Origin: a virus | Strand: one strand, 5' to 3' | IMG/VR virus record: IMGVR_UViG_3300045988_114391 | Location: 1 to 30,863 of that record | DNA length: 30,863 nt | In this document: piece by piece, positions 1-30,863 of the stretch | How the letters are laid out: each line of letters begins with the position of its first letter | Position numbering within the stretch: the stretch's first letter is position 1 | Position numbers and translations under genes: made by a program | Notes under the pieces: generated by a model | Told to the model about the DNA's origin: nothing | The model's input: only the letters and a program-made list of their open reading frames with translations | Databases searched by the model: none

Positions 1-99
1 AGTTTGTCCTTGGTTTTCCTTAGTCTCTTCTTCATCTCCCTTTCCGAAGAGTGTAGGGTACTCAGCGTTGATACTTGCAATAAGTTTACAAAAAAAAAC
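1..99. repeat. Exact 99-nt terminal duplication (1..99 = 30765..30863): circular-closure overlap or short direct terminal repeat
   Basis: Read directly: both ends read agtttgtccttgg...aagtttacaaaaaaaaac. A minus-strand ORF continues in frame across the junction. Confidence 0.9.
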
Positions 100-557
100 A
101 TTATGTCTGAAAATATATCTATTGTTAGATGAGTATTTAAGAATTCTGCCTCATCAATAGGGTCATAATCTTCTCCATACTTCTTTCCATTAGGTAGCAA
201 GAAACAAGCTGCTAGATTAGGCATAAAATCATCATACTGCTTATAAAAATTCTGAAAGTCAATATATTGACTGGCCGTCATCTTATTAACATTAAAAAAG
301 ACTTTATATTCTTTATTGCCAATATTATAAGTAGTTTCTGGGGTTTTTGGCTTATATGGAGTCTCTATAAATTTAAGATTATTTATAAACTCTTGTAGCT
401 TGTTTACTTCCATATTAGTTATATCTTCTATAGGTATATCACTAAGTACAGATACCATAGCTAAATTCATATCTAATTCATTTTCCCAGTCTTTTCGTAT
501 TATCTCAAACAGTCTTTTATAATGAGATAAATTCATTTCATTCCAATTCTTTATCAT
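1..557 (-). CDS. Hypothetical protein, 5-prime part. It starts at 557, runs off the window start and continues at the window end across the circular junction.
   Basis: ATG at 557..555 overlaps the terL stop as TAATG. 185 open codons (MIKNWNEMNLSHYKRLFEII...). No family recognised. Contains the T9 run at 90..98. Confidence 0.6.
   Translation of the reverse strand, partial: MIKNWNEMNLSHYKRLFEIIRKDWENELDMNLAMVSVLSDIPIEDITNMEVNKLQEFINNLKFIETPYKPKTPETTYNIGNKEYKVFFNVNKMTASQYIDFQNFYKQYDDFMPNLAACFLLPNGKKYGEDYDPIDEAEFLNTHLTIDIFSDIMFFFVNLLQVSTLSTLHSSEREMKKRLRKTKDK
90..98 (-). promoter_or_regulatory. T9 homopolymer (A9 on the + strand): candidate -1 frameshift site or homopolymer miscall
   Basis: mRNA reads atg ttt ttt ttt gta. 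The -1 frame (tgt aaa ctt...) stays open for about 105 further codons with five TGA codons and no TAA/TAG, ending at 30537. Frame 0 ends at TAG 30680. Confidence 0.45.
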
Positions 558-1840
558 TATTTAATTGCAATATTATAAGTTCCTTTATTTGTATTTAAAG
601 CATCATAAGCTAACATTAAAGATATACAAGTATCATCATTAAATCCAGATGGAGCATTATAACTAACATTTCCAGTCTTTGGATTATAACTGGCTTCATA
701 TAGTCTTAATTCATTTAATAGTTTATCATCCTTTAAAATACCAATCTTTTCGTTTTCTAATGCCGCTTGTAGCTTATTTACAATAGCTGCCTTAGACTTA
801 TTAGTAGTTAAAAACTTAACTATCCGTAATTTAGGATTCCTTTTTACAAGAATATCATAAAACACTGAACCTATTGAGTTTTGTTCGACTTGAACTATCT
901 TTATAAATCCCTGATACTCAGTGAATATATTTGTCAGTAAATCAACTTGTTCTGTTGGAGTTTTGTCGTTAAAATACTTTATAAAGACCATCTGCCCATT
1001 TTCATTTAAAGCTGTAATACAAGTATAGTCTTTACCAGAACCAGTAGCCCAGTCAACTCCAATATAGAGATTATGATATTCAGGTTTTTTATCAATTATA
1101 CAGTTAGCTATATTATTAAATAGGCAACCATCATCGTCTGCAAACTCTCCAAGATATTCAGTTCTAAATTTATTTTTGGAGGTTGTAAGGCGATACATTT
1201 CAAGTTTATCCTCACTTAACAGCATAGAAGTATCTTCTAATGCTCAATCAAAGGATTGATAATATTTACTAAAATTACCATCAAAGCCCTTTTTAAAGCA
1301 TTCATAAAAGAATCCTTCTCTAAACCTTGGAGTACTAATTATAAGTATTGGAGCATTCCATACATCAGCGATAGGTGTTAAAATTTCGTATACTTCATCT
1401 GATATATAAGCTGCTTCGTCAATTACTAATATTCCACTAACTGTAAATCCTCGTAATGAATCTTTTTGCTCAGCAGATTTAAATAGTATTTCACTCCCAT
1501 TAGTAAATTCAATCTCAAGCAAAGATTCATTCTTTTTCTTAATAATATCTGTGCCATCTAATGCCTTTACTAACTCTTTAAATATCTTTCTGGAGTTAGT
1601 AAGAGTTGGTTCAACAATACAGCTAATACTTCCAGGATAGTTAATTGAAAATCGTAATAGTTCATTTTCTGCCATAAAGGATTTACCACATTGTCTCTTT
1701 GCTTTTACAGTAAATATTTTTCCAGACCTATAAGAGTGCTCTAAAGCAGTATGTACCTTTAATTGATAGATAAATGGGCTATATCCTTTATATATTTTTG
1801 TCATTGTTAATTGGATCTCCAAATTTAAACTGGACTTCAT
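557..1840 (-). CDS. terL: Terminase large subunit (one in-frame TGA at 1244..1246; alternative start at 1804)
   Basis: Track ORFs 1244..1840 (Walker A QCGKS, Walker B LVIDEAAY) and 557..1225 (RNaseH-like nuclease, IGVDWATGSGKDYT, FNDDTCISL) are in one frame, separated only by TGA. 1284 nt = 428 codons. Confidence 0.9.
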
Positions 1841-2240
1841 TATTCTGAATAGCTACAATAGTCTCAGGTTGATTTAATCCAAACATACTATTTATAGTCT
1901 TAATAATCTCATTTGCAGCTCTAATATCTCCCTTACTAATAGCAGTATCCAGTAATGATTCCAATCTTGATAATTGTATATGTCTAAGATTTTTTATAAG
2001 GTTATCGTTCTTTTCAGCAATTATCTTATAAGCTTCTCCAATATATCTTGCAGCCGTTGATTGGCTTACATTATATTTACTTTGAAGTTCTTCACTTACT
2101 TTATTCCTTGACCATCCTTTGTTAAATAACCTTGCAGCATAAAGATATTTAGTCTTTACTTCGTCTATTTGTTCCTTTTCTACCTCTGCCTTTTTCGGTC
2201 TCCCTGTTTTCTTCGGCAGTTCCTGATTCTTTACTTTCAT
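1788..2240 (-). CDS. terS: Putative terminase small subunit (HTH protein directly upstream of terL)
   Basis: The segment GWSRNKVSEELQSKYNVSQSTAARYIGEAYK looks like an HTH. Position immediately 5-prime of terL. TAA stop. Confidence 0.55.
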   Translation of the reverse strand: MKVKNQELPKKTGRPKKAEVEKEQIDEVKTKYLYAARLFNKGWSRNKVSEELQSKYNVSQSTAARYIGEAYKIIAEKNDNLIKNLRHIQLSRLESLLDTAISKGDIRAANEIIKTINSMFGLNQPETIVAIQNNEVQFKFGDPINNDKNI

Positions 2241-2484
2241 TTTCCTTTAGTTTTTCTTGATATTCAAAATAGATTGGGGCAATCCTCTTTATAAGATTAA
2301 GTATACAAGTAGCACAAGCTACGCTCATTCTATATTCTTGTTCAATTAAACATTCATAAATCTCTTTAAGCTTAATTACATCCTGCTTTTGTACATTTCT
2401 GCAATAATTAGACTTAGTTGCAGTTACAAATCTATCTTCAAATCCTCTTAAATATTTAAACTGCTCTTCTGTTAATTGTTTCAT
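2149..2484 (-). CDS. Hypothetical protein
   Basis: Uninterrupted 111-codon ORF with a TAA stop. Its last 92 nt overlap the terS ORF in another frame. Confidence 0.5.
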   Translation of the reverse strand: MKQLTEEQFKYLRGFEDRFVTATKSNYCRNVQKQDVIKLKEIYECLIEQEYRMSVACATCILNLIKRIAPIYFEYQEKLKENESKESGTAEENRETEKGRGRKGTNRRSKD

Positions 2485-2573
2485 AATTAGCGCTTTTTAG
2501 TATAAGTAAATATAGAAATTAACTTTCCATTCTTGTAGTGATAAATAACTTCTGTTTCCATAAAATATAATTT

Positions 2574-2912
2574 TTAATTAATAAGTTTGTATATAACATC
2601 TATCAGCTTAGTAGATGCATCTTTTAATAATATCATAATATCTTTAATAATTGGAGTCATAAATGCTAATAGTGCAATATACCCAACCATTAAAATTGAA
2701 AATTGACTTGTAATAAGAATATATATTAATCCAATTCACCAAGTCATACATAAACTGCAATCTAAAGGTTTTAGTCTTCAATCTTCTTTATAAGGTATAC
2801 CTTTAAATAGTCTTTTTCAAATACTGTGTTTAAAACTATCCAAAGCCCCAGATAAATCAATTATAAAGACTATTATTACTGCTATTATAAATAATTCTAA
2901 CATAATCTTCAT
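2574..2912 (-). CDS. Small integral membrane protein (three in-frame TGA)
   Basis: Hand translation: MKIMLELFIIAVIIVFIIDLSG...PLDCSLCMTW[W]IGLIYILITSQFSILMVGYIALLAF... Hydrophobic segments. TGA at 2817, 2778 and 2736. TAA stop at 2574. Confidence 0.55.
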
Positions 2913-3382
2913 ACATAATTATAACCTGTTTTATATTTGCCATATAAACAAGCTCGAATTGAATAATCACACTTACCTAAAGCTTCCGCAGCTTCTTTAA
3001 TAGAATTATACTTTTTAACTAGAGTTCCGTTAAGATCATATTGAGCTACAGGTTTTGAAAGGTAAGAAGAAATCTTTTTATTTCTAGTTCCATAATTTGT
3101 ATTATATTTCCTAGTACATCATTCTAGATTTTCGACTCTATTGTCAGTCTTATCTTCATTAATATGATTTACTTCTGGTAAATTATATATATTTGGTATA
3201 AATGTTTCAGCTACTAATCTATGTATAGACTTCATTTTAACTTTTCCATTTTTTCATAGTCCTACTGCTAAGTAGTTATTTCTAATAGTAGGTTTAATAA
3301 ATTTATTTGTCCTTATACTATAAACTTCTCCGATATTATTTACTTTATAAAGACCTTCATAATTAGCTATATCCTTCCACAT
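2897..3382 (-). CDS. HNH homing endonuclease (NUMOD4-like N-terminus, HNH core, C-terminal DNA-binding tail); three in-frame TGA
   Basis: MWKDIANYEGLYKVNNIGEVYS..., HRLVAETFIPN, VNHINEDKTDNRVENLE[TGA]CTRKYNTNYGT. Invisible in the standard-code track. TAG stop at 2897. Confidence 0.85.
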
Positions 3383-3621
3383 ATTTTATTTCTAATATTA
3401 CTTATACACCTTGATATGGTAGTATGACTAATTCCCAATATTTTTCCCACTTCTCTATAACTGTGATATTCAGCATATAATATGATTACTGTCTTATCTG
3501 CCTTATTAAGCTCAAGTCATTTTGGATATATACTTAATAGTCTATCATCCATATTTGTAAACATACTATAGTCTATTTCATACTCAGTAAGTAAATCGTC
3601 AATATTAATCTTCCGTTTCAT
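3367..3621 (-). CDS. Sigma-70 region-4-like HTH protein (one in-frame TGA)
   Basis: LELNKADKTVIILYAEYHSYREVGKILGISHTTISRCISNIRNKI resembles the region 4.2 HTH of ECF sigma factors. TAG stop at 3367. Confidence 0.6.
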
Positions 3622-3913
3622 TTAATCAATCCTCCAATTCGTCATTTTGTTGTTCAAGTGGTTCTTTAACAATCTCATAATATTTCTTATAGGTATAGTA
3701 ATATCTACTTGTTTTACTAAACCAATAATTCTTAAATAATCTTGTAATCCAAAATTTCAATTCATTTTTGCTATCAAGCTGATTTAATTTTGGATTTGAA
3801 TACTCTAGTATTTCTACAAAAATCATTTGAACACAGTCATCATCTGCACCAAATTTTTGCTTAAGTTCCATAATAAATGGATAGTACTTTTCTACAATTT
3901 CGTTATTACTCAT
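3605..3913 (-). CDS. Sigma-70 region-2-like protein (track ORF 3626..3913 extended through TGA to TAA at 3605)
   Basis: EKYYPFIMELKQKFGADDDCVQMIFVEILEY...ELKFWITRLFKNYWFSKTSR resembles the ECF sigma region 2 pattern (..D.vQ..f..l.....W...i..N.....R). Its 3-prime end overlaps the start of the region-4-like gene. Confidence 0.5.
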
Positions 3914-4400
3914 ATGTTCACATATATCCTCCTGCTGTTTTTCGCTGCCCTTTAAGAACCTTTACAATATTTCTAGATTGTATATTTAGTTCTCTCTCAG
4001 CATCTATTGTTGAATCCCATCTTTTAATAACTATTCCATTTAGTAATTGCAGTATTGGTTTCTTATGACTATATCCAGCTCGCAGATTATGAGTTCCATA
4101 ATTATTATTATAATTATAAGTACACCATTCTAAATTACTTACGTTATTATTTGATTTATTTTCATCCTTATGATTTATACAAGGATAGTTATTCGGATTA
4201 GATATAAAAGTTTCAGCTACTAATCTATGTATATAACACTTCTTTTTCAAATTTTTATTATATAATGTTACTGTAAAGTACCCATTAGTTTTTACTTGAG
4301 GTTTTAACCTCTTTGGAACTGATGCTCTTAAACTTCATATTGAGCCATCAGTTCCAATTTGGTAGTTTTCAAAATTAAGTATTCTTTTATAGGCTATCAT
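3906..4400 (-). CDS. HNH homing endonuclease, paralogue of 2897..3382 (two in-frame TGA)
   Basis: MIAYKRILNFENYQIGTDGSI[TGA]SLRA..., HRLVAETFISN, INHKDENKSNNNVSNLEWCTYNYNNNYGT, C-terminus AGGYM[TGA]TYE then TAA. Confidence 0.85.
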
Positions 4401-4824
4401 TTGCTATATAATTACTAAATTCTGTATTTACATCTATCTTAATGGCTTTCTTTAAAGACAACTCTGTTTTTAATGAATAGCCATAAGTTCCTCCAAAATC
4501 TGTTGTAGAACAACCATATTTCATAGAATCCTTTATAAAGGCTTGTTTTATATCTTTAAATATATATACTCCATCATCAAATATTATTACTAATATAGAA
4601 TTATTTCTTGATAGCATATCAAATTTATCCCTATTAATAATAGTGGTTGGATATTTATTAGAATTGAATCTTCTTCTTTTAACTTCAATTATATAATCAA
4701 TTCCATTCCAATTAAATGTTCCATCATACCTGGAATAATCGTCTTTACATCATTCTATATCTATATTAAATTTCTCTTTAAATAGATTCTTTGTAAAGAC
4801 TAAACTTCTTATATCTGTTTTCAT
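4387..4824 (-). CDS. Hypothetical protein with a possible PD-(D/E)xK nuclease motif (one in-frame TGA)
   Basis: MKTDIRSLVFTKNLF...DIE[TGA]CKDDYSRYDGTFNWNGIDYIIEVKRRRF... joins track ORF 4387..4617. The D...EVK arrangement suggests a restriction-endonuclease-like fold. Confidence 0.5.
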
Positions 4825-5063
4825 TATTTTATATTATTAATTTTAAGTGTTAAATCACAATATTCTTCATATAAATTAGATACTTCTTCACTTGCTGGAT
4901 TAACCCACATTACTGAATCTAATTTATGTTTTAATTCTGCTCTTTCTAATCTTAATTCAAATGTTTTATGTTGTCTTTCCTGATAGACTTCATTTACTCT
5001 AAAACCTGCAACAATTGAAGATGCAATTAAAAGACCAACTAAAATTTTATTTATTTTTTTCAT
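4824..5063 (-). CDS. Small N-terminally anchored membrane protein; first gene of the leftward operon
   Basis: MKKINKILVGLLIASSIVAGF followed by a charged helical segment. TAA stop overlaps the next ATG as TAATG. Confidence 0.6.
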   Translation of the reverse strand: MKKINKILVGLLIASSIVAGFRVNEVYQERQHKTFELRLERAELKHKLDSVMWVNPASEEVSNLYEEYCDLTLKINNIK

Positions 5064-5107
5064 AATTTTATTATTTAATATGTTAATACTTGTTTATTAT
5101 TGTACTA

Positions 5108-5140
5108 CAAAGATAATACATTTTTTATTCAATTTCCAAA
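5108..5140 (-). promoter_or_regulatory. Bacteroidota-type promoter for the leftward operon
   Basis: On the minus strand: TTTG (5140..5137), a 21-nt spacer, then TATCTTTG (5115..5108), about 45 nt upstream of the ATG at 5063. Confidence 0.5.
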
Positions 5141-5216
5141 TTTTTTAGGTATTATTTTTATTATTTTCAAAAAAATATTACTATTTGTATTTTTATTATA
5201 TATTAATAAAAACAAT

Positions 5217-5702
5217 ATGATTTACGTAATTAAATTAACTAAAACGAATTTTATTAAAGTTGGTTACACTACTAATATAAGTGGCAGACTAACTGCTTAT
5301 AAAAATACTATTCCAAATGAGATGATAGAATTTTTTATAGCAAAAGAAGGAAATAGAGATGATGAAAATTATTATAGAGATAAATATAGAGCATATAAAA
5401 CTAAGAGTAATTCAGAATGGTTAAAACTTCCAGATGAATTAATTGTAGAGCTATTAGCAGATTTTAAGAGTGCAAATAATATAAAAATAAATAAACAAAG
5501 CAAAAAAGAATGATATAATGAGAATATAGATAAATTAGTAGAATTGTGCTTATCTGGAGTATCATTAAATAGAGCTGCAATTCAATTAAATGCACTAAAT
5601 TGAGACTGAATAAAATATGCTAATCAAAGATACGAAAAAGAGAATGGCAAAAAATTAACAAAACTTTGGGTAAGAAAAATCAAGAAAAGTTTTGCAGAAT
5701 AA
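5217..5702 (+). CDS. T5orf172 (GIY-YIG-related) domain protein with a C-terminal HTH-like extension (three in-frame TGA)
   Basis: MIYVIKLTKTNFIKVGYTTNISGRLTAYKN...SEWLKLPDELI matches the T5orf172 pattern. Reads through TGA at 5511, 5601 and 5607 to TAA at 5700..5702. TGG is also used (KLWV). Confidence 0.75.
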
Positions 5703-5721
5703 AAATTTATTATTATATTTG
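5691..5721 (+). promoter_or_regulatory. Bacteroidota-type promoter P1
   Basis: TTTG (5691..5694), a 19-nt spacer, then TATATTTG (5714..5721). Shares the core ATTATATTTG with P2 and P3. Confidence 0.5.
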
Positions 5722-5769
5722 TAGTGTAAAGAAAAAAATAATTTTTTATTAAAAATAATACCCGAATTA

Positions 5770-5801
5770 TTTGGAAATTTAATTTTTATGTATTATATTT
5801 G
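5770..5801 (+). promoter_or_regulatory. Bacteroidota-type promoter P2
   Basis: TTTG (5770..5773), a 20-nt spacer, then TATATTTG (5794..5801). Confidence 0.5.
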
Positions 5802-5829
5802 CAGTATGAAACTAAAACTAATAATTCTA

Positions 5830-5855
5830 GGCAGGTGAAAGTCCTGCCACTTTTT
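5830..5855 (+). terminator. Intrinsic terminator or attenuator
   Basis: ggcagg-tgaaagt-cctgcc hairpin followed by actttttg. Confidence 0.65.
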
Positions 5856-5864
5856 GAATCTTAC

Positions 5865-5914
5865 TGTCAAGTTTTTTACTCACTTTTAGTAGTAAGAAAA
5901 TAAAAATATTGACA
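5865..5914 (+). repeat. Intergenic 50-bp element, copy S1
   Basis: TGTCAAGTTTTTTACTCAC-ttttagtag-TAAGAAAATAAAAATA-TTGACA. The 18-nt head is identical in S1, S2 and S3, and the ends are inverted (TGTCAA/TTGACA). Confidence 0.8.
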
Positions 5915-5944
5915 AAAACTTTAACTATTTAAATTATTAAAATT

Positions 5945-7666
5945 ATGAAAACATATTTAAACAATTTGATTAATGAGTTGCCAACTAACTGCTTATTTGA
6001 TAAAGGAAAAGTTGGATGTGGAGGAACTTCAATGGCAATTGAATGTAATAAGCCTTATGTTATTTGTGTTCCATTTACTAGCTTAGTTGAGAATAAACTT
6101 CAACAATATCCAAATGAAAGACGTACTGAGAAGATATTTGGAGTTTATGCTGGAGTTACTATTAAAGAGATTAAAGATTACGTAGATAGTGTTAAATGTC
6201 CTAAAATTATTGTTACATATAACTCACTTCCGAAGGTTATTTCTGCAGTTAATACTAAAGAATACAGTTTATTAGTAGATGAATATCATATACTATTTAA
6301 TCAGTATAGCTTTAGAAAGGATGCTATTAAACCTGTTTTAGAGAACTATAAATTATTTAAAGATTTTACATTTATGACTGCAACTCCTCTTGAAGAAGAA
6401 TTCGTATTAGATGAATTAAAAGATTTAGAATTAGTAAAACAAGAATGGGATGATGTTATTGAAACTAAGGTACAAGCCGTTAAATGTAAGAATGTTGAAG
6501 CTTCAACTATTAAATTAATTAATGCTGTTCTTAATAATCAAGTTGAAGGTAATGTTTATATATTTGTAAATTCTGTGGACTTTATAAAGAATCTTATTCA
6601 GAAAGCTAAACTTACAGAAGAGAATACCAGAGTTATATATTCCAAAAACAATAAAACCAAATTATCAATTCATAATTCTACAGTATTAGATGAACCTAAG
6701 AAAATAAATTTATTAACTTCTACAGTATTTGAAGGTTCTGATATTTATGATGAAAATGGAAGAATTGTAGTAGTAAGTGATGCTCAAAAAGCACAAACTC
6801 TTCTTGACATCTCAACTTCAATCCAACAGATTGCTGGCAGAATTAGAAATAGTAAATATTTAAACTGGATAACTCATCTTTACTCAGCAACAAGATATGC
6901 AGATATTAGTTATGAAGACTTTAAAAAGAAGAATATCCAGAATATTGAGGAAACTAAGATTGCTGTAGATGCTTACAATGCAATGCCTGAAGTTGCAAGA
7001 AAGAAACTTAAAGAATTTACATCTGATACTTATATCCAAGTAAATGATGATTTTACATTTACATTTGATCCAAATATGGCTAAGGTAGATATTTTTAACT
7101 TTAAAGTGACAAGAGGTTTATATTCTATTAGAACGAATCTTAATAAAGAATATATAAAGAATGGATTTAAAAAAGTAATAGAATGTGAAGACAACTCTAT
7201 TAAGATTGATTTTGAATCTGATAATAAACCATTTAAAGAACTAATTAAAGAAGTTAGAACAGAATGGGAAAATAAATTTAAACTGAATACTCCACTCTTA
7301 AATGATGCTATTATTAAATATCCTTGGTTACCAGAAGCTATTAGTAAATTAGGATTCGAAAAGATGGCAAGCTTGAAATATTGCATTTCGGATATTAAAG
7401 ATGCTCTATTAAAGAAATCAAATAAAAGTGCAGATAATAAAGCAGCTAAGAAGTTAAATCAATCAATTACTCTTGGAATGTGGTATTCTAACGCTGATAT
7501 TAAAAAGTTTGTTAAAGAAGCTTATGAAATTAGTGATATTACTATTACTCCAAAAGCAACAGAAATTGATAAATATTATGAAGTTAAAAAATGCCAGAAA
7601 AGAGTAAATGGTAAACAAACTGAAGGTTATGTAATTATTAATAAAAAATTTGTATTTAATAAATAA
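5945..7666 (+). CDS. SF2 (DEAD/DEAH-like) helicase; probable replication/early protein
   Basis: Walker-A-like KGKVGCGGTS, LLVDEYH (motif II), FMTATP (motif III), QQIAGRIRN (motif VI). 573 codons with no TGA. TAA stop. Confidence 0.8.
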   Translation: MKTYLNNLINELPTNCLFDKGKVGCGGTSMAIECNKPYVICVPFTSLVENKLQQYPNERRTEKIFGVYAGVTIKEIKDYVDSVKCPKIIVTYNSLPKVISAVNTKEYSLLVDEYHILFNQYSFRKDAIKPVLENYKLFKDFTFMTATPLEEEFVLDELKDLELVKQEWDDVIETKVQAVKCKNVEASTIKLINAVLNNQVEGNVYIFVNSVDFIKNLIQKAKLTEENTRVIYSKNNKTKLSIHNSTVLDEPKKINLLTSTVFEGSDIYDENGRIVVVSDAQKAQTLLDISTSIQQIAGRIRNSKYLNWITHLYSATRYADISYEDFKKKNIQNIEETKIAVDAYNAMPEVARKKLKEFTSDTYIQVNDDFTFTFDPNMAKVDIFNFKVTRGLYSIRTNLNKEYIKNGFKKVIECEDNSIKIDFESDNKPFKELIKEVRTEWENKFKLNTPLLNDAIIKYPWLPEAISKLGFEKMASLKYCISDIKDALLKKSNKSADNKAAKKLNQSITLGMWYSNADIKKFVKEAYEISDITITPKATEIDKYYEVKKCQKRVNGKQTEGYVIINKKFVFNK

Positions 7667-7680
7667 AAATATTATATTTG
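7649..7680 (+). promoter_or_regulatory. Bacteroidota-type promoter P3
   Basis: TTTG (7649..7652), a 20-nt spacer, then TATATTTG (7673..7680). The ATG at 7685 follows 4 nt later. Confidence 0.5.
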
Positions 7681-7684
7681 TGAT

Positions 7685-7846
7685 ATGGAAAGTGATATTA
7701 AAGAAACAATTAAACAAACAGAAGAGTATATTAAAGAATTGGATAAATGAATGCTCGAATGTAAAGAGGCTACTAAAAGATTTGGTGATATTATAGATAA
7801 AGTATTAAAAGATAAAGATTATATGTTTATTTCTAAATTTGATTAA
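7685..7846 (+). CDS. Small hypothetical protein (one in-frame TGA at 7748)
   Basis: MESDIKETIKQTEEYIKELDK[TGA]MLECKEATKRFGDIIDKVLKDKDYMFISKFD, TAA stop. Confidence 0.45.
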
Positions 7847-7848
7847 TT

Positions 7849-7989
7849 ATGGATGATTATTTATTTAAAAAGCTTGAAGAACTAGAATATAGAATAGTTC
7901 AACTAGAAAACCAGCATAGAGGTTTAGTTTGGGAAGAAGTAAAAGAAACACCCAAACCAGAGATTCCTAACGCAACATATACTGATTAA
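7849..7989 (+). CDS. Small hypothetical protein
   Basis: MDDYLFKKLEELEYRIVQLENQHRGLVWEEVKETPKPEIPNATYTD. Tightly packed after the previous gene. TAA stop. Confidence 0.45.
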   Translation: MDDYLFKKLEELEYRIVQLENQHRGLVWEEVKETPKPEIPNATYTD

Positions 7990-7990
7990 T

Positions 7991-8134
7991 ATGAAATACC
8001 AAACCTATAAAGTATGTATAAATGGAGTGTATTATGTATATGTAATACCAGAAAATAGTAAGTTTTTAGTAGACTTACAAACAGGAGATTTAATACCTAA
8101 AGAAGATGATAAATTATTTGAAATGATGGAATAA
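7991..8134 (+). CDS. Small hypothetical protein
   Basis: MKYQTYKVCINGVYYVYVIPENSKFLVDLQTGDLIPKEDDKLFEMME, TAA stop, followed by a terminator. Confidence 0.45.
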   Translation: MKYQTYKVCINGVYYVYVIPENSKFLVDLQTGDLIPKEDDKLFEMME

Positions 8135-8141
8135 ATGAAAA

Positions 8142-8174
8142 TAGGAGGGCATAAACCCTCCTATTTCTTTTTTA
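8142..8174. terminator. Bidirectional intrinsic terminator between convergent operons
   Basis: taggaggg-cataaa-ccctccta hairpin with T-rich tracts on both strands. Lies between the + strand gene end (8134) and the - strand gene end (8175). Confidence 0.8.
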
Positions 8175-8744
8175 TTAAACATATCTTCACTTGAATCCTT
8201 TAGCTGTATTTGCTAATCCACCACATACTCTACTAATAGCTCCTCTATCAGTTCCTACAGATTTGGCTGCTTCTGTGCAACTTTCATACTCTTGAATAAA
8301 ATTACCATCTAAATCATACTGAGCTACTTTACGACATCTTTGTTTGTTATGAGCATCTACTTTAACTCTTCAAGATTCTGGGCAATTATGTTTCTTTCCC
8401 TTATTAGAATTAGACAGTTTCTTCTTTCATTCAGAATTAAATTTGACTCCGTAATTGCCTCCTTCTCCTCCAGGTTTCAAATTTAAACACATAGGATCAG
8501 TGTCCCATTTATCTCCAATTAGTTTGTATTCTAATTTAGATAATTCATCTGCATTAGTGCAAGTTGCCAAAATAATCTTTTGGTATGCATTAGGGAATCT
8601 TTTGTAATAATTAGTAATAATCCTTCCTGATCCTTTATATGGATCTTTATTTATGTCTTTACCTCTATAAATCCTTTTCCCAATATAATACTTGCCTCTT
8701 AATGTACCTGCAGTTAAAATTATTTTATAACAATAGTAAAACAT
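8175..8744 (-). CDS. GIY-YIG homing endonuclease with C-terminal DNA-binding domain (three in-frame TGA)
   Basis: N-terminus YCYKIILTAGTLRGKYYIGKR...KPGGEGG. Reads through TGA at 8427, 8370 and 8187 into ...KKHNCPES[W]RVKVDAHNKQRCRKVAQYDLDGNFIQEYESCTEAAKSVGTDRGAISRVCGGLANTAKGFK[W]RYV, then TAA. Confidence 0.85.
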
Positions 8745-9196
8745 TATATAATAGTAAATTTCTGTCTTCTCTGCAAACCCTCTTTATTCTTCAGTCCTAA
8801 ATGAATTCAACTAGCTATTCCATTTCTAGGTTTCTCATAAATAAGTTGATCAAAATCATACTTTTCAATAGCTTCAGTAATCCAAACCTGAAATTCTTTC
8901 ATTTGGCCGTTACTTGGAATTATATCTGCTGCATACCCTGTTAAATGAGCAGAAGTTGAAGATCCTCCTACTGCTTTATTAAGCTCCTTATTTCTAAAAC
9001 CAGAGGAAATCCTGATGCCTGCGTTACCAAGCTGATTGTCATCACAATACTTTGCCCATCTCTCTCTTATTGGGTCTAAAAGCTTCTCGACCAACTCTAT
9101 CAGGTGCTCTGTTATACTCTCATCTGGAGTGTTATCTATATGCTTAATTGAAGCAGTATCAGATCTTGTTAATTCTTCGAGTGTGAAATACTTCAT
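8744..9196 (-). CDS. Endolysin, peptidase M15 (VanY / L-Ala-D-Glu peptidase-like); one in-frame TGA at 8807
   Basis: FTLEELTRSD...IDNTP...LLDPIRERW...ISSGFRNKELNKAVGGSSTSAHLTGYAADI. After the TGA the frame continues [W]IHLGLKNKEG..., supplying the expected last Zn-ligand His. TAA at 8744. Confidence 0.85.
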
Positions 9197-9357
9197 TATT
9201 TAAGTACATCTTTAATCATAACGTATCTATAAAATAGATGTGAAGCTACACCTATTACAAGTAATACTACAGTAATCCAAAAAGGAATTACTTTAATTAG
9301 TAAACATATCAGCAGAATAATAACTACTGCAATTACATATTTTAACCAATATTTCAT
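9196..9357 (-). CDS. Holin candidate (53 aa, two hydrophobic segments)
   Basis: MKYWLKYVIAVVIILLICLLIKVIPFWITVVLLVIGVASHLFYRYVMIKDVLK. Immediately upstream of the endolysin, joined by TAATG. Confidence 0.5.
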   Translation of the reverse strand: MKYWLKYVIAVVIILLICLLIKVIPFWITVVLLVIGVASHLFYRYVMIKDVLK

Positions 9358-9358
9358 A

Positions 9359-10015
9359 TTATATTTTATTTAAAATTACACTTATCTGTATTCCAGCTCT
9401 TCTTAGATGTACTCAAGTATCATAAGGCATAGGTGTATCACAGAATGATAAACCTAAAATGCCAATATCTTTATCCTCAGTCTTTAAATAAAATACTGCT
9501 ATTTCATTCACTCTGTTGGATTTAAATGCATAATATAATCTTGGATCATCTGCTTCTAAACTATCTATATTACCAAACCATCCATCATTCTTAGAAAACT
9601 CTATAATTGAAGTATAGTCAGATAACAGGAAATCTTTATAATGGCTACTTACAGGTCTTATTCCTGGTTTTACTTCCTCTGCATTCATTACTCCATAGGT
9701 AAATGGAAGTCCTCCTAATCCAGTAGTTCCATTATGATATTCAATAACCCAAGCTCTATCAGCATTGGTACTTTGAAGCAATTCTTTAAGCTTATATTTA
9801 ATCTTCAAAGTTGCTTCATTTCTTGCAATAGTTTTAGAATTGTGAGTTTGTTCAATATAGGTTACAACCTTATTATAAACAATAGAGGGATTAAGTGTAA
9901 TAACCATTACATAGGATATAAATATTAATCCAATCCCTGCTTTAAATATCTTTAGTAATCCATATTTATCTACTCATTCTAATACCTTTCCAAACCAGTT
10001 TAATTTATTTTCCAT
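9359..10015 (-). CDS. N-terminally membrane-anchored hypothetical protein (two in-frame TGA)
   Basis: MENKLNWFGKVLE[W]VDKYGLLKIFKAGIGLIFISYVMVI... joins track ORF 9413..9907 and reads through TGA 9413 to TAA 9359. Confidence 0.55.
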
Positions 10016-10440
10016 TACATATTATCAGAACAAGTACCCAGAGTATTGTCTACAGCTAAATCAACTCTAACAAATACTCCAGTACAAATATCTTTGAACT
10101 TCTGATAAAATGGAGTAAAAATTAAAGGATAAGAAATATCAACTTCTGGATATTGGTTATTAAATCGGTTAATTATATTAGTTAATGCTAATATTCCAGC
10201 TGATTGCTCTTCAAGCTGATTATTATCAGTCTCATCCCATCTTGCTATAAAATAGAGATTTAAAGAGTAAGTAATAGTATCCTCATCCATATTAAATGTA
10301 TTTGGAGTTATATAAAATACATTATATTCAATAGTTGGGATACTATTAAGTTCATATATATCCTTACTTCCTACAAAATTAATATTGGGTTCTTCAAGAG
10401 CACAAGCTTTTAAATTGTTTATTAATTCAAAATACGTCAT
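10015..10440 (-). CDS. Hypothetical virion/neck-region protein
   Basis: ATG at 10440 (MTYFELINNLK...), 2 nt after the upstream stop. The longer track ORF start at 10542 overlaps the previous gene. TAA stop. Confidence 0.55.
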   Translation of the reverse strand: MTYFELINNLKACALEEPNINFVGSKDIYELNSIPTIEYNVFYITPNTFNMDEDTITYSLNLYFIARWDETDNNQLEEQSAGILALTNIINRFNNQYPEVDISYPLIFTPFYQKFKDICTGVFVRVDLAVDNTLGTCSDNM

Positions 10441-10441
10441 C

Positions 10442-11125
10442 TTACTTACTCTTTTTATTGTTATCACTTGAAGGGAAATCATAAGCTCTTTGCAGAGGAC
10501 CTTCACAAGAATTATATCTCCAACCTTTACCTCTAGCTCCACCTAACCAAATAGTACAAGATGAACTTGAATACATATTTGGATACATATCTTTAAGAGG
10601 TTTATAAGAATACAATTCAGGAAAATCATTATAATATGTAATTACCCAATTTTGTAATCTCGTTTTAAAGAAATCTGCTTTATCTCTATAATATTTCTTA
10701 ATAAGATTAACTTGGCTAATATCAGAAGTTAAATCTTTCTCATCATCAGTCCTCATAACCCCAAAATTACTCAGCTTAAATGAGATGGGTATAGTAATCT
10801 CACTTAATACTTGATAAAGTAAATAAGGCTGAATATAGTAATCTAGCAATTCTTTATATCTATGATTTTCTGGGTCATCTATTGAAGTAGGATCATAAAT
10901 AGGAGGTTCTATTGGATGAACTGGTTTATTTGGATCTTTTCAATCAATTACTAATTTCTGAATCTTTTCTAAGAGCTTAGTTCCAATTAATGACTGAAGC
11001 TCAATATCTTGTGCAAGTTTAATTGCTGACTGAAGATATTTACCAGAAACATTATTGTCTAGATTAGATTCTGATTTTATATAATCTTCAGATATTAATA
11101 GTACATTTCTATAATTATTTTCCAT
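10442..11125 (-). CDS. Hypothetical protein, possibly a head-tail connector (one in-frame TGA at 10940)
   Basis: Track ORFs 10940..11125 and 10442..10849 are in one frame. The gap translates without TAA/TAG (LVID[W]KDPNKPVHPIEPPIYDP...). Located just downstream of the portal gene. Confidence 0.55.
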
Positions 11126-12213
11126 TATTCAACTTGTTTAGTATCAGCTTCATTAAGGCTAAATGGTGAAATTGTGATTGAATTCTGCATTCCAAAGATC
11201 TTATCAAATGAATCACAAATCTCTTTCTGAATAGGTCTAATCATAGTTCTATTATAAAGCTTGAATGAAGATTCAAATTCTTGCTCATTAAAACCAGTTG
11301 AATCTGAGTTAATTCCAAATAAGTTAGGATTAGCTCTGAAGGCACAGAATATTTGATCTCTGGTTCTCTCAGATAATGATTGATATTTCTCATCAAAATC
11401 ATCAGAATCTAATCTTTCAATAGTAGTCTTATTTGCCTCATCTGCATTATATGAAATCAATATTCTGCCAGCATTCTGATAACCAGAGAACTTCTCATTA
11501 ATATTCCTCTCAATCTCCTCTCTAATTTCATCTGTAGGTTCCCCATTATTAAAGTTAATAATAAGATTACCCATAAATCCATTATTGATGTTATTTAAAT
11601 GGAATTCATTAATATTTTTCTCAGTTTCACAAGATAAAATAGCAGCTCCATAAACAGGAATAGGATATACTCCTCTTGTTATATAACCTTTATTATAAAA
11701 TATACTAGCTGGATTTTCATCCCCAGCTCCAAATTTTGGATATTTTATAGCTTTTACAGACCAAGCTGTCCAATCAGTTGCATAATATAATACATCATTC
11801 TTTTCACTCGACCTTACATTCATAAAATCAATATGATAGATCTCTGCAACTCTTCCGAGCATATCTCTAATTACTTGGATAGCATAACCTCCAAATATCA
11901 TCTTATCAATAGTGATTTTTCTCATTATATCAACTATTGTTTCACCTTTCTTGTTTACAACTACTTCAAATCCTGGAGCATTACATTTAACATCGTTACC
12001 AACAATAAAGTCAGCAGAACCATTAATAATGGATTGGAGAGTGGCAACATTTAAATATAAATCCCATAGATATAACGGATATTTGTTATCTTCTCCTCAC
12101 ATTATCATATCAGAACCTCTTTTCCTTGTTTCCGTTGGAAGAACGATGTTAGATTGAATGAAAGGATCTATGGCTGAGAGTTTTAGATTTGATTTTATTT
12201 TATTTTCTTTCAT
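11125..12213 (-). CDS. Portal protein (one in-frame TGA at 12097)
   Basis: ATG at 12213: MKENKIKSNLKLSAIDPF...SDMIM[W]GEDNKYPLYLWDLYLNVATLQSIINGSADFIVG..., then track ORF 11125..11925 (ANPNLFGI, GFNEQEFESSFKLYNRTMIRPIQ). Resembles portal families by eye. Confidence 0.7.
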
Positions 12214-12586
12214 AGCTTATATATTGATTTTGTCTATCATATTGGTATCTTTGATTTTCATAATCCCCAATTCTAATTAAACCAGTACTAAGAATTGGAA
12301 TAGGTTTTCCAGCTATCAGAATTTTAGTATTTGTAGTTAATATATTATCATAGGTGACTAATACATAGCTATTGTACTGATCTTGATATATGTTATTTGG
12401 GTCTATGACGATTTCCCATTTATTTGGGTTATAAAATAATACATACTGATACTCTCCATCTGGTGTATTATCATCTAACGTTATATCAAATTTATAATAT
12501 ATATTTTCAGAATAATTCTGATTATTTAAATTATAAATATAAATTTGTTTTGTTACAGTATGCTGAAGAACAAGACTATAATTCAT
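12200..12586 (-). CDS. Hypothetical protein
   Basis: Uninterrupted 128-codon ORF with a TAA stop. Y/N/Q-rich. Confidence 0.5.
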   Translation of the reverse strand: MNYSLVLQHTVTKQIYIYNLNNQNYSENIYYKFDITLDDNTPDGEYQYVLFYNPNKWEIVIDPNNIYQDQYNSYVLVTYDNILTTNTKILIAGKPIPILSTGLIRIGDYENQRYQYDRQNQYISYERK

Positions 12587-13241
12587 ATTTTCAAATATAT
12601 TTTTTATATGTGGGAATTATGCCTCTTAAAGCATTATATACACCACTTCTTGTAAATTCGTCTTCTAGCTCTCTAATTCGACTATATTTTTTAATTAGTT
12701 TTCCATCTAAAGAGTATCTGAGAATATATTTATATTTGGGATTTGGCCTAGTCTTTCAAGCTTCTTTCATAGCTTGTTTACATTCCTCACTTCTTGATTT
12801 TCCATATAAAGGATGAAATTCTCCAGATCTACAATAATTACTAGTATGTTTACCGTAATTTGGATTCTTTTCCCCTCTTTTTGCTTCAGACAATCTTTTT
12901 CTCGTTTCCTCAGTTATTATATGTCCAAATCCACCATCTCCTCCATCTGTCATATTATATCCATTTATTTTAGAATTAAATAAATTAATATATTTCTTTT
13001 CAGCTTCATCTAATTTTCTATTTAATAAACTTTCTGAGGTACAACAAAATACCTGTATAGCTTCGATAATAAAATTTTTATCTCCATATTTCCTAATAGC
13101 TCGACTTAAATGATAATCCAAACCAGATTTTGCTTTCAGTTTATGCTCAATGAACCTACGCTTAATATCTCTGGTGGTTTTTCCAATATAAATCTTATTG
13201 TTTATTAAATTAGTTATTTTATAAATTGTTCCACTTTGCAT
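12576..13241 (-). CDS. GIY-YIG homing endonuclease (two in-frame TGA)
   Basis: GTIYKITNLINNKIYIGKTTRDIKRRFIEHK...NGYNMTDGGDGG. Reads through TGA 12756 into KTRPNPKYKYILRYSLDGKLIKKYSRIRELEDEF... and ends at TAG 12576, overlapping the next start. Confidence 0.85.
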
Positions 13242-13308
13242 AATTTTACATTAGTTTTACATATCTTTTTCTTAAAATATAAACTAATTTACTAATGTAT
13301 TAAAATAA

Positions 13309-13334
13309 TTAAAGGAGACCTAAGCCTCCTTTAA
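13309..13334 (-). terminator. Intrinsic terminator
   Basis: ttaaaggag-acctaagc-ctcctttaa hairpin, followed on the minus strand by ttattttaa. Confidence 0.7.
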
Positions 13335-13384
13335 TGTCAAGTTTTTTACTCACTCAAAGTACTAAGAAAAAATAAAAACTGACA
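13335..13384 (+). repeat. Intergenic 50-bp element, copy S2
   Basis: TGTCAAGTTTTTTACTCAC-tcaaagtac-TAAGAAAAAATAAAAA-CTGACA. It ends 4 nt from the stop codon of the gene at 13389. Confidence 0.8.
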
Positions 13385-13388
13385 AAAT

Positions 13389-14408
13389 TTATGCTGATGC
13401 TAAAGTTCAGTTTTTAGATGTAGCTAATGATTTCTGTTCTTCAGTAAGTGCATTATAAACATCTGCTGCAAATATAATAGTTTGAGGCACTTCTCCAGTT
13501 AAATCAGCAGCTTTATTTAGAATATTATCAATAGCCAAAGAATTAAGACTTGGCAGTTTACTTAAATCTAAATACGTTTTTAACCCTACTATTCCTCCCA
13601 TATCAGTTATATAAGTATTATTGGAAGATCAGCTATAAAATGGCCAATTAGAAAAGTTTTGTCTTGCTGCACTTATACTTGTAACATCTCATTCAGGAAG
13701 TTCAGTTATATTATCAGGTAATTGTTCGTAGAATCCTCCTATTTCCATATTAATTACATTACCCGTAATATTAAATTTCATAGTTGGCAATATTGTCACT
13801 CTATCTTTTTGAACTCCAGTAAACATACCAGACATATTAATTGAACAACTTGATCTAGAACTATTAAACTCAATTTCATTTACATTAATAACAGAGTATG
13901 CAAAAGTACTGGTAAAACTAGAATTACCATTCTCTTCAATAATAAATTTTTGAATTATTGGAGAACTGTCTTGTATTTGAGTATTATAAAAAGCAAAGTC
14001 AGCATTACTACAATATATTTCTGCTGGAAATAAAATATCAGAACATTTAATTTGATAAAAAGTATACTCTAAATTATAATTCAAAATATTAAATAGACTA
14101 TTTAAATTTATTGTTATACCATTTAAATTTGCGTCTTGAAAAAATCATTTTGTAGAACTAGTATCATCAAATGAATATGTAACATTATCATATTGTTCTT
14201 GTGACATATTAGAAAATGCAAGTGTTAATCCACAATCATTTAAATTAATCTTTCCTCCACCACCTCCAGAAATCTGTCCTATCTTATCTGCATAGCTTCT
14301 AAAGGTATCGGAATCTGATACAGCAACACCTTTAGCTACAATAGCATCTTTAATGGCACTCTTAGTACCTTCAAGATACGTTAATTTATCAGAAATTGTA
14401 TTTGCCAT
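13389..14408 (-). CDS. Tail fibre / receptor-binding-type protein (four in-frame TGA)
   Basis: Track ORFs 14145..14408, 13689..14084 and 13407..13601 are in one frame, and the gaps carry only TGA. N-terminus MANTISDKLTYLEGTKSAIKDAIVAKGV...GGGGG is typical of phage fibre proteins. C-terminus LTEEQKSLATSKN[TGA]TLASA parallels 15305..16420. Confidence 0.65.
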
Positions 14409-14409
14409 A

Positions 14410-15063
14410 TTAGATTACCTCACCATTAATTGTATCAAGAGTAGTTGAAATATTACCAATCTGAGCTTGAATTGCTGAGATTTCTCCATCTAACTCTGTC
14501 ATCTTTGTATTATATGCATCTGTAGTTACATAGTTTGATAACTCACTTTTATCTGCTTTAAGTGCAACTTCATCTTTCGTAGCTAATCCAGATACATCAG
14601 GAATCTTATTCTCTACAGCTGTAAGCTCTTCTTTAGTAGCAAAATCACTAGTATCAGGAATTTCTGCTTTAGTTGCATAATTACTTAAATCTACAGATAG
14701 TTGCAAACCTTCTCCATTTCTATGTAAAGATAGAGGTTGATTAGCTTGGAATACTTCCATCTTAGAAGTTTCTAACTCCTCAACTTCCCCTTTAAGATTA
14801 GTAATCTCAGTATTAATTGGAACAAGTTTAGCATCTATAGATTGATCTACTAAAGGAGGAACTTGATCTTCAATACTTTCTGTTACTTTAGTATCAATTA
14901 ACTCTTCTGCTTTCTCCTCAGAAATGTAATTACCTTTAGGTTGAAATCTTTCATCTGCTTCAATCTTAGTATAAGAACCAACAGGAAGTTGTCCAGGTTC
15001 AATACCACATTTCTTACTTACATAAAAAGTTTGTGTATTTTTAGTATTCTTAAGTATAATCAT
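14410..15063 (-). CDS. Coiled-coil tail fibre-like protein
   Basis: Repeated ATK(A/E/D)E(I/L/V) units and heptad-like segments. No Trp codons. TAA stop. Confidence 0.6.
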   Translation of the reverse strand: MIILKNTKNTQTFYVSKKCGIEPGQLPVGSYTKIEADERFQPKGNYISEEKAEELIDTKVTESIEDQVPPLVDQSIDAKLVPINTEITNLKGEVEELETSKMEVFQANQPLSLHRNGEGLQLSVDLSNYATKAEIPDTSDFATKEELTAVENKIPDVSGLATKDEVALKADKSELSNYVTTDAYNTKMTELDGEISAIQAQIGNISTTLDTINGEVI

Positions 15064-15065
15064 AA

Positions 15066-15302
15066 TTATCTAACTTTTATTGATTCCTCATACTCTTTAG
15101 AAGCTTTAATAGCTAATTCTTTATATTCAGCATCCTTATCTAAAGAGACTTCTGATAGATGCTCTAAATCGCAACTTAAAGGACAGATACATTCAGTAAA
15201 TGAACTGTATAATTTAATATCCATTCCTTCTTTATAGTTAGTAAGTACATAACCTTCTTCTGGACTAACTACTTTATATTTTTCTTTAATTTCAATTTTC
15301 AT
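15066..15302 (-). CDS. Small hypothetical protein
   Basis: ATG at 15302 (MKIEIKEKYKV...) sits just after the upstream TAA at 15305. The track start at 15329 would overlap that gene. Confidence 0.4.
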   Translation of the reverse strand: MKIEIKEKYKVVSPEEGYVLTNYKEGMDIKLYSSFTECICPLSCDLEHLSEVSLDKDAEYKELAIKASKEYEESIKVR

Positions 15303-15304
15303 AA

Positions 15305-16420
15305 TTATGCAACTCGATTTATGCTCCAATTCTTTGAAGCGATTAATGATTTCTGTTCATCTGTTAATTTATCATATGCAGTAGATTTGAATGATATACT
15401 TGTATTAGAACTTACTGCTGTGCCAATAGATTCAGCTATAGTTTGTAATGAATCTGTAGATAAATTTGGAGATTGTGCAAAATAAAGAACTCCTCCTTTA
15501 GTTAAACTCTCTCCTAATCCATTTAAAGCTCCTACAGTTACTAATTCTGGACAAGATGCCGCAAAACTAGTACAATCTGTAACAAGATGACAATCTATTT
15601 CTGGTGTAGCTGTTAATCTACTACAAGTACTAAACATATAGCTTATATCTGTAATTCCAGTAAAGGTAAAATTACTTGGAATAGTTGTTAGATATAATGC
15701 TCTATGAAACATATGATTACAATCTCCTTTAAATGGAATATTAATCGTTATATTATCTATATTAGTAGCTCCATCAGCTGTATCTGCAAATGCCCATTTT
15801 GGATCTACTAATACAAGATTTTGAAAATTATTCATTACAGAGAAATCATTATTATCTATTTTTACTCCAATAAATAAATAATTTGCACTTACTTCTTTAG
15901 TAGTTGTAGGTATTTTAACATTAGATAAAGTAGCACTATGTATTGTTTGACCCAAAAATTGAGATTCACTAGACCATCTTCCATATGCTTCATTAAGATT
16001 AGTAATCTCCTGGTTATTTAGATCAAAATGAGATGTTTTAAAAAACCCTCCTTTTCTACTTAAATCTCCACTATTTAACTTTACATCTGCATATGTTTGA
16101 GCAGAACCTATAATACTACAAAGAGGTACACCATCTATATTAAGGGCTAATTCACTTAAATCAGCAGTAAAACTAATTACTGTAGAAGTAAGGCCAGATC
16201 CTCTACCCATTCAATCCCTTTGTATATCATTTATAGTTCCATCATAACTGCTAAATACATAACTACAAGGATCAACTATTGTAGTGCCTTGAGGAACTGG
16301 ATTAGCAACTGTAACTATTTGTGGATTACATATAGGCCAGACTTTGGTACTGCCAACATAAATAGCAGTACCTTGTCTGTCACCTACATAAAATGTCTTT
16401 AAATCATCTCTAATATTCAT
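15305..16420 (-). CDS. Leucine-rich-repeat-like (BspA/DUF285-style) receptor-binding candidate (one in-frame TGA at 16211)
   Basis: Track ORFs 16211..16420 and 15305..16210 abut in frame across a single TGA. Repeats of the type MF..C..L..(I/V)P. C-terminus LTDEQKSLIASKNWSINRVA. Confidence 0.65.
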
Positions 16421-16421
16421 A

Positions 16422-18545
16422 TTATTCTACAATTAAATATTGTGTATTAGGATCTTTAGTTGATAAACCATCATACTCTGATTGAGTTAGAACAGTAATA
16501 GTATTTATTTGAGGTTGGGTTCCAGTTCCAGCTTCAATATAGTTTCCAGCAGGCTGAATACCTAAATCTGATAAACTCTTATTGCCAGATAACTCAACAG
16601 AATTAATCTGAGGTTTATTTGTTAACTGAGTATAATCGGTAGTCCCTCCACCACCAGATATTTCAAGATTACCTTCTCCTAAAATACTTTCACCATTAAT
16701 AGTCTTTATATTAGTACCAGAAACTAGTTGCTCTTGATAACTATGATAACTAGTATCTGCTGATACTCCAGTTGGAGTAATAGTAGTTTGAACTACAGTA
16801 TGATTAGCTGTAGTACTTTCAAAATGGAAAGTAGCTTGAATATTTTCTCCTGAAACAAAACATACTTCTGGAGCTGCTATATCACCATAACCTAGAATAT
16901 TTACATAATAAAGCTCAAATGGTGTTTTATTAGCTATAGCATTCTTAACCGCAGCAAAATCTCCAGAAAGATGAGCAGTGGAATTTATAAATAGAAATGG
17001 AATATTAGAGCCACTTTCAATTTCTATATTACCTTCTCCAAGTAAAGACTGACTATTGATTGTTTTGATATTAGTTCCACTTACAAGTAAATCTTGTTTA
17101 GTAGCCATCTCTTTATCAAGAGCATCAATCTTGTTTCCATCTTCTTCTTGCTTTGTTTTAATAATTGATATGTCTGAAGTATTAGTTGCTACTTGAGTAG
17201 ATAGAGATTCTACCACAGAAGAATCAGCTTTACCAGCAAGTTCTGTTTTTGTTGCATAATCTCCTACAGGCTGTTTAGTAGCAAGCTGCTCATCAACATA
17301 AGTCTTATCTGCTTTACCTGCTAAATCTCCAGAAACCTCTGCTTCACTTACAAAGTTAGAATCATTAGTAAGCTCACTAATTTTAGTTGGAATATCACTC
17401 TTTAAAGCATAATCACCAACTGGTTGGTATCCAGATAAATCCCAATTATCTTCATTAAAAGCTAATGGAGCTTGTGGAGTAAATACACCTTGCTTAGCTG
17501 CAAGTTTGGCATCTACTTCATCTTTAGTATAGCCTTTATTAGTAAGATCAACCTCAGTAACTTTAACAGTCATATTACCATTATTTACTAAGATTGCATT
17601 AATAACTACTAATGCACCATTATCTTGGAAATAATAACCATATAAATCAATAGTTTCAGGATGTTCAATAGTTGCAACAGGAATAACTATAATATCACCT
17701 TTATATGTAATCTGGCAGAATAAATAGAAGTCCAGATTAGTTCTAATAAAGTCATAGATATGTTTCTGTCTTACAGGATCATTCTCATTTAAATTAAGTA
17801 AGAAATGATTCTCAAAAGCAGAGATTACATTATCTATAATAGATATATTCTTTCCTGCTGTAAGCGTTTCCTGTTTTGAAGCTATCTCTTTATTAATAGC
17901 TGTATTTAAAGCATCAATTTCAGCTTTAGTATATTTATCTGCTAATTGTGCATATAGAGGACCATTAACAATACCAGCTTGATTAGTCTCTGTATTATAT
18001 ATTGGAAGTTCAACTGCTTCTCCAGTTTGATTACCAAATACAGGAGCTAAAGTAACTTTAGATGGGACTGATTGAATATTAATGGCAGGTACTATTGAAG
18101 CTGCTCCAGATAATTCAGTTCCATTTAAAGATGGTTTGTTACGAATAGTATTATAATCTGCAGAAATAGTATTCTCTTCAATTACTATACCGTCACCTTG
18201 AACGAGTGTATTTTGCTTTCCAGCAGTGGCTTCAGTAATCTCTGTAGTTACCTCTTCTTTAGTTGGATAGTCAGCTAGTTTCTCAGTAATCTGATTATCA
18301 ACATCTTCAATAGAAGGAATTCCTAATTCTTTAGAAGGAATATTTCCATTTAATTCAACCCCATTGATTTCAGGCTTAAATTGAAGATCTTGATAGTTAC
18401 TTGATCCTAACTGAGAACCATCCATAACCTTAACTTCATCATCCTTGTCAATAACAATAACTTTAGTCACATTTGACTTATCTATTGTTTCGACTTCAAG
18501 GACATTAAGATAGGGAAGAATTGTCTTTTCAGTTTCGTTTGCCAT
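16422..18545 (-). CDS. Long tail fibre protein
   Basis: 707 codons. Repeated (L)VSGTNIKTIN(G/S)(E/Q)S(I/L)LGEGN(I/L)EI and KP.(I/L)N(G/S)(V/T)EL.G units and coiled-coil spacers. No TGA. Confidence 0.8.
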   Translation of the reverse strand: MANETEKTILPYLNVLEVETIDKSNVTKVIVIDKDDEVKVMDGSQLGSSNYQDLQFKPEINGVELNGNIPSKELGIPSIEDVDNQITEKLADYPTKEEVTTEITEATAGKQNTLVQGDGIVIEENTISADYNTIRNKPSLNGTELSGAASIVPAINIQSVPSKVTLAPVFGNQTGEAVELPIYNTETNQAGIVNGPLYAQLADKYTKAEIDALNTAINKEIASKQETLTAGKNISIIDNVISAFENHFLLNLNENDPVRQKHIYDFIRTNLDFYLFCQITYKGDIIVIPVATIEHPETIDLYGYYFQDNGALVVINAILVNNGNMTVKVTEVDLTNKGYTKDEVDAKLAAKQGVFTPQAPLAFNEDNWDLSGYQPVGDYALKSDIPTKISELTNDSNFVSEAEVSGDLAGKADKTYVDEQLATKQPVGDYATKTELAGKADSSVVESLSTQVATNTSDISIIKTKQEEDGNKIDALDKEMATKQDLLVSGTNIKTINSQSLLGEGNIEIESGSNIPFLFINSTAHLSGDFAAVKNAIANKTPFELYYVNILGYGDIAAPEVCFVSGENIQATFHFESTTANHTVVQTTITPTGVSADTSYHSYQEQLVSGTNIKTINGESILGEGNLEISGGGGTTDYTQLTNKPQINSVELSGNKSLSDLGIQPAGNYIEAGTGTQPQINTITVLTQSEYDGLSTKDPNTQYLIVE

Positions 18546-18598
18546 ATTATTTTTCTATAAAATATAAATTATTCATTATGTGGTATATAAACAAAATA

Positions 18599-18626
18599 AG
18601 GGGCAAGTAAATTAATACTCGCCCCT
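18599..18626 (-). terminator. Intrinsic terminator after the tail-tube gene
   Basis: On the minus strand, aggggcgagta-ttaatt-tacttgcccct followed by tattttgttt. Confidence 0.75.
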
Positions 18627-18636
18627 CTTTCTGTTA

Positions 18637-19161
18637 TTAAGCACCTACAACGCTTTGGATAGCTTCTGCAGATAACTCATAAGGATAAGAATCTGAATCT
18701 GTTGAAAGTGTCAGAGTATAAGCATTCTGATCACCTTTAGCAGTACCAGTAACACCCGTACCAGCGGAAGCGCTTACATAATCATCTTTACCTAAGAACC
18801 AATACTTACCATTGCTATCTTCAACAACAACTGCAAGCTGACCAATTGATAAAGCTGCAATCTCTACTCGTTTTGCTGTTTCCATCTTTGTAAATACAAG
18901 AGCAAGCTCATTACTTACATAATTAACACCAGCACTTTCATCTACATTTAAAGTTGAGGTTAGAGAACCAGTAGCCTTTCTAAATTGGTAGTTATACCAT
19001 TTAGCTGAAGACTCAAGAGTAATAGCTGAAATCATATTGCTCTCAGGATCAACCGTTACACTTTTAACATCTGCATACTGGGTAATCCATACCTGTTTGA
19101 TTCCACCCAATGAAGGTTGGCAATCAAGTGTGATTCCTGCGATAGTTATTAAACAAGCCAT
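18637..19161 (-). CDS. Major tail (tube) protein candidate
   Basis: GGIKQVWITQYADVKS...IAALSIGQLAVVVEDSNGKYWFLGKDDYVSASAGTGVTGTAKGDQNAYTLTLS resembles siphovirus tail-tube families. Follows the capsid gene. Confidence 0.6.
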   Translation of the reverse strand: MACLITIAGITLDCQPSLGGIKQVWITQYADVKSVTVDPESNMISAITLESSAKWYNYQFRKATGSLTSTLNVDESAGVNYVSNELALVFTKMETAKRVEIAALSIGQLAVVVEDSNGKYWFLGKDDYVSASAGTGVTGTAKGDQNAYTLTLSTDSDSYPYELSAEAIQSVVGA

Positions 19162-19201
19162 AATTTCAATATCATTTAGAAGTTAATAAAATCTATTGAA
19201 A

Positions 19202-20119
19202 TTAAGCCTTGGCACCTAATACTACTTCGTCAGGGAAAGCAACTTGTACACCAGCGTTAAATTCAATAGCTAATCTGAACTCGCGGAAATCCTGTGAATA
19301 CCACAATTCGAATTTCTCTTCATCGTTCATCATATCTACACCATAGAAGAAGTTCTTGTCTAACTGACCAGCAACAATCTTATCAGTTCCATTAAGACCA
19401 TTAACAGCAATAACCTTAACCTGCGAACCAGGAAGATAAATCTCACCATCAAGGCTTTCTCCGCTATAGTGGAAATAGTTCTTCTCAACAAGTTCGTTTA
19501 CGAACTTACGGAACATATCAGCACCAACAAGAATAGAAGCACCATCAAGAACCTTCTCAGGAATTGCATTATAAACTGCCATAATGTCAGTATAGGCAGA
19601 TGTTCCAGCAATTGTTACATCAACAACACCATCAGCAGCACCATCAGCAGCACCAAGGATCTTTAACAGACCATCAAAATACTTCAGGTTATTAGTTTCT
19701 GAAGCCGTATCACCCTGCCAGATAGCTATCTCAATAGCCTCTTTTACGTTCTCTACAACAGCATTTACGAAATCCTCTTCAAAAGGAAGAGTCTTCTGAC
19801 CAGCGGCTACCTTAACTGCATACTGAGTCCAGTATTTCAGCATAGCCTTATCGCAATATGCCATATTAATCTTAATATTACCAGTCTTAAGAATTCTCTG
19901 AGAAAGAGTCTGAGTTCCAGACTCATCCCAACCACAAGTAAGACCATCACCGAACTGAACATCGGTAGATAACAGGTTAAGAGCAGCATCAGTTTTAATA
20001 TCTGTCTGAAGATTAAATAAACTTGCACTCTTAGCTTTTAAAACCGCTTCCTTAATAAGAGGGAGACGTCTTTGCTCCACATAAGCAGGAAGAGTTGTCA
20101 TTACAGGACTATTTGCCAT
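19202..20119 (-). CDS. Major capsid protein (HK97-fold type)
   Basis: 305 aa directly after the protease and scaffold genes. Sequence pattern (IWQGDT...YFDGLLK..., C-terminal FELWYSQDFREFRLAIEFNAGVQVAFPD) resembles HK97-like capsid families. Confidence 0.75.
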   Translation of the reverse strand: MANSPVMTTLPAYVEQRRLPLIKEAVLKAKSASLFNLQTDIKTDAALNLLSTDVQFGDGLTCGWDESGTQTLSQRILKTGNIKINMAYCDKAMLKYWTQYAVKVAAGQKTLPFEEDFVNAVVENVKEAIEIAIWQGDTASETNNLKYFDGLLKILGAADGAADGVVDVTIAGTSAYTDIMAVYNAIPEKVLDGASILVGADMFRKFVNELVEKNYFHYSGESLDGEIYLPGSQVKVIAVNGLNGTDKIVAGQLDKNFFYGVDMMNDEEKFELWYSQDFREFRLAIEFNAGVQVAFPDEVVLGAKA

Positions 20120-20140
20120 AATTATTTAAAATTTTATAAA

Positions 20141-20746
20141 TTAACCAATAAAGTTTTTAAGCTTTCTATCTATTTCTGCTATCCCACTTATAGGAGCAGT
20201 TGTTTTATTTTCAAGTGTTTCCTCTGCTGAAAAAGCAGCACTCATTTTGCTCATCTTTTCAACCGTCTTTTCTGTAGCTTCAGATTTACCCTCTAATTCA
20301 GCTACTTTCTTAACAAGCTTATCTACAATATCGTAAAGCTCATTAATTTCGCGATGAATAGCGTCGATTGCATCAGTCTCAGTTTCTTTAACACCGTCTG
20401 TTTCAACAGCAGGATCAGTAACTTCCTCAGCTTTTACTTTCTTAGTTCCACAAGCAGCATCAACCTCAACAGTTCTCATACCCTCTTCAGGATCAACCTC
20501 AGCTTTAGGATCAGTAATGGACTCTACTTTACCGTCTTTAACAACAATCGTTTTGCCATCTTCGGTAACATACTCACCATCAGCAGCAGGTGCATATTCG
20601 CCATTTTCATCAGCTACATAAACATCCATACCTTCTCTCAGATCCTCATCTGAATCCCAAGTAAGCACAGCCTTGTCAGTTTTAACATCACTGAACTTTG
20701 CAAGCATCTTAGCTAACTCAAGTTTAATTTTTGTGAATTTACTCAT
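20141..20746 (-). CDS. Scaffolding protein candidate
   Basis: Highly acidic, helical 201-aa protein between the protease and capsid genes. Confidence 0.6.
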   Translation of the reverse strand: MSKFTKIKLELAKMLAKFSDVKTDKAVLTWDSDEDLREGMDVYVADENGEYAPAADGEYVTEDGKTIVVKDGKVESITDPKAEVDPEEGMRTVEVDAACGTKKVKAEEVTDPAVETDGVKETETDAIDAIHREINELYDIVDKLVKKVAELEGKSEATEKTVEKMSKMSAAFSAEETLENKTTAPISGIAEIDRKLKNFIG

Positions 20747-20752
20747 AATTAA

Positions 20753-21346
20753 TTAATGTTTAACTCTTTTTATTTTTCTCAACATTTTTTGAATCTCTTT
20801 AAGTTCCTCATATTCATCAGATTGTCTTTCTAAAGTAAACAATCCCTCAATAGAGAACCCTTTAAACTTGCCAGCTTTAATTGCATCCCATATAACAGGA
20901 TTATTTACTTTATAAGTAGCAAATAATGAACCATCTGGACAATCAGCAAATTCAACTGGATTAATTCCTCTATCTATATCTTTAATATATAGTTCTTGAA
21001 GAATTATTCCAGGAATTACTGAATCTTCCAAATGTTCAATATTTACATCAGTAGTTCTCTTATCATACATCATTTTTTCAGCCATTAAACGGAGAGTTTC
21101 TTTATCATATTGAATATAATATTCTCCGTTTTTACTATCCCGTCTAAATATAGGTATATCACATACCATTAAACAAGAAGTAACTATATGTTTTTCTTCA
21201 TCCATCGAGAACTTCTGAGATTCCCCAAAAGCAAGCCAATTAACTTGGGTTGCAGGTTTACTGGTCAATGCTACGAACTCTATTCCATCACAATCATCAG
21301 CAATAATTGCTTGATATAATGGAAGATCATTATACATTTTTTCCAT
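20753..21346 (-). CDS. XkdF-like putative prohead protease
   Basis: VNIEHLEDSVIPGIILQELYI...GSLFATYKVNNPVIWDAIKAGKFKGFSIEG matches the XkdF-type domain pattern as I recall it. Lies upstream of the scaffold and capsid genes. Confidence 0.6.
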   Translation of the reverse strand: MEKMYNDLPLYQAIIADDCDGIEFVALTSKPATQVNWLAFGESQKFSMDEEKHIVTSCLMVCDIPIFRRDSKNGEYYIQYDKETLRLMAEKMMYDKRTTDVNIEHLEDSVIPGIILQELYIKDIDRGINPVEFADCPDGSLFATYKVNNPVIWDAIKAGKFKGFSIEGLFTLERQSDEYEELKEIQKMLRKIKRVKH

Positions 21347-21425
21347 TTTTTATTAATATATAAGCTATTTTAAAAATGTAATATTGTTACAATCTTTTAT
21401 TTTTATATATTTATATACTATCAAA

Positions 21426-21474
21426 TGTCAAGTTTTTTACTCAAATTTGTATCTAAGATAAATAAATTTTGACA
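21426..21474 (+). repeat. Intergenic element, copy S3
   Basis: TGTCAAGTTTTTTACTCAA-atttgtatc-TAAGATAAATAAATT-TTGACA. Confidence 0.8.
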
Positions 21475-21477
21475 TAG

Positions 21478-21521
21478 CACTACTATATAAGCACTGATAA
21501 TCAGCAACTTACATAGTAGTG
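21478..21521. other. Stem-loop between element copies S3 and S3b
   Basis: cactactat (21478..21486) pairs with atagtagtg (21513..21521). The loop holds a small ctga-taa-tcag hairpin. Confidence 0.6.
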
Positions 21522-21540
21522 TGTCATAAATTTTACTCAC
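21522..21540 (+). repeat. Half copy (head only) of the intergenic element, S3b
   Basis: TGTCATAAATTTTACTCAC versus the head TGTCAAGTTTTTTACTCAC. It abuts the stop codon at 21542. Confidence 0.6.
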
Positions 21541-21541
21541 T

Positions 21542-24301
21542 TTAGAAACTTGCATTTGATTCTGTAACTGCAACTTTAGTTTGAGCTGAAGTAATGTCAG
21601 ATTCAACAACATAACACTTAACAGGTTCATTTAAAAGGTCAGTTTCTTTATCTCCAAGTAAGTTTCGAGTATATTCTACAGGAGCAGTATTTAAAGCAGC
21701 AGGTGCTGCAATAGATGCAGAAGCAGAAGATGCAGATGCTCCACTAGTTTCGTCTACTTCCCAGATCTTTTTAACATTAGCTATACCAGCTGCAATTGCT
21801 GCAGCAGCGGCGGCAGCACCTAAAGCTGGACCTACAACTGGAATACCAGCCATTGCAGAATAAGCACTGTTAGCTGCACTATATGTATCAATTAAAGCTT
21901 GAGCTGTTGCGAATCCTTTACCTACTTTACTTTCCTCTCCTCATATAGTTGCCATACTTCCTGCAACCTTTGATGCTAGATCAAGGCGAGCTTTTATAGA
22001 TTCTTGATATTGCTTATTAACATTTTCTCTAACTTTGTTTTTCTTATTTTCTCTGTCTATTTCATTTTCAGTTAATTGCTCATCAATAGAATCTAATTCT
22101 AGTTTAATAAGTTTTCTCTGATCAGCTGTTAAAGTCTCATTTTCTAATTGTTTTAATAGAAAAGACTTCTGCTCCTCCAATCTTGTTTTTATTTGATTAT
22201 GATATTTATCTATAGAACCTTCTTCAGTATCTGTTCCTAATAAACGATCTTTATATCCCTCTATGTCTTTTTTGCTTGAATAAGAGAACTCACCACTTAA
22301 TCCAAATATTTTGGCAAATCCTTGTGTATATTGAGTTTTAGGAATTTCTAAAGATGTATCTTTTATATCATACCTTGCCTCGCGCATTCTTTTTAACTCA
22401 GTCTGCAGATCATCTCAAGCTTTATCCGCAGCACTTTTTCTTGCATTTTCTTCATCTTCTCTAGCTTTATCTCTAATTTTCTTCAGCTCTTCTTGATGCC
22501 AAGCCTCAACTTCTTCAATACTTCTATTATTTTTAATAGCTAGTGCTAATAGTCTAATATATTCATCTTCAAGTTCATCTACTGGGTCTTTATCCTCTAA
22601 TCTCTTTTGAAGCCATTCATCAAATTCATTTATTACCTTCTTAGCTTCAGTAGTGTTCTTTGTAATAGTTGGAATATTAAAGAACCCACCATACTTTTTA
22701 TTAGTATCTGCTACATCCTCAAATAGCTTTTTAATCCTTTTCTCAATGTCTTTATTTAAATCATCCAACTGTTTATAAGTATTCTCTTTATTTTGCTTTG
22801 TATACTCATAAATTGTATTTGAATAATCTTTTCAGAACATTGCTGTAGCTTTAAAAGCCTGCCAAGCAGATGCCTCTCCAAAGCTTGTATCAGAAATTTG
22901 ATTCTCCAGTTCAGTACGTTTATTTAAATACTCCTCATAAAGCTTAATTGCAGCCTGTTCAATAGCCTGAGCTTTTGCTCTTGCAGTTAATGCTTCTACA
23001 TAATTACCAGTATTATTTACAAACGCATCTTCTGCAGTCTTTACATTAGTAATATTTAAACCAGTCTCTTTAATCTTATCGGAATATTGCTCTATAAACT
23101 TACGCTTAGCATCTGCAGAATCTCCAACCCTTTCGTAAGCTATTTGTAACTCTCTAAAGATAGCTATAGATTTAGAAGCAATCTGATTAGTAGTATCTGT
23201 AATAGACTTTCTAAATTCAGCAGCCTCCTTTTCAGCTGATTTTATTGAGGATATATACTCTATTATCTTATTAATAGCTACTCCAATAGCTGTAGCTAAT
23301 GCAATTCATACAGTTACATTACCAATAGTTTTAAGTGCAGTTTTAACTTTACCTACTCCAGAAGCAGCTTGTTCTGAAGCTTCAGCCATTGCTTTCTGAG
23401 CCTCTGCCCCTTTTCGCAAAGTTGGAATGCCTTTTTCTACATTTTCCTTTAATTCAGCAAGATCTACACCTAAACGTTTAGCAGCTTTCTGCATTCTCTC
23501 TGCTGGAGTTCCAGTCTCTTTTGCTGCTTCCTTTAAAAATTCAGCAACTGTAGTAAATGTAGGTTTTACTTCTTCAAAGGACTTTTTTGCAGTTTCTCCT
23601 AATTTACCTATAATCGGAATCGTATTAGATACACTCTTATTAGTAGCAGATATTTCAGCAGGAGTGCCCATTACTCCTTGAATCATACCTCCTTTAAAAT
23701 TAATATTGGTGCCTTCTAAATCCTTGACTACTTTAGAGATATTACCTAATTCAGTTCCAACATTACCAACAGATGTGCCAATGCCATTAAGCTTAGATGC
23801 ATCAATCTGATTAAGATTTTTGGCAGCATTATTCAACCCTGTATTAAATGGAGAGATAAAATCAGTTAATTTCTTAAACCAATTACCTAAAGTAGGCAAT
23901 TCTTCTAATAAATCTTTTATACCTCCCACACCTTGAACTAAAGCAATAGTAGATTGTAACTTAACCATTACTTTATTTAAATCTTCTGATTCTTTCCCAA
24001 ATAAAGTAATAGCAGCAGTTGCAGCTCCATATCCACTGGCCAAACCAGTGGATATTTTAGCTACACTTTCAAACCTTTGAGCAGTAGTTCTTGAAGATCT
24101 TGCTATCTGCTCATTAATTTTATTGAATTCTGATTGTCTCTTACCAAGTAATGAAAGAGTTTCATTATATTCCTTAGTACCAATCTCTAAATCATTCAGC
24201 GAATTAGTTAATGCATCAATATCTTTCTTTAAAGAGTTTATTGACTTATTACTTGACTTAGTATCAATACTAATAACCTTTTTAATTTCTGTTTGTGCCA
24301 T
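21542..24301 (-). CDS. Tape-measure-like protein, 919 aa (four in-frame TGA)
   Basis: Track ORFs 23306..24301, 22415..22768, 21941..22387 and 21542..21853 share one frame. I translated all gaps and found only TGA (23306, 22832, 22415, 21941). Long coiled coils, and a Gly/Ala hydrophobic segment GIPVVGPALGAAAAAAAIAAGI near the C-terminus. Confidence 0.7.
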
Positions 24302-27300
24302 TAGATTGTAATATTTTTAACAGTATCTTCTGTTAGTGTTAAATTCTCTGTATATTTAACTGTTCCTGTAGGTCCATCAGTCACTTCAAATTTAAACTGA
24401 ACACCTTTTTGAGCATATATTCTATAATTTCCATTATCCTGCATATAAGCCACATTCAAGAAGTTATCGTTTTCTGTAAGTATCTGATTTACCCCAGTTG
24501 GTATAGTGCCACTTGGAGTTTCTAATTTGCCTGTAATAAGAACAGCTTTATTTGGGTCTGGAGTTTGAGTAAACATACATTTAGGACCATCTACGCCTCC
24601 TTGTTTATAAAGACTAAAGTAGAAACTCCTTTGATTATATTTAGTATTCTCATTATAAGTAACTGTTAATTCTGTTTCTCCAGGTTGCCCAGATTCAGGT
24701 GTAATGCTTACAATTTCATTTGGACTATATCATCCTAATTCTCAAGGAATATTAGAAGTAACTGTAATCTTTTTAGTCCCAGCTTTATAATCTACAACTG
24801 GATCTGAATCATCAAATGATATATATTCACCTAGATTTTGAACTCCAGCTAAATAACTATTAATATCTTGAACTTTAATAAATTCGCATCTAACTGTAGA
24901 ATCTGAATTAATATCATAAGCATCAATCTTATTAAGTATCCAGTAAGAATCTTCAAAATAATAGAACTGTCTAAGTAAATCATACTTAACATCTAAATCA
25001 TCCAATCTTACAAAGCAGGCAACTTTTTTAGTATTTACATCAAATTGATCATTATAAAATTCACTCCAGAATCTACTATATAAAGTAGATTGTTCTAAAT
25101 AACTAACTTTATCAATGTATATTTCTCTTGGAACCCCAAAATCTCAAGATGAAGATATAAAATTACTAGAAATAGTGTATCTTATAAATTGTGGTAATAT
25201 GTTTCTTCTAATAGCTATTTTTTGTCCTGCAGAATTATTTTCACTATTAGTATAGATATAACAAGGTTCTCCATCATTAAGAACTGACATTTCTGTAACA
25301 TCATCAGTAATCCAATAATAAATAGGATTACCATTTATATCTTTCATATTAACATCATCATTATAAAATAATAAAGTACTTTTTATCTCTTCAAGACTTT
25401 GTTCATTATTATCTAATGTATAAAAACAAGTTTTTGCAAATATATCATTTCCAGGAACATCCCACCATTCTGTAGTCTTACCTTGGTCTATAAAATTAGC
25501 TCCATATAAATCCTGATCATTAGTCTTTACTTCTGTAGAAGTTCTATTAAATAAACTATATGTAATATTATCATTCATAAATGCGGGTACATAAGTATTT
25601 CCAGAATTAAAGAAATTTCTAAAATACTTATCTGCATCTCTTGCTGATACTACATTTTGAAATATATTTCCAGAATATAAATCAGTATTATCACTATTAA
25701 AATTATATCCAGTGTTTAATCTTTGCTGACCATAATCTATATCATATTGTCTATCATATTTCTTGGCATAATATGTTTCTGGAGTTTCTAATGACATAGT
25801 ATATCACTTCTTATCAAATAATATTGGATTTACATTGAAGTCTTTAGAATAATCAATCCTTTTACTCCAATCAAAGATTATATTCTTAAAGAAATTATTT
25901 CTAGTATATATTCTAATTGTTTTACTATCAATATCTTTTGTAAAATACAATCCAAATAGTTTTGCATAACTTAATAAGTAATCAACAGGAGATTGTTCTG
26001 TCTTTAATAATTTCTGCTTAGTAATTAAAGCATCGGAAGTAACTGTTGAGGGCCAAGAAGCTTTTAATGTATACTGATCTTCATCATATAAAAATTCTGA
26101 CCATCCAGCAACTCTATTTGCTGTGACATTATTAGGATGCATATTATCTGATTGTCATACTGCATCTTGATTGTATAAACTCTCAGTTCTTCTTGCAATT
26201 TGTATATTCACTAAAATCTTATTAACTTTAGGCATATCTTTTACAGTAAATCTGAAAGTATTAGTATTATTATCACTTTTAAAATAATACCTATTTCCAC
26301 TATCTTTTACAAAGTGACCAAAAATAGCTTCTACAGGTGCATCAGTTAATGGATAATAATTAAACCAAGTTCCAGGTCCTGATTGAACTTGAGTGTTTAT
26401 CTTATTTGTAAAGTTATATAAAGGAGAGTATGCTATAGGTCTACTAGGAGATGAAGTATCTTCAGCATCATATATCAATATCTGTGCTGTTACTGATGTT
26501 CTGTAAGGATCATTCCTATAATCTGTATTTCCAGCTCTTCCGTTCCTTACATAAGATAAATATAAATCATTACCTGCTGAAACATTTGCATTATAAAATA
26601 GCTGAAAATCAACATTAATATTAACAAGAGTATTAGCAGGAGTTGCAGATAAATCAATTACTTGGCCTTCCCCAGGAACTATTACATCACTCCCTGTAAC
26701 ACTAAATCTACCCCAGTTTACTGAAGTAGTTGTTCCTCCAGGTTTTAATCCACACCAAAACAAATCATTATATTTAGTAAGTTTAGCATTCTCTGTAATA
26801 TTATCTGATTCTTCATCTTCAGTAGATCCTAATAAAGGTAATGCAACAAACGCTTTATTTCAATATGGATTTGAATAATTAAAGAAACTATCATCAAATA
26901 TCACATCATATCCAGAATTCTCTTTTCTACATATAGTTTCTATTAACTTACTTAATTTTAATGCTGGCCTTTGCATATAACTTCTAAGATCTCTCATCTC
27001 CCATTCTGTATATGCTCTATTTAATTTAGCTAATCCATATCCATTATAAGGTGTGTATGTAGTTCCTGAATCGGTCTTACTAGTAGGAAATAAATTATCT
27101 CCATTAGTATTTATTAAACAAGTTTCATTATCAAAGTTTTCATATAAACCGTTATATGCAGGAATAAATGTTAAAAAATCATAAATTTGACTTCCGTCAT
27201 TTACTTTACTCCAATTAAAACAAGTATTTACAAAATCTTTATTAATGTGGAAATTCATTTCAGTATCGGTAGGAAGTACATTACCATCCTCATCAGTTAC

Positions 27301-27741
27301 AAAGTATTGTAAATCAGCTAGAGTTCTAATAGTGCCATCTTCTTTATATTTAAGTCCATAAAAGAAATCTCCCAATCCTCCATATAAAGTAATATTATAA
27401 GTAATAACTGCTTGCTTTATAGAGATGCTATTTAACTGCATATATCCTGATTCAACTAAATATCCATTATTATAGATTCCAAAGTCAACTCTTTTTGAAG
27501 GATCAAAATATACGCCAGAGAAATTACCTTCTTTTATATGGAGAAATCTATCTAACTTATAAATCTCTCCAAAAATCTTATTATTGTTTTTGTCTCCTGG
27601 AATGCTTATAGTCTTACTGAATGAATTTTTTACTATTGTTGGATTCTGAAAATCTTCTACAGTATAAGTCATTGGTAATGATATGCCTTCAGAACAATGT
27701 ACTTCTTTTCCTGCAATAAATAATTTAATATTCTTTCTCAT
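24301..27741 (-). CDS. Large tail/baseplate-type structural protein, 1146 aa (six in-frame TGA) with a C-terminal Ig/BACON-like module
   Basis: Six track ORFs (26860..27741, 26155..26763, 25804..26142, 25144..25797, 24742..25005, 24301..24576) are in one frame and are linked only by TGA. Segment ITPESGQPGETELTVTYNENT...RSFYFSL is Ig-like. The TAA stop overlaps the next ATG. Confidence 0.65.
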
Positions 27742-27743
27742 AA

Positions 27744-29924
27744 TTATTTACGATAAGTATCTTGAGAAGTTTCTACATTAATTGTATAGTAGAACTTATT
27801 CTTACCTTGATTAGTATAAGTTTTATATTCACAATTTGTATCTGTAATCAATACTGGAGTGATAGTATTATCTTTAAGATTATGCAAATATACTTTGGTA
27901 CTCTCAATTAGATTAAACATCTTAGAAGCTTGAATATCATTTAAATAACCAGTATAAAGAACCCAGCTTGAAGTTATAGTATTCAAATACTTATTTCTTG
28001 CAAACTCTTGTGATGTATTTAATACTTTGCGAGTATATGTTTCAGATTTAATTTCATCAGTCTTTCTAACATTACCCTCAACAAGTAATGAATCTCATCC
28101 TCCTGCTGAATTAGTATAATATAATACATAATCTTTACCTGTGGTATCTATATCATATCTAATCTGTCTATCACTAATATTTCCGTCTTCTACAAATCCT
28201 ACTATTAAATAGCTCCCACAAGGCCATAGTTTATTGCTTAAATCTTCTGTATATGTATATCCATTAATTCCAGAATTTAAACTAATATCTATAGCAGTTG
28301 ATGTTCCATCTATATAAAAGAATCTATTAACAACTCCCGTTCCAGTTGGTAAAATTCAACTTGCTACTAAATATTGTCTGGGATCAACTAAACCAGTAAT
28401 AGGATCACTTAACATAGTACCTTTAGTCAAATCTCTATCTTTATAACTCCAATCATTGAAAAAAGTAATTGGTTTTTCATTTCCACTAGATGTTATCAAA
28501 GTAAATGGTTTCAAATATTCTGGAGATATTATAGTTTTAGAAGTATTAAATATAATACCATTAGATAGATAATTCTCAGCAACATTATTTAATAAAAACT
28601 CTACTCTATCAGTTTCTGGATATTTATAAGCTTTTCCAGCATAGACCATATCCCCTGCATAATCTAAATGATATTCAATAAAATCAGAACTGATAATTTC
28701 TTCCCAAACATAATCTTTCCAAATAGGAGATATATCAGATTTAACAGATTGTGTAATATTAATAGATAAATTAATAATACTTGAACTATTCTTTATAACA
28801 GATACTCCAATAGTTGCTTGTCTAGAAGATAAACCTGAATTTTCTGCAATGTTCAAACTAATAGTTGCTACACCTTGAGGATTCACAGTTATCTTCTGTC
28901 CACTAATCCAACCTACAGGAATGCTAAATACAACATCATCTAAGTTGTTTGAGCCTGTACCAGTTATATTTAAGGTAGATGCAGTTCAACTTACTTCATA
29001 ATTAGTATTAGGAATCACTAAAGATGTTGCAGCTTGTTTAATTGGAACTGTAGCTTCAAGAGTATAACCTCCAGAAGTTGTTGCAGTAACCATTGCACTA
29101 AACTCTAAATTATTAGTAGTTTTATTCTCTGGAACAGTTAATACAAAATAGTTATCAACAATATCCTTTTTAATATTACTAGCTTGAGGGCAGGTAACAT
29201 TAAATGAGGTAATTGTTTCTTCTGCTTTAGTTGTACTTAAATGGAATTCTTCAGTAACAAAAGCAGATGCTCCATAAGTTCCAGATGAAGGAGTTACTAC
29301 TAACTTTAAATCTTCTGGAGTATTGCTTTTTTCAATTTTAAAGCCGTAACTATAACTAATAAATTTATTAGTATCATAATAAGCCCCTAATTGGATAGTT
29401 ACAGTTAAATCAGTATTTCATTGAGTATTAGCTCTTACTGTAACTTTAAACTTAATAGAGCAAGAATCTCAATCCAGAACTTCCATATTAACTAAAGCTG
29501 TAGCATTAACAACTGCTGCATCTCATTTAATAATATCTGATCTATTTAATATATACTCTACTGTATATTCTCCACCAGTATTTGGTACTTTAATGGTGCC
29601 ATTAGCAGGATAATATCCAGGAGCTTTACTATGTAAATTAATTGGTAAATCTTCCTCTAATAAAGCAGTAGTAATGCCTCTAGGATAAAAATGAAATACA
29701 GTAGAAGAATCAGTAGTTATTGTTGTAGGAGATAAAAATTGTATTGTACATCCTTCTTTACTTGGATCCTGTATAGTTACATTTAAAGGCCCTTCTTCAG
29801 TATAATCATCTCCCCAAGTCCAATAATCATATTCTCCAGTAATTCCCCATCCAGGATTATTCCATTTAACAGGAAAACTCCTTGATGCATTATATATTCC
29901 TAATTTACTTGGTATAAATGCCAT
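27744..29924 (-). CDS. Large fibre/receptor-binding-type protein, 726 aa (six in-frame TGA) with a BACON-like domain
   Basis: Track ORFs 29523..29924, 28356..28886 and 27744..27986 are in one frame. Gaps were hand-translated and have TGA at 29523, 29469, 29418, 28986, 28356 and 28095. YEVS[W]TAS...VGWISGQKITVNPQGVATISLNIAENSGLSSRQATIGVSV fits the BACON pattern. Confidence 0.65.
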
Positions 29925-29926
29925 TT

Positions 29927-30415
29927 TTAAAAGTTTTTAAATAAATAATAATCTACTTGTCCTTGTAAGTCTTTAGTTATAGCATCATCAAGAAGTTCCA
30001 TATAGTTGTTCTCTATATATTCTATAGTATTAGCAAGTGGATGTTTTCCTTGAGTTCCTTGAAGATGTATCTTTCTTCCAATTAAATATGCAAGTTGATC
30101 TACAGTAGGTAACTTGCCATTATAAGGTCTTGGAATTACTGGCTTAGTTTTAATCCAACTCTTTATATCAGATAATGGAGGAAATTTACCAGCAGCTCTG
30201 CCTTCTTCAACATATTCTCAATAATCTAATAAGCTAAAATTAACCTCATATTCTCCATCTTGAGTCTCAACTACATAGTTTAAACTATTACCTAATGCTC
30301 CAGTGTCATCAGATCTGGTTTTAACTAATTCCTGTCTATAAAGAGAAATTATAAGATCTCCTCACTTCCTTAATAGCTCACTTAAATTTGAGAACTTTAA
30401 TTCTTGAATATTCAT
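29927..30415 (-). CDS. HK97 gp10-like head-tail/tail-completion protein candidate (two in-frame TGA)
   Basis: MNIQELKFSNLSELLRK[W]GDLIISLYRQELV...LLDY[W]EYVEEGRAAGKFPP...; the Y.EYVE.G motif resembles the gp10 family. Absent from the standard-code track. Confidence 0.5.
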
Positions 30416-30458
30416 TTTTGTTAAAATATATTATTTTATATATTAGTAGCTAATGAAA

Positions 30459-30479
30459 ATAGGGAGGTTTACTCCCTAT
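30459..30479. terminator. Intrinsic terminator hairpin (T-rich on both sides)
   Basis: atagggag-gttta-ctccctat followed by tttta (+ strand) or tttcatt (- strand). Confidence 0.7.
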
Positions 30480-30485
30480 TTTATA

Positions 30486-30535
30486 TGTAACTTTTTTATA
30501 TTATCTTAGTACCAAATATGAGTAAAAAGGTTACA
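30486..30535 (-). repeat. Intergenic 50-bp element, diverged inverted copy S4
   Basis: The minus strand reads TGTAACCTTTTTACTCA-tatttggtac-TAAGATAATATAAAAAA-GTTACA. It has the same block order and length as S1-S3 and abuts the stop codon at 30537. Confidence 0.6.
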
Positions 30536-30536
30536 G

Positions 30537-30863
30537 TTAATGTTTTCTTTTTCATTCTTCAATCTGTCTATTTTCTTCATTAGCTTTATCTATAACATAG
30601 CATATAATGTTAAGAAACTCTTTAATCTGCATATCATATATCTGATGTCAATTAAATCTGGTAACTTCACTTACCTTATCTATTCAGATAATTCAGCTTC
30701 ATTTTTGAGTAAAAGGATTAATCGTCTCGTCTGTATTAAGCTCTTCAGAAGTTTCCTCCTTTCCAGTTTGTCCTTGGTTTTCCTTAGTCTCTTCTTCATC
30801 TCCCTTTCCGAAGAGTGTAGGGTACTCAGCGTTGATACTTGCAATAAGTTTACAAAAAAAAAC
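30537..30863 (-). CDS. 3-prime part of the junction-spanning gene, read in the -1 frame after the T9 run (five in-frame TGA)
   Basis: ...ASINAEYPTLFGKGDEEETKENQGQTGKEETSEELNTDETINPFTQK[W]S[W]II[W]IDKVSEVTRFN[W]HQIYDMQIKEFLNIICYVIDKANEENRQIEE[W]KRKH, TAA at 30537. About 105 codons free of TAA/TAG in very AT-rich DNA. Confidence 0.5.
30765..30863. repeat. Second copy of the 99-nt terminal duplication
   Basis: Identical to 1..99. Confidence 0.9.

Follow-up and report, generated by a model that had tools for sequence, protein, structure and literature searches.

TGA is read as a sense codon for tryptophan (genetic code 4) in the genome of this phage, a reading to which we assign a probability of about 0.97. 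The window, meaning the whole 30,863-bp stretch analyzed, carries the same 99 bases at both ends (1-99 and 30765-30863, an exact match) and is therefore circular, with 30,764 bp once the overlap is counted a single time. The same genome is present in four other assemblies (30,820 to 30,884 bp) that have different start points and are 99.99 to 100% identical to the window. It is the complete genome of an uncultured tailed phage of the human gut. TGA recoding in phages is already known, as the sequence-only reading had stated (10.1101/2021.08.26.457843; PMC11210395). Less ordinary are the finding of no tRNA in the phage or in about 100 loci of its relatives, the family-wide avoidance of TGA in head genes and helicase, and a host that is probably a standard-code Bacteroidota bacterium.

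TGA as a sense codon

The genome holds 37 genes, including one across the circular junction, and all of them end as the sequence-only reading had described, 33 in TAA, 4 in TAG, and none in TGA. Most lie in a minus-strand string about 27.7 kb long, on which a plus-strand string converges. When only TAA and TAG are taken as stops, flanking pieces that share a frame merge into open reading frames (ORFs) of up to 1146 codons, and each of the 22 tca positions listed earlier, 1244, 3626, 3918, 8427, 8807, 9413, 10940, 12756, 13407, 13689, 14145, 16211, 21941, 22415, 23306, 24742, 25144, 25804, 26155, 26860, 28356, and 29523, proved to be the lowest base of a minus-strand in-frame TGA. In total, 49 in-frame TGAs are spread across 21 of the 37 genes, with one further in-frame TGA, outside the 49, in a doubtful ORF (21418-21630). 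The previous count of about 54 TGAs in 22 genes was slightly high; it had also missed two plus-strand genes, 5217-5702 (three TGAs) and 7685-7846 (one).

Chance is excluded by the stop codons within the genes: the other two frames contain 1215 TAA and 522 TAG, and the coding frame contains neither. It is likewise excluded by ORF coverage and by the gains of a greedy ORF call. The call under code 11 gave a density of 73.0%, 51 ORFs with a median of 104 aa, and 11 strand switches, and that under code 4 gave 95.1%, 38 ORFs with a median of 169 aa, and 3 strand switches. The share of the window in ORFs of at least 120 aa was 0.75 for code 11, 0.89 for code 4, and 0.76 for code 15, so that the sharp rise expected under code 4 was observed and no rise was seen under code 15. 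Sequencing error as the source of the TGAs is ruled out by the four 99.99 to 100% identical assemblies and by the TGAs being kept across dozens of distinct relatives.

The TGA-bearing genes include those for terminase, portal, tape measure, tail, fibre, and M15 endolysin, together with membrane proteins adjoining the endolysin, sigma/HTH-like proteins, and five homing-endonuclease-type genes. The features are as follows.

1-99, no strand: terminal direct repeat, an assembler overlap
557-1840, minus: TerL, 427 aa; Terminase_6N at 49-243, Terminase_6C at 260-393; one TGA at 1244-1246 (codon 199), upstream of the nuclease domain
2574-2912, minus: membrane protein, 112 aa, holin-like candidate; TGA codons 32, 45, 59
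2897-3382, minus: HNH homing endonuclease (Pfam NUMOD4, HNH_3, NUMOD1); TGA codons 43, 88, 158
3367-3621, minus: sigma-70 region 4/HTH-like protein, 84 aa (HTH_50, Sigma70_r4); TGA codon 35, ahead of the HTH
3605-3913, minus: protein of 102 aa, overlapping gene 3367-3621 by 17 nt; TGA codon 96
3906-4400, minus: second HNH homing endonuclease; TGA codons 22, 161
4387-4824, minus: protein of 145 aa; TGA codon 25
4824-5063, minus: 79-aa protein, hydrophobic segment at the N terminus; first gene behind the minus-strand promoter; TGA-free
5108-5140, minus: Bacteroidota-type promoter match (TTTG, 17-23 nt, TAnnTTTG), heading the minus-strand gene string
5217-5702, plus: T5orf172/MUG113-domain protein, 161 aa; TGAs at 5511-5513, 5601-5603, 5607-5609
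5691-5801, plus: Bacteroidota-type promoter matches, one at 5691-5721 and one at 5770-5801, ahead of the helicase gene
5945-7666, plus: SF2 helicase-like protein, 573 aa (weak Helicase_C_2 match, motifs read directly); no TGA, 5 TGG
7685-7846, plus: small protein, 53 aa; TGA at 7748-7750
8138-8167, no strand: bidirectional intrinsic terminator between the converging gene strings; 13-bp stem, T runs on both strands
8175-8744, minus: GIY-YIG-type homing endonuclease with NUMOD1 tail; TGA codons 106, 125, 186 (GFK-W-RY)
8744-9196, minus: peptidase M15 endolysin, 150 aa (Peptidase_M15_3); one TGA at 8807-8809 (codon 130)
9359-10015, minus: protein of 218 aa with transmembrane segment, adjoining the endolysin; TGA codons 14, 201
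10442-11125, minus: DUF6712 protein, head module; one TGA, codon 62, at a position of low conservation
11125-12213, minus: portal protein (Phage_portal); one TGA, codon 39
12576-13241, minus: GIY-YIG/NUMOD3 homing endonuclease; TGA codons 162, 217
13389-14408, minus: fibre-like protein, 339 aa; TGA codons 88, 240, 260, 334 (SKN-W-TL)
15305-16420, minus: paralogous fibre-like protein, 371 aa; TGA codon 70
16422-18545, minus: tail fibre, 707 aa, with Phage_tail_C tip; no TGA here, TGAs in relatives' versions
18637-21346, minus: head module, TGA-free, of higher G+C; 174-aa protein and the next three genes
19202-20119, minus: major capsid protein, TGA-free
20141-20746, minus: scaffold-like protein, TGA-free
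20753-21346, minus: S78-type prohead protease, TGA-free
21542-24301, minus: tape measure protein, 919 aa (phrog_3336); TGA codons 332, 490, 629, 787
24301-27741, minus: tail protein, 1146 aa; TGA codons 294, 529, 646, 866, 1000, 1004
27744-29924, minus: tail protein, 726 aa; TGA codons 134, 152, 169, 313, 523, 610
29927-30415, minus: tail-completion/Neck1-like protein, 162 aa (phrog_5); TGA codons 18, 66

The amino acid at TGA positions

The columns in which the TGAs of the window fall are Trp or aromatic, in agreement with the earlier assignment to Trp. In code-4 relatives these columns hold TGA (607), TGG (227), TAT/TAC/TTT/TTC (63), and GGA (4); in standard-code relatives, W accounts for 103 of the 263 aligned positions, F for 65, Y for 32, G for 8, and C for 2. 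The low counts of GGA and G reject a Gly reading. Among standard-code relatives, TGG occupies column 59 of the 2574-2912 protein in 10 of 10, column 66 of the 29927-30415 protein in 16 of 18, and portal column 39 in 10, with Tyr/Phe there in 8. Relatives carry TGA or TGG at codon 35 of gene 3367-3621 (25 and 7, respectively), codon 96 of gene 3605-3913 (17 and 8), and codon 25 of gene 4387-4824 (27 and 2).

The clearest single column is codon 130 of the endolysin, whose H-x6-D motif aligns to 1LBU. Trp is found there in 80 of 80 full-length homologues, and two residues on, after the TGA as had been proposed for the last M15 His, His132 is invariant (80/80). All 17 family loci have TGA at this codon, and a Bacteroidales chromosome that uses the standard code has TGG; in databases, 40 homologues are entered in truncated form, ending exactly at codon 130.

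Profile and structure-based alignments cross the TGAs, as anticipated. Alignment of the HNH gene 2897-3382 with I-HmuI (PDB 1U3E) crosses two of them and pairs codon 88 with Trp and codon 43 with Phe. The HNH_3 profile also runs across codon 88, which sits inside the HNH domain, a small correction to the proposal that the TGAs set this catalytic domain apart from its tail. The phrog_3336 match (tape measure residues 231-846) runs across all four TGAs, and Terminase_6N runs across TerL codon 199, a column that is F in 66 of 120 homologues and W in another 53. TerL is indeed split by a single TGA, which lies within the Terminase_6N match and not exactly between the ATPase and nuclease halves. 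The HNH, fibre, and endonuclease-tail strings compared previously were found exactly as quoted: the NLEW motif of gene 3906-4400 has TGG where its HNH paralogue has TGA, and fibre 15305-16420 has TGG at the position matching SKN-W-TL of fibre 13389-14408.

Host and decoding

The host is probably a standard-code Bacteroidota bacterium, given the few Shine-Dalgarno sites, the Bacteroidota-type promoters, and a TAG-recoded relative that resides as a prophage in the genome of a Bacteroidota using the standard code. Of 34 genes, 4 have a Shine-Dalgarno-like motif ahead of them, versus 46% in Bacillota controls. All four matches to TTTG...TAnnTTTG are intergenic and face genes; family-wide, this motif is about 80-fold denser in noncoding than in coding DNA, part of which is due to the motif being AT-rich and noncoding DNA being AT-richer (G+C of 0.20 versus 0.30). 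A helicase homologue with 45% identity lies in the TAG-recoded prophage, which adjoins an integrase and tRNA-Thr; the bacterium carrying this prophage has the standard code and is a match to Lentimicrobium (Bacteroidota). The closest chromosomal endolysin homologue is in a Bacteroidales-type locus, and relatives by TerL occur as prophages on long contigs of Bacteroides. Labels from metagenome-assembled genomes divide the closest TerL relatives between Bacteroidia (48%) and Acutalibacteraceae (51%). A phage that encodes a peptidoglycan peptidase implies a host with a cell wall. Searches returned neither a CRISPR spacer match to the phage nor an integrated copy of the phage family, and among cultured relatives none exceeds 28% identity in TerL.

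With a standard-code host, the phage would be recoded relative to that host, as are the gut phages with alternative codes described by Borges et al. One point fits a host that reads UGA natively just as well: were the cell to follow the standard code strictly, the phage could produce hardly any protein apart from the helicase and a few small ones. The Bacteroidota-type features point to the standard-code host.

ARAGORN found no tRNA in this genome, its relaxed search gave only noise, and Rfam had no match to a tRNA at E values up to 1. The 34 and 49 family loci also contain no tRNAs; the tool that screened them detected a Sup-CTA tRNA in a TAG-recoded relative. Pfam and PHROGs searches revealed no release-factor or tRNA synthetase domain, and neither the phage nor any relative carries such a gene. 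This argues that UGA is read as Trp by a factor supplied in trans. Candidates are a UGA-reading host tRNA, a weakening of release factor 2, a phage protein that went unrecognised, or co-infection by an opal-recoded phage. A Sup-TCA tRNA is present in only 15 to 35% of code-4 phages (10.1101/2021.08.26.457843; PMC11210395).

Uneven use of TGA among genes

The recoding had been described as genome-wide. It does reach 21 of the 37 genes, and this wording overstates its extent, since 16 are TGA-free and the genes for capsid, scaffold, protease, the 174-aa head protein, mostly portal, and helicase avoid TGA throughout the family. Family-wide, the head genes have 47 TGA and 587 TGG; TGA/TGG counts are 1/92 for the 174-aa protein, 0/136 for capsid, 0/23 for scaffold, 6/59 for protease, 18/111 for the DUF6712 protein, and 19/137 for portal. 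The helicase has 1 TGA and 109 TGG, and the 4824-5063 protein has 0 and 18 across relatives. The remaining genes have 1080 TGA and 1415 TGG, which places TGA in 43% of Trp codons. The 2574-2912 protein has the highest TGA density of the genome (25.8 TGA per 1000 codons family-wide). The difference between head and other genes is also detected in the window alone (Fisher p = 0.009). Base composition does not account for the difference: use of the other A/G-ending codon pairs varies little from one group of genes to another, and the GC3 of the helicase equals that of the TGA-using genes.

This codon distribution suggests that TGA is probably decoded less efficiently than TGG. In that case TGA would serve as a brake or gate on late proteins that are low-copy and dangerous, namely the endolysin, the membrane proteins, the nucleases, and parts of the tail, and would be selected against in proteins required in hundreds of copies. 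The explanation as a whole, in which a complete phage with TGA as Trp infects a standard-code Bacteroidota host, is decoded in trans, and uses TGA as a brake, is the one we lean toward, somewhat less firmly than the host assignment by itself. A clean division into early standard and late recoded genes is countered by TGAs just downstream of host-type promoters, at codon 25 of gene 4387-4824, in the T5orf172 gene, and in the 53-aa gene.

Genome organization and coding density

The window has a G+C content of 29.8%, and its minus strand carries nearly all long reading frames. Its first 99 bases match its last 99 exactly, which shows that the contig closes on itself as a circle of 30,764 bp. The capsid protein was found exactly on four further contigs of 30,820 to 30,884 bp, which begin at different points of the circle, are 99.99 to 100% identical to the window and may include re-assemblies of one sample.

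The virion and packaging genes encode the terminase, portal, S78-type protease, scaffold-like protein, capsid, tape measure, two large tail proteins and three fibre-like proteins. Lysis is represented by an M15 endolysin with adjoining membrane proteins, and regulation and replication by two small sigma/HTH-like proteins and an SF2 helicase-like protein. No integrase was found among the annotated genes of the window. The layout and the mobile genes are as follows.

5108-5140 to 8138-8167, minus strand: gene string of about 27.7 kb, running from a promoter-like site (5108-5140) round the circle to a terminator (8138-8167)
5217-8134, plus strand: short gene string converging on the same terminator, which is bidirectional
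2897-3382, 3906-4400, 5217-5702, 8175-8744 and 12576-13241: five homing-endonuclease-type genes (two HNH, two GIY-YIG, one T5orf172)

Several smaller features were observed along the circle. The region of the head module (18000-21400) has a G+C content of 0.33 to 0.37, against 0.23 to 0.30 in the rest of the genome. The G+C minimum lies around 4000-7000, where the sign of the GC skew flips, and this fits a replication origin or promoter region. On the minus strand at 3367-3913, a 102-aa and an 84-aa protein overlap by 17 nt and each contains a TGA; the 84-aa protein matches Sigma70_r4 and HTH_50, and the pair may be a split phage sigma factor or a single frameshift-joined gene. On the plus strand at 5808-5856, between a promoter-like site (5770-5801) and the helicase start, a G+C-rich hairpin (5830-5848) is followed by a run of T; it may act as an attenuator or mark where a small RNA of about 50 nt ends. 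Promoters of the E. coli sigma-70 type are below chance in the window (20 matches versus 33 expected).

With only TAA and TAG as stops, the standard-code ORF pieces fuse into 37 genes and one doubtful ORF (21418-21630, minus strand). The latter is a low-complexity frame of 70 codons that overlaps the tape-measure gene at its 3' end; it is unlikely to be a real gene and was left out of the gene and TGA counts. The sequence-only reading had proposed that TGA is read as Trp genome-wide, from about 54 in-frame TGAs in 22 genes. This number was slightly high, the count being 49 in-frame TGAs in 21 genes, of which four lie in two plus-strand genes that it did not list (5217-5702 and 7685-7846). Each of the 22 positions that it named is the lowest base of an in-frame minus-strand TGA. 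Its statement that genes end in TAA or TAG holds for all 37, including the one that spans the junction of the circle: 33 end in TAA, 4 in TAG and none in TGA. No in-frame TAA or TAG occurs inside these genes, while the other two frames contain 1215 TAA and 522 TAG.

Genes were re-called, as that reading had suggested, under code 4 (TGA as Trp) and code 11 (standard), and also under code 15 (TAG as sense). Code 4 restored the coding density and code 15 did not.

Table. Greedy ORF calls on the window under three genetic codes
Code; coding density; ORFs; median length; strand switches
11; 73.0%; 51; 104 aa; 11
4; 95.1%; 38; 169 aa; 3
15; 77.2%; 58; 97 aa; 15

This gain matches the published figures for code-4 gut phages, in which density rises from 78.0% to 90.4% on recoding (PMC11210395). 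Some annotations of this genome in ENA are already in code 4 (genes of 726, 1116 and 919 aa); that of JGI, made in code 11, is fragmented. The default code cuts half of the genes of a common gut phage into fragments; TerL and helicase clusters hold 100 to 300 member sequences in public assemblies, and stool samples such as SAMEA1906455 are rich in the phage. Annotation, host prediction and clustering of this family, the window phage and its close code-4 relatives, therefore need code 4.

The only point in favor of a standard code, with the TGAs as true stops in pseudogenes, as sequencing or assembly errors, or as sites of programmed read-through or selenocysteine insertion, is that TGA is normally a stop, and we give this explanation almost no weight. 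Five assemblies carry the identical sequence, and dozens of distinct genomes keep the TGAs or have TGG instead; this conservation in relatives, together with the near-identical assemblies, excludes sequencing errors. Termination at TGA would truncate the terminase, the portal, the tape measure and, ahead of its catalytic His, the endolysin. As anticipated from the domain layout, homology runs across the TGAs in conserved essential genes, where Pfam, PHROG and PDB alignments span them. Stops of the other two kinds number 0 in frame versus 1737 off frame. Leaky read-through as known is ruled out by the presence of up to six TGAs per gene, and no read-through-type signal was found in the base following the window's 49 TGAs (A 24, G 15, T 8, C 2), which is near the all-codon background. 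Columns of Cys/selenocysteine type are absent, with 2 such residues at 263 aligned positions of standard-code relatives.

Residue encoded by TGA

The residue inserted at TGA was assessed by aligning the window proteins to 34 related IMG/VR loci, with a TerL identity of 75 to 100% in 32 of them and two outliers at 50% and 25%. Opposite the window TGAs, these loci carry TGA 607 times, TGG 227 times, a Tyr or Phe codon (TAT/TAC/TTT/TTC) 63 times and GGA 4 times. The same columns in standard-code relatives, which are more distant and in many cases high in G+C, hold W 103, F 65, Y 32, G 8 and C 2 among the 263 aligned positions.

Individual proteins showed the same preference. Of 120 TerL homologues, 66 have F and 53 have W in column 199, and the I-HmuI structure (1U3E) has Trp at HNH codon 88 and Phe at codon 43. 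Codon 130 of the endolysin is W in 80 of 80 full-length homologues, two residues ahead of the invariant His132, and 40 more of the 120 listed homologues end exactly at codon 130 because they were called under code 11. A Bacteroidales chromosomal endolysin homologue has TGG at this codon, and its neighbor genes end in TGA. The assignment of TGA to Trp made from the sequence is therefore borne out, the TGA columns being Trp/aromatic and not Gly.

Reading TGA as glycine (code 25) would follow the one other reassignment of this codon known from bacteria, that of Absconditabacteria, Gracilibacteria and the phages infecting them, and would give an equal gain in coding density. It is nonetheless vanishingly improbable here, given that Gly codons occupy 4 of about 930 aligned positions in the close relatives, that standard-code relatives have 8 Gly in 263 positions against 200 aromatic residues, that relatives interchange TGA and TGG freely, and that Trp is invariant in the endolysin columns and present in I-HmuI. 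Phages with code 25 resemble the window phage in that TGA is a sense codon, and they need no code-switch machinery because the host shares their code (PMC10746230); they differ in that TGA is Gly in them, whereas it falls in Trp/aromatic columns in the window. The column counts exclude the Gly, the Cys/selenocysteine and the read-through readings.

Uneven use of TGA among genes

TGA makes up 38% of the Trp codons of the window, and its use differs strongly between genes. The head module comprises a 174-aa protein, the major capsid protein, the scaffold-like protein and the S78-type prohead protease; the portal and a DUF6712 protein also belong to the head.

Table. Trp codons in the window and in the code-4 family (family figures are counts over related sequences, not independent events)
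Genes; TGA; TGG
Head module, window; 2; 17
Other genes, window; 47; 63
Head genes, family; 47; 587
Capsid, family; 0; 136
174-aa head protein, family; 1; 92
Scaffold-like protein, family; 0; 23
Helicase, family; 1; 109
All other genes, family; 1080; 1415

The difference between head and other genes is significant in the window (Fisher p = 0.009). The window helicase is free of TGA, as are a 79-aa, a 46-aa and a 47-aa protein and the head genes apart from the two codons tabulated, whereas lysis and tail genes are recoded and several promoter-proximal genes contain TGAs. Across the code-4 family, TGA reaches 57 to 74% in fibre, endonuclease, membrane and sigma-like genes. Base composition does not account for this pattern. 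The G-ending share of the other A/G codon pairs is 0.10 to 0.48 in head genes versus 0.12 to 0.31 elsewhere, and the GC3 of the helicase (0.154) equals that of TGA-using genes. Moreover, within the TGA-using genes TGA (45%) is rarer than the A-ending codons of comparable pairs (69 to 88%).

Since TGA and TGG are frequently swapped in the tail genes of relatives, the near-total lack of TGA in the capsid genes looks selected. One explanation would be that UGA is decoded less well than UGG; genes for low-copy and hazardous proteins may then tolerate it, or exploit it as a brake, and genes whose products are required by the hundred would be purged of it. That high-copy head proteins exclude TGA throughout the family is a concrete, testable indication that reading UGA carries a cost and may help to control how much of a protein is made, or when. 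The single TGA of the endolysin, just ahead of the catalytic His, is fixed in 17 of 17 family loci, and this fits the lysis-gating idea of Borges et al.

The homing-endonuclease-type genes, whose presence differs between relatives, have a TGA share of Trp codons of 0.6 to 0.7, among the highest.

Decoder, host and relation to known recoded phages

No tRNA was detected in the window by ARAGORN or, at E up to 1, by Rfam, and none among the 34 + 49 family loci scanned. The same tRNA tool did detect a CTA-anticodon suppressor in a TAG-recoded distant relative (L148, 37% TerL identity, binned in a 'Bacillales' MAG), at 5409-5496, which it labelled tRNA-Pyl. The search for a hidden tRNA covered ARAGORN at its default, at relaxed thresholds of 90% and 80%, with introns allowed and in tmRNA mode (-m), and the relaxed, intron and tmRNA runs on the window returned low-scoring hits inside genes only. 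A 'tRNA-SeC(tca)' at 10905-11002 was rejected: its anticodon is simply an in-frame TGA read on the opposite strand, its fold is no more stable than those of shuffled sequence (z = −0.41), and Rfam gave no match for it with the E threshold raised to 10. An Rfam sraA match at 8130-8230 (E = 0.26) was also set aside, being weak and overlapping the terminator. Among the window proteins, no Pfam or PHROGs match to a release factor, tRNA synthetase, deaminase or tRNA-modifying enzyme was found. A suppressor tRNA(UCA), RF1 and TrpRS were thus not found in the window, nor were tRNAs in the family loci. A Sup-TCA tRNA is present in 35% (10.1101/2021.08.26.457843) or 15% (PMC11210395) of code-4 phages, and 4 of 5 opal-recoded Zeta crAss-like genomes are without it (PMC12386605). 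With a suppressor in only 15 to 35% of such phages, a phage-encoded decoder does not define the class.

Code-4 recoded gut phages have been described since 2014 and were surveyed in 2021 to 2024, so that the recoding of TGA to Trp is itself already known. The window phage is a member of this class, with every testable defining feature present and the non-defining suppressor tRNA absent. It has no close cultured or GenBank relative: a nucleotide search against GenBank phages gave no match for the window, and, among cultured phages, TerL matches reach no more than 28% (Thermus phages), so that cultured relatives give no host clue.

Indirect host signs agree on Bacteroidota. Shine-Dalgarno-like motifs lie upstream of 4 of 34 genes, versus 46% in two Bacillota controls, and such sites are missing throughout the lineage. 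The Bacteroides promoter consensus consists of TTTG, 17 to 23 nt and TAnnTTTG; all four of its matches in the window are intergenic and face genes. Over 16 family sequences, non-coding DNA contains the pattern at about 80 times the density of coding DNA, and the lower G+C of non-coding DNA explains only part of this. The nearest chromosomal endolysin homologue lies among Mfa-type fimbrillin, HU-HIG and contractile-injection genes, and TerL relatives with 38% identity were found on long Bacteroides contigs. On contig L255, a TAG-recoded prophage (5652-21740) with a helicase homologue 45% identical to that of the window lies beside an integrase (Phage_int_SAM_5) and a tRNA-Thr. In the late region of this prophage, ORFs cover 0.54 of the sequence under code 11 and 0.95 under code 15; the host contig follows the standard code and encodes a glutamine synthetase that groups with Lentimicrobium (Bacteroidota). 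The wider lineage includes standard-code (L074), TAG-recoded (L148, L149, L255) and TGA-recoded (L037, L073, L133) members. The peptidoglycan peptidase implies a walled host and so speaks against a Mollicute, which would have no wall. TerL relatives carry mixed MAG labels, which were rejected as host evidence; an 'Acutalibacteraceae' contig (L137) is probably mis-binned because it has no Shine-Dalgarno sites. A standard-code Bacteroidota host is therefore probable.

A more far-reaching reading, with a probability of roughly 0.3, would place the window phage in a prevalent family of small, tRNA-less gut phages with, probably, a standard-code Bacteroidota host, in which 40 to 70% of the Trp codons of tail, lysis and nuclease genes are UGA, the decoder would not be a phage suppressor tRNA and UGA would act as a copy-number throttle. 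Candidate decoders would be a host tRNA-Trp able to read UGA, a release factor 2 activity lost through phage action, or a suppressor taken from a co-infecting opal-recoded crAss-like phage; a throttle of this kind would keep UGA out of the head proteins.

Alternatively, the host itself may be a gut bacterium that reads UGA as Trp, as Mycoplasma and Spiroplasma natively do, so that the phage would share the host code and need no machinery. The lack of a tRNA, release factor or synthetase in the window and in the family members, the location of TGAs near host-type promoters as well as in late genes, and the absence of genes ending in TGA would all follow, and in one assembly a relative is joined to a second, unrelated phage, which is crAss-like and densely recoded at TGA. 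We nevertheless consider this rather unlikely, since the M15 peptidase implies a wall, unlike Mollicutes, and since the missing Shine-Dalgarno sites, the promoters and the relatives point to Bacteroidota; to our knowledge, no gut member of that phylum uses code 4. TGA also accounts for 38% of Trp codons, versus 52 to 90% for the A-ending codons of other A/G pairs, it is present in 57% of genes, and its near-absence from the head genes and helicase is unexpected for an ordinary, well-served codon. Phages with code 4 in GenBank do favor such hosts, 22 of 27 infecting Mycoplasma or Spiroplasma (PMC11210395).

The crAss-like join concerns contig 175865 (148,631 bp) and scaffold_39 (193,455 bp), in which a relative of the window phage is joined to a crAss-like genome inside a fibre gene. 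The two are 100% identical across the junction flanks and so represent one human-gut sample, not independent cases; the sample is LIJU14 (SAMEA2338623), and in contig 175865 the junction lies at about 118.9 kb. They were rejected as prophage-in-host contigs, the flanks being crAss-like phage and not bacterium. The partner phage is about 168 kb long, the record IMGVR_UViG_3300029720_000001 having 168,085 bp, with a G+C content of 0.32 to 0.33, and is crAss-like by TerL (IMG/VR contigs of 85 to 168 kb: L220, L226-L254); a nucleotide search against GenBank phages gave no match for it. Its ORF coverage is 0.57 to 0.62 under code 11 versus 0.94 to 0.95 under code 4, and its 1084-aa fibre contains 25 TGA versus 8 TGG (L234 16231-19116; L127 6225-9119). 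Over its last 51 aa, the junction fibre shares 94% identity with the tip of the window fibre at 16422-18545. The shorter contig stops once it has gone about one turn round the small genome, a pattern that assembly through a repeat present in both phages would produce. Probably, the assembler took a chimeric path along DNA common to the two, which would still point to a common host; a true shared stretch would mean that both phages have exchanged DNA recently and hence have the same host.

This partner could in principle serve as a helper, the small phage hitch-hiking on the code of a co-infecting opal-recoded crAss-like phage that would supply the suppressor tRNA or code-switch factors. The join in one human-gut sample, the dense TGA recoding of the partner and the repeat domain common to both fibres (38 to 40% identity) would suit such an arrangement. 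It appears improbable, however: both long contigs come from the same sample, the end of the shorter one after about one turn is the signature of an assembly path through a repeat, and no tRNA was found in the roughly 31 kb examined of the 168-kb partner. A Sup-TCA tRNA is also absent from 4 of 5 published opal-recoded Zeta genomes (PMC12386605). Moreover, the small phage encodes its own full virion.

Close known systems include the code-4 gut phages of Borges et al. (10.1101/2021.08.26.457843), among them the small clades Garnet, Amethyst and Topaz (22 to 34 kb); the same mix of standard, TAG- and TGA-recoded members is described for the clades of that study. Gut origin, small genome, TGAs aligned with Trp, recoded structural and lysis genes, lineages with codes 11, 15 and 4, a probably standard-code Bacteroidota host and an often undetected suppressor tRNA are common to both. 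The window phage differs in having no integrase and no tRNA in about 100 family loci, in its unevenly recoded structural genes, with the head TGA-free and the tail, lysis and nuclease genes recoded, and in its TGAs near host-type promoters. Opal-recoded Zeta crAss-like phages (PMC12386605; Yutin et al. 2021, PMC7886860) are likewise from the human gut, low in G+C (30 to 33%), TGA-to-Trp recoded in signature genes and mostly without Sup-TCA (4 of 5), and one such phage was co-assembled with a window relative. Their virion and replication genes are unrelated, however, their genomes have 155 to 190 kb and 18 to 28 tRNAs versus 30.8 kb and none, and TGA makes up about 70 to 75% of Trp codons in the genes seen versus 38%. 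Phages of Mycoplasma and Spiroplasma (PMC11210395) also read TGA as Trp without a phage suppressor tRNA, but their hosts are wall-less, whereas the window phage has a peptidoglycan peptidase with an intact metal-binding motif, Bacteroidota-like expression signals and TGA as a non-dominant Trp codon (38%; 0% in capsid genes). The window phage offers a clean, complete and small test case for how suppressor-less code-4 phages, the majority of those described, get UGA read. What adds to its interest is that a whole family lacks a decoder, that head genes exclude TGA and that a link with an opal-recoded crAss-like phage is possible.

Repeated elements were also observed in the fibre genes. Two fibre-like paralogues on the minus strand (13389-14408 and 15305-16420) have the C-terminal motif EEQKSL..SKNW in common, and the 707-aa fibre (16422-18545, minus strand) contains repeated 'LVSGTNIKTINGxSxLGEGN' units that are found in the fibres of the crAss-like partner phage too.

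Follow-up and report, generated by a model that had tools for sequence, protein, structure and literature searches.

A putative two-subunit, ECF-like sigma factor encoded by overlapping genes between HNH homing endonuclease genes in a phage-like genome

The r2/r4 locus

Two small genes, here called r2 and r4, lie on the minus strand of the DNA that was analysed, a stretch of 30,863 nt with 29.8% GC (the window). The r2 gene (3913..3605, closed by a TAA stop at 3607-3605) encodes a 102-aa protein assigned below to sigma region 2 (sigma2), and the r4 gene (3621..3367, with its ATG at 3621-3619) encodes an 84-aa protein that comprises the remainder of a linker and the HTH of sigma region 4 (sigma4); both are ORFs of genetic code 4. 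The two genes overlap by 17 nt (3605-3621, minus strand, ATGAAACGGAAGATTAA), with r4 shifted into the +1 frame with respect to r2. Directly before the r4 ATG, the frame of r4 is closed by a TAA (3624-3622, minus strand), and 9 nt upstream of the same ATG, within the coding sequence of r2, there is a Shine-Dalgarno-like GGAGG (3635-3631, minus strand), which suggests that r4 initiates independently and that its initiation is coupled. An earlier, sequence-only reading of the locus had given the same gene coordinates and peptides, which proved exact under table 4, and had noted the different frames, the position of the ATG 17 nt inside the end of r2 and the TAA before it, all of which was borne out.

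The pair is enclosed by two further minus-strand genes of the HNH/NUMOD homing endonuclease type. HNH_B (3906..4400) lies upstream of r2 and overlaps its start by 8 nt, and HNH_A (2897..3382) lies downstream of r4 and overlaps its end by 16 nt. The product of the next gene, orf112 (2574..2912, minus strand), is small, contains a CxxC motif and is predicted to be a membrane protein; it has no family match. In relatives that have no endonuclease gene, orf112 follows directly after r4 and overlaps it, which makes it a tentative member of the r2/r4 unit.

Genome and genetic code

Bases 1-99 of the window recur at 30765-30863 as a terminal direct repeat of 99 nt, so that the window represents a circular assembly of 30,764 bp. 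It looks like a phage genome, and TerL, the portal, a prohead protease and a capsid-like protein were found among the phage ORFs scanned. No RNA polymerase gene was recognised among these ORFs, nor was an anti-sigma gene recognisable. The phage is a small gut phage with nearly every gene on the minus strand, and it is also carried on contigs of 198 kb and 148 kb.

Several features clearly point to a genome in which TGA is a sense codon, read as Trp as in genetic code 4. Over the window, code-4 ORFs sum to 12,513 aa, as against 9,211 aa under table 11; six in-frame TGA codons lie inside a single ORF of 1146 aa; and the sequence LE[TGA]CT in HNH_A corresponds to LEWCT in its paralogue HNH_B. As TGA is a sense codon, the ORFs of table 11 cut r2, r4 and their flanking genes short. 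In r2, codon 96 is a TGA (Trp, 3628-3626); if it were a stop, r2 would end 4 nt before the r4 ATG and the two ORFs would still be separate. In r4, codon 35 is a TGA at the position of a Trp that is invariant in the family, and the r4 HTH can thus be made under code 4 only. No tRNA gene was found in the window and TGA is present across all gene classes, from which it follows that the host itself probably decodes TGA as Trp. When GTDB genomes were scanned with the r2 profile, no relative came up.

HNH genes at the three borders of the pair

The sequence-only reading had taken the genes on either side of the pair for paralogous HNH endonuclease genes, and profile searches agreed. HNH_A matched HNH_3 (3.6e-11), NUMOD1 (4e-11) and NUMOD4, while HNH_B matched I-HmuI_NUMOD-like (8.6e-8) and HNH_3 (1.6e-5), and both matched the PHROG family phrog_59, annotated "HNH endonuclease" (1e-45 for HNH_A and 2e-39 for HNH_B). 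The HNH_3 catalytic motif together with NUMOD modules is the composition of free-standing HNH homing genes, and the two genes share a 142-nt repeat of 73% identity.

The distribution of these genes was followed in 48 loci of the phage family, which came from independent samples and assemblers and in which r2 and r4 were located by HMM searches of code-4 ORFs. The HNH genes turned out to be optional, being present upstream of r2 in 25 of the 48 loci and downstream of r4 in 13. There was no HNH gene at all in 17/48 loci and one upstream of r2 only in another 17/48; the window type, with genes both upstream and downstream, was seen in 8/48, a gene downstream of r4 only in 3/48, genes between r2 and r4 and downstream in 2/48, and a gene between r2 and r4 only in 1/48.

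The presence or absence of each gene is linked to the alleles that flank it. An upstream HNH gene goes with the r2 N-terminus M[SN]NNEI.EKYYPFI..., a middle one goes with a different r2 tail, and a downstream one goes with the r4 C-terminus ...TTI[AS]RCISNIRNKIC..., versus ...TTIQRFIKQIRERLC. This linkage is complete for all three (r2 N-terminal, r2 tail and r4 C-terminal) except in locus L021. Presence/absence polymorphism at fixed sites with linked flanking alleles was found across the 48 loci, and each border of the pair, three in all, is a predicted homing site for HNH genes. The allele change that accompanies the downstream gene falls in the sigma4 recognition helix, for which two alleles exist, ...QRFIKQIRERLC and ...SRCISNIRNKICGRI; this is a hint that selfish elements may change promoter recognition through the alleles linked to them.

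r2 as sigma region 2

The r2 protein has a core, DDDCVQM...LKFWITRLFKNYWFSKTSRYYY, followed by an acidic C-terminal tail, and its family carries the signature N[QN]xxS[KS]TSx[FY]Y. There are 31 homologues of about 100 aa, and their length is conserved. The window protein gave no direct Pfam match, a single weak match among the PHROGs (E=0.039, to a family of unknown function) and nothing useful in a tblastn search of GenBank phages, and the r2 family profiles found no sigma factor among the PDB sequences.

The assignment comes from relatives of r2. A profile built from 25 r2 orthologues (A2) was searched against 1.8 billion representative proteins and found 559 proteins at E<=1e-3, mostly stand-alone and about 100 aa long. 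Pfam Sigma70_r2 was matched by 30 of 122 stand-alone r2 relatives and was the commonest family by far (the next had 15 matches), with one of the 30 passing its cut-off. Against Sigma70_r2, the relative P0156 scored 25.9 bits, which exceeds the Pfam cut-off of 24, and P0146 scored 23.7 bits, its alignment taking in positions 8-63 of the 71 in that profile; in the search with the r2 profile, P0156 had come up at 1e-12 and P0146 at 1.5e-17. When IMG/VR was scanned with either protein, nothing was found.

The AF2 model of r2 is all-helical (pLDDT 80.7). A Foldseek search of the model against the PDB gave nothing below E=1 and recovered no sigma structure. In a viral structure library the model matched uncharacterised phage proteins of 160-232 aa with a probability of 0.9-0.98, and annotated sigma factors appeared there at E ~5 only; the hhalign probability against a shallow E. 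coli RpoE profile was low (2-3%). Homology of r2 to sigma region 2 is established by transitive sequence evidence, and the fold search gave no confirmation. The earlier assignment of the 3605..3913 product to sigma region 2 holds in this form, by way of family members that match Sigma70_r2.

r4 as sigma region 4

For r4, the Pfam matches above the cut-offs were HTH_50 (1.2e-7) and NUMOD1; Sigma70_r4 (8.7e-5) fell just below its cut-off and Sigma70_r4_2 (6.5e-4) also scored below the cut-off. Most of the 108 r4 homologues, which are about 81 aa long, carry a precomputed match to PF08281. In hhalign, r4 aligned with sigma4 of E. coli RpoE at P=5e-4 but with a low probability of 31%, the RpoE profile being shallow (120 proteins listed, all at least 86% identical to E. 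coli RpoE).

The structure of r4 was modelled on P0032, a protein with 95% identity (AF2, pLDDT 73.5). The best PDB matches of this model in Foldseek were sigma chains, from the S. aureus sigma-B and mycobacterial sigma-A holoenzymes, followed by CnrH, RpoE, SigW, FliA and SigF mixed with LuxR/GerE regulators of the same fold; the probabilities reached 0.97, with E>=0.3 throughout. The r4 protein is a sigma4/LuxR-type HTH, and it is the profile and fold matches taken together with the fused relatives described below that identify it as the sigma4 half. The weak Sigma70_r4 and Sigma70_r4_2 matches of r4 and its relatives agree with what had been proposed for the 3367..3621 product.

Fused relatives and the ECF class

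Among the top 150 matches of the A2 profile, about 20 are single-chain proteins of 156-245 aa, in which an r2-type N-terminal domain leads into an acidic linker and then an HTH with the pattern WYDxxLF...TGISxxSI. Eleven of 19 such fused relatives matched phrog_1740, a family annotated "RNA polymerase sigma factor", with a best E of 1.4e-9; in the member shown in detail the match covers both domains. Against the PDB, a profile of the fused proteins gave weak matches to sigma-H (3mzy, 0.005), RpoE (9n9q, 0.07) and SigW, and the alignment with 9n9q covers most of both proteins. In hhalign, the fused profile and E. coli RpoE were collinear over 142 columns (P=0.015), placing DDLxQE on DVVQE and W..R...N on WLYRIAVN.

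The concatenated r2 and r4 proteins are collinear from end to end with the fused relatives, and the break lies inside the linker, in which r2 is represented by its acidic tail and r4 by its first ~30 residues. This fits the view taken in the sequence-only reading that the pair amounts to one sigma factor of ECF size (~186 aa).

Fused and split forms occur side by side. A fused form of 171 aa is present in locus L049, and an IMG/VR scan with the motif NQxxSKTSPFY turned up 22 true members of the family, all from standard-code phages; 17 of them are fused, three are split into overlapping ORFs, each with a start codon of its own (L052, L060 and L062), and two are sigma2-only (L068 and L071). In a rough NJ tree the two forms are interspersed, with 11 changes between the split and the fused state, a tree too weak for counting split events as it rests on about 100 highly divergent columns.

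The likeness to ECF (group IV) sigma factors lies in domain content and motif order. As in E. coli RpoE, B. subtilis SigW and the phage sigmas of phrog_1740, only sigma2 and sigma4 are present: the 102 and 84 aa of the two proteins, which together fall in the group IV size range of about 170-200 aa, include neither region 1.1 nor sigma3, and in the fused relatives the acidic linker alone lies between the domains. The motifs follow one another as DDLxQE... and ...W..R...N, as in the ECF class. Unlike single-chain ECF sigmas, the pair consists of two polypeptides and has a signature of its own, and it departs from the one polypeptide of group IV in all of the 48 loci.

Two genes rather than one

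In each of the 48 loci, down to about 50% amino-acid identity, r2 and r4 lie on different ORFs, and in 45 of them the ends of the two ORFs overlap, r4 being in the +1 frame. Close relatives share the 17-nt overlap; among divergent ones it amounts to 26-50 nt between the ORFs as called, and the sequences differ. In the other three loci (L045, L047 and L048), an HNH gene of 171 aa stands between r2 and r4, with a frame offset of 2, and the halves must therefore be translated independently there. Both r2 and r4 are under purifying selection, with dN/dS at 0.12-0.23 wherever dS is unsaturated; these values and the many homologues of conserved length show that the ORFs are not due to chance. Between the same pairs of genomes the divergence of r2 and that of r4 are sharply discordant, which indicates recombination between the two genes.

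On this evidence, together with the fused relatives, r2 and r4 probably form a two-subunit ECF-like sigma factor, whose separate polypeptides would act jointly on the host core RNA polymerase. Of the three explanations offered in the sequence-only reading, namely a genuinely bipartite sigma factor, a +1 frameshift fusion and a sequencing frameshift, the first is supported by the invariably split loci and by the halves that an HNH gene separates.

The rival with the best standing, though a good deal less probable, is that the two proteins act separately, for example with r4 as an ordinary HTH regulator or DNA-binding partner and r2 as a lone modulator that binds RNA polymerase, comparable to T4 gp55 at the basal level. 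It can draw on the top scores of r4, which are to generic HTH families (HTH_50, NUMOD1 and the TyrR HTH), on the fold that r4 has in common with LuxR/GerE regulators and on the discordant divergence between genomes, as well as on the sigma2-only genes of the distant L068 and L071, for which no sigma4 gene was detected in the 2.5 kb searched downstream. It does not account well for two genes that are adjacent and overlapping in 45/48 loci and parted in the other three by the inserted HNH gene alone, nor for their collinearity with both domains of fused relatives that match phage sigma-factor families, across both domains in the member shown.

Far less credible is a sigma gene in decay, which a frameshift would have put out of action as a sigma factor. 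Given the fused relatives, the pair may descend from one undivided gene, and selfish endonuclease genes crowd the locus; however, both halves are under purifying selection, both have preserved length and invariant motifs through deep divergence, r4 retains its start codon and its Shine-Dalgarno sequence, and the split is the commonest form among the representatives analysed (116 split versus 22 fused).

Programmed +1 ribosomal frameshifting, which would yield one sigma factor of ~185 aa with the separate products as by-products or extra forms, is very unlikely. The layout does resemble a frameshift site, in that r4 is always in the +1 frame where the genes overlap, the three standard-code phages included, and the r2 ORF always extends past the r4 start. 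The constant offset is equally accounted for by descent from one ancestral frameshift mutation, and the length and sequence of the overlap are not conserved in divergent relatives. In the window and close relatives, the TAA before the r4 ATG confines any shift to the 17-nt overlap, the sole stretch where it could join the frames, and this stretch contains no slippery codon pair. The GGAGG and ATG that belong to r4, and the HNH gene that stands between the halves in three relatives, likewise speak against the frameshift fusion that had been considered.

An artefact, i.e., a sequencing or assembly indel in a single gene, has practically no chance of being the explanation, for although a one-base indel in the linker would look exactly like this and the database entries P0025-P0027 do contain an internal frameshift within r2, the two-ORF structure recurs in all 48 loci from independent samples and assemblers, and proteins of about 100 aa and about 81 aa are the rule in databases. 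Sequencing error and pseudogenisation are, for practical purposes, excluded.

Proposed mode of action and promoters

In the mode of action proposed here, r4 would initiate at its own Shine-Dalgarno sequence and ATG inside the end of r2, and translational coupling would supply the two proteins in about equal amounts (near 1:1). The r2 protein would sit on the clamp helices of beta-prime and recognise or melt the -10 element, and r4 would contact the tip of the beta flap and recognise the -35 element, with the acidic tail of r2 and the N-terminal segment of r4 standing in for a covalent linker. Jointly, the two would direct the host polymerase to promoters of the phage. Since the pair lies early in a leftward operon and immediately precedes the genes for terminase, portal and capsid, its targets are probably middle or late genes.

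Eight intergenic regions were searched for a two-block (bipartite, ECF-type) motif, and nothing rose above the shuffled controls; a promoter of the AAC/CGT type was not found either, and a scan for sigma-70-type promoters returned fewer sites than in shuffles. A repeated element of ~50 bp carries TTGACA boxes, which are of the host type and not an ECF-like motif. The late regions thus do not lack host-type promoter sequences, contrary to what had been claimed for the late operons, and the accompanying suggestion that the sigma factor reads the ~50-bp element is left unsupported, as no ECF-type motif stood above the shuffles.

Comparison with known split systems

To our knowledge, few natural split sigma factors have been described, namely SigO-RsoA and, in a functional sense, T4 gp55/gp33. 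SigO-RsoA of B. subtilis is presented in a passage of PMC7826278 as a two-subunit sigma factor with sigma2 and sigma4 on two polypeptides; in PMC10141391 its domains are assigned otherwise, with sigma2 and sigma3 on the one side and sigma4 on the other. Compared by layout and description, the r2/r4 pair resembles it in that the sigma functions are divided between two small co-encoded polypeptides. SigO-RsoA, however, is cellular and responsive to acid stress, whereas r2/r4 belongs to a phage, has relatives in fused form and is interrupted in the linker between sigma2 and sigma4.

The T4 proteins gp55 and gp33 have been described as a "split sigma" that redirects the host polymerase to late genes (PMC7892883; bioRxiv 10.1101/2025.01.04.631326). 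The predicted roles of r2 and r4 are similar, with one small protein in the role of sigma2 and one for the beta flap, by which the host polymerase would be redirected. In T4, gp33 has no structural relationship to sigma region 4 and no DNA-binding activity of its own, and the sliding clamp gp45 is required for activation (PMC7892883). As gp33 does not have the sigma4 fold whereas r4 is a sigma4-type HTH, the locus is not a member of the T4 gp55/gp33 system, and no family annotated as gp55 or gp33 appeared in the Pfam and PHROG results for r2 and r4.

With regard to the endonuclease genes, the closest parallel is nrdA of Aeromonas phage Aeh1, a functional gene that was split by the insertion of a homing endonuclease gene (PMC3045599). 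In L045, L047 and L048, a free-standing endonuclease gene likewise lies between the two halves of a functional gene, but unlike Aeh1 nrdA, most of the genomes, the window among them, have the split and no endonuclease gene at that position. Nuclease genes are also known from the boundaries of genetic exchange (PMC10448857), and as in such "genes in pieces", the flanking alleles travel with the endonuclease gene.

The reclassification of ECF sigma factors in 2021 called for searches for "ECF factors with split domains" (PMC7826278). In the literature searched, no description was found of a phage-borne ECF-like sigma factor that is cut in the linker, with both halves recognisable and with fused relatives. 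Fused and split relatives were both recovered here, and the locus offers a compact, conserved and abundant split-sigma example with fused relatives for comparison.

A wider proposal is put forward tentatively and is rather less likely to hold than to fail: split two-subunit ECF-like sigma factors may be the predominant form of a large family of phage sigmas, comprising hundreds of clusters at 50% identity, and the split may have begun with an endonuclease gene entering the linker. With sigma2 and sigma4 as separate genes bordered by homing sites, the halves could be exchanged between phages independently of each other, and if this were true, promoter specificity in these phages would be modular. 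In a host that reads TGA as Trp, as the host of this phage probably does, a phage sigma factor could be the main temporal switch. The loci with an HNH gene between the halves constitute a natural "insertion mutant" and lend themselves to a test of whether an uninterrupted linker between sigma2 and sigma4 is needed in initiation.

Endonuclease genes at the sigma gene borders

HNH endonuclease genes are found at three insertion sites at the borders of the two sigma genes, all of them different: before r2 (the region-2 gene), between r2 and r4 (the region-4 gene), and after r4. The genes concerned lie at 2897-3382 and 3906-4400 in the window, and at 3263-3778 in the related locus L045. Across the 48 relatives each of the three insertions is optional and is coupled to its own allele of the adjoining gene end, with L021 as the sole exception, a linkage that is consistent with co-conversion or with alleles resistant to cleavage. 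Database proteins from some assemblies are of two variant kinds, namely P0001, in which HNH_B (the endonuclease encoded upstream of r2) carries an internal deletion and has its N-terminus joined to r2, and P0025-P0027, copies of r2 with an internal frameshift; both kinds may reflect genomes that are defective or errors made in assembly.

At the r4 C-terminus (3367-3420), the allele that accompanies the endonuclease gene downstream differs at about seven residues of the sigma4 recognition helix, which reads SRCISNIRNKI in the HNH-linked allele and QRFIKQIRERL in the alternative one. The altered helix could change recognition of the -35 element. In relatives without the endonuclease gene, the ORF directly 3′ of r4, which it overlaps, encodes a small protein that contains a CxxC motif and is predicted to lie in the membrane (2574-2912, minus strand, in the window). 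A search for a family match to the window's protein found none; the corresponding place in ECF operons is often occupied by an anti-sigma factor gene.

Further mobile-type genes also vary in presence among the relatives: the ORF at 8175-8744 corresponds to one that carries NUMOD1 in a relative, the ORF at 12576-13241 is GIY-YIG-like, and 5214-5702 (plus strand) holds a gene of the T5orf172/MUG113 type.

The repeated element

The copies of the repeated element of about 50 bp (5861-5917, 13331-13387 and 21426-21466) have in common, on the minus strand, GAGTAAAAAACTTGACA, and the element therefore contains a host-type -35 hexamer. A second box of the TTGACA/CTGACA/TTTGACA type lies in the opposite orientation, and GC-rich hairpins follow copies 1 and 2. 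The element looks like a terminator/promoter cassette rather than an ECF-type promoter.

Genome form and genetic code

The window begins and ends with the same 99 nt, an exact direct repeat (1-99 and 30765-30863), which shows that the assembly is circular and the genome 30,764 bp long. Sense TGA (Trp) occurs in every gene class, for example in 3086-3227 vs 4092-4233 and in 24301-27741, and many genes are cut short by table-11 tools. Because TGA is used in this way throughout and the window encodes no tRNA genes, the host itself probably uses code 4.

Relatives on long contigs and in Pfam

The ~31-kb phage lies near one end of two very long contigs, L002 (a 198-kb scaffold) and L020 (a 148-kb IMG/VR contig), each of which could represent a prophage or host junction or else be a chimera produced in assembly. 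Among the 122 stand-alone sigma2-like proteins of the family-wide alignment A5, 15 also matched Pfam DUF6899 and 11 Mycobacteriophage_Gp53, families that may themselves be sigma2-like phage proteins.

Follow-up and report, generated by a model that had tools for sequence, protein, structure and literature searches.

Do the expression signals of this phage and its genetic code point to the same host? The first-pass annotation had seen promoters and translation starts of Bacteroidota type in a genome that reads TGA as tryptophan (code 4), and held that the host signals and the code disagree. They do point in different directions, since the promoters and starts are Bacteroidota-style, the code is code 4, and Bacteroidota is not named in the literature consulted on lineages with UGA = Trp, in line with the earlier remark that no member of this phylum is known to have this assignment natively. 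The disagreement is not, however, unexplained, because a recoding already documented for gut phages fits it.

The window, i.e., the whole stretch of 30,863 nt that was analysed, is the entire genome, 30,764 bp long, of an uncultured tailed gut phage. The assembly is circularly closed: positions 1..99 recur at 30765-30863 with 100% identity (repeat family D2), and the gene that runs off position 1 apparently resumes at the opposite end of the window. The GC content is 29%, ~92% of the sequence is coding, and a complete complement of genes for virion, packaging and lysis is encoded. The early control region is positions 5064-8174. The rightward and leftward transcription units converge and would both stop at one two-way terminator, a terminator-like hairpin of 11-13 pairs at 8139-8166 that was picked up by a terminator scan on both strands.

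The genome is written in code 4

Under code 4, open reading frames of 100 aa or more take up 92% of the window; under code 11 they take up 60%. There are 49 in-frame TGA codons, distributed over 21 of the 35 genes; the stops are 31 TAA and 3 TAG, and no gene ends in TGA. Substitutions among relatives led us to reject a glycine reading of TGA (code 25): of 202 aligned codons that differ from a TGA of the window, 183 are TGG and just 2 GGA, and in the reverse exchange 214 TGG positions of the window read TGA in relatives. An HNH endonuclease has one such TGA within its NLEW stretch. The code in use is code 4, with TGA as Trp and not Gly. TGA accounts for 38% of the Trp codons (other NNA/NNG pairs are 68-97% A); in the Mycoplasma phage MAV1 the share is 77%. 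The base after the codon is T in 8 of 49 cases for TGA and in 21 of 81 for TGG, so that, as raw counts, T is somewhat rarer after TGA.

The use of TGA differs sharply from gene to gene. Its family-wide share of Trp codons is 1/94 in g12, the helicase-like gene, 1/175 in the capsid protein, 2/114 in g28 and 0/14 in g10, the last figure resting on one Trp codon per locus (14 loci). The divergent replication-side unit of a distant relative, L130, is also TGA-free. TGA is common in the other genes across the family, and most of the genes outside the helicase-like, major virion and g10 group depend on a Trp reading of TGA. Since TGA is also present in genes directly behind the host-type promoters described below (g13, g11 and g9), a simple scheme of standard code early and recoding late does not fit. 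Among the relatives, L035 and L130 read TGA as sense (code 4), L084 and L079 use it as a stop, and L036 and L043 lack the codon altogether. Because TGA is under-used, its use varies among relatives and a peptidoglycan hydrolase is carried, the recoding looks like a property of the phage lineage and not of the host code.

The phage family is abundant in public metagenomes, with thousands of capsid homologues, and many of the public contigs with the capsid gene stand alone at 29-33 kb. Public gene calls for the family are apparently shortened at TGA codons.

Promoter-like sites of the early control region

Four sites had been reported to fit the Bacteroides primary-sigma consensus, and a scan for TTTG-N19-21-TAnnTTTG recovered these same four, and no others, in the 30,863 bases. 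On the minus strand, the leftward site P_L (5108..5140) consists of TTTG, a 21-nt spacer and TATCTTTG, and sits 45 nt ahead of g10, the first leftward gene. On the plus strand are P_R1 (5691..5721), whose -33 box falls on the final codons of g11; P_R2 (5770..5801), which in relatives precedes a variable small-ORF slot; and a site for g13 (7649..7680), where the final G of the -7 box is followed 5 nt later by the g13 ATG. All are exact matches; P_R1 and P_R2 are conserved in relatives, and the g13 site in 10 related loci. The three plus-strand sites have ATTATATTTG in common, as had been noticed, and the extended consensus common to the sites is TTTGGAAATT...TGTwkTATmTTTG. With the minus-strand site opposed to the rightward ones, the divergent arrangement proposed at first reading is borne out.

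The comparison with shuffled sequence that had been suggested gave 4 matches vs 0.97 expected (dinucleotide shuffles; 2 of 100 reach 4). The chance expectation of a first-order Markov model was 0.90, with 1% of simulations reaching 4, and p for the whole-window excess is about 0.01-0.02. None of the four matches lies wholly within a gene: each is at a gene boundary and aimed at the next gene on its own strand. Two are fully intergenic vs 0.07 expected in the 1.67 kb of intergenic DNA (p = 0.003). Sigma-70-type promoter matches are fewer in the window than in shuffles, and no primary-sigma-type site was found in the 22-kb late region. A TTGACA-17-AATTAT match upstream of the helicase gene was rejected, being not conserved in relatives, and a candidate late motif, TTATATTTTA, was not above chance (4 matches vs 1.6; 13 of 100 shuffles reach 4).

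The motif recurs in related phages. In 21 loci centred on the helicase-like gene (146 kb of early region) there are 65 matches with 30 distinct sequences; they occupy the homologous three or four places, with both boxes kept and different spacers. No match was found in the 627 kb of late region from 36 capsid-centred loci. The minus-strand site at the P_L position is kept in 19 of the 21 related loci, again with varying spacers, and a divergent motif pair is also present in L130. As controls, Bacteroides phage B40-8 has 8 matches vs 1.12 expected (0 of 300 simulated sequences reach 8), and MAV1 has 1 vs 1.03 expected, i.e., no enrichment. A strict scan of the injection-system and prophage loci described below gave 0-1 matches each, too few to inform.

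Translation starts

The reported lack of Shine-Dalgarno (SD) motifs agrees with our count: SD-like tetramers are found upstream of only 4 of 35 starts (11%), and the numbers are 5 of 46 for B40-8 and 10 of 15 (67%) for MAV1. The upstream sequence is typically ...aaatt or ataatt before ATG, as claimed, and 74% of the starts have A at position -3. This SD-poor, -3 A pattern is the one published for Bacteroides (PMC7366714). Both the promoter sites and the scarcity of SD motifs are real and, judged from sequence, look functional.

Genes of the control region and its neighbours

The first leftward gene, g10 (4824..5063, minus strand; a code-4 ORF call), encodes 79 aa and has no TGA; its N-terminus looks hydrophobic by eye, and the protein had no family match. 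Between the divergent promoters lies g11 (5217..5702, plus strand), which encodes a T5orf172/MUG113-domain protein (Pfam T5orf172, E = 2.3e-6) and has three in-frame TGA codons. It appears to be an accessory insertion, since several relatives have only 1-100 nt between the leftward site and the first rightward one, which leaves no room for g11.

Downstream of P_R2 and upstream of g12, the terminator scan revealed a hairpin on the plus strand (GGCAGG-N7-CCTGCC followed by a T run; 5830..5856). It is kept in relatives, and two relatives have a different hairpin in its place. The stretch from 5802 to this hairpin was considered as a conserved ORF or RNA and rejected; it is a variable small-gene slot in relatives, with an ordinary fold in the window (z = -1.9). 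A 57-nt quasi-palindromic repeat (TGTCAAGTTTTTTACTCAC...TTGACA; 5861..5917, plus strand) follows, one of three copies where 0 are expected; these repeats (families D4-D6) occur in some relatives and are absent from others.

The 573-aa product of g12 (5945..7666, plus strand; no TGA) is modelled as an SF2 helicase-fold ATPase with an extra C-terminal domain (AlphaFold, mean pLDDT 81.5). Its Foldseek matches, at E about 1e-8, include Mfd, RecQ-like and DEAD-box proteins and the HSV-1 origin-binding protein; a sequence search of the PDB gave no match, and only the fold search was informative. The protein probably acts in replication. A 99%-identical homologue of it gave no contig on exact look-up. 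Behind the fourth promoter-like site is g13 (7685..7846, plus strand; an ORF call of 53 aa), whose sole Trp codon, codon 22, is TGA here and in 19 of 19 related loci. Two small ORFs of 46 and 47 aa in the code-4 listing (7849..8134, plus strand) end the rightward unit.

On the other side of the two-way terminator, g15 (8744..9196, minus strand) encodes a Peptidase_M15_3 peptidoglycan hydrolase (Pfam E = 1.7e-13), a likely endolysin. Its one in-frame TGA is codon 130, and many public gene calls stop short at 127-129 aa. Leftwards of g10, g7 and g6 are overlapping small genes (3367..3913, minus strand). The g6 product (3367-3621) has a helix-turn-helix resembling sigma-70 region 4 (Pfam HTH_50, 1.2e-7; Sigma70_r4, 8.7e-5, below its cut-off; PHROG sigma-factor families, E about 7e-4), so that g6 is a candidate late-transcription factor. 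The Trp codon of g6 is TGA in 13 of 14 relatives.

Two further assignments made at first reading fared less well. The BACON modules in two large tail proteins are weakly supported, by sub-threshold Pfam matches of 17-19 bits against a cut-off of 25: BACON_2 at 18.8 and BACON at 17.1 bits in the C-terminus of the 24301-27741 protein, and BACON at 17.3 bits in the middle of the 27744-29924 protein. The DUF285/leucine-rich-repeat character given to the fibre protein at 15305-16420 was not recovered, with no match in the whole protein, nor in its C-terminal 255 residues at E up to 10.

Decoding machinery

ARAGORN found no tRNA gene in this complete genome or in some 60 related loci. Rfam searches at E up to 1 gave no match to a tRNA or a hidden suppressor RNA, and no release factor or Trp-tRNA synthetase family was matched in the genome or in the about 60 related loci. 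Our best guess is that UGA is read by the tRNA-Trp of the host after release factor 2 has been countered.

Host clues

From the promoters, the SD-less starts, the relatives of the endolysin and the contexts in which relatives are found, we infer that the host belongs to the Bacteroidota; no direct link of phage to host came to light. The nearest homologues of g15 on long contigs of non-phage size lie in contractile-injection-system loci flanked by Mfa-like fimbrillin and HU-HIG genes. We take these loci to be probably of Bacteroidales, from the general distribution of the flanking Pfam families. A capsid-profile scan of a genome collection hit mostly phage-sized contigs binned into mixed taxa; these related contigs are found in both Bacteroidales and Firmicutes metagenome-assembled genomes, some of them with Lachnospiraceae, Faecalimonas or Coprococcus. 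Only two capsid relatives lie in long chromosomal contigs, of Agriterribacter and Mucilaginibacter, both Bacteroidota. A g12 homologue was found in a TAG-recoded prophage, next to a glutamine synthetase that clusters with proteins named as Lentimicrobium sp.

In one 148-kb IMG/VR contig, this phage type is linked to additional code-4 phage DNA. It was rejected as a source of host flank, as its upstream 9 kb are code-4 phage DNA; no tRNA was found in the 39 kb examined, and the contig may be a chimeric assembly.

A probable case of a recoded phage in a standard-code host

Gut phages with TGA reassigned to Trp have been predicted to infect Bacteroidetes or Firmicutes hosts of standard code, and only 15-35% of the code-4 phages on such hosts carry a suppressor tRNA (Borges et al., bioRxiv 10.1101/2021.08.26.457843). 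With several indirect lines leading to a Bacteroidota host, the conflict between signals and code matches what is known of these alternatively coded gut phages. The explanation that we consider likely joins a control region of Bacteroidota type, a start by the host polymerase, SD-less translation, and a TGA = Trp assignment of the phage lineage in a standard-code host. The host RNA polymerase would start the infection from the primary-sigma-type sites; the leftward and two rightward sites flank what appears to be the inserted accessory gene, and the fourth precedes a small gene. Translation would initiate without SD pairing, as in Bacteroidota, and the phage lineage would have reassigned TGA to Trp while the host retains the standard code. 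The motifs with their conservation, the Trp meaning of TGA, the lack of tRNA genes and the uneven spread of TGA over the genes are shown by the sequences; the host phylum, the timing of expression and the way in which TGA is decoded are what we infer in this scheme.

A bolder version, to which we give a low but appreciable probability, is that this ~30-kb phage family switches a standard-code Bacteroidota cell to UGA = Trp by means of an early product, with no suppressor tRNA and with TGA codons as timers. A TGA-free early product would neutralise release factor 2 or alter the host tRNA-Trp, the candidates being the 79-aa g10 product behind P_L and the helicase-fold g12 product behind the rightward sites. 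The host tRNA-Trp(CCA) would then read UGA, and the invariant TGA codons of g13 and g6 would act as translational timers that delay late expression until the switch.

Alternative explanations

It seems to us very improbable that the host itself reads UGA as Trp and shares its code with the phage, whether it is a Mollicute or a code-4 gut lineage yet to be described, perhaps within Bacteroidota. Such a host would agree with a complete genome and relatives without tRNA genes, and with TGA in 21 of 35 genes, some of them just behind early promoters; cultured code-4 phages are reported to infect mostly Mycoplasma or Spiroplasma, and new code-4 gut lineages, e.g., in the Eggerthellaceae, are still appearing in the literature. 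However, TGA makes up 38% of Trp codons at 29% GC, compared with 77% in MAV1, the capsid, g28 and helicase-like genes are almost free of it family-wide, and some relatives use it as a stop or do without it. SD use (11% vs 67% in MAV1) and a promoter type of Bacteroidota, a phylum not named as code 4 in the literature, also speak against it. For a Mollicute in particular, the M15 peptidoglycan hydrolase argues against wall-less cells, and a search of 50,697 GenBank phage records, Mollicute phages included, gave no match to the capsid protein.

The motif matches could instead have arisen incidentally, from AT-rich intergenic DNA or from a repeated module, in a phage of a Firmicute with sigma-70-type promoters. 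The modest whole-window excess (4 vs about 1) would allow this, the extended similarity TTTGGAAATT... could mark the sites as copies of one module, several related phage-sized contigs fall in bins of Lachnospiraceae, Faecalimonas or Coprococcus, and recoded phages of Firmicutes are known from the literature. Against this stand the boxes and spacing, which are kept while the spacers have diverged into 30 variants, and the position of every match at a gene boundary in the correct orientation, with none in the 627 kb of late region of the relatives. Sigma-70-type matches are rarer than in shuffles, SD-like motifs are all but lacking, the B40-8 and MAV1 controls behaved as expected, and in our judgement the binning of 30-kb phage contigs is unreliable; we hold this explanation to be highly unlikely. 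Nor do we give more than a slight chance to a helper, i.e., a co-resident code-4 phage or host-borne element that supplies a UGA suppressor tRNA. The lack of tRNA genes in the phage family and the 148-kb contig that links this phage type to other code-4 phage DNA would be in its favour, but that contig has no tRNA in the 39 kb examined and is possibly chimeric, many capsid-bearing public contigs stand alone at 29-33 kb, and the genome has complete virion, packaging and lysis genes of its own.

Comparison with known systems

The sites resemble the Bacteroides primary-sigma promoters (PMC7366714) in the -33 TTTG, the -7 TAnnTTTG, the 19-21 nt between them, the location ahead of genes and the lack of sigma-70-type boxes. 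They differ in that the present sites, known from sequence, share an extended consensus, and that two of them have an ATG 5 nt past the -7 box, which implies very short or absent leaders; in B. thetaiotaomicron, 5′ UTRs under 10 nt are rare (about 3.7%; PMC7366714). With MAV1, a phage of a native code-4 host, the genome shares TGA = Trp, a GC content of about 29% and the lack of tRNA genes (none are annotated in MAV1). Unlike in MAV1, TGA is the minority Trp codon, SD-like sequences are rare, a peptidoglycan hydrolase is present and the Bacteroidota motif is enriched.

The genome also resembles the phages of Borges et al., in which TGA also aligns with Trp, the GC content is low, TGA stops are lost in close standard-code relatives, a replication-side gene is in standard code, and the predicted host phylum is Bacteroidetes; small genomes of 22-34 kb occur among their clades (Garnet, Amethyst, Topaz and others). 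Unlike those phages, the present family lacks a suppressor tRNA, release factor or tRNA synthetase, avoids TGA in the capsid and adjoining virion genes where theirs concentrate it in structural genes, and has TGA in genes right behind the host-type early promoters. The mismatch between promoters and code is already documented for gut phages, but in this family no suppressor tRNA is there to account for it. Host-type promoters and start sites provide a clue to the host that is independent of the genetic code, and the apparent paradox resolves into a clean example in which the code probably belongs to the phage lineage. Being compact, abundant and tRNA-less, with a sharp gene-by-gene split in TGA use, the family offers a tractable system in which to learn how suppressor-less recoded phages read TGA as Trp.

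Genome organization and gene content

The first 99 bases of the window are identical to the last 99, and the gene that leaves it at position 1 appears to resume at the opposite end. On these two grounds we take the assembly to be circular and closed, with a length of 30,764 bp. Its GC content is ~29%, and under code 4 it carries ~35 genes in two units, a short rightward one (5217-8134) and a long leftward one that runs from 5063 round the circle to 8175; a two-way terminator-like hairpin (8139-8166) lies where they converge. Recognisable genes code for the terminase large subunit, portal, XkdF-type protease, capsid protein, a Peptidase_M15_3 hydrolase (8744-9196) and several HNH, GIY-YIG/NUMOD and T5orf172 proteins. 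Homing-endonuclease-like or T5orf172 genes number five in this 30.8-kb genome (2897-3382, 3906-4400, 5217-5702, 8175-8744 and 12576-13241), each with in-frame TGA, and the T5orf172 gene is apparently missing from several relatives. The first-pass annotation had placed BACON modules in two large tail proteins. BACON or BACON_2 was indeed the best match in both, but all matches were sub-threshold. Its DUF285/LRR assignment for the protein encoded at 15305-16420 found no support, and no Pfam match was obtained.

Capsid homologues were counted in thousands in metagenomes, many of them on stand-alone 29-33 kb contigs, and none was found among 50,697 GenBank phage records. This phage type also fills the last ~30 kb of the 148,631-bp IMG/VR contig 3300045988_175865 (loci L124 and L029), in which the preceding 9 kb is again code-4 phage DNA, with long ORFs under code 4 only; this contig could be an assembly chimera or represent a larger element.

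A 57-nt quasi-palindromic repeat (TGTCAAGTTTTTTACTCAC...TTGACA) was present in three copies, with 0 expected, on the + strand at 5861-5917, 13331-13387 and 21426-21466, and a degenerate copy was detected at 21522-21543. Every copy is intergenic and in one common orientation, and some close relatives have the repeat while others lack it. Between the tape-measure-like and protease-like genes, the minus-strand RNA of 21455-21541 forms a long, very stable hairpin (for the 199-nt stretch 21347-21545, fold z = -6.4, a stability that none of 200 shuffles matched). The fold is not a cloverleaf.

Probable Bacteroidota-type promoters and translation starts

The motif TTTG-N19-21-TAnnTTTG (-33 box TTTG, -7 box TAnnTTTG), for which the Bacteroidota primary-sigma consensus was taken as summarised in PMC7366714, has exactly four matches in the window, 5691-5721, 5770-5801 and 7649-7680 on the + strand and 5140-5108 on the - strand, as first reported. 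Dinucleotide shuffles gave 0.97 expected matches, with 2 of 100 reaching four, and a first-order Markov model gave 0.90, with four reached in 1%; by itself, the count is only modestly significant. The position of the sites and their conservation carry more weight. No site lies wholly within a gene, though the genome is ~92% coding, and each one faces the next gene on its own strand. In 21 loci of relatives centred on the helicase-like gene, 65 matches with 30 distinct sequences were found at the three or four corresponding positions, with boxes and spacing conserved and spacer sequences variable. A distant code-4 relative (L130, portal 63% identical) has a divergent motif pair, back to back. 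The 36 capsid-centred loci of relatives (627 kb; these loci are not independent) gave no match. As a positive control, the Bacteroides fragilis phage B40-8 gave 8 matches against 1.12 expected, a number reached by none of 300 simulated sequences; the negative control, Mycoplasma phage MAV1, gave 1 match against 1.03 expected, within an annotated gene. In the window, sigma-70-type matches were below the shuffle level (79 vs 107 and 68 vs 80). From the placement and conservation of the sequences, more than from their number, we conclude that the four sites are probably genuine promoters of the Bacteroidota primary-sigma class, with predicted start sites. The sequence TTATATTTTA, which resembles the -7 box but has a final T for G, lies immediately 5′ of three leftward gene starts (2561-2570, 13273-13282 and 18558-18567, - strand); it is not enriched over chance in the window (4 matches vs 1.6 expected).

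The reported absence of Shine-Dalgarno (SD) motifs was borne out: SD-like tetramers precede just 4 of the 35 window starts; the counts for B40-8 and MAV1 were 5 of 46 and 10 of 15, respectively. An A occupies position -3 at 74% of the window starts, and the pattern published for Bacteroidetes includes enrichment of A at this position (PMC7366714). At two sites, 5770-5801 and 7649-7680, an ATG follows 5 nt past the -7 box. Because of this short distance, the mRNA of the gene at 7685 may be leaderless or nearly so.

Proposed working of the early region

Host RNA polymerase would initiate leftward at 5140-5108 and rightward at 5691-5721 and 5770-5801. In several relatives, 1-100 nt separate the leftward site from the first rightward one; in the window the T5orf172 gene (5217-5702) stands between them. 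The second rightward site of relatives precedes a variable small gene, and after this gene comes a terminator-like hairpin that is conserved; the window has an empty slot here and its hairpin at 5830-5856. The helicase-like gene downstream of the hairpin (5945-7666) codes for an SF2 two-RecA fold with an additional C-terminal domain, probably a replication protein. The fourth site (7649-7680) would drive the small gene at 7685. No motif-type site was found in the 22-kb late region of the window; the late genes need read-through or another promoter class. A candidate late-transcription factor is encoded at 3367-3621; this protein has a resemblance to sigma-70 region 4.

TGA is a tryptophan codon used unevenly among genes

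Under code 4, ORFs of 100 aa or longer span 92% of the window, compared with 60% under code 11, and the window genes end in TAA (31) or TAG (3), with no TGA stop. Where relatives differ at window-TGA positions, 183 of 202 aligned codons were TGG and only 2 were GGA, and the reverse change, from TGG in the window to TGA in relatives, was seen 214 times. This interchange identifies TGA as Trp, not Gly. The TGA share of Trp codons is 38% in the window (49/130) and 77% in MAV1; in all other A/G-ending codon pairs of the window, 68-97% end in A.

Across the phage family, TGA use varies sharply between genes. It accounts for 1 of 94 Trp codons in the helicase-like gene, 1 of 175 in the capsid gene, 2 of 114 in gene g28, none of 47 in a 53-aa gene (9196-9357) and none of 14 in the first leftward gene (4824-5063; thin evidence, from a single Trp codon in 14 loci), and for 30-100% in most remaining genes. 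In the window, the helicase-like gene and five genes at 16422-21346 have TGA at 0 of 16 Trp codons and the rest at 49 of 114 (Fisher p = 5e-4, the grouping being post hoc). TGA is also found in genes immediately behind the early promoters. The sole Trp codon of the 53-aa gene at 7685-7846 is TGA in all 19 relatives, and that of the sigma-region-4-like gene (3367-3621) in 13 of 14. A full-length product of either gene needs TGA read-through.

TGA is a stop in the relatives L084 and L079, and a sense codon in the window clade, L035 and L130. In the fetched parts of L036 and L043 (IMG/VR contigs 3300029905_000019 and 3300037154_000081; capsids 57-68% identical) TGA was absent both in frame and as a stop, and only TAA and TAG terminate genes, which looks like an intermediate state with the codon unassigned. 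Many public M15 peptidase records are 127-129 aa long vs 150, with an in-frame TGA at codon 130; since these lengths fit gene calls that end there, the family appears to be mis-annotated under code 11.

No tRNA gene was found in the complete genome or in 60 related loci, Rfam gave no tRNA match, and no release-factor or synthetase family was matched among the proteins scanned. A recent preprint lists UGA-to-Trp reassignment for four bacterial phyla, Bacteroidota not included, and describes some code-4 organisms without a tRNA-Trp(UCA) gene, so that tRNA-Trp(CCA) may read UGA. Our preferred guess is therefore that a phage factor would counter release factor 2 and tRNA-Trp(CCA) would then read the codon.

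Host assignment

Several indirect lines agree on a host within the Bacteroidota. One such line is the promoter type combined with starts that lack SD motifs, and the M15 peptidoglycan hydrolase counts against wall-less Mollicutes. The nearest homologues of this hydrolase on long contigs (52-54% identical) lie within contractile-injection-system loci that have Mfa-like fimbrillin and HU-HIG genes on their flanks, families that we take to be characteristic of Bacteroidales. In such gene clusters on metagenome contigs of 37-150 kb (L133-L138), close M15 homologues stand beside VgrG-like and PAAR genes and, in some cases, gp25-like ones. In long chromosomal contigs, capsid relatives were found only in Agriterribacter and Mucilaginibacter. 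A TAG-recoded (code 15) prophage on L139 (ENA ERZ28598220 scaffold_71, 132 kb), which adjoins a tyrosine integrase, encodes a homologue with 45% identity to the helicase-like protein; the surrounding contig uses the standard code, and its glutamine synthetase falls in a cluster with proteins labelled Lentimicrobium sp., a Bacteroidales member. That phage-sized relatives have been binned into Firmicutes as well as Bacteroidales genomes counts against this reading; we judge such binning to be unreliable.

Relation to recoded gut phages

The conflict between expression signals and genetic code raised by the first-pass annotation is real, but it is already explained in kind by recoded gut phages. 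Borges et al. described code-4 and code-15 gut phages whose predicted hosts are standard-code Bacteroidetes and Firmicutes, with near relatives in standard code, loss of the stop codon ahead of recoding, and standard code retained in replication genes. A TGA suppressor tRNA was detected in just 35% of their code-4 genomes, and Cook et al. found a suppressor tRNA in 15%. The earlier observation is confirmed, and its interpretation is partly supported. The phage probably belongs with the recoded gut phages already described; its main points of note are the apparently tRNA-free decoding and the sharp gene-by-gene TGA pattern.

Follow-up and report, generated by a model that had tools for sequence, protein, structure and literature searches.

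A small tailed phage from a common human-gut family reads TGA as tryptophan with no suppressor tRNA or release-factor gene detected in its complete genome

Gut phages that use code 4 in standard-code hosts (Borges et al. 2022; 10.1101/2021.08.26.457843) have low GC contents and in-frame TGA codons read as Trp, and they include the small Garnet, Amethyst, and Topaz clades, with genomes of 22 to 34 kb. Phages of standard-code hosts recode 26 to 71% of their genes, against ∼90% in phages of code-25 hosts (10.1101/2021.08.26.457843). Opal suppressors were found in only 35% of the code-4 phages in that study and in only 15% of those in another (PMC11210395), and recoded phages without a detectable suppressor have already been discussed by Yutin et al. 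(PMC7886860). In the Zeta group of crAss-like phages (Babkin et al. 2025, PMC12386605), several opal-recoded members carry 18 to 25 tRNAs and no TCA suppressor (Table 1 of that work), while others do encode tRNA-Sup(TCA). Phages with code-switch modules also read a stop codon as an amino acid in a standard-code cell; the module of the Jade phages consists of a suppressor tRNA with or without tryptophanyl-tRNA synthetase (TrpRS) and RF1, and Lak and crAss-like phages carry RF2. Other phages use the native code of the cell they infect, as those of Mycoplasma and Spiroplasma (code 4) and the code-25 phages of Absconditabacteria and Gracilibacteria do; for them TGA is sense, and they need not bring a suppressor tRNA.

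The stretch of DNA analysed here (the window; 30,863 nt) is a complete, circularly closing phage genome of 30,764 bp. This conclusion, which the earlier note had also reached, follows from an exact 99-bp terminal direct repeat (1..99, identical to 30765..30863) and from the contigs of most relatives, which measure 29 to 34 kb. A related contig runs uninterrupted across the end-to-start junction of the genome. The GC content is ∼29%, intergenic DNA sums to only ∼1.5 kb, and the set of structural, lysis, and replication genes is full. Its phage is tailed and a member of a family that is very common in the human gut. TerL is only 24 to 28% identical to the terminases of Thermus and other phages, and the major capsid protein had no match in a cultured-phage collection. 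TGA-recoded crAss-like phages (PMC7886860; PMC12386605) resemble the present family in inferred host phylum, in codon reassignment, and in near-identical tail-fibre DNA, and some of them likewise have no recognisable TCA suppressor. Unlike them, the present phage has an unrelated virion module, and a genome 3 to 6 times smaller, and it lacks genes for an RNA polymerase, a DNA polymerase, or tRNAs. One protein with a counterpart in a crAss-like phage is a 218-aa membrane protein encoded by 9359..10015 (29% identity, E=3e-27).

The genome uses genetic code 4, with TGA read as Trp. In-frame TGA codons occur in 21 of 37 genes (57%, within the 26 to 71% reported for standard-code hosts and thus a partial recoding like that of the Borges et al. 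phages) and make up ∼40% of all Trp codons. The stops of the 34 genes tallied were TAA (31) and TAG (3), never TGA. When stops are limited to these two codons, fragments merge into long genes (1146, 919, and 726 aa) and the ORFs add up to 12135 aa instead of 8918 aa; TerL, the portal, the endolysin, and the tail genes all regain full length. Three large tail genes (21542..29924, minus strand; 919, 1146, and 726 aa, with four, six, and six in-frame TGAs) are the clearest recoded genes, and relatives carry full-length gene calls of the same size. Across nine relatives, the TGA codons of the window aligned with TGA 116 times, with TGG 46 times, and with TTC once, and its TGG codons aligned with TGA 45 times. 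Because TGA aligns, with that one exception, only with TGA or TGG, it encodes Trp rather than Gly, which distinguishes this phage from code-25 phages. Two HNH paralogues illustrate the exchange: one encodes the Trp of their NLEWC motif as TGG, the other as TGA. The four early-region TGAs that the earlier note had listed (5511, 5601, 5607, and 7748) are all in frame, and its view that recoding extends well beyond late and lysis genes is correct.

Recoding is distributed unevenly over the genome. It affects the holin-like gene, the portal, TerL, the tail genes, and a Peptidase_M15_3 endolysin (8744..9196, minus strand; Pfam E=2.4e-13), which has one TGA and is conserved in relatives. TerL (557..1840) has one TGA and appears as two ORFs under code 11. 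The statement that both terminase-side genes carry TGAs stood for TerL and failed for its neighbours (1788..2240 and the junction ORF), which have none; the two genes meant were probably the two code-11 halves of TerL. The sigma-like pair and the four homing endonucleases are recoded, as had been claimed. The pair comprises a sigma region-4 helix-turn-helix gene (3367..3621, minus strand; Pfam Sigma70_r4 and helix-turn-helix families) and a weakly matching sigma region-2/ECF-like gene (3605..3913, minus strand; TIGR02937, E=8e-4), with one TGA each and family-wide TGA fractions of 0.31 and 0.81. Their PHROG match is to a sigma factor, and the two overlapping genes together resemble a split sigma factor. 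The homing endonuclease genes are the most TGA rich (fractions of 0.53 to 0.72), with three TGAs in 2897..3382, two in 3906..4400, three in 8175..8744, and two in 12576..13241. At the other extreme, a minus-strand block of higher GC (0.33 to 0.37; 14410..21346) is free of TGA save for one codon in 15305..16420. This block contains the tail fibre (16422..18545), a tube-like gene (18637..19161), the major capsid gene (19202..20119; named from an nr record), a scaffold-like gene (20141..20746), and an S78_2 protease (20753..21346), all on the minus strand; the capsid, tube, and scaffold genes have no TGA in any relative.

The early units are marked by their promoters. The Bacteroides promoter consensus is TTTG at −33 and TAnnTTTG at −7. 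The pattern TTTG-N17-23-TAnnTTTG occurs four times, always in an early intergenic region and in the correct orientation, and these sites are kept in ∼20 relatives while their spacers vary. The minus-strand match (5108..5140; TTTG-N21-TATCTTTG) is predicted to drive a leftward early operon that starts with a 79-aa protein (4824..5063, minus strand). This protein has an N-terminal hydrophobic segment and no Pfam or PHROG match. The second gene of the operon (4387..4824, minus strand; 145 aa) carries an in-frame TGA that is present in 16 of 16 homologues; it matched no family in Pfam, PHROGs, or NCBIfam, and a D...EVK motif recognised by eye suggests a candidate PD-(D/E)xK nuclease. On the plus strand, promoters P1 (5691..5721) and P2 (5770..5801) lie upstream of a helicase-like gene (5945..7666), and a fourth promoter (7649..7680) within the 3' end of that gene would drive three small ORFs. 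Between P2 and the helicase start, a GC-rich hairpin followed by a T-run (5830..5848, plus strand) forms a terminator-like site, which may act as an attenuator in the leader or terminate a short early transcript.

The 573-aa product of the helicase-like gene gave an AlphaFold model with a pLDDT of 78.7, and Foldseek matched this model to DbpA, UAP56, SecA, the HSV-1 origin-binding protein, and Mfd. It is thus an SF2 (DExH) helicase-like protein, and probably the replication initiator; its C-terminal domain matches no assigned function. Downstream are ORF53 (7685..7846), a conserved 53-aa protein, ORF46 (7849..7989), also conserved, and ORF47 (7991..8134); all are on the plus strand, and the last two are free of TGA. 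The Trp22 codon of ORF53 (7748) is TGA in most relatives and TGG in two (L028 and L029). A restart at the adjacent ATG was rejected, since the next residue is Ile in several relatives. A bidirectional intrinsic terminator (8138..8167) marks the point at which the rightward early unit meets leftward genes.

The earlier note had argued that TGA decoding is needed from the start of infection. The conserved genes immediately behind two of the four early promoters speak against this: 4824..5063 has 0 TGA versus 20 TGG codons in 14 homologues, and 5945..7666 has 1 versus 104 in 22 homologues, with all three of its conserved Trp columns TGG throughout. A helicase-like homologue with 45% identity in a TAG-recoded prophage is likewise free of recoded stops. 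The T5orf172/MUG113 (GIY-YIG-like) gene (5217..5702, plus strand; Pfam PF13455 and PF10544), with TGAs at 5511, 5601, and 5607, had been taken as a sign of early need; it is an accessory insertion in the divergent intergenic region, present in only 8 of 21 relatives, and in L016 ∼92 nt stand in place of 5146..5733. Taken together, five genes (helicase-like, 79-aa, capsid, tube, and scaffold) have 12 conserved Trp columns, each of them TGG without exception among the relatives; of the 84 such columns in the remaining genes, 21 are TGG throughout and 63 contain TGA in some or all sequences (Fisher p=5.7e-7). The avoidance of TGA in the most abundant virion proteins fits a slow or costly decoding. 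An early standard-code phase and a later recoded one are not cleanly separated, however, because ORF53 and 4387..4824 carry conserved TGAs in early units whose helicase-like, 79-aa, ORF46, and ORF47 genes are TGA free; timing was read from promoters only. As in the code-4 phages of Borges et al., a replication gene keeps to the standard code, recoding extends to lysis and most structural genes, and low-GC standard-code relatives already lack TGA stops. That model stressed the recoding of structural genes, unlike the TGA-free capsid, tube, and scaffold genes found here, and also unlike those phages, the present one has recoded sigma-like regulators and a recoded small ORF behind an early promoter.

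Next, the genome was searched for a decoder. ARAGORN detected no tRNA in the window, and Rfam at E≤10 detected no tRNA, tmRNA, or HDV-like or theta-like ribozyme. The linear scan covers the junction, since the 99-bp repeat exceeds the length of a tRNA. With the circularised genome and relaxed settings (80 to 90% thresholds, introns allowed, mitochondrial models), ARAGORN, whose use on the circular sequence had been proposed in the earlier note, returned coding-region noise only and no credible tRNA. One UCA tRNA candidate (10905..11002) was rejected for its mismatched stems and a fold z-score of −0.41. Thirty loci of 8 to 22 kb from ∼30 related contigs, partial genomes that jointly span all regions of the genome, also gave no tRNA with ARAGORN. 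Among 33 proteins searched against Pfam, none matched a release factor, an aminoacyl-tRNA synthetase, or a tRNA-modification family, and PHROG (∼10 proteins) and NCBIfam (∼7 proteins) searches likewise found no decoding factor; ORF53, ORF46, and ORF47 were left out of these profile searches. The proposed search for homologues of RF1, RF2, and tRNA-modifying proteins thus yielded none among the proteins scanned, and the reported absence of a suppressor tRNA and a release-factor gene held in ARAGORN, Rfam, and profile searches alike. The known code-switch machinery, whether a UCA suppressor tRNA, RF1 or RF2, or TrpRS as in the Jade, Lak, and crAss-like modules, was not found in these searches. 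Since the genome is complete, the decoder lies outside its recognisable gene set. A repeated element of 41 to 57 nt occurs in three copies (5861..5917, plus strand, repeat families D4 and D7; 13331..13387; 21426..21466); its loop varies from copy to copy without a conserved UCA, and the element is not tRNA-like.

The earlier note considered a recoded phage without its own decoding machinery unusual. The literature suggests otherwise: with suppressors detected in only 15 to 35% of code-4 phages, the present phage joins the 65% of the Borges et al. code-4 genomes without one and adds a member to a class of TGA-recoded phages already on record.

Several features point to a host in the Bacteroidota: the promoters, the scarcity of Shine-Dalgarno sites (a core at −18 to −3 in 3 of 33 genes), the endolysin, and the tail-fibre DNA shared with crAss-like phages. 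Sigma-70-type promoter matches were rarer than in shuffled sequences (16 versus 27.7). The M15 endolysin implies a host with peptidoglycan; ranked by identity times coverage, Achromobacter and Moraxella phages were top among the matches listed, followed by Bacteroides, while by record count among named cultured hosts Bacteroides (58) and Prevotella (15) lead, and crAss-like phages also match. The tail-fibre DNA is 95 to 99% identical to that of phages with a crAss-like TerL, among whose matches are Bacteroides, Flavobacterium, and Azobacteroides phages. A 646,692-bp contig that bears the title "uncultured Bacteroides sp." includes a capsid relative with 51% identity; on the other side, the metagenome-assembled bins with distant capsid relatives have mixed taxonomic labels and mostly short contigs. 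From these indirect links we infer a host that most likely belongs to the Bacteroidales and uses the standard code.

The best joint explanation, in which our confidence falls somewhat short of even, is a complete tailed phage of a standard-code Bacteroidales host that reads TGA as Trp in 57% of its genes without encoding any decoding machinery itself. Host RNA polymerase would start at the four Bacteroidetes-type promoters (5.1 to 5.8 kb and 7.65 kb), and the first conserved products, the 79-aa and SF2 helicase-like proteins, could be made in standard code. UGA decoding would then be required for nearly everything else (ORF53 and the nuclease-like, split sigma-like, terminase, portal, tail, holin-like, endolysin, and homing endonuclease proteins) and would gate the middle and late programme. 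The favoured decoder would be host tRNA-Trp(CCA), reading UGA as a near-cognate codon once competition from release factor 2 (RF2) ends, whether through a phage-induced change or through inherently weak or leaky host termination. A route independent of tRNA(UCA) is plausible in view of the scarcity of suppressors in code-4 phages and the Zeta phages without TCA, and near-cognate reading by tRNA-Trp is supported by the inserted amino acid, which is Trp as expected. Genes with six TGAs call for efficient decoding, which counts against near-cognate reading, and we know of no near-cognate UGA reading of that efficiency in Bacteroidales. A more specific proposal is tentative and, in our estimate, unlikely: that the phage itself, without a suppressor tRNA, switches the cell to UGA as Trp, with a TGA-free early product that may target RF2, tRNA-Trp, or the ribosome. 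Candidates for that product are the 79-aa protein, the SF2 helicase-like protein, ORF46, and ORF47; no phage protein was linked to RF2 or tRNA by Pfam on 33 proteins or by PHROGs and NCBIfam on subsets. If true, the same suppressor-free route might account for most code-4 phages without suppressors.

Decoding of UGA could instead precede infection, in a host of nominally standard code with a suppressor tRNA(UCA) on its chromosome or on a mobile element, or with a tRNA-Trp(CCA) that has a 4-bp anticodon stem and reads UGA, so that the phage merely tolerates and accumulates TGA; we consider this improbable, if still deserving of some weight. Two unrelated phage types with common tail-fibre DNA are both TGA recoded, the second, which has the same host module, encoding 77% of its Trp residues with TGA, and the mobile homing endonuclease genes are the most TGA rich. 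A host-encoded suppressor was proposed by Yutin et al. (PMC7886860), and both kinds of tRNA occur in standard-code bacteria: in a genome survey (PMC13092985), the 4-bp-stem tRNA-Trp(CCA) is given for 6.5% of standard-code bacteria and suppressor tRNAs for 0.3% of such genomes, the 4-bp-stem variant increases UGA read-through in E. coli, and Bacteroides oleiciplenus is listed with both the 4-bp and 5-bp variants. However, constitutive efficient read-through would cause the host's own TGA-ending genes to be mis-terminated, and the way in which early and highly expressed genes avoid TGA across the family argues that decoding is not freely available.

The decoder might also be borrowed from a co-infecting TGA-recoded crAss-like phage that supplies a suppressor tRNA or another factor, for which we see only a small chance. 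The tail-fibre segment, 95 to 99% identical, is shared with TGA-recoded crAss-like contigs of 85 to 168 kb, the membrane protein noted above has its homologue in such a phage, some opal-recoded Zeta phages do encode tRNA-Sup(TCA) (PMC12386605), and one 148.6-kb IMG/VR contig joins both phage types at the common segment. Against this, ∼50 kb of crAss-like genome sampled over several contigs yielded no tRNA at all, the small phage has a complete gene set and is extremely common by itself, obligate co-infection is a demanding requirement, and the simplest account of the 148.6-kb contig is a mis-join via the common repeat.

That the host itself reads TGA as Trp, one of the options given in the earlier note and the case in Mycoplasma and Spiroplasma, is very improbable. 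Such a host would leave the phage with no need for decoding machinery, in keeping with the lack of tRNAs in the family loci scanned, the TGAs in regulators and some early-operon genes, and the absence of TGA stops from the 34 genes tallied, and Cook et al. so explain many INPHARED code-4 phages (PMC11210395). Yet the peptidoglycan endolysin excludes the wall-less Mollicutes, and the promoters and few Shine-Dalgarno sites indicate Bacteroidota. The available part of the 42,109-genome survey names Pseudomonadota, Verrucomicrobiota, Patescibacteriota, and Mycoplasmatales as lineages with UGA as Trp, and not Bacteroidota (PMC13092985); a host so common in human guts should have been sampled. TGA also occurs in only 57% of genes and ∼40% of Trp codons at ∼29% GC, and its strong avoidance in specific genes is not expected with a native code 4; the endolysin, promoters, and this avoidance set the present phage apart from those of natively recoded hosts. 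A phage-encoded decoder RNA missed by standard tools (a divergent, split, or truncated tRNA), a possibility raised by Borges et al. and Yutin et al. to which the conserved structured intergenic elements at 5830..5917, 13331..13387, and 21426..21466 lend some substance, is just as improbable given the noise from relaxed ARAGORN, the absence of anything tRNA-like in Rfam at E≤10, the poor UCA candidate, the repeat loops without a conserved UCA, and the small intergenic space.

A further point against near-cognate reading by host tRNA-Trp(CCA) is the nucleotide context of the TGA codons. The +4 bias expected of leaky contexts is weak: in the window, A follows 49% of TGA codons and 28% of TGG codons (p=0.02), and across the family the corresponding values are 42% and 33% (p=0.058).

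Translation of the window with code 11 broke the genome into short ORFs, and with TAA and TAG as the only stops the fragments merged into long genes, raising the summed ORF length from 8918 to 12135 aa. The fused genes include 24301..27741 (1146 aa, six TGA codons), 21542..24301 (919 aa, four TGA codons), and 27744..29924 (726 aa, six TGA codons); gene calls with matching full lengths were present in relatives for the long fused genes. When aligned with nine relatives, the in-frame TGA codons of the window stood opposite TGA 116 times, TGG 46 times, and another codon once, and TGG codons of the window stood opposite TGA 45 times. Two HNH paralogues share an NLEWC motif but differ in its Trp codon, one using TGG and the other TGA. 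This exchange with relatives, together with the HNH pair, demonstrates that TGA specifies Trp (code 4), not Gly. Every one of the 34 genes tallied has TAA (31 genes) or TAG (3 genes) as its stop. Annotation requires translation with table 4; otherwise, most genes of the window look fragmented. TGA codons occur in 21 of 37 genes (57%), a share within the published range for recoded phages whose hosts use the standard code (26 to 71% of genes recoded, with ∼90% for code-25 phages on code-25 hosts) (10.1101/2021.08.26.457843).

The earlier note had seen no suppressor tRNA or release-factor gene, and ARAGORN, Rfam, Pfam, PHROGs, and NCBIfam searches confirmed this. ARAGORN detected no tRNA or tmRNA in the window; because the 99-bp terminal repeat is longer than a tRNA, the junction lies within the linear scan, and a scan of the circularised genome likewise found nothing. 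Rfam at E≤10 returned no tRNA, tmRNA, or HDV/theta-like ribozyme in the window, and ARAGORN found no tRNA in 30 loci from ∼30 related contigs that jointly cover all genome regions. Among 33 proteins searched against Pfam there was no release factor, aminoacyl-tRNA synthetase, or tRNA-modifying enzyme, and PHROGs and NCBIfam searches of subsets agreed. Relaxed ARAGORN runs (circularised genome, 90% and 80% thresholds, introns allowed, mitochondrial models) gave low-score calls within coding regions only. One of 11 such calls, a "tRNA-SeC(tca)" at 10905..11002 (80% threshold), was rejected: it is antisense in a coding gene, its acceptor and anticodon stems contain several mismatches, and the z-score of its fold is −0.41. 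Two weak Rfam "sraA" matches, well under the gathering score, fell in intergenic sequence at 8130..8230(−), overlapping a bidirectional terminator (8138..8167), and at 30448..30536(−); chance similarity to hairpins is the most likely explanation for both.

The window (30,863 bp, ∼29% GC) carries an identical 99 bp at both ends, which makes it a closed genome of 30,764 bp. Public metagenomes contain ∼3,960 homologues of the major capsid protein (19202..20119). Among the best 120 of these, identity was at least 87%, the longest contig per homologue was no more than 32.7 kb, and the source, wherever named, was human gut; IMG/VR contigs of relatives are mostly 15 to 34 kb. The phage thus belongs to a very common human-gut family with a genome of ∼30 kb and is not a fragment of a larger genome. 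The end repeat and the size of the relatives gave no sign of a larger, tRNA-carrying parent, the finding that would have undercut the earlier reading. A 148,631-bp IMG/VR contig (IMGVR_UViG_3300045988_175865; loci L028, L032, L035, and L055) was rejected as such a parent, since it joins a relative of the window to a TGA-recoded crAss-like phage within the tail-fibre gene, at a segment common to both; the join is probably an assembly error. The capsid had no match in the cultured-phage collection, TerL matched cultured phages at only 24 to 28% identity, and neither the window tail fibre nor the fibre protein of the crAss-like phage was informative as a pointer to cultured relatives. Distant relatives with the same gene order (44 to 56% capsid identity) use the standard code, and their low-GC members already lack TGA stops, which fits the published evolutionary path to recoding.

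Next, the early region (5217..7846) was examined. The plus strand carries, in order, the T5orf172/MUG113 gene (5217..5702), two promoters, a GC-rich hairpin with a T-run (5830..5848), a 57-nt element (5861..5917), the gene for a 573-aa helicase-like protein (5945..7666), a further promoter, ORF53 (7685..7846), ORF46 (7849..7989), ORF47 (7991..8134), and the bidirectional terminator. The TGA codons at 5511, 5601, and 5607 proved to be in frame in the T5orf172 gene, as had been read from the sequence, as did that at 7748 in the 53-aa ORF53. The T5orf172 gene is an accessory insertion (5146..5733 in place of ∼92 nt of the related locus L016), present in 8 of 21 relatives. As a side observation, the element (TGTCAAGTTTTTTACTCA...TTGACA), conserved at 41 to 57 nt, recurs at 13331..13387 and 21426..21466; a GC-rich hairpin adjoins each of the three copies, the copies share one absolute orientation though the flanking genes run opposite ways, and all three sites are GIY-YIG or T5orf172 insertion spots in the window or in relatives.

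The promoters match TTTG-N17-23-TAnnTTTG, which we take from the Bacteroides promoter literature to be the Bacteroidetes consensus. Four matches were found, all early intergenic and correctly oriented: one at 5108..5140(−) in front of the 79-aa gene (4824..5063), a tandem pair at 5691..5721(+) and 5770..5801(+) in front of the helicase-like gene, and one at 7649..7680(+) in front of ORF53, within the 3′ end of the helicase-like gene. The count is not above chance (4 observed versus 1.9 expected); the placement is kept at the same sites in ∼20 relatives, with varying spacers.

The proposal that TGA decoding is needed from the start of infection held in part. It stands for ORF53, the second gene of the leftward operon (4387..4824), and the sigma-like pair, all of which carry TGA, but not for the helicase-like and 79-aa genes, which avoid it. 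Since the latter two are TGA-free across the family, the standard code suffices for the conserved genes that immediately follow two of the host-type promoters. ORF53, directly behind its promoter, has a conserved TGA, replaced by TGG in two related loci (L028 and L029); the following residue is Ile in several relatives, which rules out restart at the adjacent ATG. In 4387..4824, TGA was present in 16 of 16 homologues. Each half of the sigma-like pair (3367..3621 and 3605..3913, minus strand) carries TGA, as first noticed, which would make any transcription directed by the phage dependent on UGA decoding. The two halves overlap by 17 nt in different frames and resemble sigma-70 region 2 (a weak ECF match) and region 4; they could represent a split or frameshifted sigma factor.

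The 573-aa protein had no sequence-level match in PHROGs, NCBIfam, or PDB and only a subthreshold Helicase_C_2 match in Pfam. Its AlphaFold model (pLDDT 78.7) has an SF2 two-RecA core with a C-terminal domain, and Foldseek gave generic matches to DbpA, UAP56, SecA, the HSV-1 origin-binding protein, and Mfd. The most economical reading of the predicted fold is a replication-initiator helicase; none of these sequence and structure searches (PHROGs, NCBIfam, PDB, Pfam, Foldseek) linked it to translation. A homologue (45% identity) occurs in a TAG-recoded prophage (L070; ERZ28598220 scaffold_71, a 132-kb bacterial contig) adjoining an integrase and a tRNA-Thr(CGT) attachment site. In that prophage the helicase homologue and integrase have no in-frame stops in the standard code, and the terminase, portal, and capsid are recoded. 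The flanking host genes have 38 to 40% GC, and one ends in TGA.

Trp codons were then counted in homologues from the 30 related loci. TGA was rare or absent in the helicase-like gene (1 TGA versus 104 TGG), the 79-aa gene (0 versus 20), and the capsid (0 versus 36), tube-like (0 versus 27), and scaffold-like (0 versus 6) genes. The portal had 12 TGA versus 104 TGG. In most other genes the TGA share was 30 to 80%; among these, 3367..3621 of the sigma-like pair had 13 TGA versus 3 TGG, 9359..10015 had 83 versus 59, 13389..14408 had 61 versus 14, and the homing endonucleases had fractions of 0.53 to 0.72. At conserved Trp columns of the five TGA-free genes, 12 of 12 were TGG in every relative, versus 21 all-TGG and 63 mixed or all-TGA columns in the other genes (Fisher P = 5.7e-7). 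Across the family, TGA occurs in regulators and in lysis, tail, and mobile genes but is kept out of the replication gene and of the genes for the most abundant virion proteins. The pattern suggests that UGA decoding is limiting, and the late programme may be gated by it. The +4 codon context was not used as evidence (A after TGA enriched in the window, P = 0.02; family-wide P = 0.058). Separately, the block 14410..21346(−), from the tail-fibre genes to the protease, has a GC content of 0.33 to 0.37 versus ∼0.28 elsewhere and a single TGA, in 15305..16420. Five homing-endonuclease-type genes (2897..3382, 3906..4400, 8175..8744, 12576..13241, and 5217..5702) comprise two HNH/NUMOD, one NUMOD1-only, one GIY-YIG/NUMOD3, and one T5orf172 member. 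They are many for a 30.8-kb genome; their presence varies among relatives and their TGA fractions are the highest, which suggests that such genes circulate among TGA-recoded phages.

As decoder we favor the host tRNA-Trp(CCA), which would read UGA once competition from RF2 ends. In the proposed staged programme, UGA decoding would gate the sigma-like factor, which in turn would control the middle and late genes. The host tRNA-Trp(CCA) is favored because the inserted residue is the one expected of near-cognate reading, because no relative examined has a tRNA, because the lack of TGA in the most abundant virion proteins is what slow decoding would predict, and because most code-4 phages have no detectable suppressor; one was found in 35% (10.1101/2021.08.26.457843) or 15% (PMC11210395) of them. 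Several opal-recoded Zeta crAss-like phages have 18 to 25 tRNAs and no TCA suppressor (PMC12386605). Against it, efficient decoding is required for genes with six TGA codons, none of the phage proteins points to a link with RF2, and the +4 context signal is weak. By the same surveys, phages without a recognizable suppressor are the majority class of code-4 phages; the observation in the earlier note is real, but its description as unusual is not borne out. The window represents the kind of recoded code-4 gut phage covered by the surveys of Ivanova, Yutin, Borges, and Cook. How suppressor-less recoded phages read their stop codons has been a standing question since the first reports. The family offers a compact case (∼30.8 kb, 37 genes, tRNA-free in the relatives examined, common in human gut metagenomes), and its candidate switch factors are few, narrowed to the four or five early genes whose translation needs no recoding. 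Its value is as a minimal, abundant test case in which UGA reporters could be used if the host were cultured.

Near-cognate reading has four rivals. One is a suppressor provided by the host, or a host tRNA-Trp variant whose anticodon stem has 4 bp (PMC13092985). A decoder could also be supplied by co-infecting TGA-recoded crAss-like phages, in which TGA makes up ∼77% of Trp codons (99 TGA versus 29 TGG unique sites). Tail-fibre DNA is 95 to 99% identical between members of the 30-kb family (L012 and L023) and crAss-like contigs of 85 to 168 kb (further loci compared were L033, L034, L057 to L066, and L071 to L083). This identity shows that a receptor-binding module has recently passed between two unrelated recoded phages, and the common module implies a shared host range within Bacteroidota. 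No tRNA was found in ∼50 kb sampled across several crAss-like contigs; the partner genome has a further 50 to 115 kb. Being standard-code and tRNA-free, MT835470.1 was uninformative as a proxy for the partner. The tail-fibre gene itself (16422..18545) is highly variable among relatives and exchanged with crAss-like phages.

A host that natively uses code 4, as the earlier note suggested, is disfavored; the endolysin, promoters, scarcity of Shine-Dalgarno sequences, and shared fibre DNA point instead to a standard-code Bacteroidales, which is the most likely host. Gene 8744..9196 encodes a Peptidase_M15_3 endolysin (E = 2.4e-13), which excludes wall-less Mollicutes. Its commonest matches among cultured-phage records are phages of Bacteroides (58) and Prevotella (15), and crAss-like phages match too; by identity times coverage, Achromobacter and Moraxella phages rank on top. 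A Shine-Dalgarno core precedes 3 of 33 genes, and sigma-70-type promoter matches fall below the shuffled-sequence count. The 772-aa TerL of the large partner phages matches crAss-like phages, including those of Bacteroides, Flavobacterium, and Azobacteroides. Among capsid relatives, only one at 51% identity, inside a 646,692-bp contig titled "uncultured Bacteroides sp.," was counted; the GTDB labels of most others (Clostridia, Lachnospiraceae, Bacteroidales, Saccharimonas) come from short MAG contigs and were judged unreliable binning. The excerpted text of a UGA=Trp survey of 42,109 bacterial genomes (PMC13092985) names no Bacteroidota lineage, and a host so common in human guts would be expected among the genomes sampled. 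For the last rival, a non-canonical phage RNA missed by the tools, the 41- to 57-nt element with its hairpin was considered and rejected as too short, with a loop that differs by copy and no conserved UCA.

Finally, 9359..10015(−), adjoining the endolysin gene, encodes a 218-aa protein with an N-terminal membrane segment and no family annotation. A homologue in the TGA-recoded crAss-like phage (L055, 266..958; 29% identity, E = 3e-27) shares its ADRxWxIxYHNG motif, and the protein may be lysis related.

Follow-up and report, generated by a model that had tools for sequence, protein, structure and literature searches.

We found that a highly abundant gut phage carries a family of palindromic intergenic repeats of about 50 bp, which recur at the same junctions in related phages, have complementary ends that change together, fold well as RNA from one strand, and lie next to stop codons. 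We tentatively favor the reading that the element is a phage-borne REP/MITE-like repeat whose mRNA hairpin would act in RNA processing or stability. We infer both that RNA is the active form and what its role is, the function being drawn by analogy with the REP, ERIC, and Correia repeats and with the RNase III sites of phages T7 and SP82. What is new here is a small palindromic intergenic repeat, itself of a known kind, in a 31-kb, code-4, highly abundant gut phage; no earlier description of the element was found in Rfam or in a literature search on phage intergenic palindromic repeats.

The window, i.e., the whole stretch of 30,863 nucleotides that we analyzed, corresponds to one complete circular genome, 30,764 bp long, the circular assembly following from the recurrence of bases 1 to 99 at 30765 to 30863. 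It comes from a phage of the human gut, abundant and uncultured, in which TGA encodes tryptophan. Open reading frames join up into long genes only under this reading (code 4), and TGA stands at conserved tryptophan positions of the HNH and GIY-YIG endonucleases, where neighboring paralogs use TGG. The minus strand carries nearly every gene, in a single run that starts at about 5063 and passes the join to reach 8175, and plus-strand genes are confined to 5217 to 7846. A Shine-Dalgarno sequence is missing from almost every gene, and no tRNA genes were found in the window. The main genes to which we refer are as follows:

557 to 1840: terminase
3605 to 3913 and 3367 to 3621: g7 and g6, weak matches to ECF-type sigma regions 2 and 4
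11125 to 12213: portal
19202 to 20119: capsid, a name given by its source to a 90%-identical homolog (no match in Pfam)
20753 to 21346: XkdF-type protease
21542 to 24301: putative tape-measure protein, named from size and position only

The other recognized proteins were an M15 peptidase, two HNH-NUMOD and two GIY-YIG/NUMOD endonucleases, and a T5orf172 protein. Pfam scans, which covered 30 of the about 36 phage proteins, revealed no transposase, integrase, RAYT, or RNase III gene; likewise, no repressor was found in the Pfam scans of the window proteins, and no replication initiator or primase was recognized among them. The helicase-like g12 had no match in PDB or NCBIfam. The capsid protein had at least 3,963 homologs at E ≤ 0.001 among the 8,000 candidates examined from a collection of 5.8 billion proteins. 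Its close homologs number in the thousands and lie on contigs of about 30 kb, one of them from a human-gut metagenome, and INPHARED yielded no cultured relative, whether to megablast or to a tblastn search with the capsid sequence.

A sequence-only reading of this DNA had proposed four copies (S1 to S4) and a head-only copy (S3b), three of them beside terminator hairpins, and all of its coordinates were confirmed. The copies and the features around them are as follows:

5830 to 5848, plus strand: hairpin resembling a terminator, GC-rich and with a T-run, 16 nt upstream of S1
5865 to 5914, plus strand: S1, 50 bp, type A (TGTCAAG...ATTGACA), its head strand being the sense strand; neighbors, a T5orf172-domain gene (5217 to 5702) and an SF2-helicase-like gene (5945 to 7666)
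13308 to 13335, minus strand: another such GC-rich, terminator-like hairpin with its T-run, immediately past S2 on the mRNA strand
13335 to 13384, plus strand: S2, 50 bp, type A (TGTCAAG...ACTGACA); on the minus-strand mRNA it lies 4 nt past the stop codon (13389 to 13391) of a fibre-like gene (13389 to 14408) and is followed directly by the terminator hairpin
21426 to 21474, plus strand: S3, 49 bp, type A (TGTCAAG...TTTGACA); neighbors, the tape-measure gene (21542 to 24301) and the prohead protease gene (20753 to 21346)
21478 to 21521, no strand: inverted repeat CACTACTAT...ATAGTAGTG between S3 and S3b, the apex of a predicted extended hairpin
21522 to 21540, plus strand: S3b, a head-like half copy, with TGTCATAAATTTTACTCA at 21522 to 21539 matching 14 of the 18 head positions and abutting the tape-measure stop codon (21542 to 21544, a distance of 2 nt)
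30460 to 30478, no strand: GC-rich hairpin TAGGGAG-gttta-CTCCCTA adjoining S4
30486 to 30535, minus strand: S4, 50 bp, type B (TGTAACC...AGTTACA), inverted relative to S1 to S3 and 1 nt from a stop codon (30537 to 30539)

The 18-nt head TGTCAAGTTTTTTACTCA, described as identical in S1 to S3, is indeed exact on the plus strand at 5865, 13335, and 21426. With up to three mismatches allowed, it gave only these three matches in the window versus 0.14 expected, and three or more were seen in none of 100 shuffles. The tails of S1, S2, and S3 read TTGACA, CTGACA, and TTGACA. S4 proved to be a true inverted copy with both ends changed; its reverse complement is TGTAACCTTTTTACTCATATTTGGTACTAAGATAATATAAAAAAGTTACA, and a repeat search paired it with S1, S2, and S3 at 78 to 86% over 28 to 36 nt. 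The adjacency of S2, S3b, and S4 to stop codons holds under the code 4 reading. The fixed length also held up, at 45 to 51 bp and mostly 48 to 50 bp over 39 distinct variants from related contigs, and so did the placement at module boundaries, with the element occupying the few intergenic gaps between gene blocks. Orientation relative to the genes varies, as had been claimed, in both the window and its relatives. Matches to a known element were absent here too, since a search of Rfam with E up to 1 returned nothing at any copy.

TGT...ACA ends and the core TTTTT(T)ACTCA are common to all types of the element, and 10 nt of this core, TTTTTACTCA, are invariant across types. The ends form a terminal helix of 6 to 7 bp in three allelic types, TGTCAAG/CTTGACA (A), TGTAAC/GTTACA (B), and TGTCTA/TAGACA (C), in which the three bases inside each end change jointly (CAA/TTG, AAC/GTT, and CTA/TAG). 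The seventh terminal pair is present in some variants, and hybrid ends with an internal mismatch (TGTCAA./ATAGACA) occur in 6 of the 39. A MAFFT alignment of 37 variants yielded no structure in RNAalifold, the aligner having put gaps in the arms; the terminal helix was therefore tested on end-anchored sequences and the variants were folded one by one. Terminal cells were paired in 89.6% of cases versus about 37% with the partner slid. Four pairs were changed on both sides, giving a covariation score of 0.263 versus 0.080 that none of 500 shuffles reached, and a separate permutation test of end covariation gave 5/10,000; these tests concern three or four columns with few independent events, and the shuffle tests are inflated because the sequences are closely related. 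Covariation, which the sequence-only reading had named as a check on an RNA fold, was present in the terminal helix across the three allelic types. The claim of a true repeat family whose ends are inverted was also supported.

The middle, which had been described as variable, and the tract rich in A proved to be no free sequence: with G.U pairs allowed, both are complementary to the head. A's in the U-rich arm stand opposite the U's of GAGUAAAAA. One sequence alternative, CTTTT/AATTT, recurs at S1, S3, and S4. Several end types coexist within single genomes, which argues against one protein with a specificity that coevolved with its sites.

The exact 18-mer occurred in 55 viral-contig stretches, 52 of which are related phages of about 30 kb with 74 to 96% identity to the window genome, and complete related contigs had three to four copies each at syntenic junctions. 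For an unbiased sample, loci were retrieved via their capsid and terminase proteins and then searched with an element profile, so that there was no ascertainment bias toward the element. In about 60 related contigs, which yielded the 39 distinct full-length variants, the element was found at the four window junctions and at a fifth site, S5. Some genomes have S5 on the far side of the helicase-like gene, before its neighbor, so that inverted copies bracket the helicase-like gene. Each phage genome carries two to six copies, and degenerate copies were also seen. No copy was present at capsid identities of at most 71% (L115, L116, and loci further away) or in L169, with 50% terminase identity. 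Conservation at syntenic positions in related phages, the lack of which the sequence-only reading had named as a refutation, was seen at these junctions within a single clade.

Sites in this clade can be filled, empty, or inverted. S2 was empty in 5 of 26 loci, where a different hairpin was found instead. The S2 alleles of 108 and about 160 nt differ by about the length of the element, but they also differ in carrying the other hairpin and diverged flanks; the filled and empty alleles of S5 likewise differ in hairpin and flanks, and among the S2 and S5 alleles none was found that lacked the element alone and agreed in its flanks. No target-site duplication was found either, as the flanks cttac/aaaac, tttaa/aaatt, tcaaa/tagca, and attaac/tataaa share no repeat. 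In many relatives, S4 is a type A or C copy oriented as S1 to S3, and in the window and others it is an inverted type B copy, the inverted allele accounting for 18 instances versus 25. In the canonical genomes, the four copies all lie on one DNA strand, whatever the gene direction. As a host-genome repeat the element had no support: the 18-mer gave 25 matches, single and scattered and none multicopy, in 185,579 one-per-species genomes.

An optional GIY-YIG gene, g22, adjoins S2. We rejected the idea that the element is part of a homing-endonuclease cassette, with S2 being present in most genomes without g22; element and gene are independent, since most loci carry the former without the latter. 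A recombination hot spot at module borders was also rejected, as identity change-points between relatives are distributed among many gene borders, with low levels at S1 and S4. Mosaicism between relatives does occur across S3.

Folding differed markedly between the two strands. The RNA complementary to the head strand forms a near-continuous stem of 16 to 21 bp. Over the 39 variants, its mean free energy was −10.7 kcal/mol versus −6.1 kcal/mol for the head strand, it had the lower minimum free energy in 36, and its z-score against dinucleotide shuffles was −2.88 versus −1.06. The same asymmetry was seen in all four window copies. With DNA parameters, the strands were equal and the predicted hairpins weak, at about −5 kcal/mol. 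The premise that no fold is maintained, which the sequence-only reading had used to argue for recognition at the DNA level, was not supported, with a terminal helix that covaries and one strand that folds much better as RNA. A DNA-level role, whether as a protein site or as a strand-polar signal, is no longer the favored reading.

The strand that folds well is sense at S2, S3, canonical S4, and S5 (134 instances). In the other 46 of 180 instances, namely S1 in nearly all genomes and type B S4, the window's included, it is antisense, and these head-sense sites show a smaller asymmetry (2.7 versus 5.6 kcal/mol; Mann-Whitney P = 0.0017). On the sense strand, the element starts 1 to 4 nt past the stop codon at S2, S4, and S5, and a GC-rich terminator-like hairpin directly follows it at S2 and S4; S2 folded together with its terminator gave a z-score of −4.1 on the sense strand. 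At S3, the sense RNA from 21400 to 21560 is predicted to form one extended hairpin (−50 kcal/mol; z-score, −7.3) that spans the last tape-measure codons to just past S3, with S3b pairing with the 5′ arm of S3, so that S3, S3b, the intervening hairpin, and the tape-measure 3′ end make up one larger palindrome. This extended doublet hairpin occurs at the S3 site only and in the type A allele only. The ten variants of it are too similar to one another for a covariation test.

The element is probably not a promoter, and a different motif in the same gaps is a better candidate. TATATWTTANNAAAA has nine matches in the window versus 2.95 expected, and six of these abut the start codons of block-initial genes. 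Copies are located as follows:

30416 to 30430, minus strand: TATATWTTANNAAAA abutting the next gene's start codon, separate from the element
21348 to 21362, 18552 to 18566, and 13267 to 13281, minus strand, and 5197 to 5211, plus strand: further copies of TATATWTTANNAAAA

This motif probably serves each block as its promoter or initiation signal. L116, a relative without the element, has a motif of the same type, with a terminator hairpin, TATATTTTATTAAAAAA, and an ATG at almost every intergenic gap; judged from this one relative, the common plan is apparently a terminator plus a start motif, and the 50-bp palindrome is an addition of one clade. Outward-facing sigma-70 −35 boxes (TTGACA at both ends) were considered and rejected, because a −10-like hexamer at 16 to 18 bp is found at S1 and S3 only. 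At S2 and canonical S4, the GC hairpin occupies the expected −10 position, and in types B and C, TTGACA is lost on both arms together.

The sequence-only reading had also proposed a promoter or binding site for the sigma-like pair encoded by g7 and g6. The likeness of the pair to a split ECF-type sigma factor stood, if weakly (E values of 8e-4 and 1e-5, below the cutoff, for regions 2 and 4), and its part as the element's partner did not, as L169 has homologs of g7 and g6 (48% and 45% identity) without the element. It is very improbable that the element is a promoter of this split factor, with a −35 of TGTCAA/TGTAAC, a 16- to 17-nt spacer, and a −10-like GTA near the center, read head to tail. 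The Bacillus SigW/SigX promoters have the form TGAAAC/TGTAAC-N16-17-CGTA/CGAC, and the element's TGTnnn-N16-17-RGTW resembles them, RGTW lying 16 to 17 nt past the first hexamer in all variants. However, such a promoter would point antisense to the flanking genes at S2, S3, canonical S4, and S5, its putative −35 varies by type within a genome, the complementary tail is left unexplained, and gene starts carry a different motif.

Under our favored reading, the element would act mainly posttranscriptionally. The long late mRNA of the minus strand would carry 5′-UGUCAR, a U-rich arm, a loop, and GAGUAAAAAAC-UUGACA-3′, and would fold into an AU/GU-rich hairpin of about 16 to 21 bp, placed 1 to 4 nt past the stop codon of a block's last gene and upstream of a GC-rich terminator, of the next block's start signal, or of both. 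The hairpin may mark intercistronic boundaries for RNA processing or 3′-end protection, by offering a double-stranded target of the RNase III type or by blocking exonucleases, and the stability and expression of neighboring gene blocks would thereby be uncoupled. Without any transposase, the copies may stay similar, and now and then be flipped, through recombination with one another or through hairpin-mediated template switching.

Several observations speak against the hairpin reading. The poorly folding strand is the sense strand in 46 of the 180 instances, the invariant core and the identical paralogous 18-mer exceed the needs of a hairpin alone, hybrid ends with a mismatch occur, the covariation involves few columns, the element is dispensable at S2 (5 of 26 loci empty), and canonical copies are co-oriented on one DNA strand whatever the gene direction, the sequence-only reading having taken inconstant orientation relative to the genes as a sign of a DNA-level role. 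Given the inverted site classes, the invariant core, and the co-orientation, three rival explanations therefore retain some weight. A protein site on double-stranded DNA, i.e., an operator, a roadblock, or an architectural site read through the TTTTTACTCA core and the TGT...ACA ends regardless of orientation, would account for an identical 18-mer in paralogous copies with differing middles and for the tolerance of both orientations. Candidate binders are encoded (the HTH/sigma region 4-like g6, the NUMOD-domain endonucleases, and the T5orf172 protein), and a conserved 15-bp palindrome with TGTAA/TTACA half-sites lies upstream of the protease gene. We nevertheless consider a site of this kind unlikely: the end types A, B, and C differ within one genome yet stay complementary, folding shows an RNA-type strand asymmetry, the distance to the start-codon motif varies from 10 to 70 nt, sometimes with a hairpin between, and the only clade-specific protein found is the helicase-like g12, g6 and g7 occurring without the element. 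A general TGTAA-N5-TTACA operator was rejected, as the window has only one exact site.

The probability is similarly low that the element is a selfish or neutral quasi-palindrome that persists and spreads by gene conversion or illegitimate recombination, with template switching keeping its arms complementary and occasionally flipping it. Neither the absence of a transposase, integrase, or RAYT among the 30 Pfam-scanned proteins nor that of a target-site duplication and a clean empty site favors such a history, and a core invariant across types, a folding bias that tracks the transcribed strand, and the consistent placement right after stop codons count against it, although it would fit the copy number of two to six at sites that may be occupied or empty, both orientations at S4, one subtype at several sites and several subtypes at one site, the CTTTT/AATTT alternative shared by S1, S3, and S4, the degenerate copies, and the restriction of the family to one clade. 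A strand-polar signal on single-stranded or nicked DNA, serving priming, a T5- or phiKMV-type nick, or the polarity of packaging or replication, appears improbable. The co-orientation of the canonical copies, including S1 in the only block transcribed oppositely, their fairly even spacing round the circle (7.5, 8.1, 9.1, and about 6.1 kb), and the nicking-type HNH-NUMOD endonucleases encoded are in keeping with it, but the inverted S4 allele is common (18 versus 25 instances), S5 is inverted, the DNA hairpins are predicted to be weak, the element is dispensable at S2, and no replication initiator or primase was recognized. Finally, we regard as quite unlikely the broader proposal of a transposase-free, REP/REPIN-like family of virus-resident repeats that colonizes, flips, and homogenizes among junctions and serves as an RNA processing or stability code splitting a 27-kb late operon into separately tuned blocks; under it, inverted copies on either side of the helicase-like gene might also base-pair at a distance, in the manner of an rRNA processing stalk.

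The hairpin reading draws on several known systems. REP, REPIN, and BIME sequences are short imperfect palindromes with a conserved arm sequence, are intergenic and often just past stop codons in both orientations, and fold in mRNA to affect 3′-end stability, doublets making longer hairpins. Our element is likewise a 45- to 51-bp intergenic quasi-palindrome with an RNA hairpin of 16 to 21 bp (z-score of −2.9 on one strand), and the S3-S3b extended hairpin (z-score, −7.3), seen at one site only, may be comparable to the doublets. It differs from them in being AU-rich, whereas REP sequences are GC-rich, in having two to six copies in a 31-kb phage instead of tens to hundreds in a chromosome, and in that no RAYT of the IS200/IS605 Y1 type was found in 30 of the about 36 phage proteins, although the host may encode one. 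The Correia/nemis repeats of Neisseria and the ERIC repeats of enterobacteria are MITE-like, are cotranscribed with flanking genes into hairpins, and have reported, orientation-dependent effects through RNase III or RNase E. Like these, the element has terminal inverted repeats (6- to 7-bp ends here) and subfamilies and sits between genes in either orientation, but it is half to one third of their length, is phage resident, and lacks a target-site duplication or demonstrable insertion event.

Among phage systems, the intercistronic RNase III hairpins of the T7 early/late and Bacillus phage SP82 early mRNAs span about two helical turns, with cleavage shown experimentally, and lie in one orientation on a single transcribed strand. 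The element resembles them in its predicted intercistronic hairpins, which share sequence within a genome and separate blocks in long transcripts; a sense hairpin of about 20 bp would arise at S2, S3, canonical S4, and S5, as against the weaker strand at S1 and window S4. On the other hand, two of its site classes are inverted. The mycobacteriophage stoperators are asymmetric repressor sites of 13 to 17 bp in 20 to 30 copies, oriented with transcription. The element shares with these and with the start-associated sequences the character of short conserved intergenic repeats near stop and start codons, and it differs in being a 50-bp palindrome with inverted ends and a hairpin, in two to six copies and both orientations, with no repressor or integrase found. 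The T4-type PeSL cassettes combine sigma-70 early promoters and terminators and are functional in one orientation (PMC2839356, PMC4122927). Like our element, they are repeated composite intergenic phage motifs, here with a stem-loop terminator beside an AT-rich tract and TTGACA, and they lie where gene content varies between close relatives, to which the optional GIY-YIG gene at S2 may compare. Unlike them, the element has a −10-like hexamer at the right distance at S1 and S3 only and is itself a palindrome with covarying ends. With respect to PeSL sequences as gene-swap sites, mosaicism extends across S3, and there is no breakpoint excess at S1 or S4.

To our knowledge, small palindromic repeats are well studied in bacterial chromosomes and rarely described in phages. 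The phage setting differs in that all intergenic bases are under pressure and a transposase is lacking, and because the lineage is very abundant, data already available would allow covariation, gain, loss, and flipping to be tested at the scale of populations. If the copies are processing or stability hairpins, they would offer a handle on gene-expression control in an uncultured phage of a host reading TGA as tryptophan; if they are protein or nick sites instead, the invariant TTTTTACTCA core would be a ready probe.

We found no analogous palindrome in the distant relatives L116, L169, L133, and L126, which have intergenic motifs of their own. Short palindromes of the form TGTCAAGTTTTT-N6-AAAAACTTGACA were present in other viral contigs and in three Bacteroidota-group genomes; no link between them and the window phage was found, and they are probably ordinary hairpins sharing an arm. 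The L5 stoperator contains TGTCAAG, and its sharing of this heptamer with the element is most likely a coincidence.

Genetic code 4, in which TGA encodes tryptophan, was used in early and late genes alike across the whole window, with Trp encoded by TGA at 49 codons versus TGG at 79, and the window genes terminated at TAA or TAG only. Examples of genes that contain TGA codons are those at 2897-3382, 8175-8744, and 12576-13241. Since this usage extends over both early and late genes and no suppressor tRNA was found in the phage genome, it points to a host that itself decodes TGA as Trp.

A Shine-Dalgarno sequence was missing from 30 of the 35 genes. The motif TATATWTTANNAAAA, with nine matches in the window versus 2.95 expected, lay directly before the start codons of block-initial genes, and a near-identical counterpart preceded most genes in L116, a distant relative that lacks the element, i.e., the 45-51-bp palindromic intergenic repeat. 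This motif is likely to be a promoter or an initiation signal.

Copies of TATATWTTANNAAAA directly before start codons
2555-2569, minus strand, motif copy
5197-5211, plus strand, motif copy
13267-13281, minus strand, motif copy
18552-18566, minus strand, motif copy
21348-21362, minus strand, motif copy
30416-30430, minus strand, motif copy

A 15-bp palindrome, TGTAATATTGTTACA (21377-21391), precedes the protease gene's start motif by about 15 nt. It was kept in all alleles of the S3 junction, and its half-sites are similar to the ends of the type B element variant.

Two overlapping ORFs on the minus strand, g7 and g6 (3367-3913; 17-nt overlap), matched region 2 and region 4 of ECF-type sigma factors, respectively, both under the curated cut-offs. 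The pair is conserved in L169 (a distant relative with 50% terminase identity) and may represent a sigma factor whose gene is split or frameshifted. Also conserved in L169 was a 145-aa protein (4387-4824, minus strand) for which Pfam, PHROG, and NCBIfam gave no match; a D...E-V-K pattern, seen by eye only, suggests a putative PD-(D/E)xK nuclease. Five homing-endonuclease-like genes were found within 31 kb, comprising two HNH-NUMOD genes and one each of the GIY-YIG-NUMOD3, NUMOD1, and T5orf172 classes, with the GIY-YIG resemblance of the NUMOD1 protein judged by eye only.

Homing-endonuclease-like genes
2897-3382, homing-endonuclease-like gene
3906-4400, homing-endonuclease-like gene
5217-5702, homing-endonuclease-like gene
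8175-8744, homing-endonuclease-like gene
12576-13241, homing-endonuclease-like gene, found in few relatives only

The window ends, 1-99 and 30765-30863, form an exact direct repeat of 99 nt, a hallmark of assemblies that are circular or terminally redundant, and the unique genome is therefore 30,764 bp. A 213-aa ORF after the terminase runs from the region of 557 across the join and ends at approximately 30680. Over its 3′ end, a second frame (30537-30863, minus strand) is open for 138 codons, with its stop at 30537 lying 1 nt from the S4 copy of the element; this frame may represent either an extension reached by frameshifting or an ORF of 31 aa.

Among the relatives, contig 111924 (L152:2600-4600) carries inverted element copies at S1 and at S5, a fifth site, that flank a helicase-like gene. 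These copies have in common the tail variant TATAGATAAAATAAAAATAGACA, which co-occurs at those two sites only. The two copies could undergo long-range pairing in the mRNA or sequence exchange by gene conversion. L133, a GC-rich distant relative with approximately 39% capsid identity, has its own intergenic motif, TTTACAATTTTCGCCGTTTTGATATTTCAAGAAAAG, in four copies (L133:1810-11618). Intergenic signals seem to be replaced wholesale in this phage lineage.

The 12-nt arm of the element was also seen in short, 30-bp palindromes, TGTCAAGTTTTT-N6-AAAAACTTGACA, in three Bacteroidota-group genomes, where integrase/Fic, AbiEi-like, and HigA-like genes are neighbors.

Palindromes in Bacteroidota-group loci
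L061:7155-7184, 30-bp palindrome
L067:2299-2328, 30-bp palindrome
L075:199-228, 30-bp palindrome

Among unrelated viral contigs, four or five (L171-L175) carried such palindromes as well, and the spacer between the arms was 6 nt in every case.
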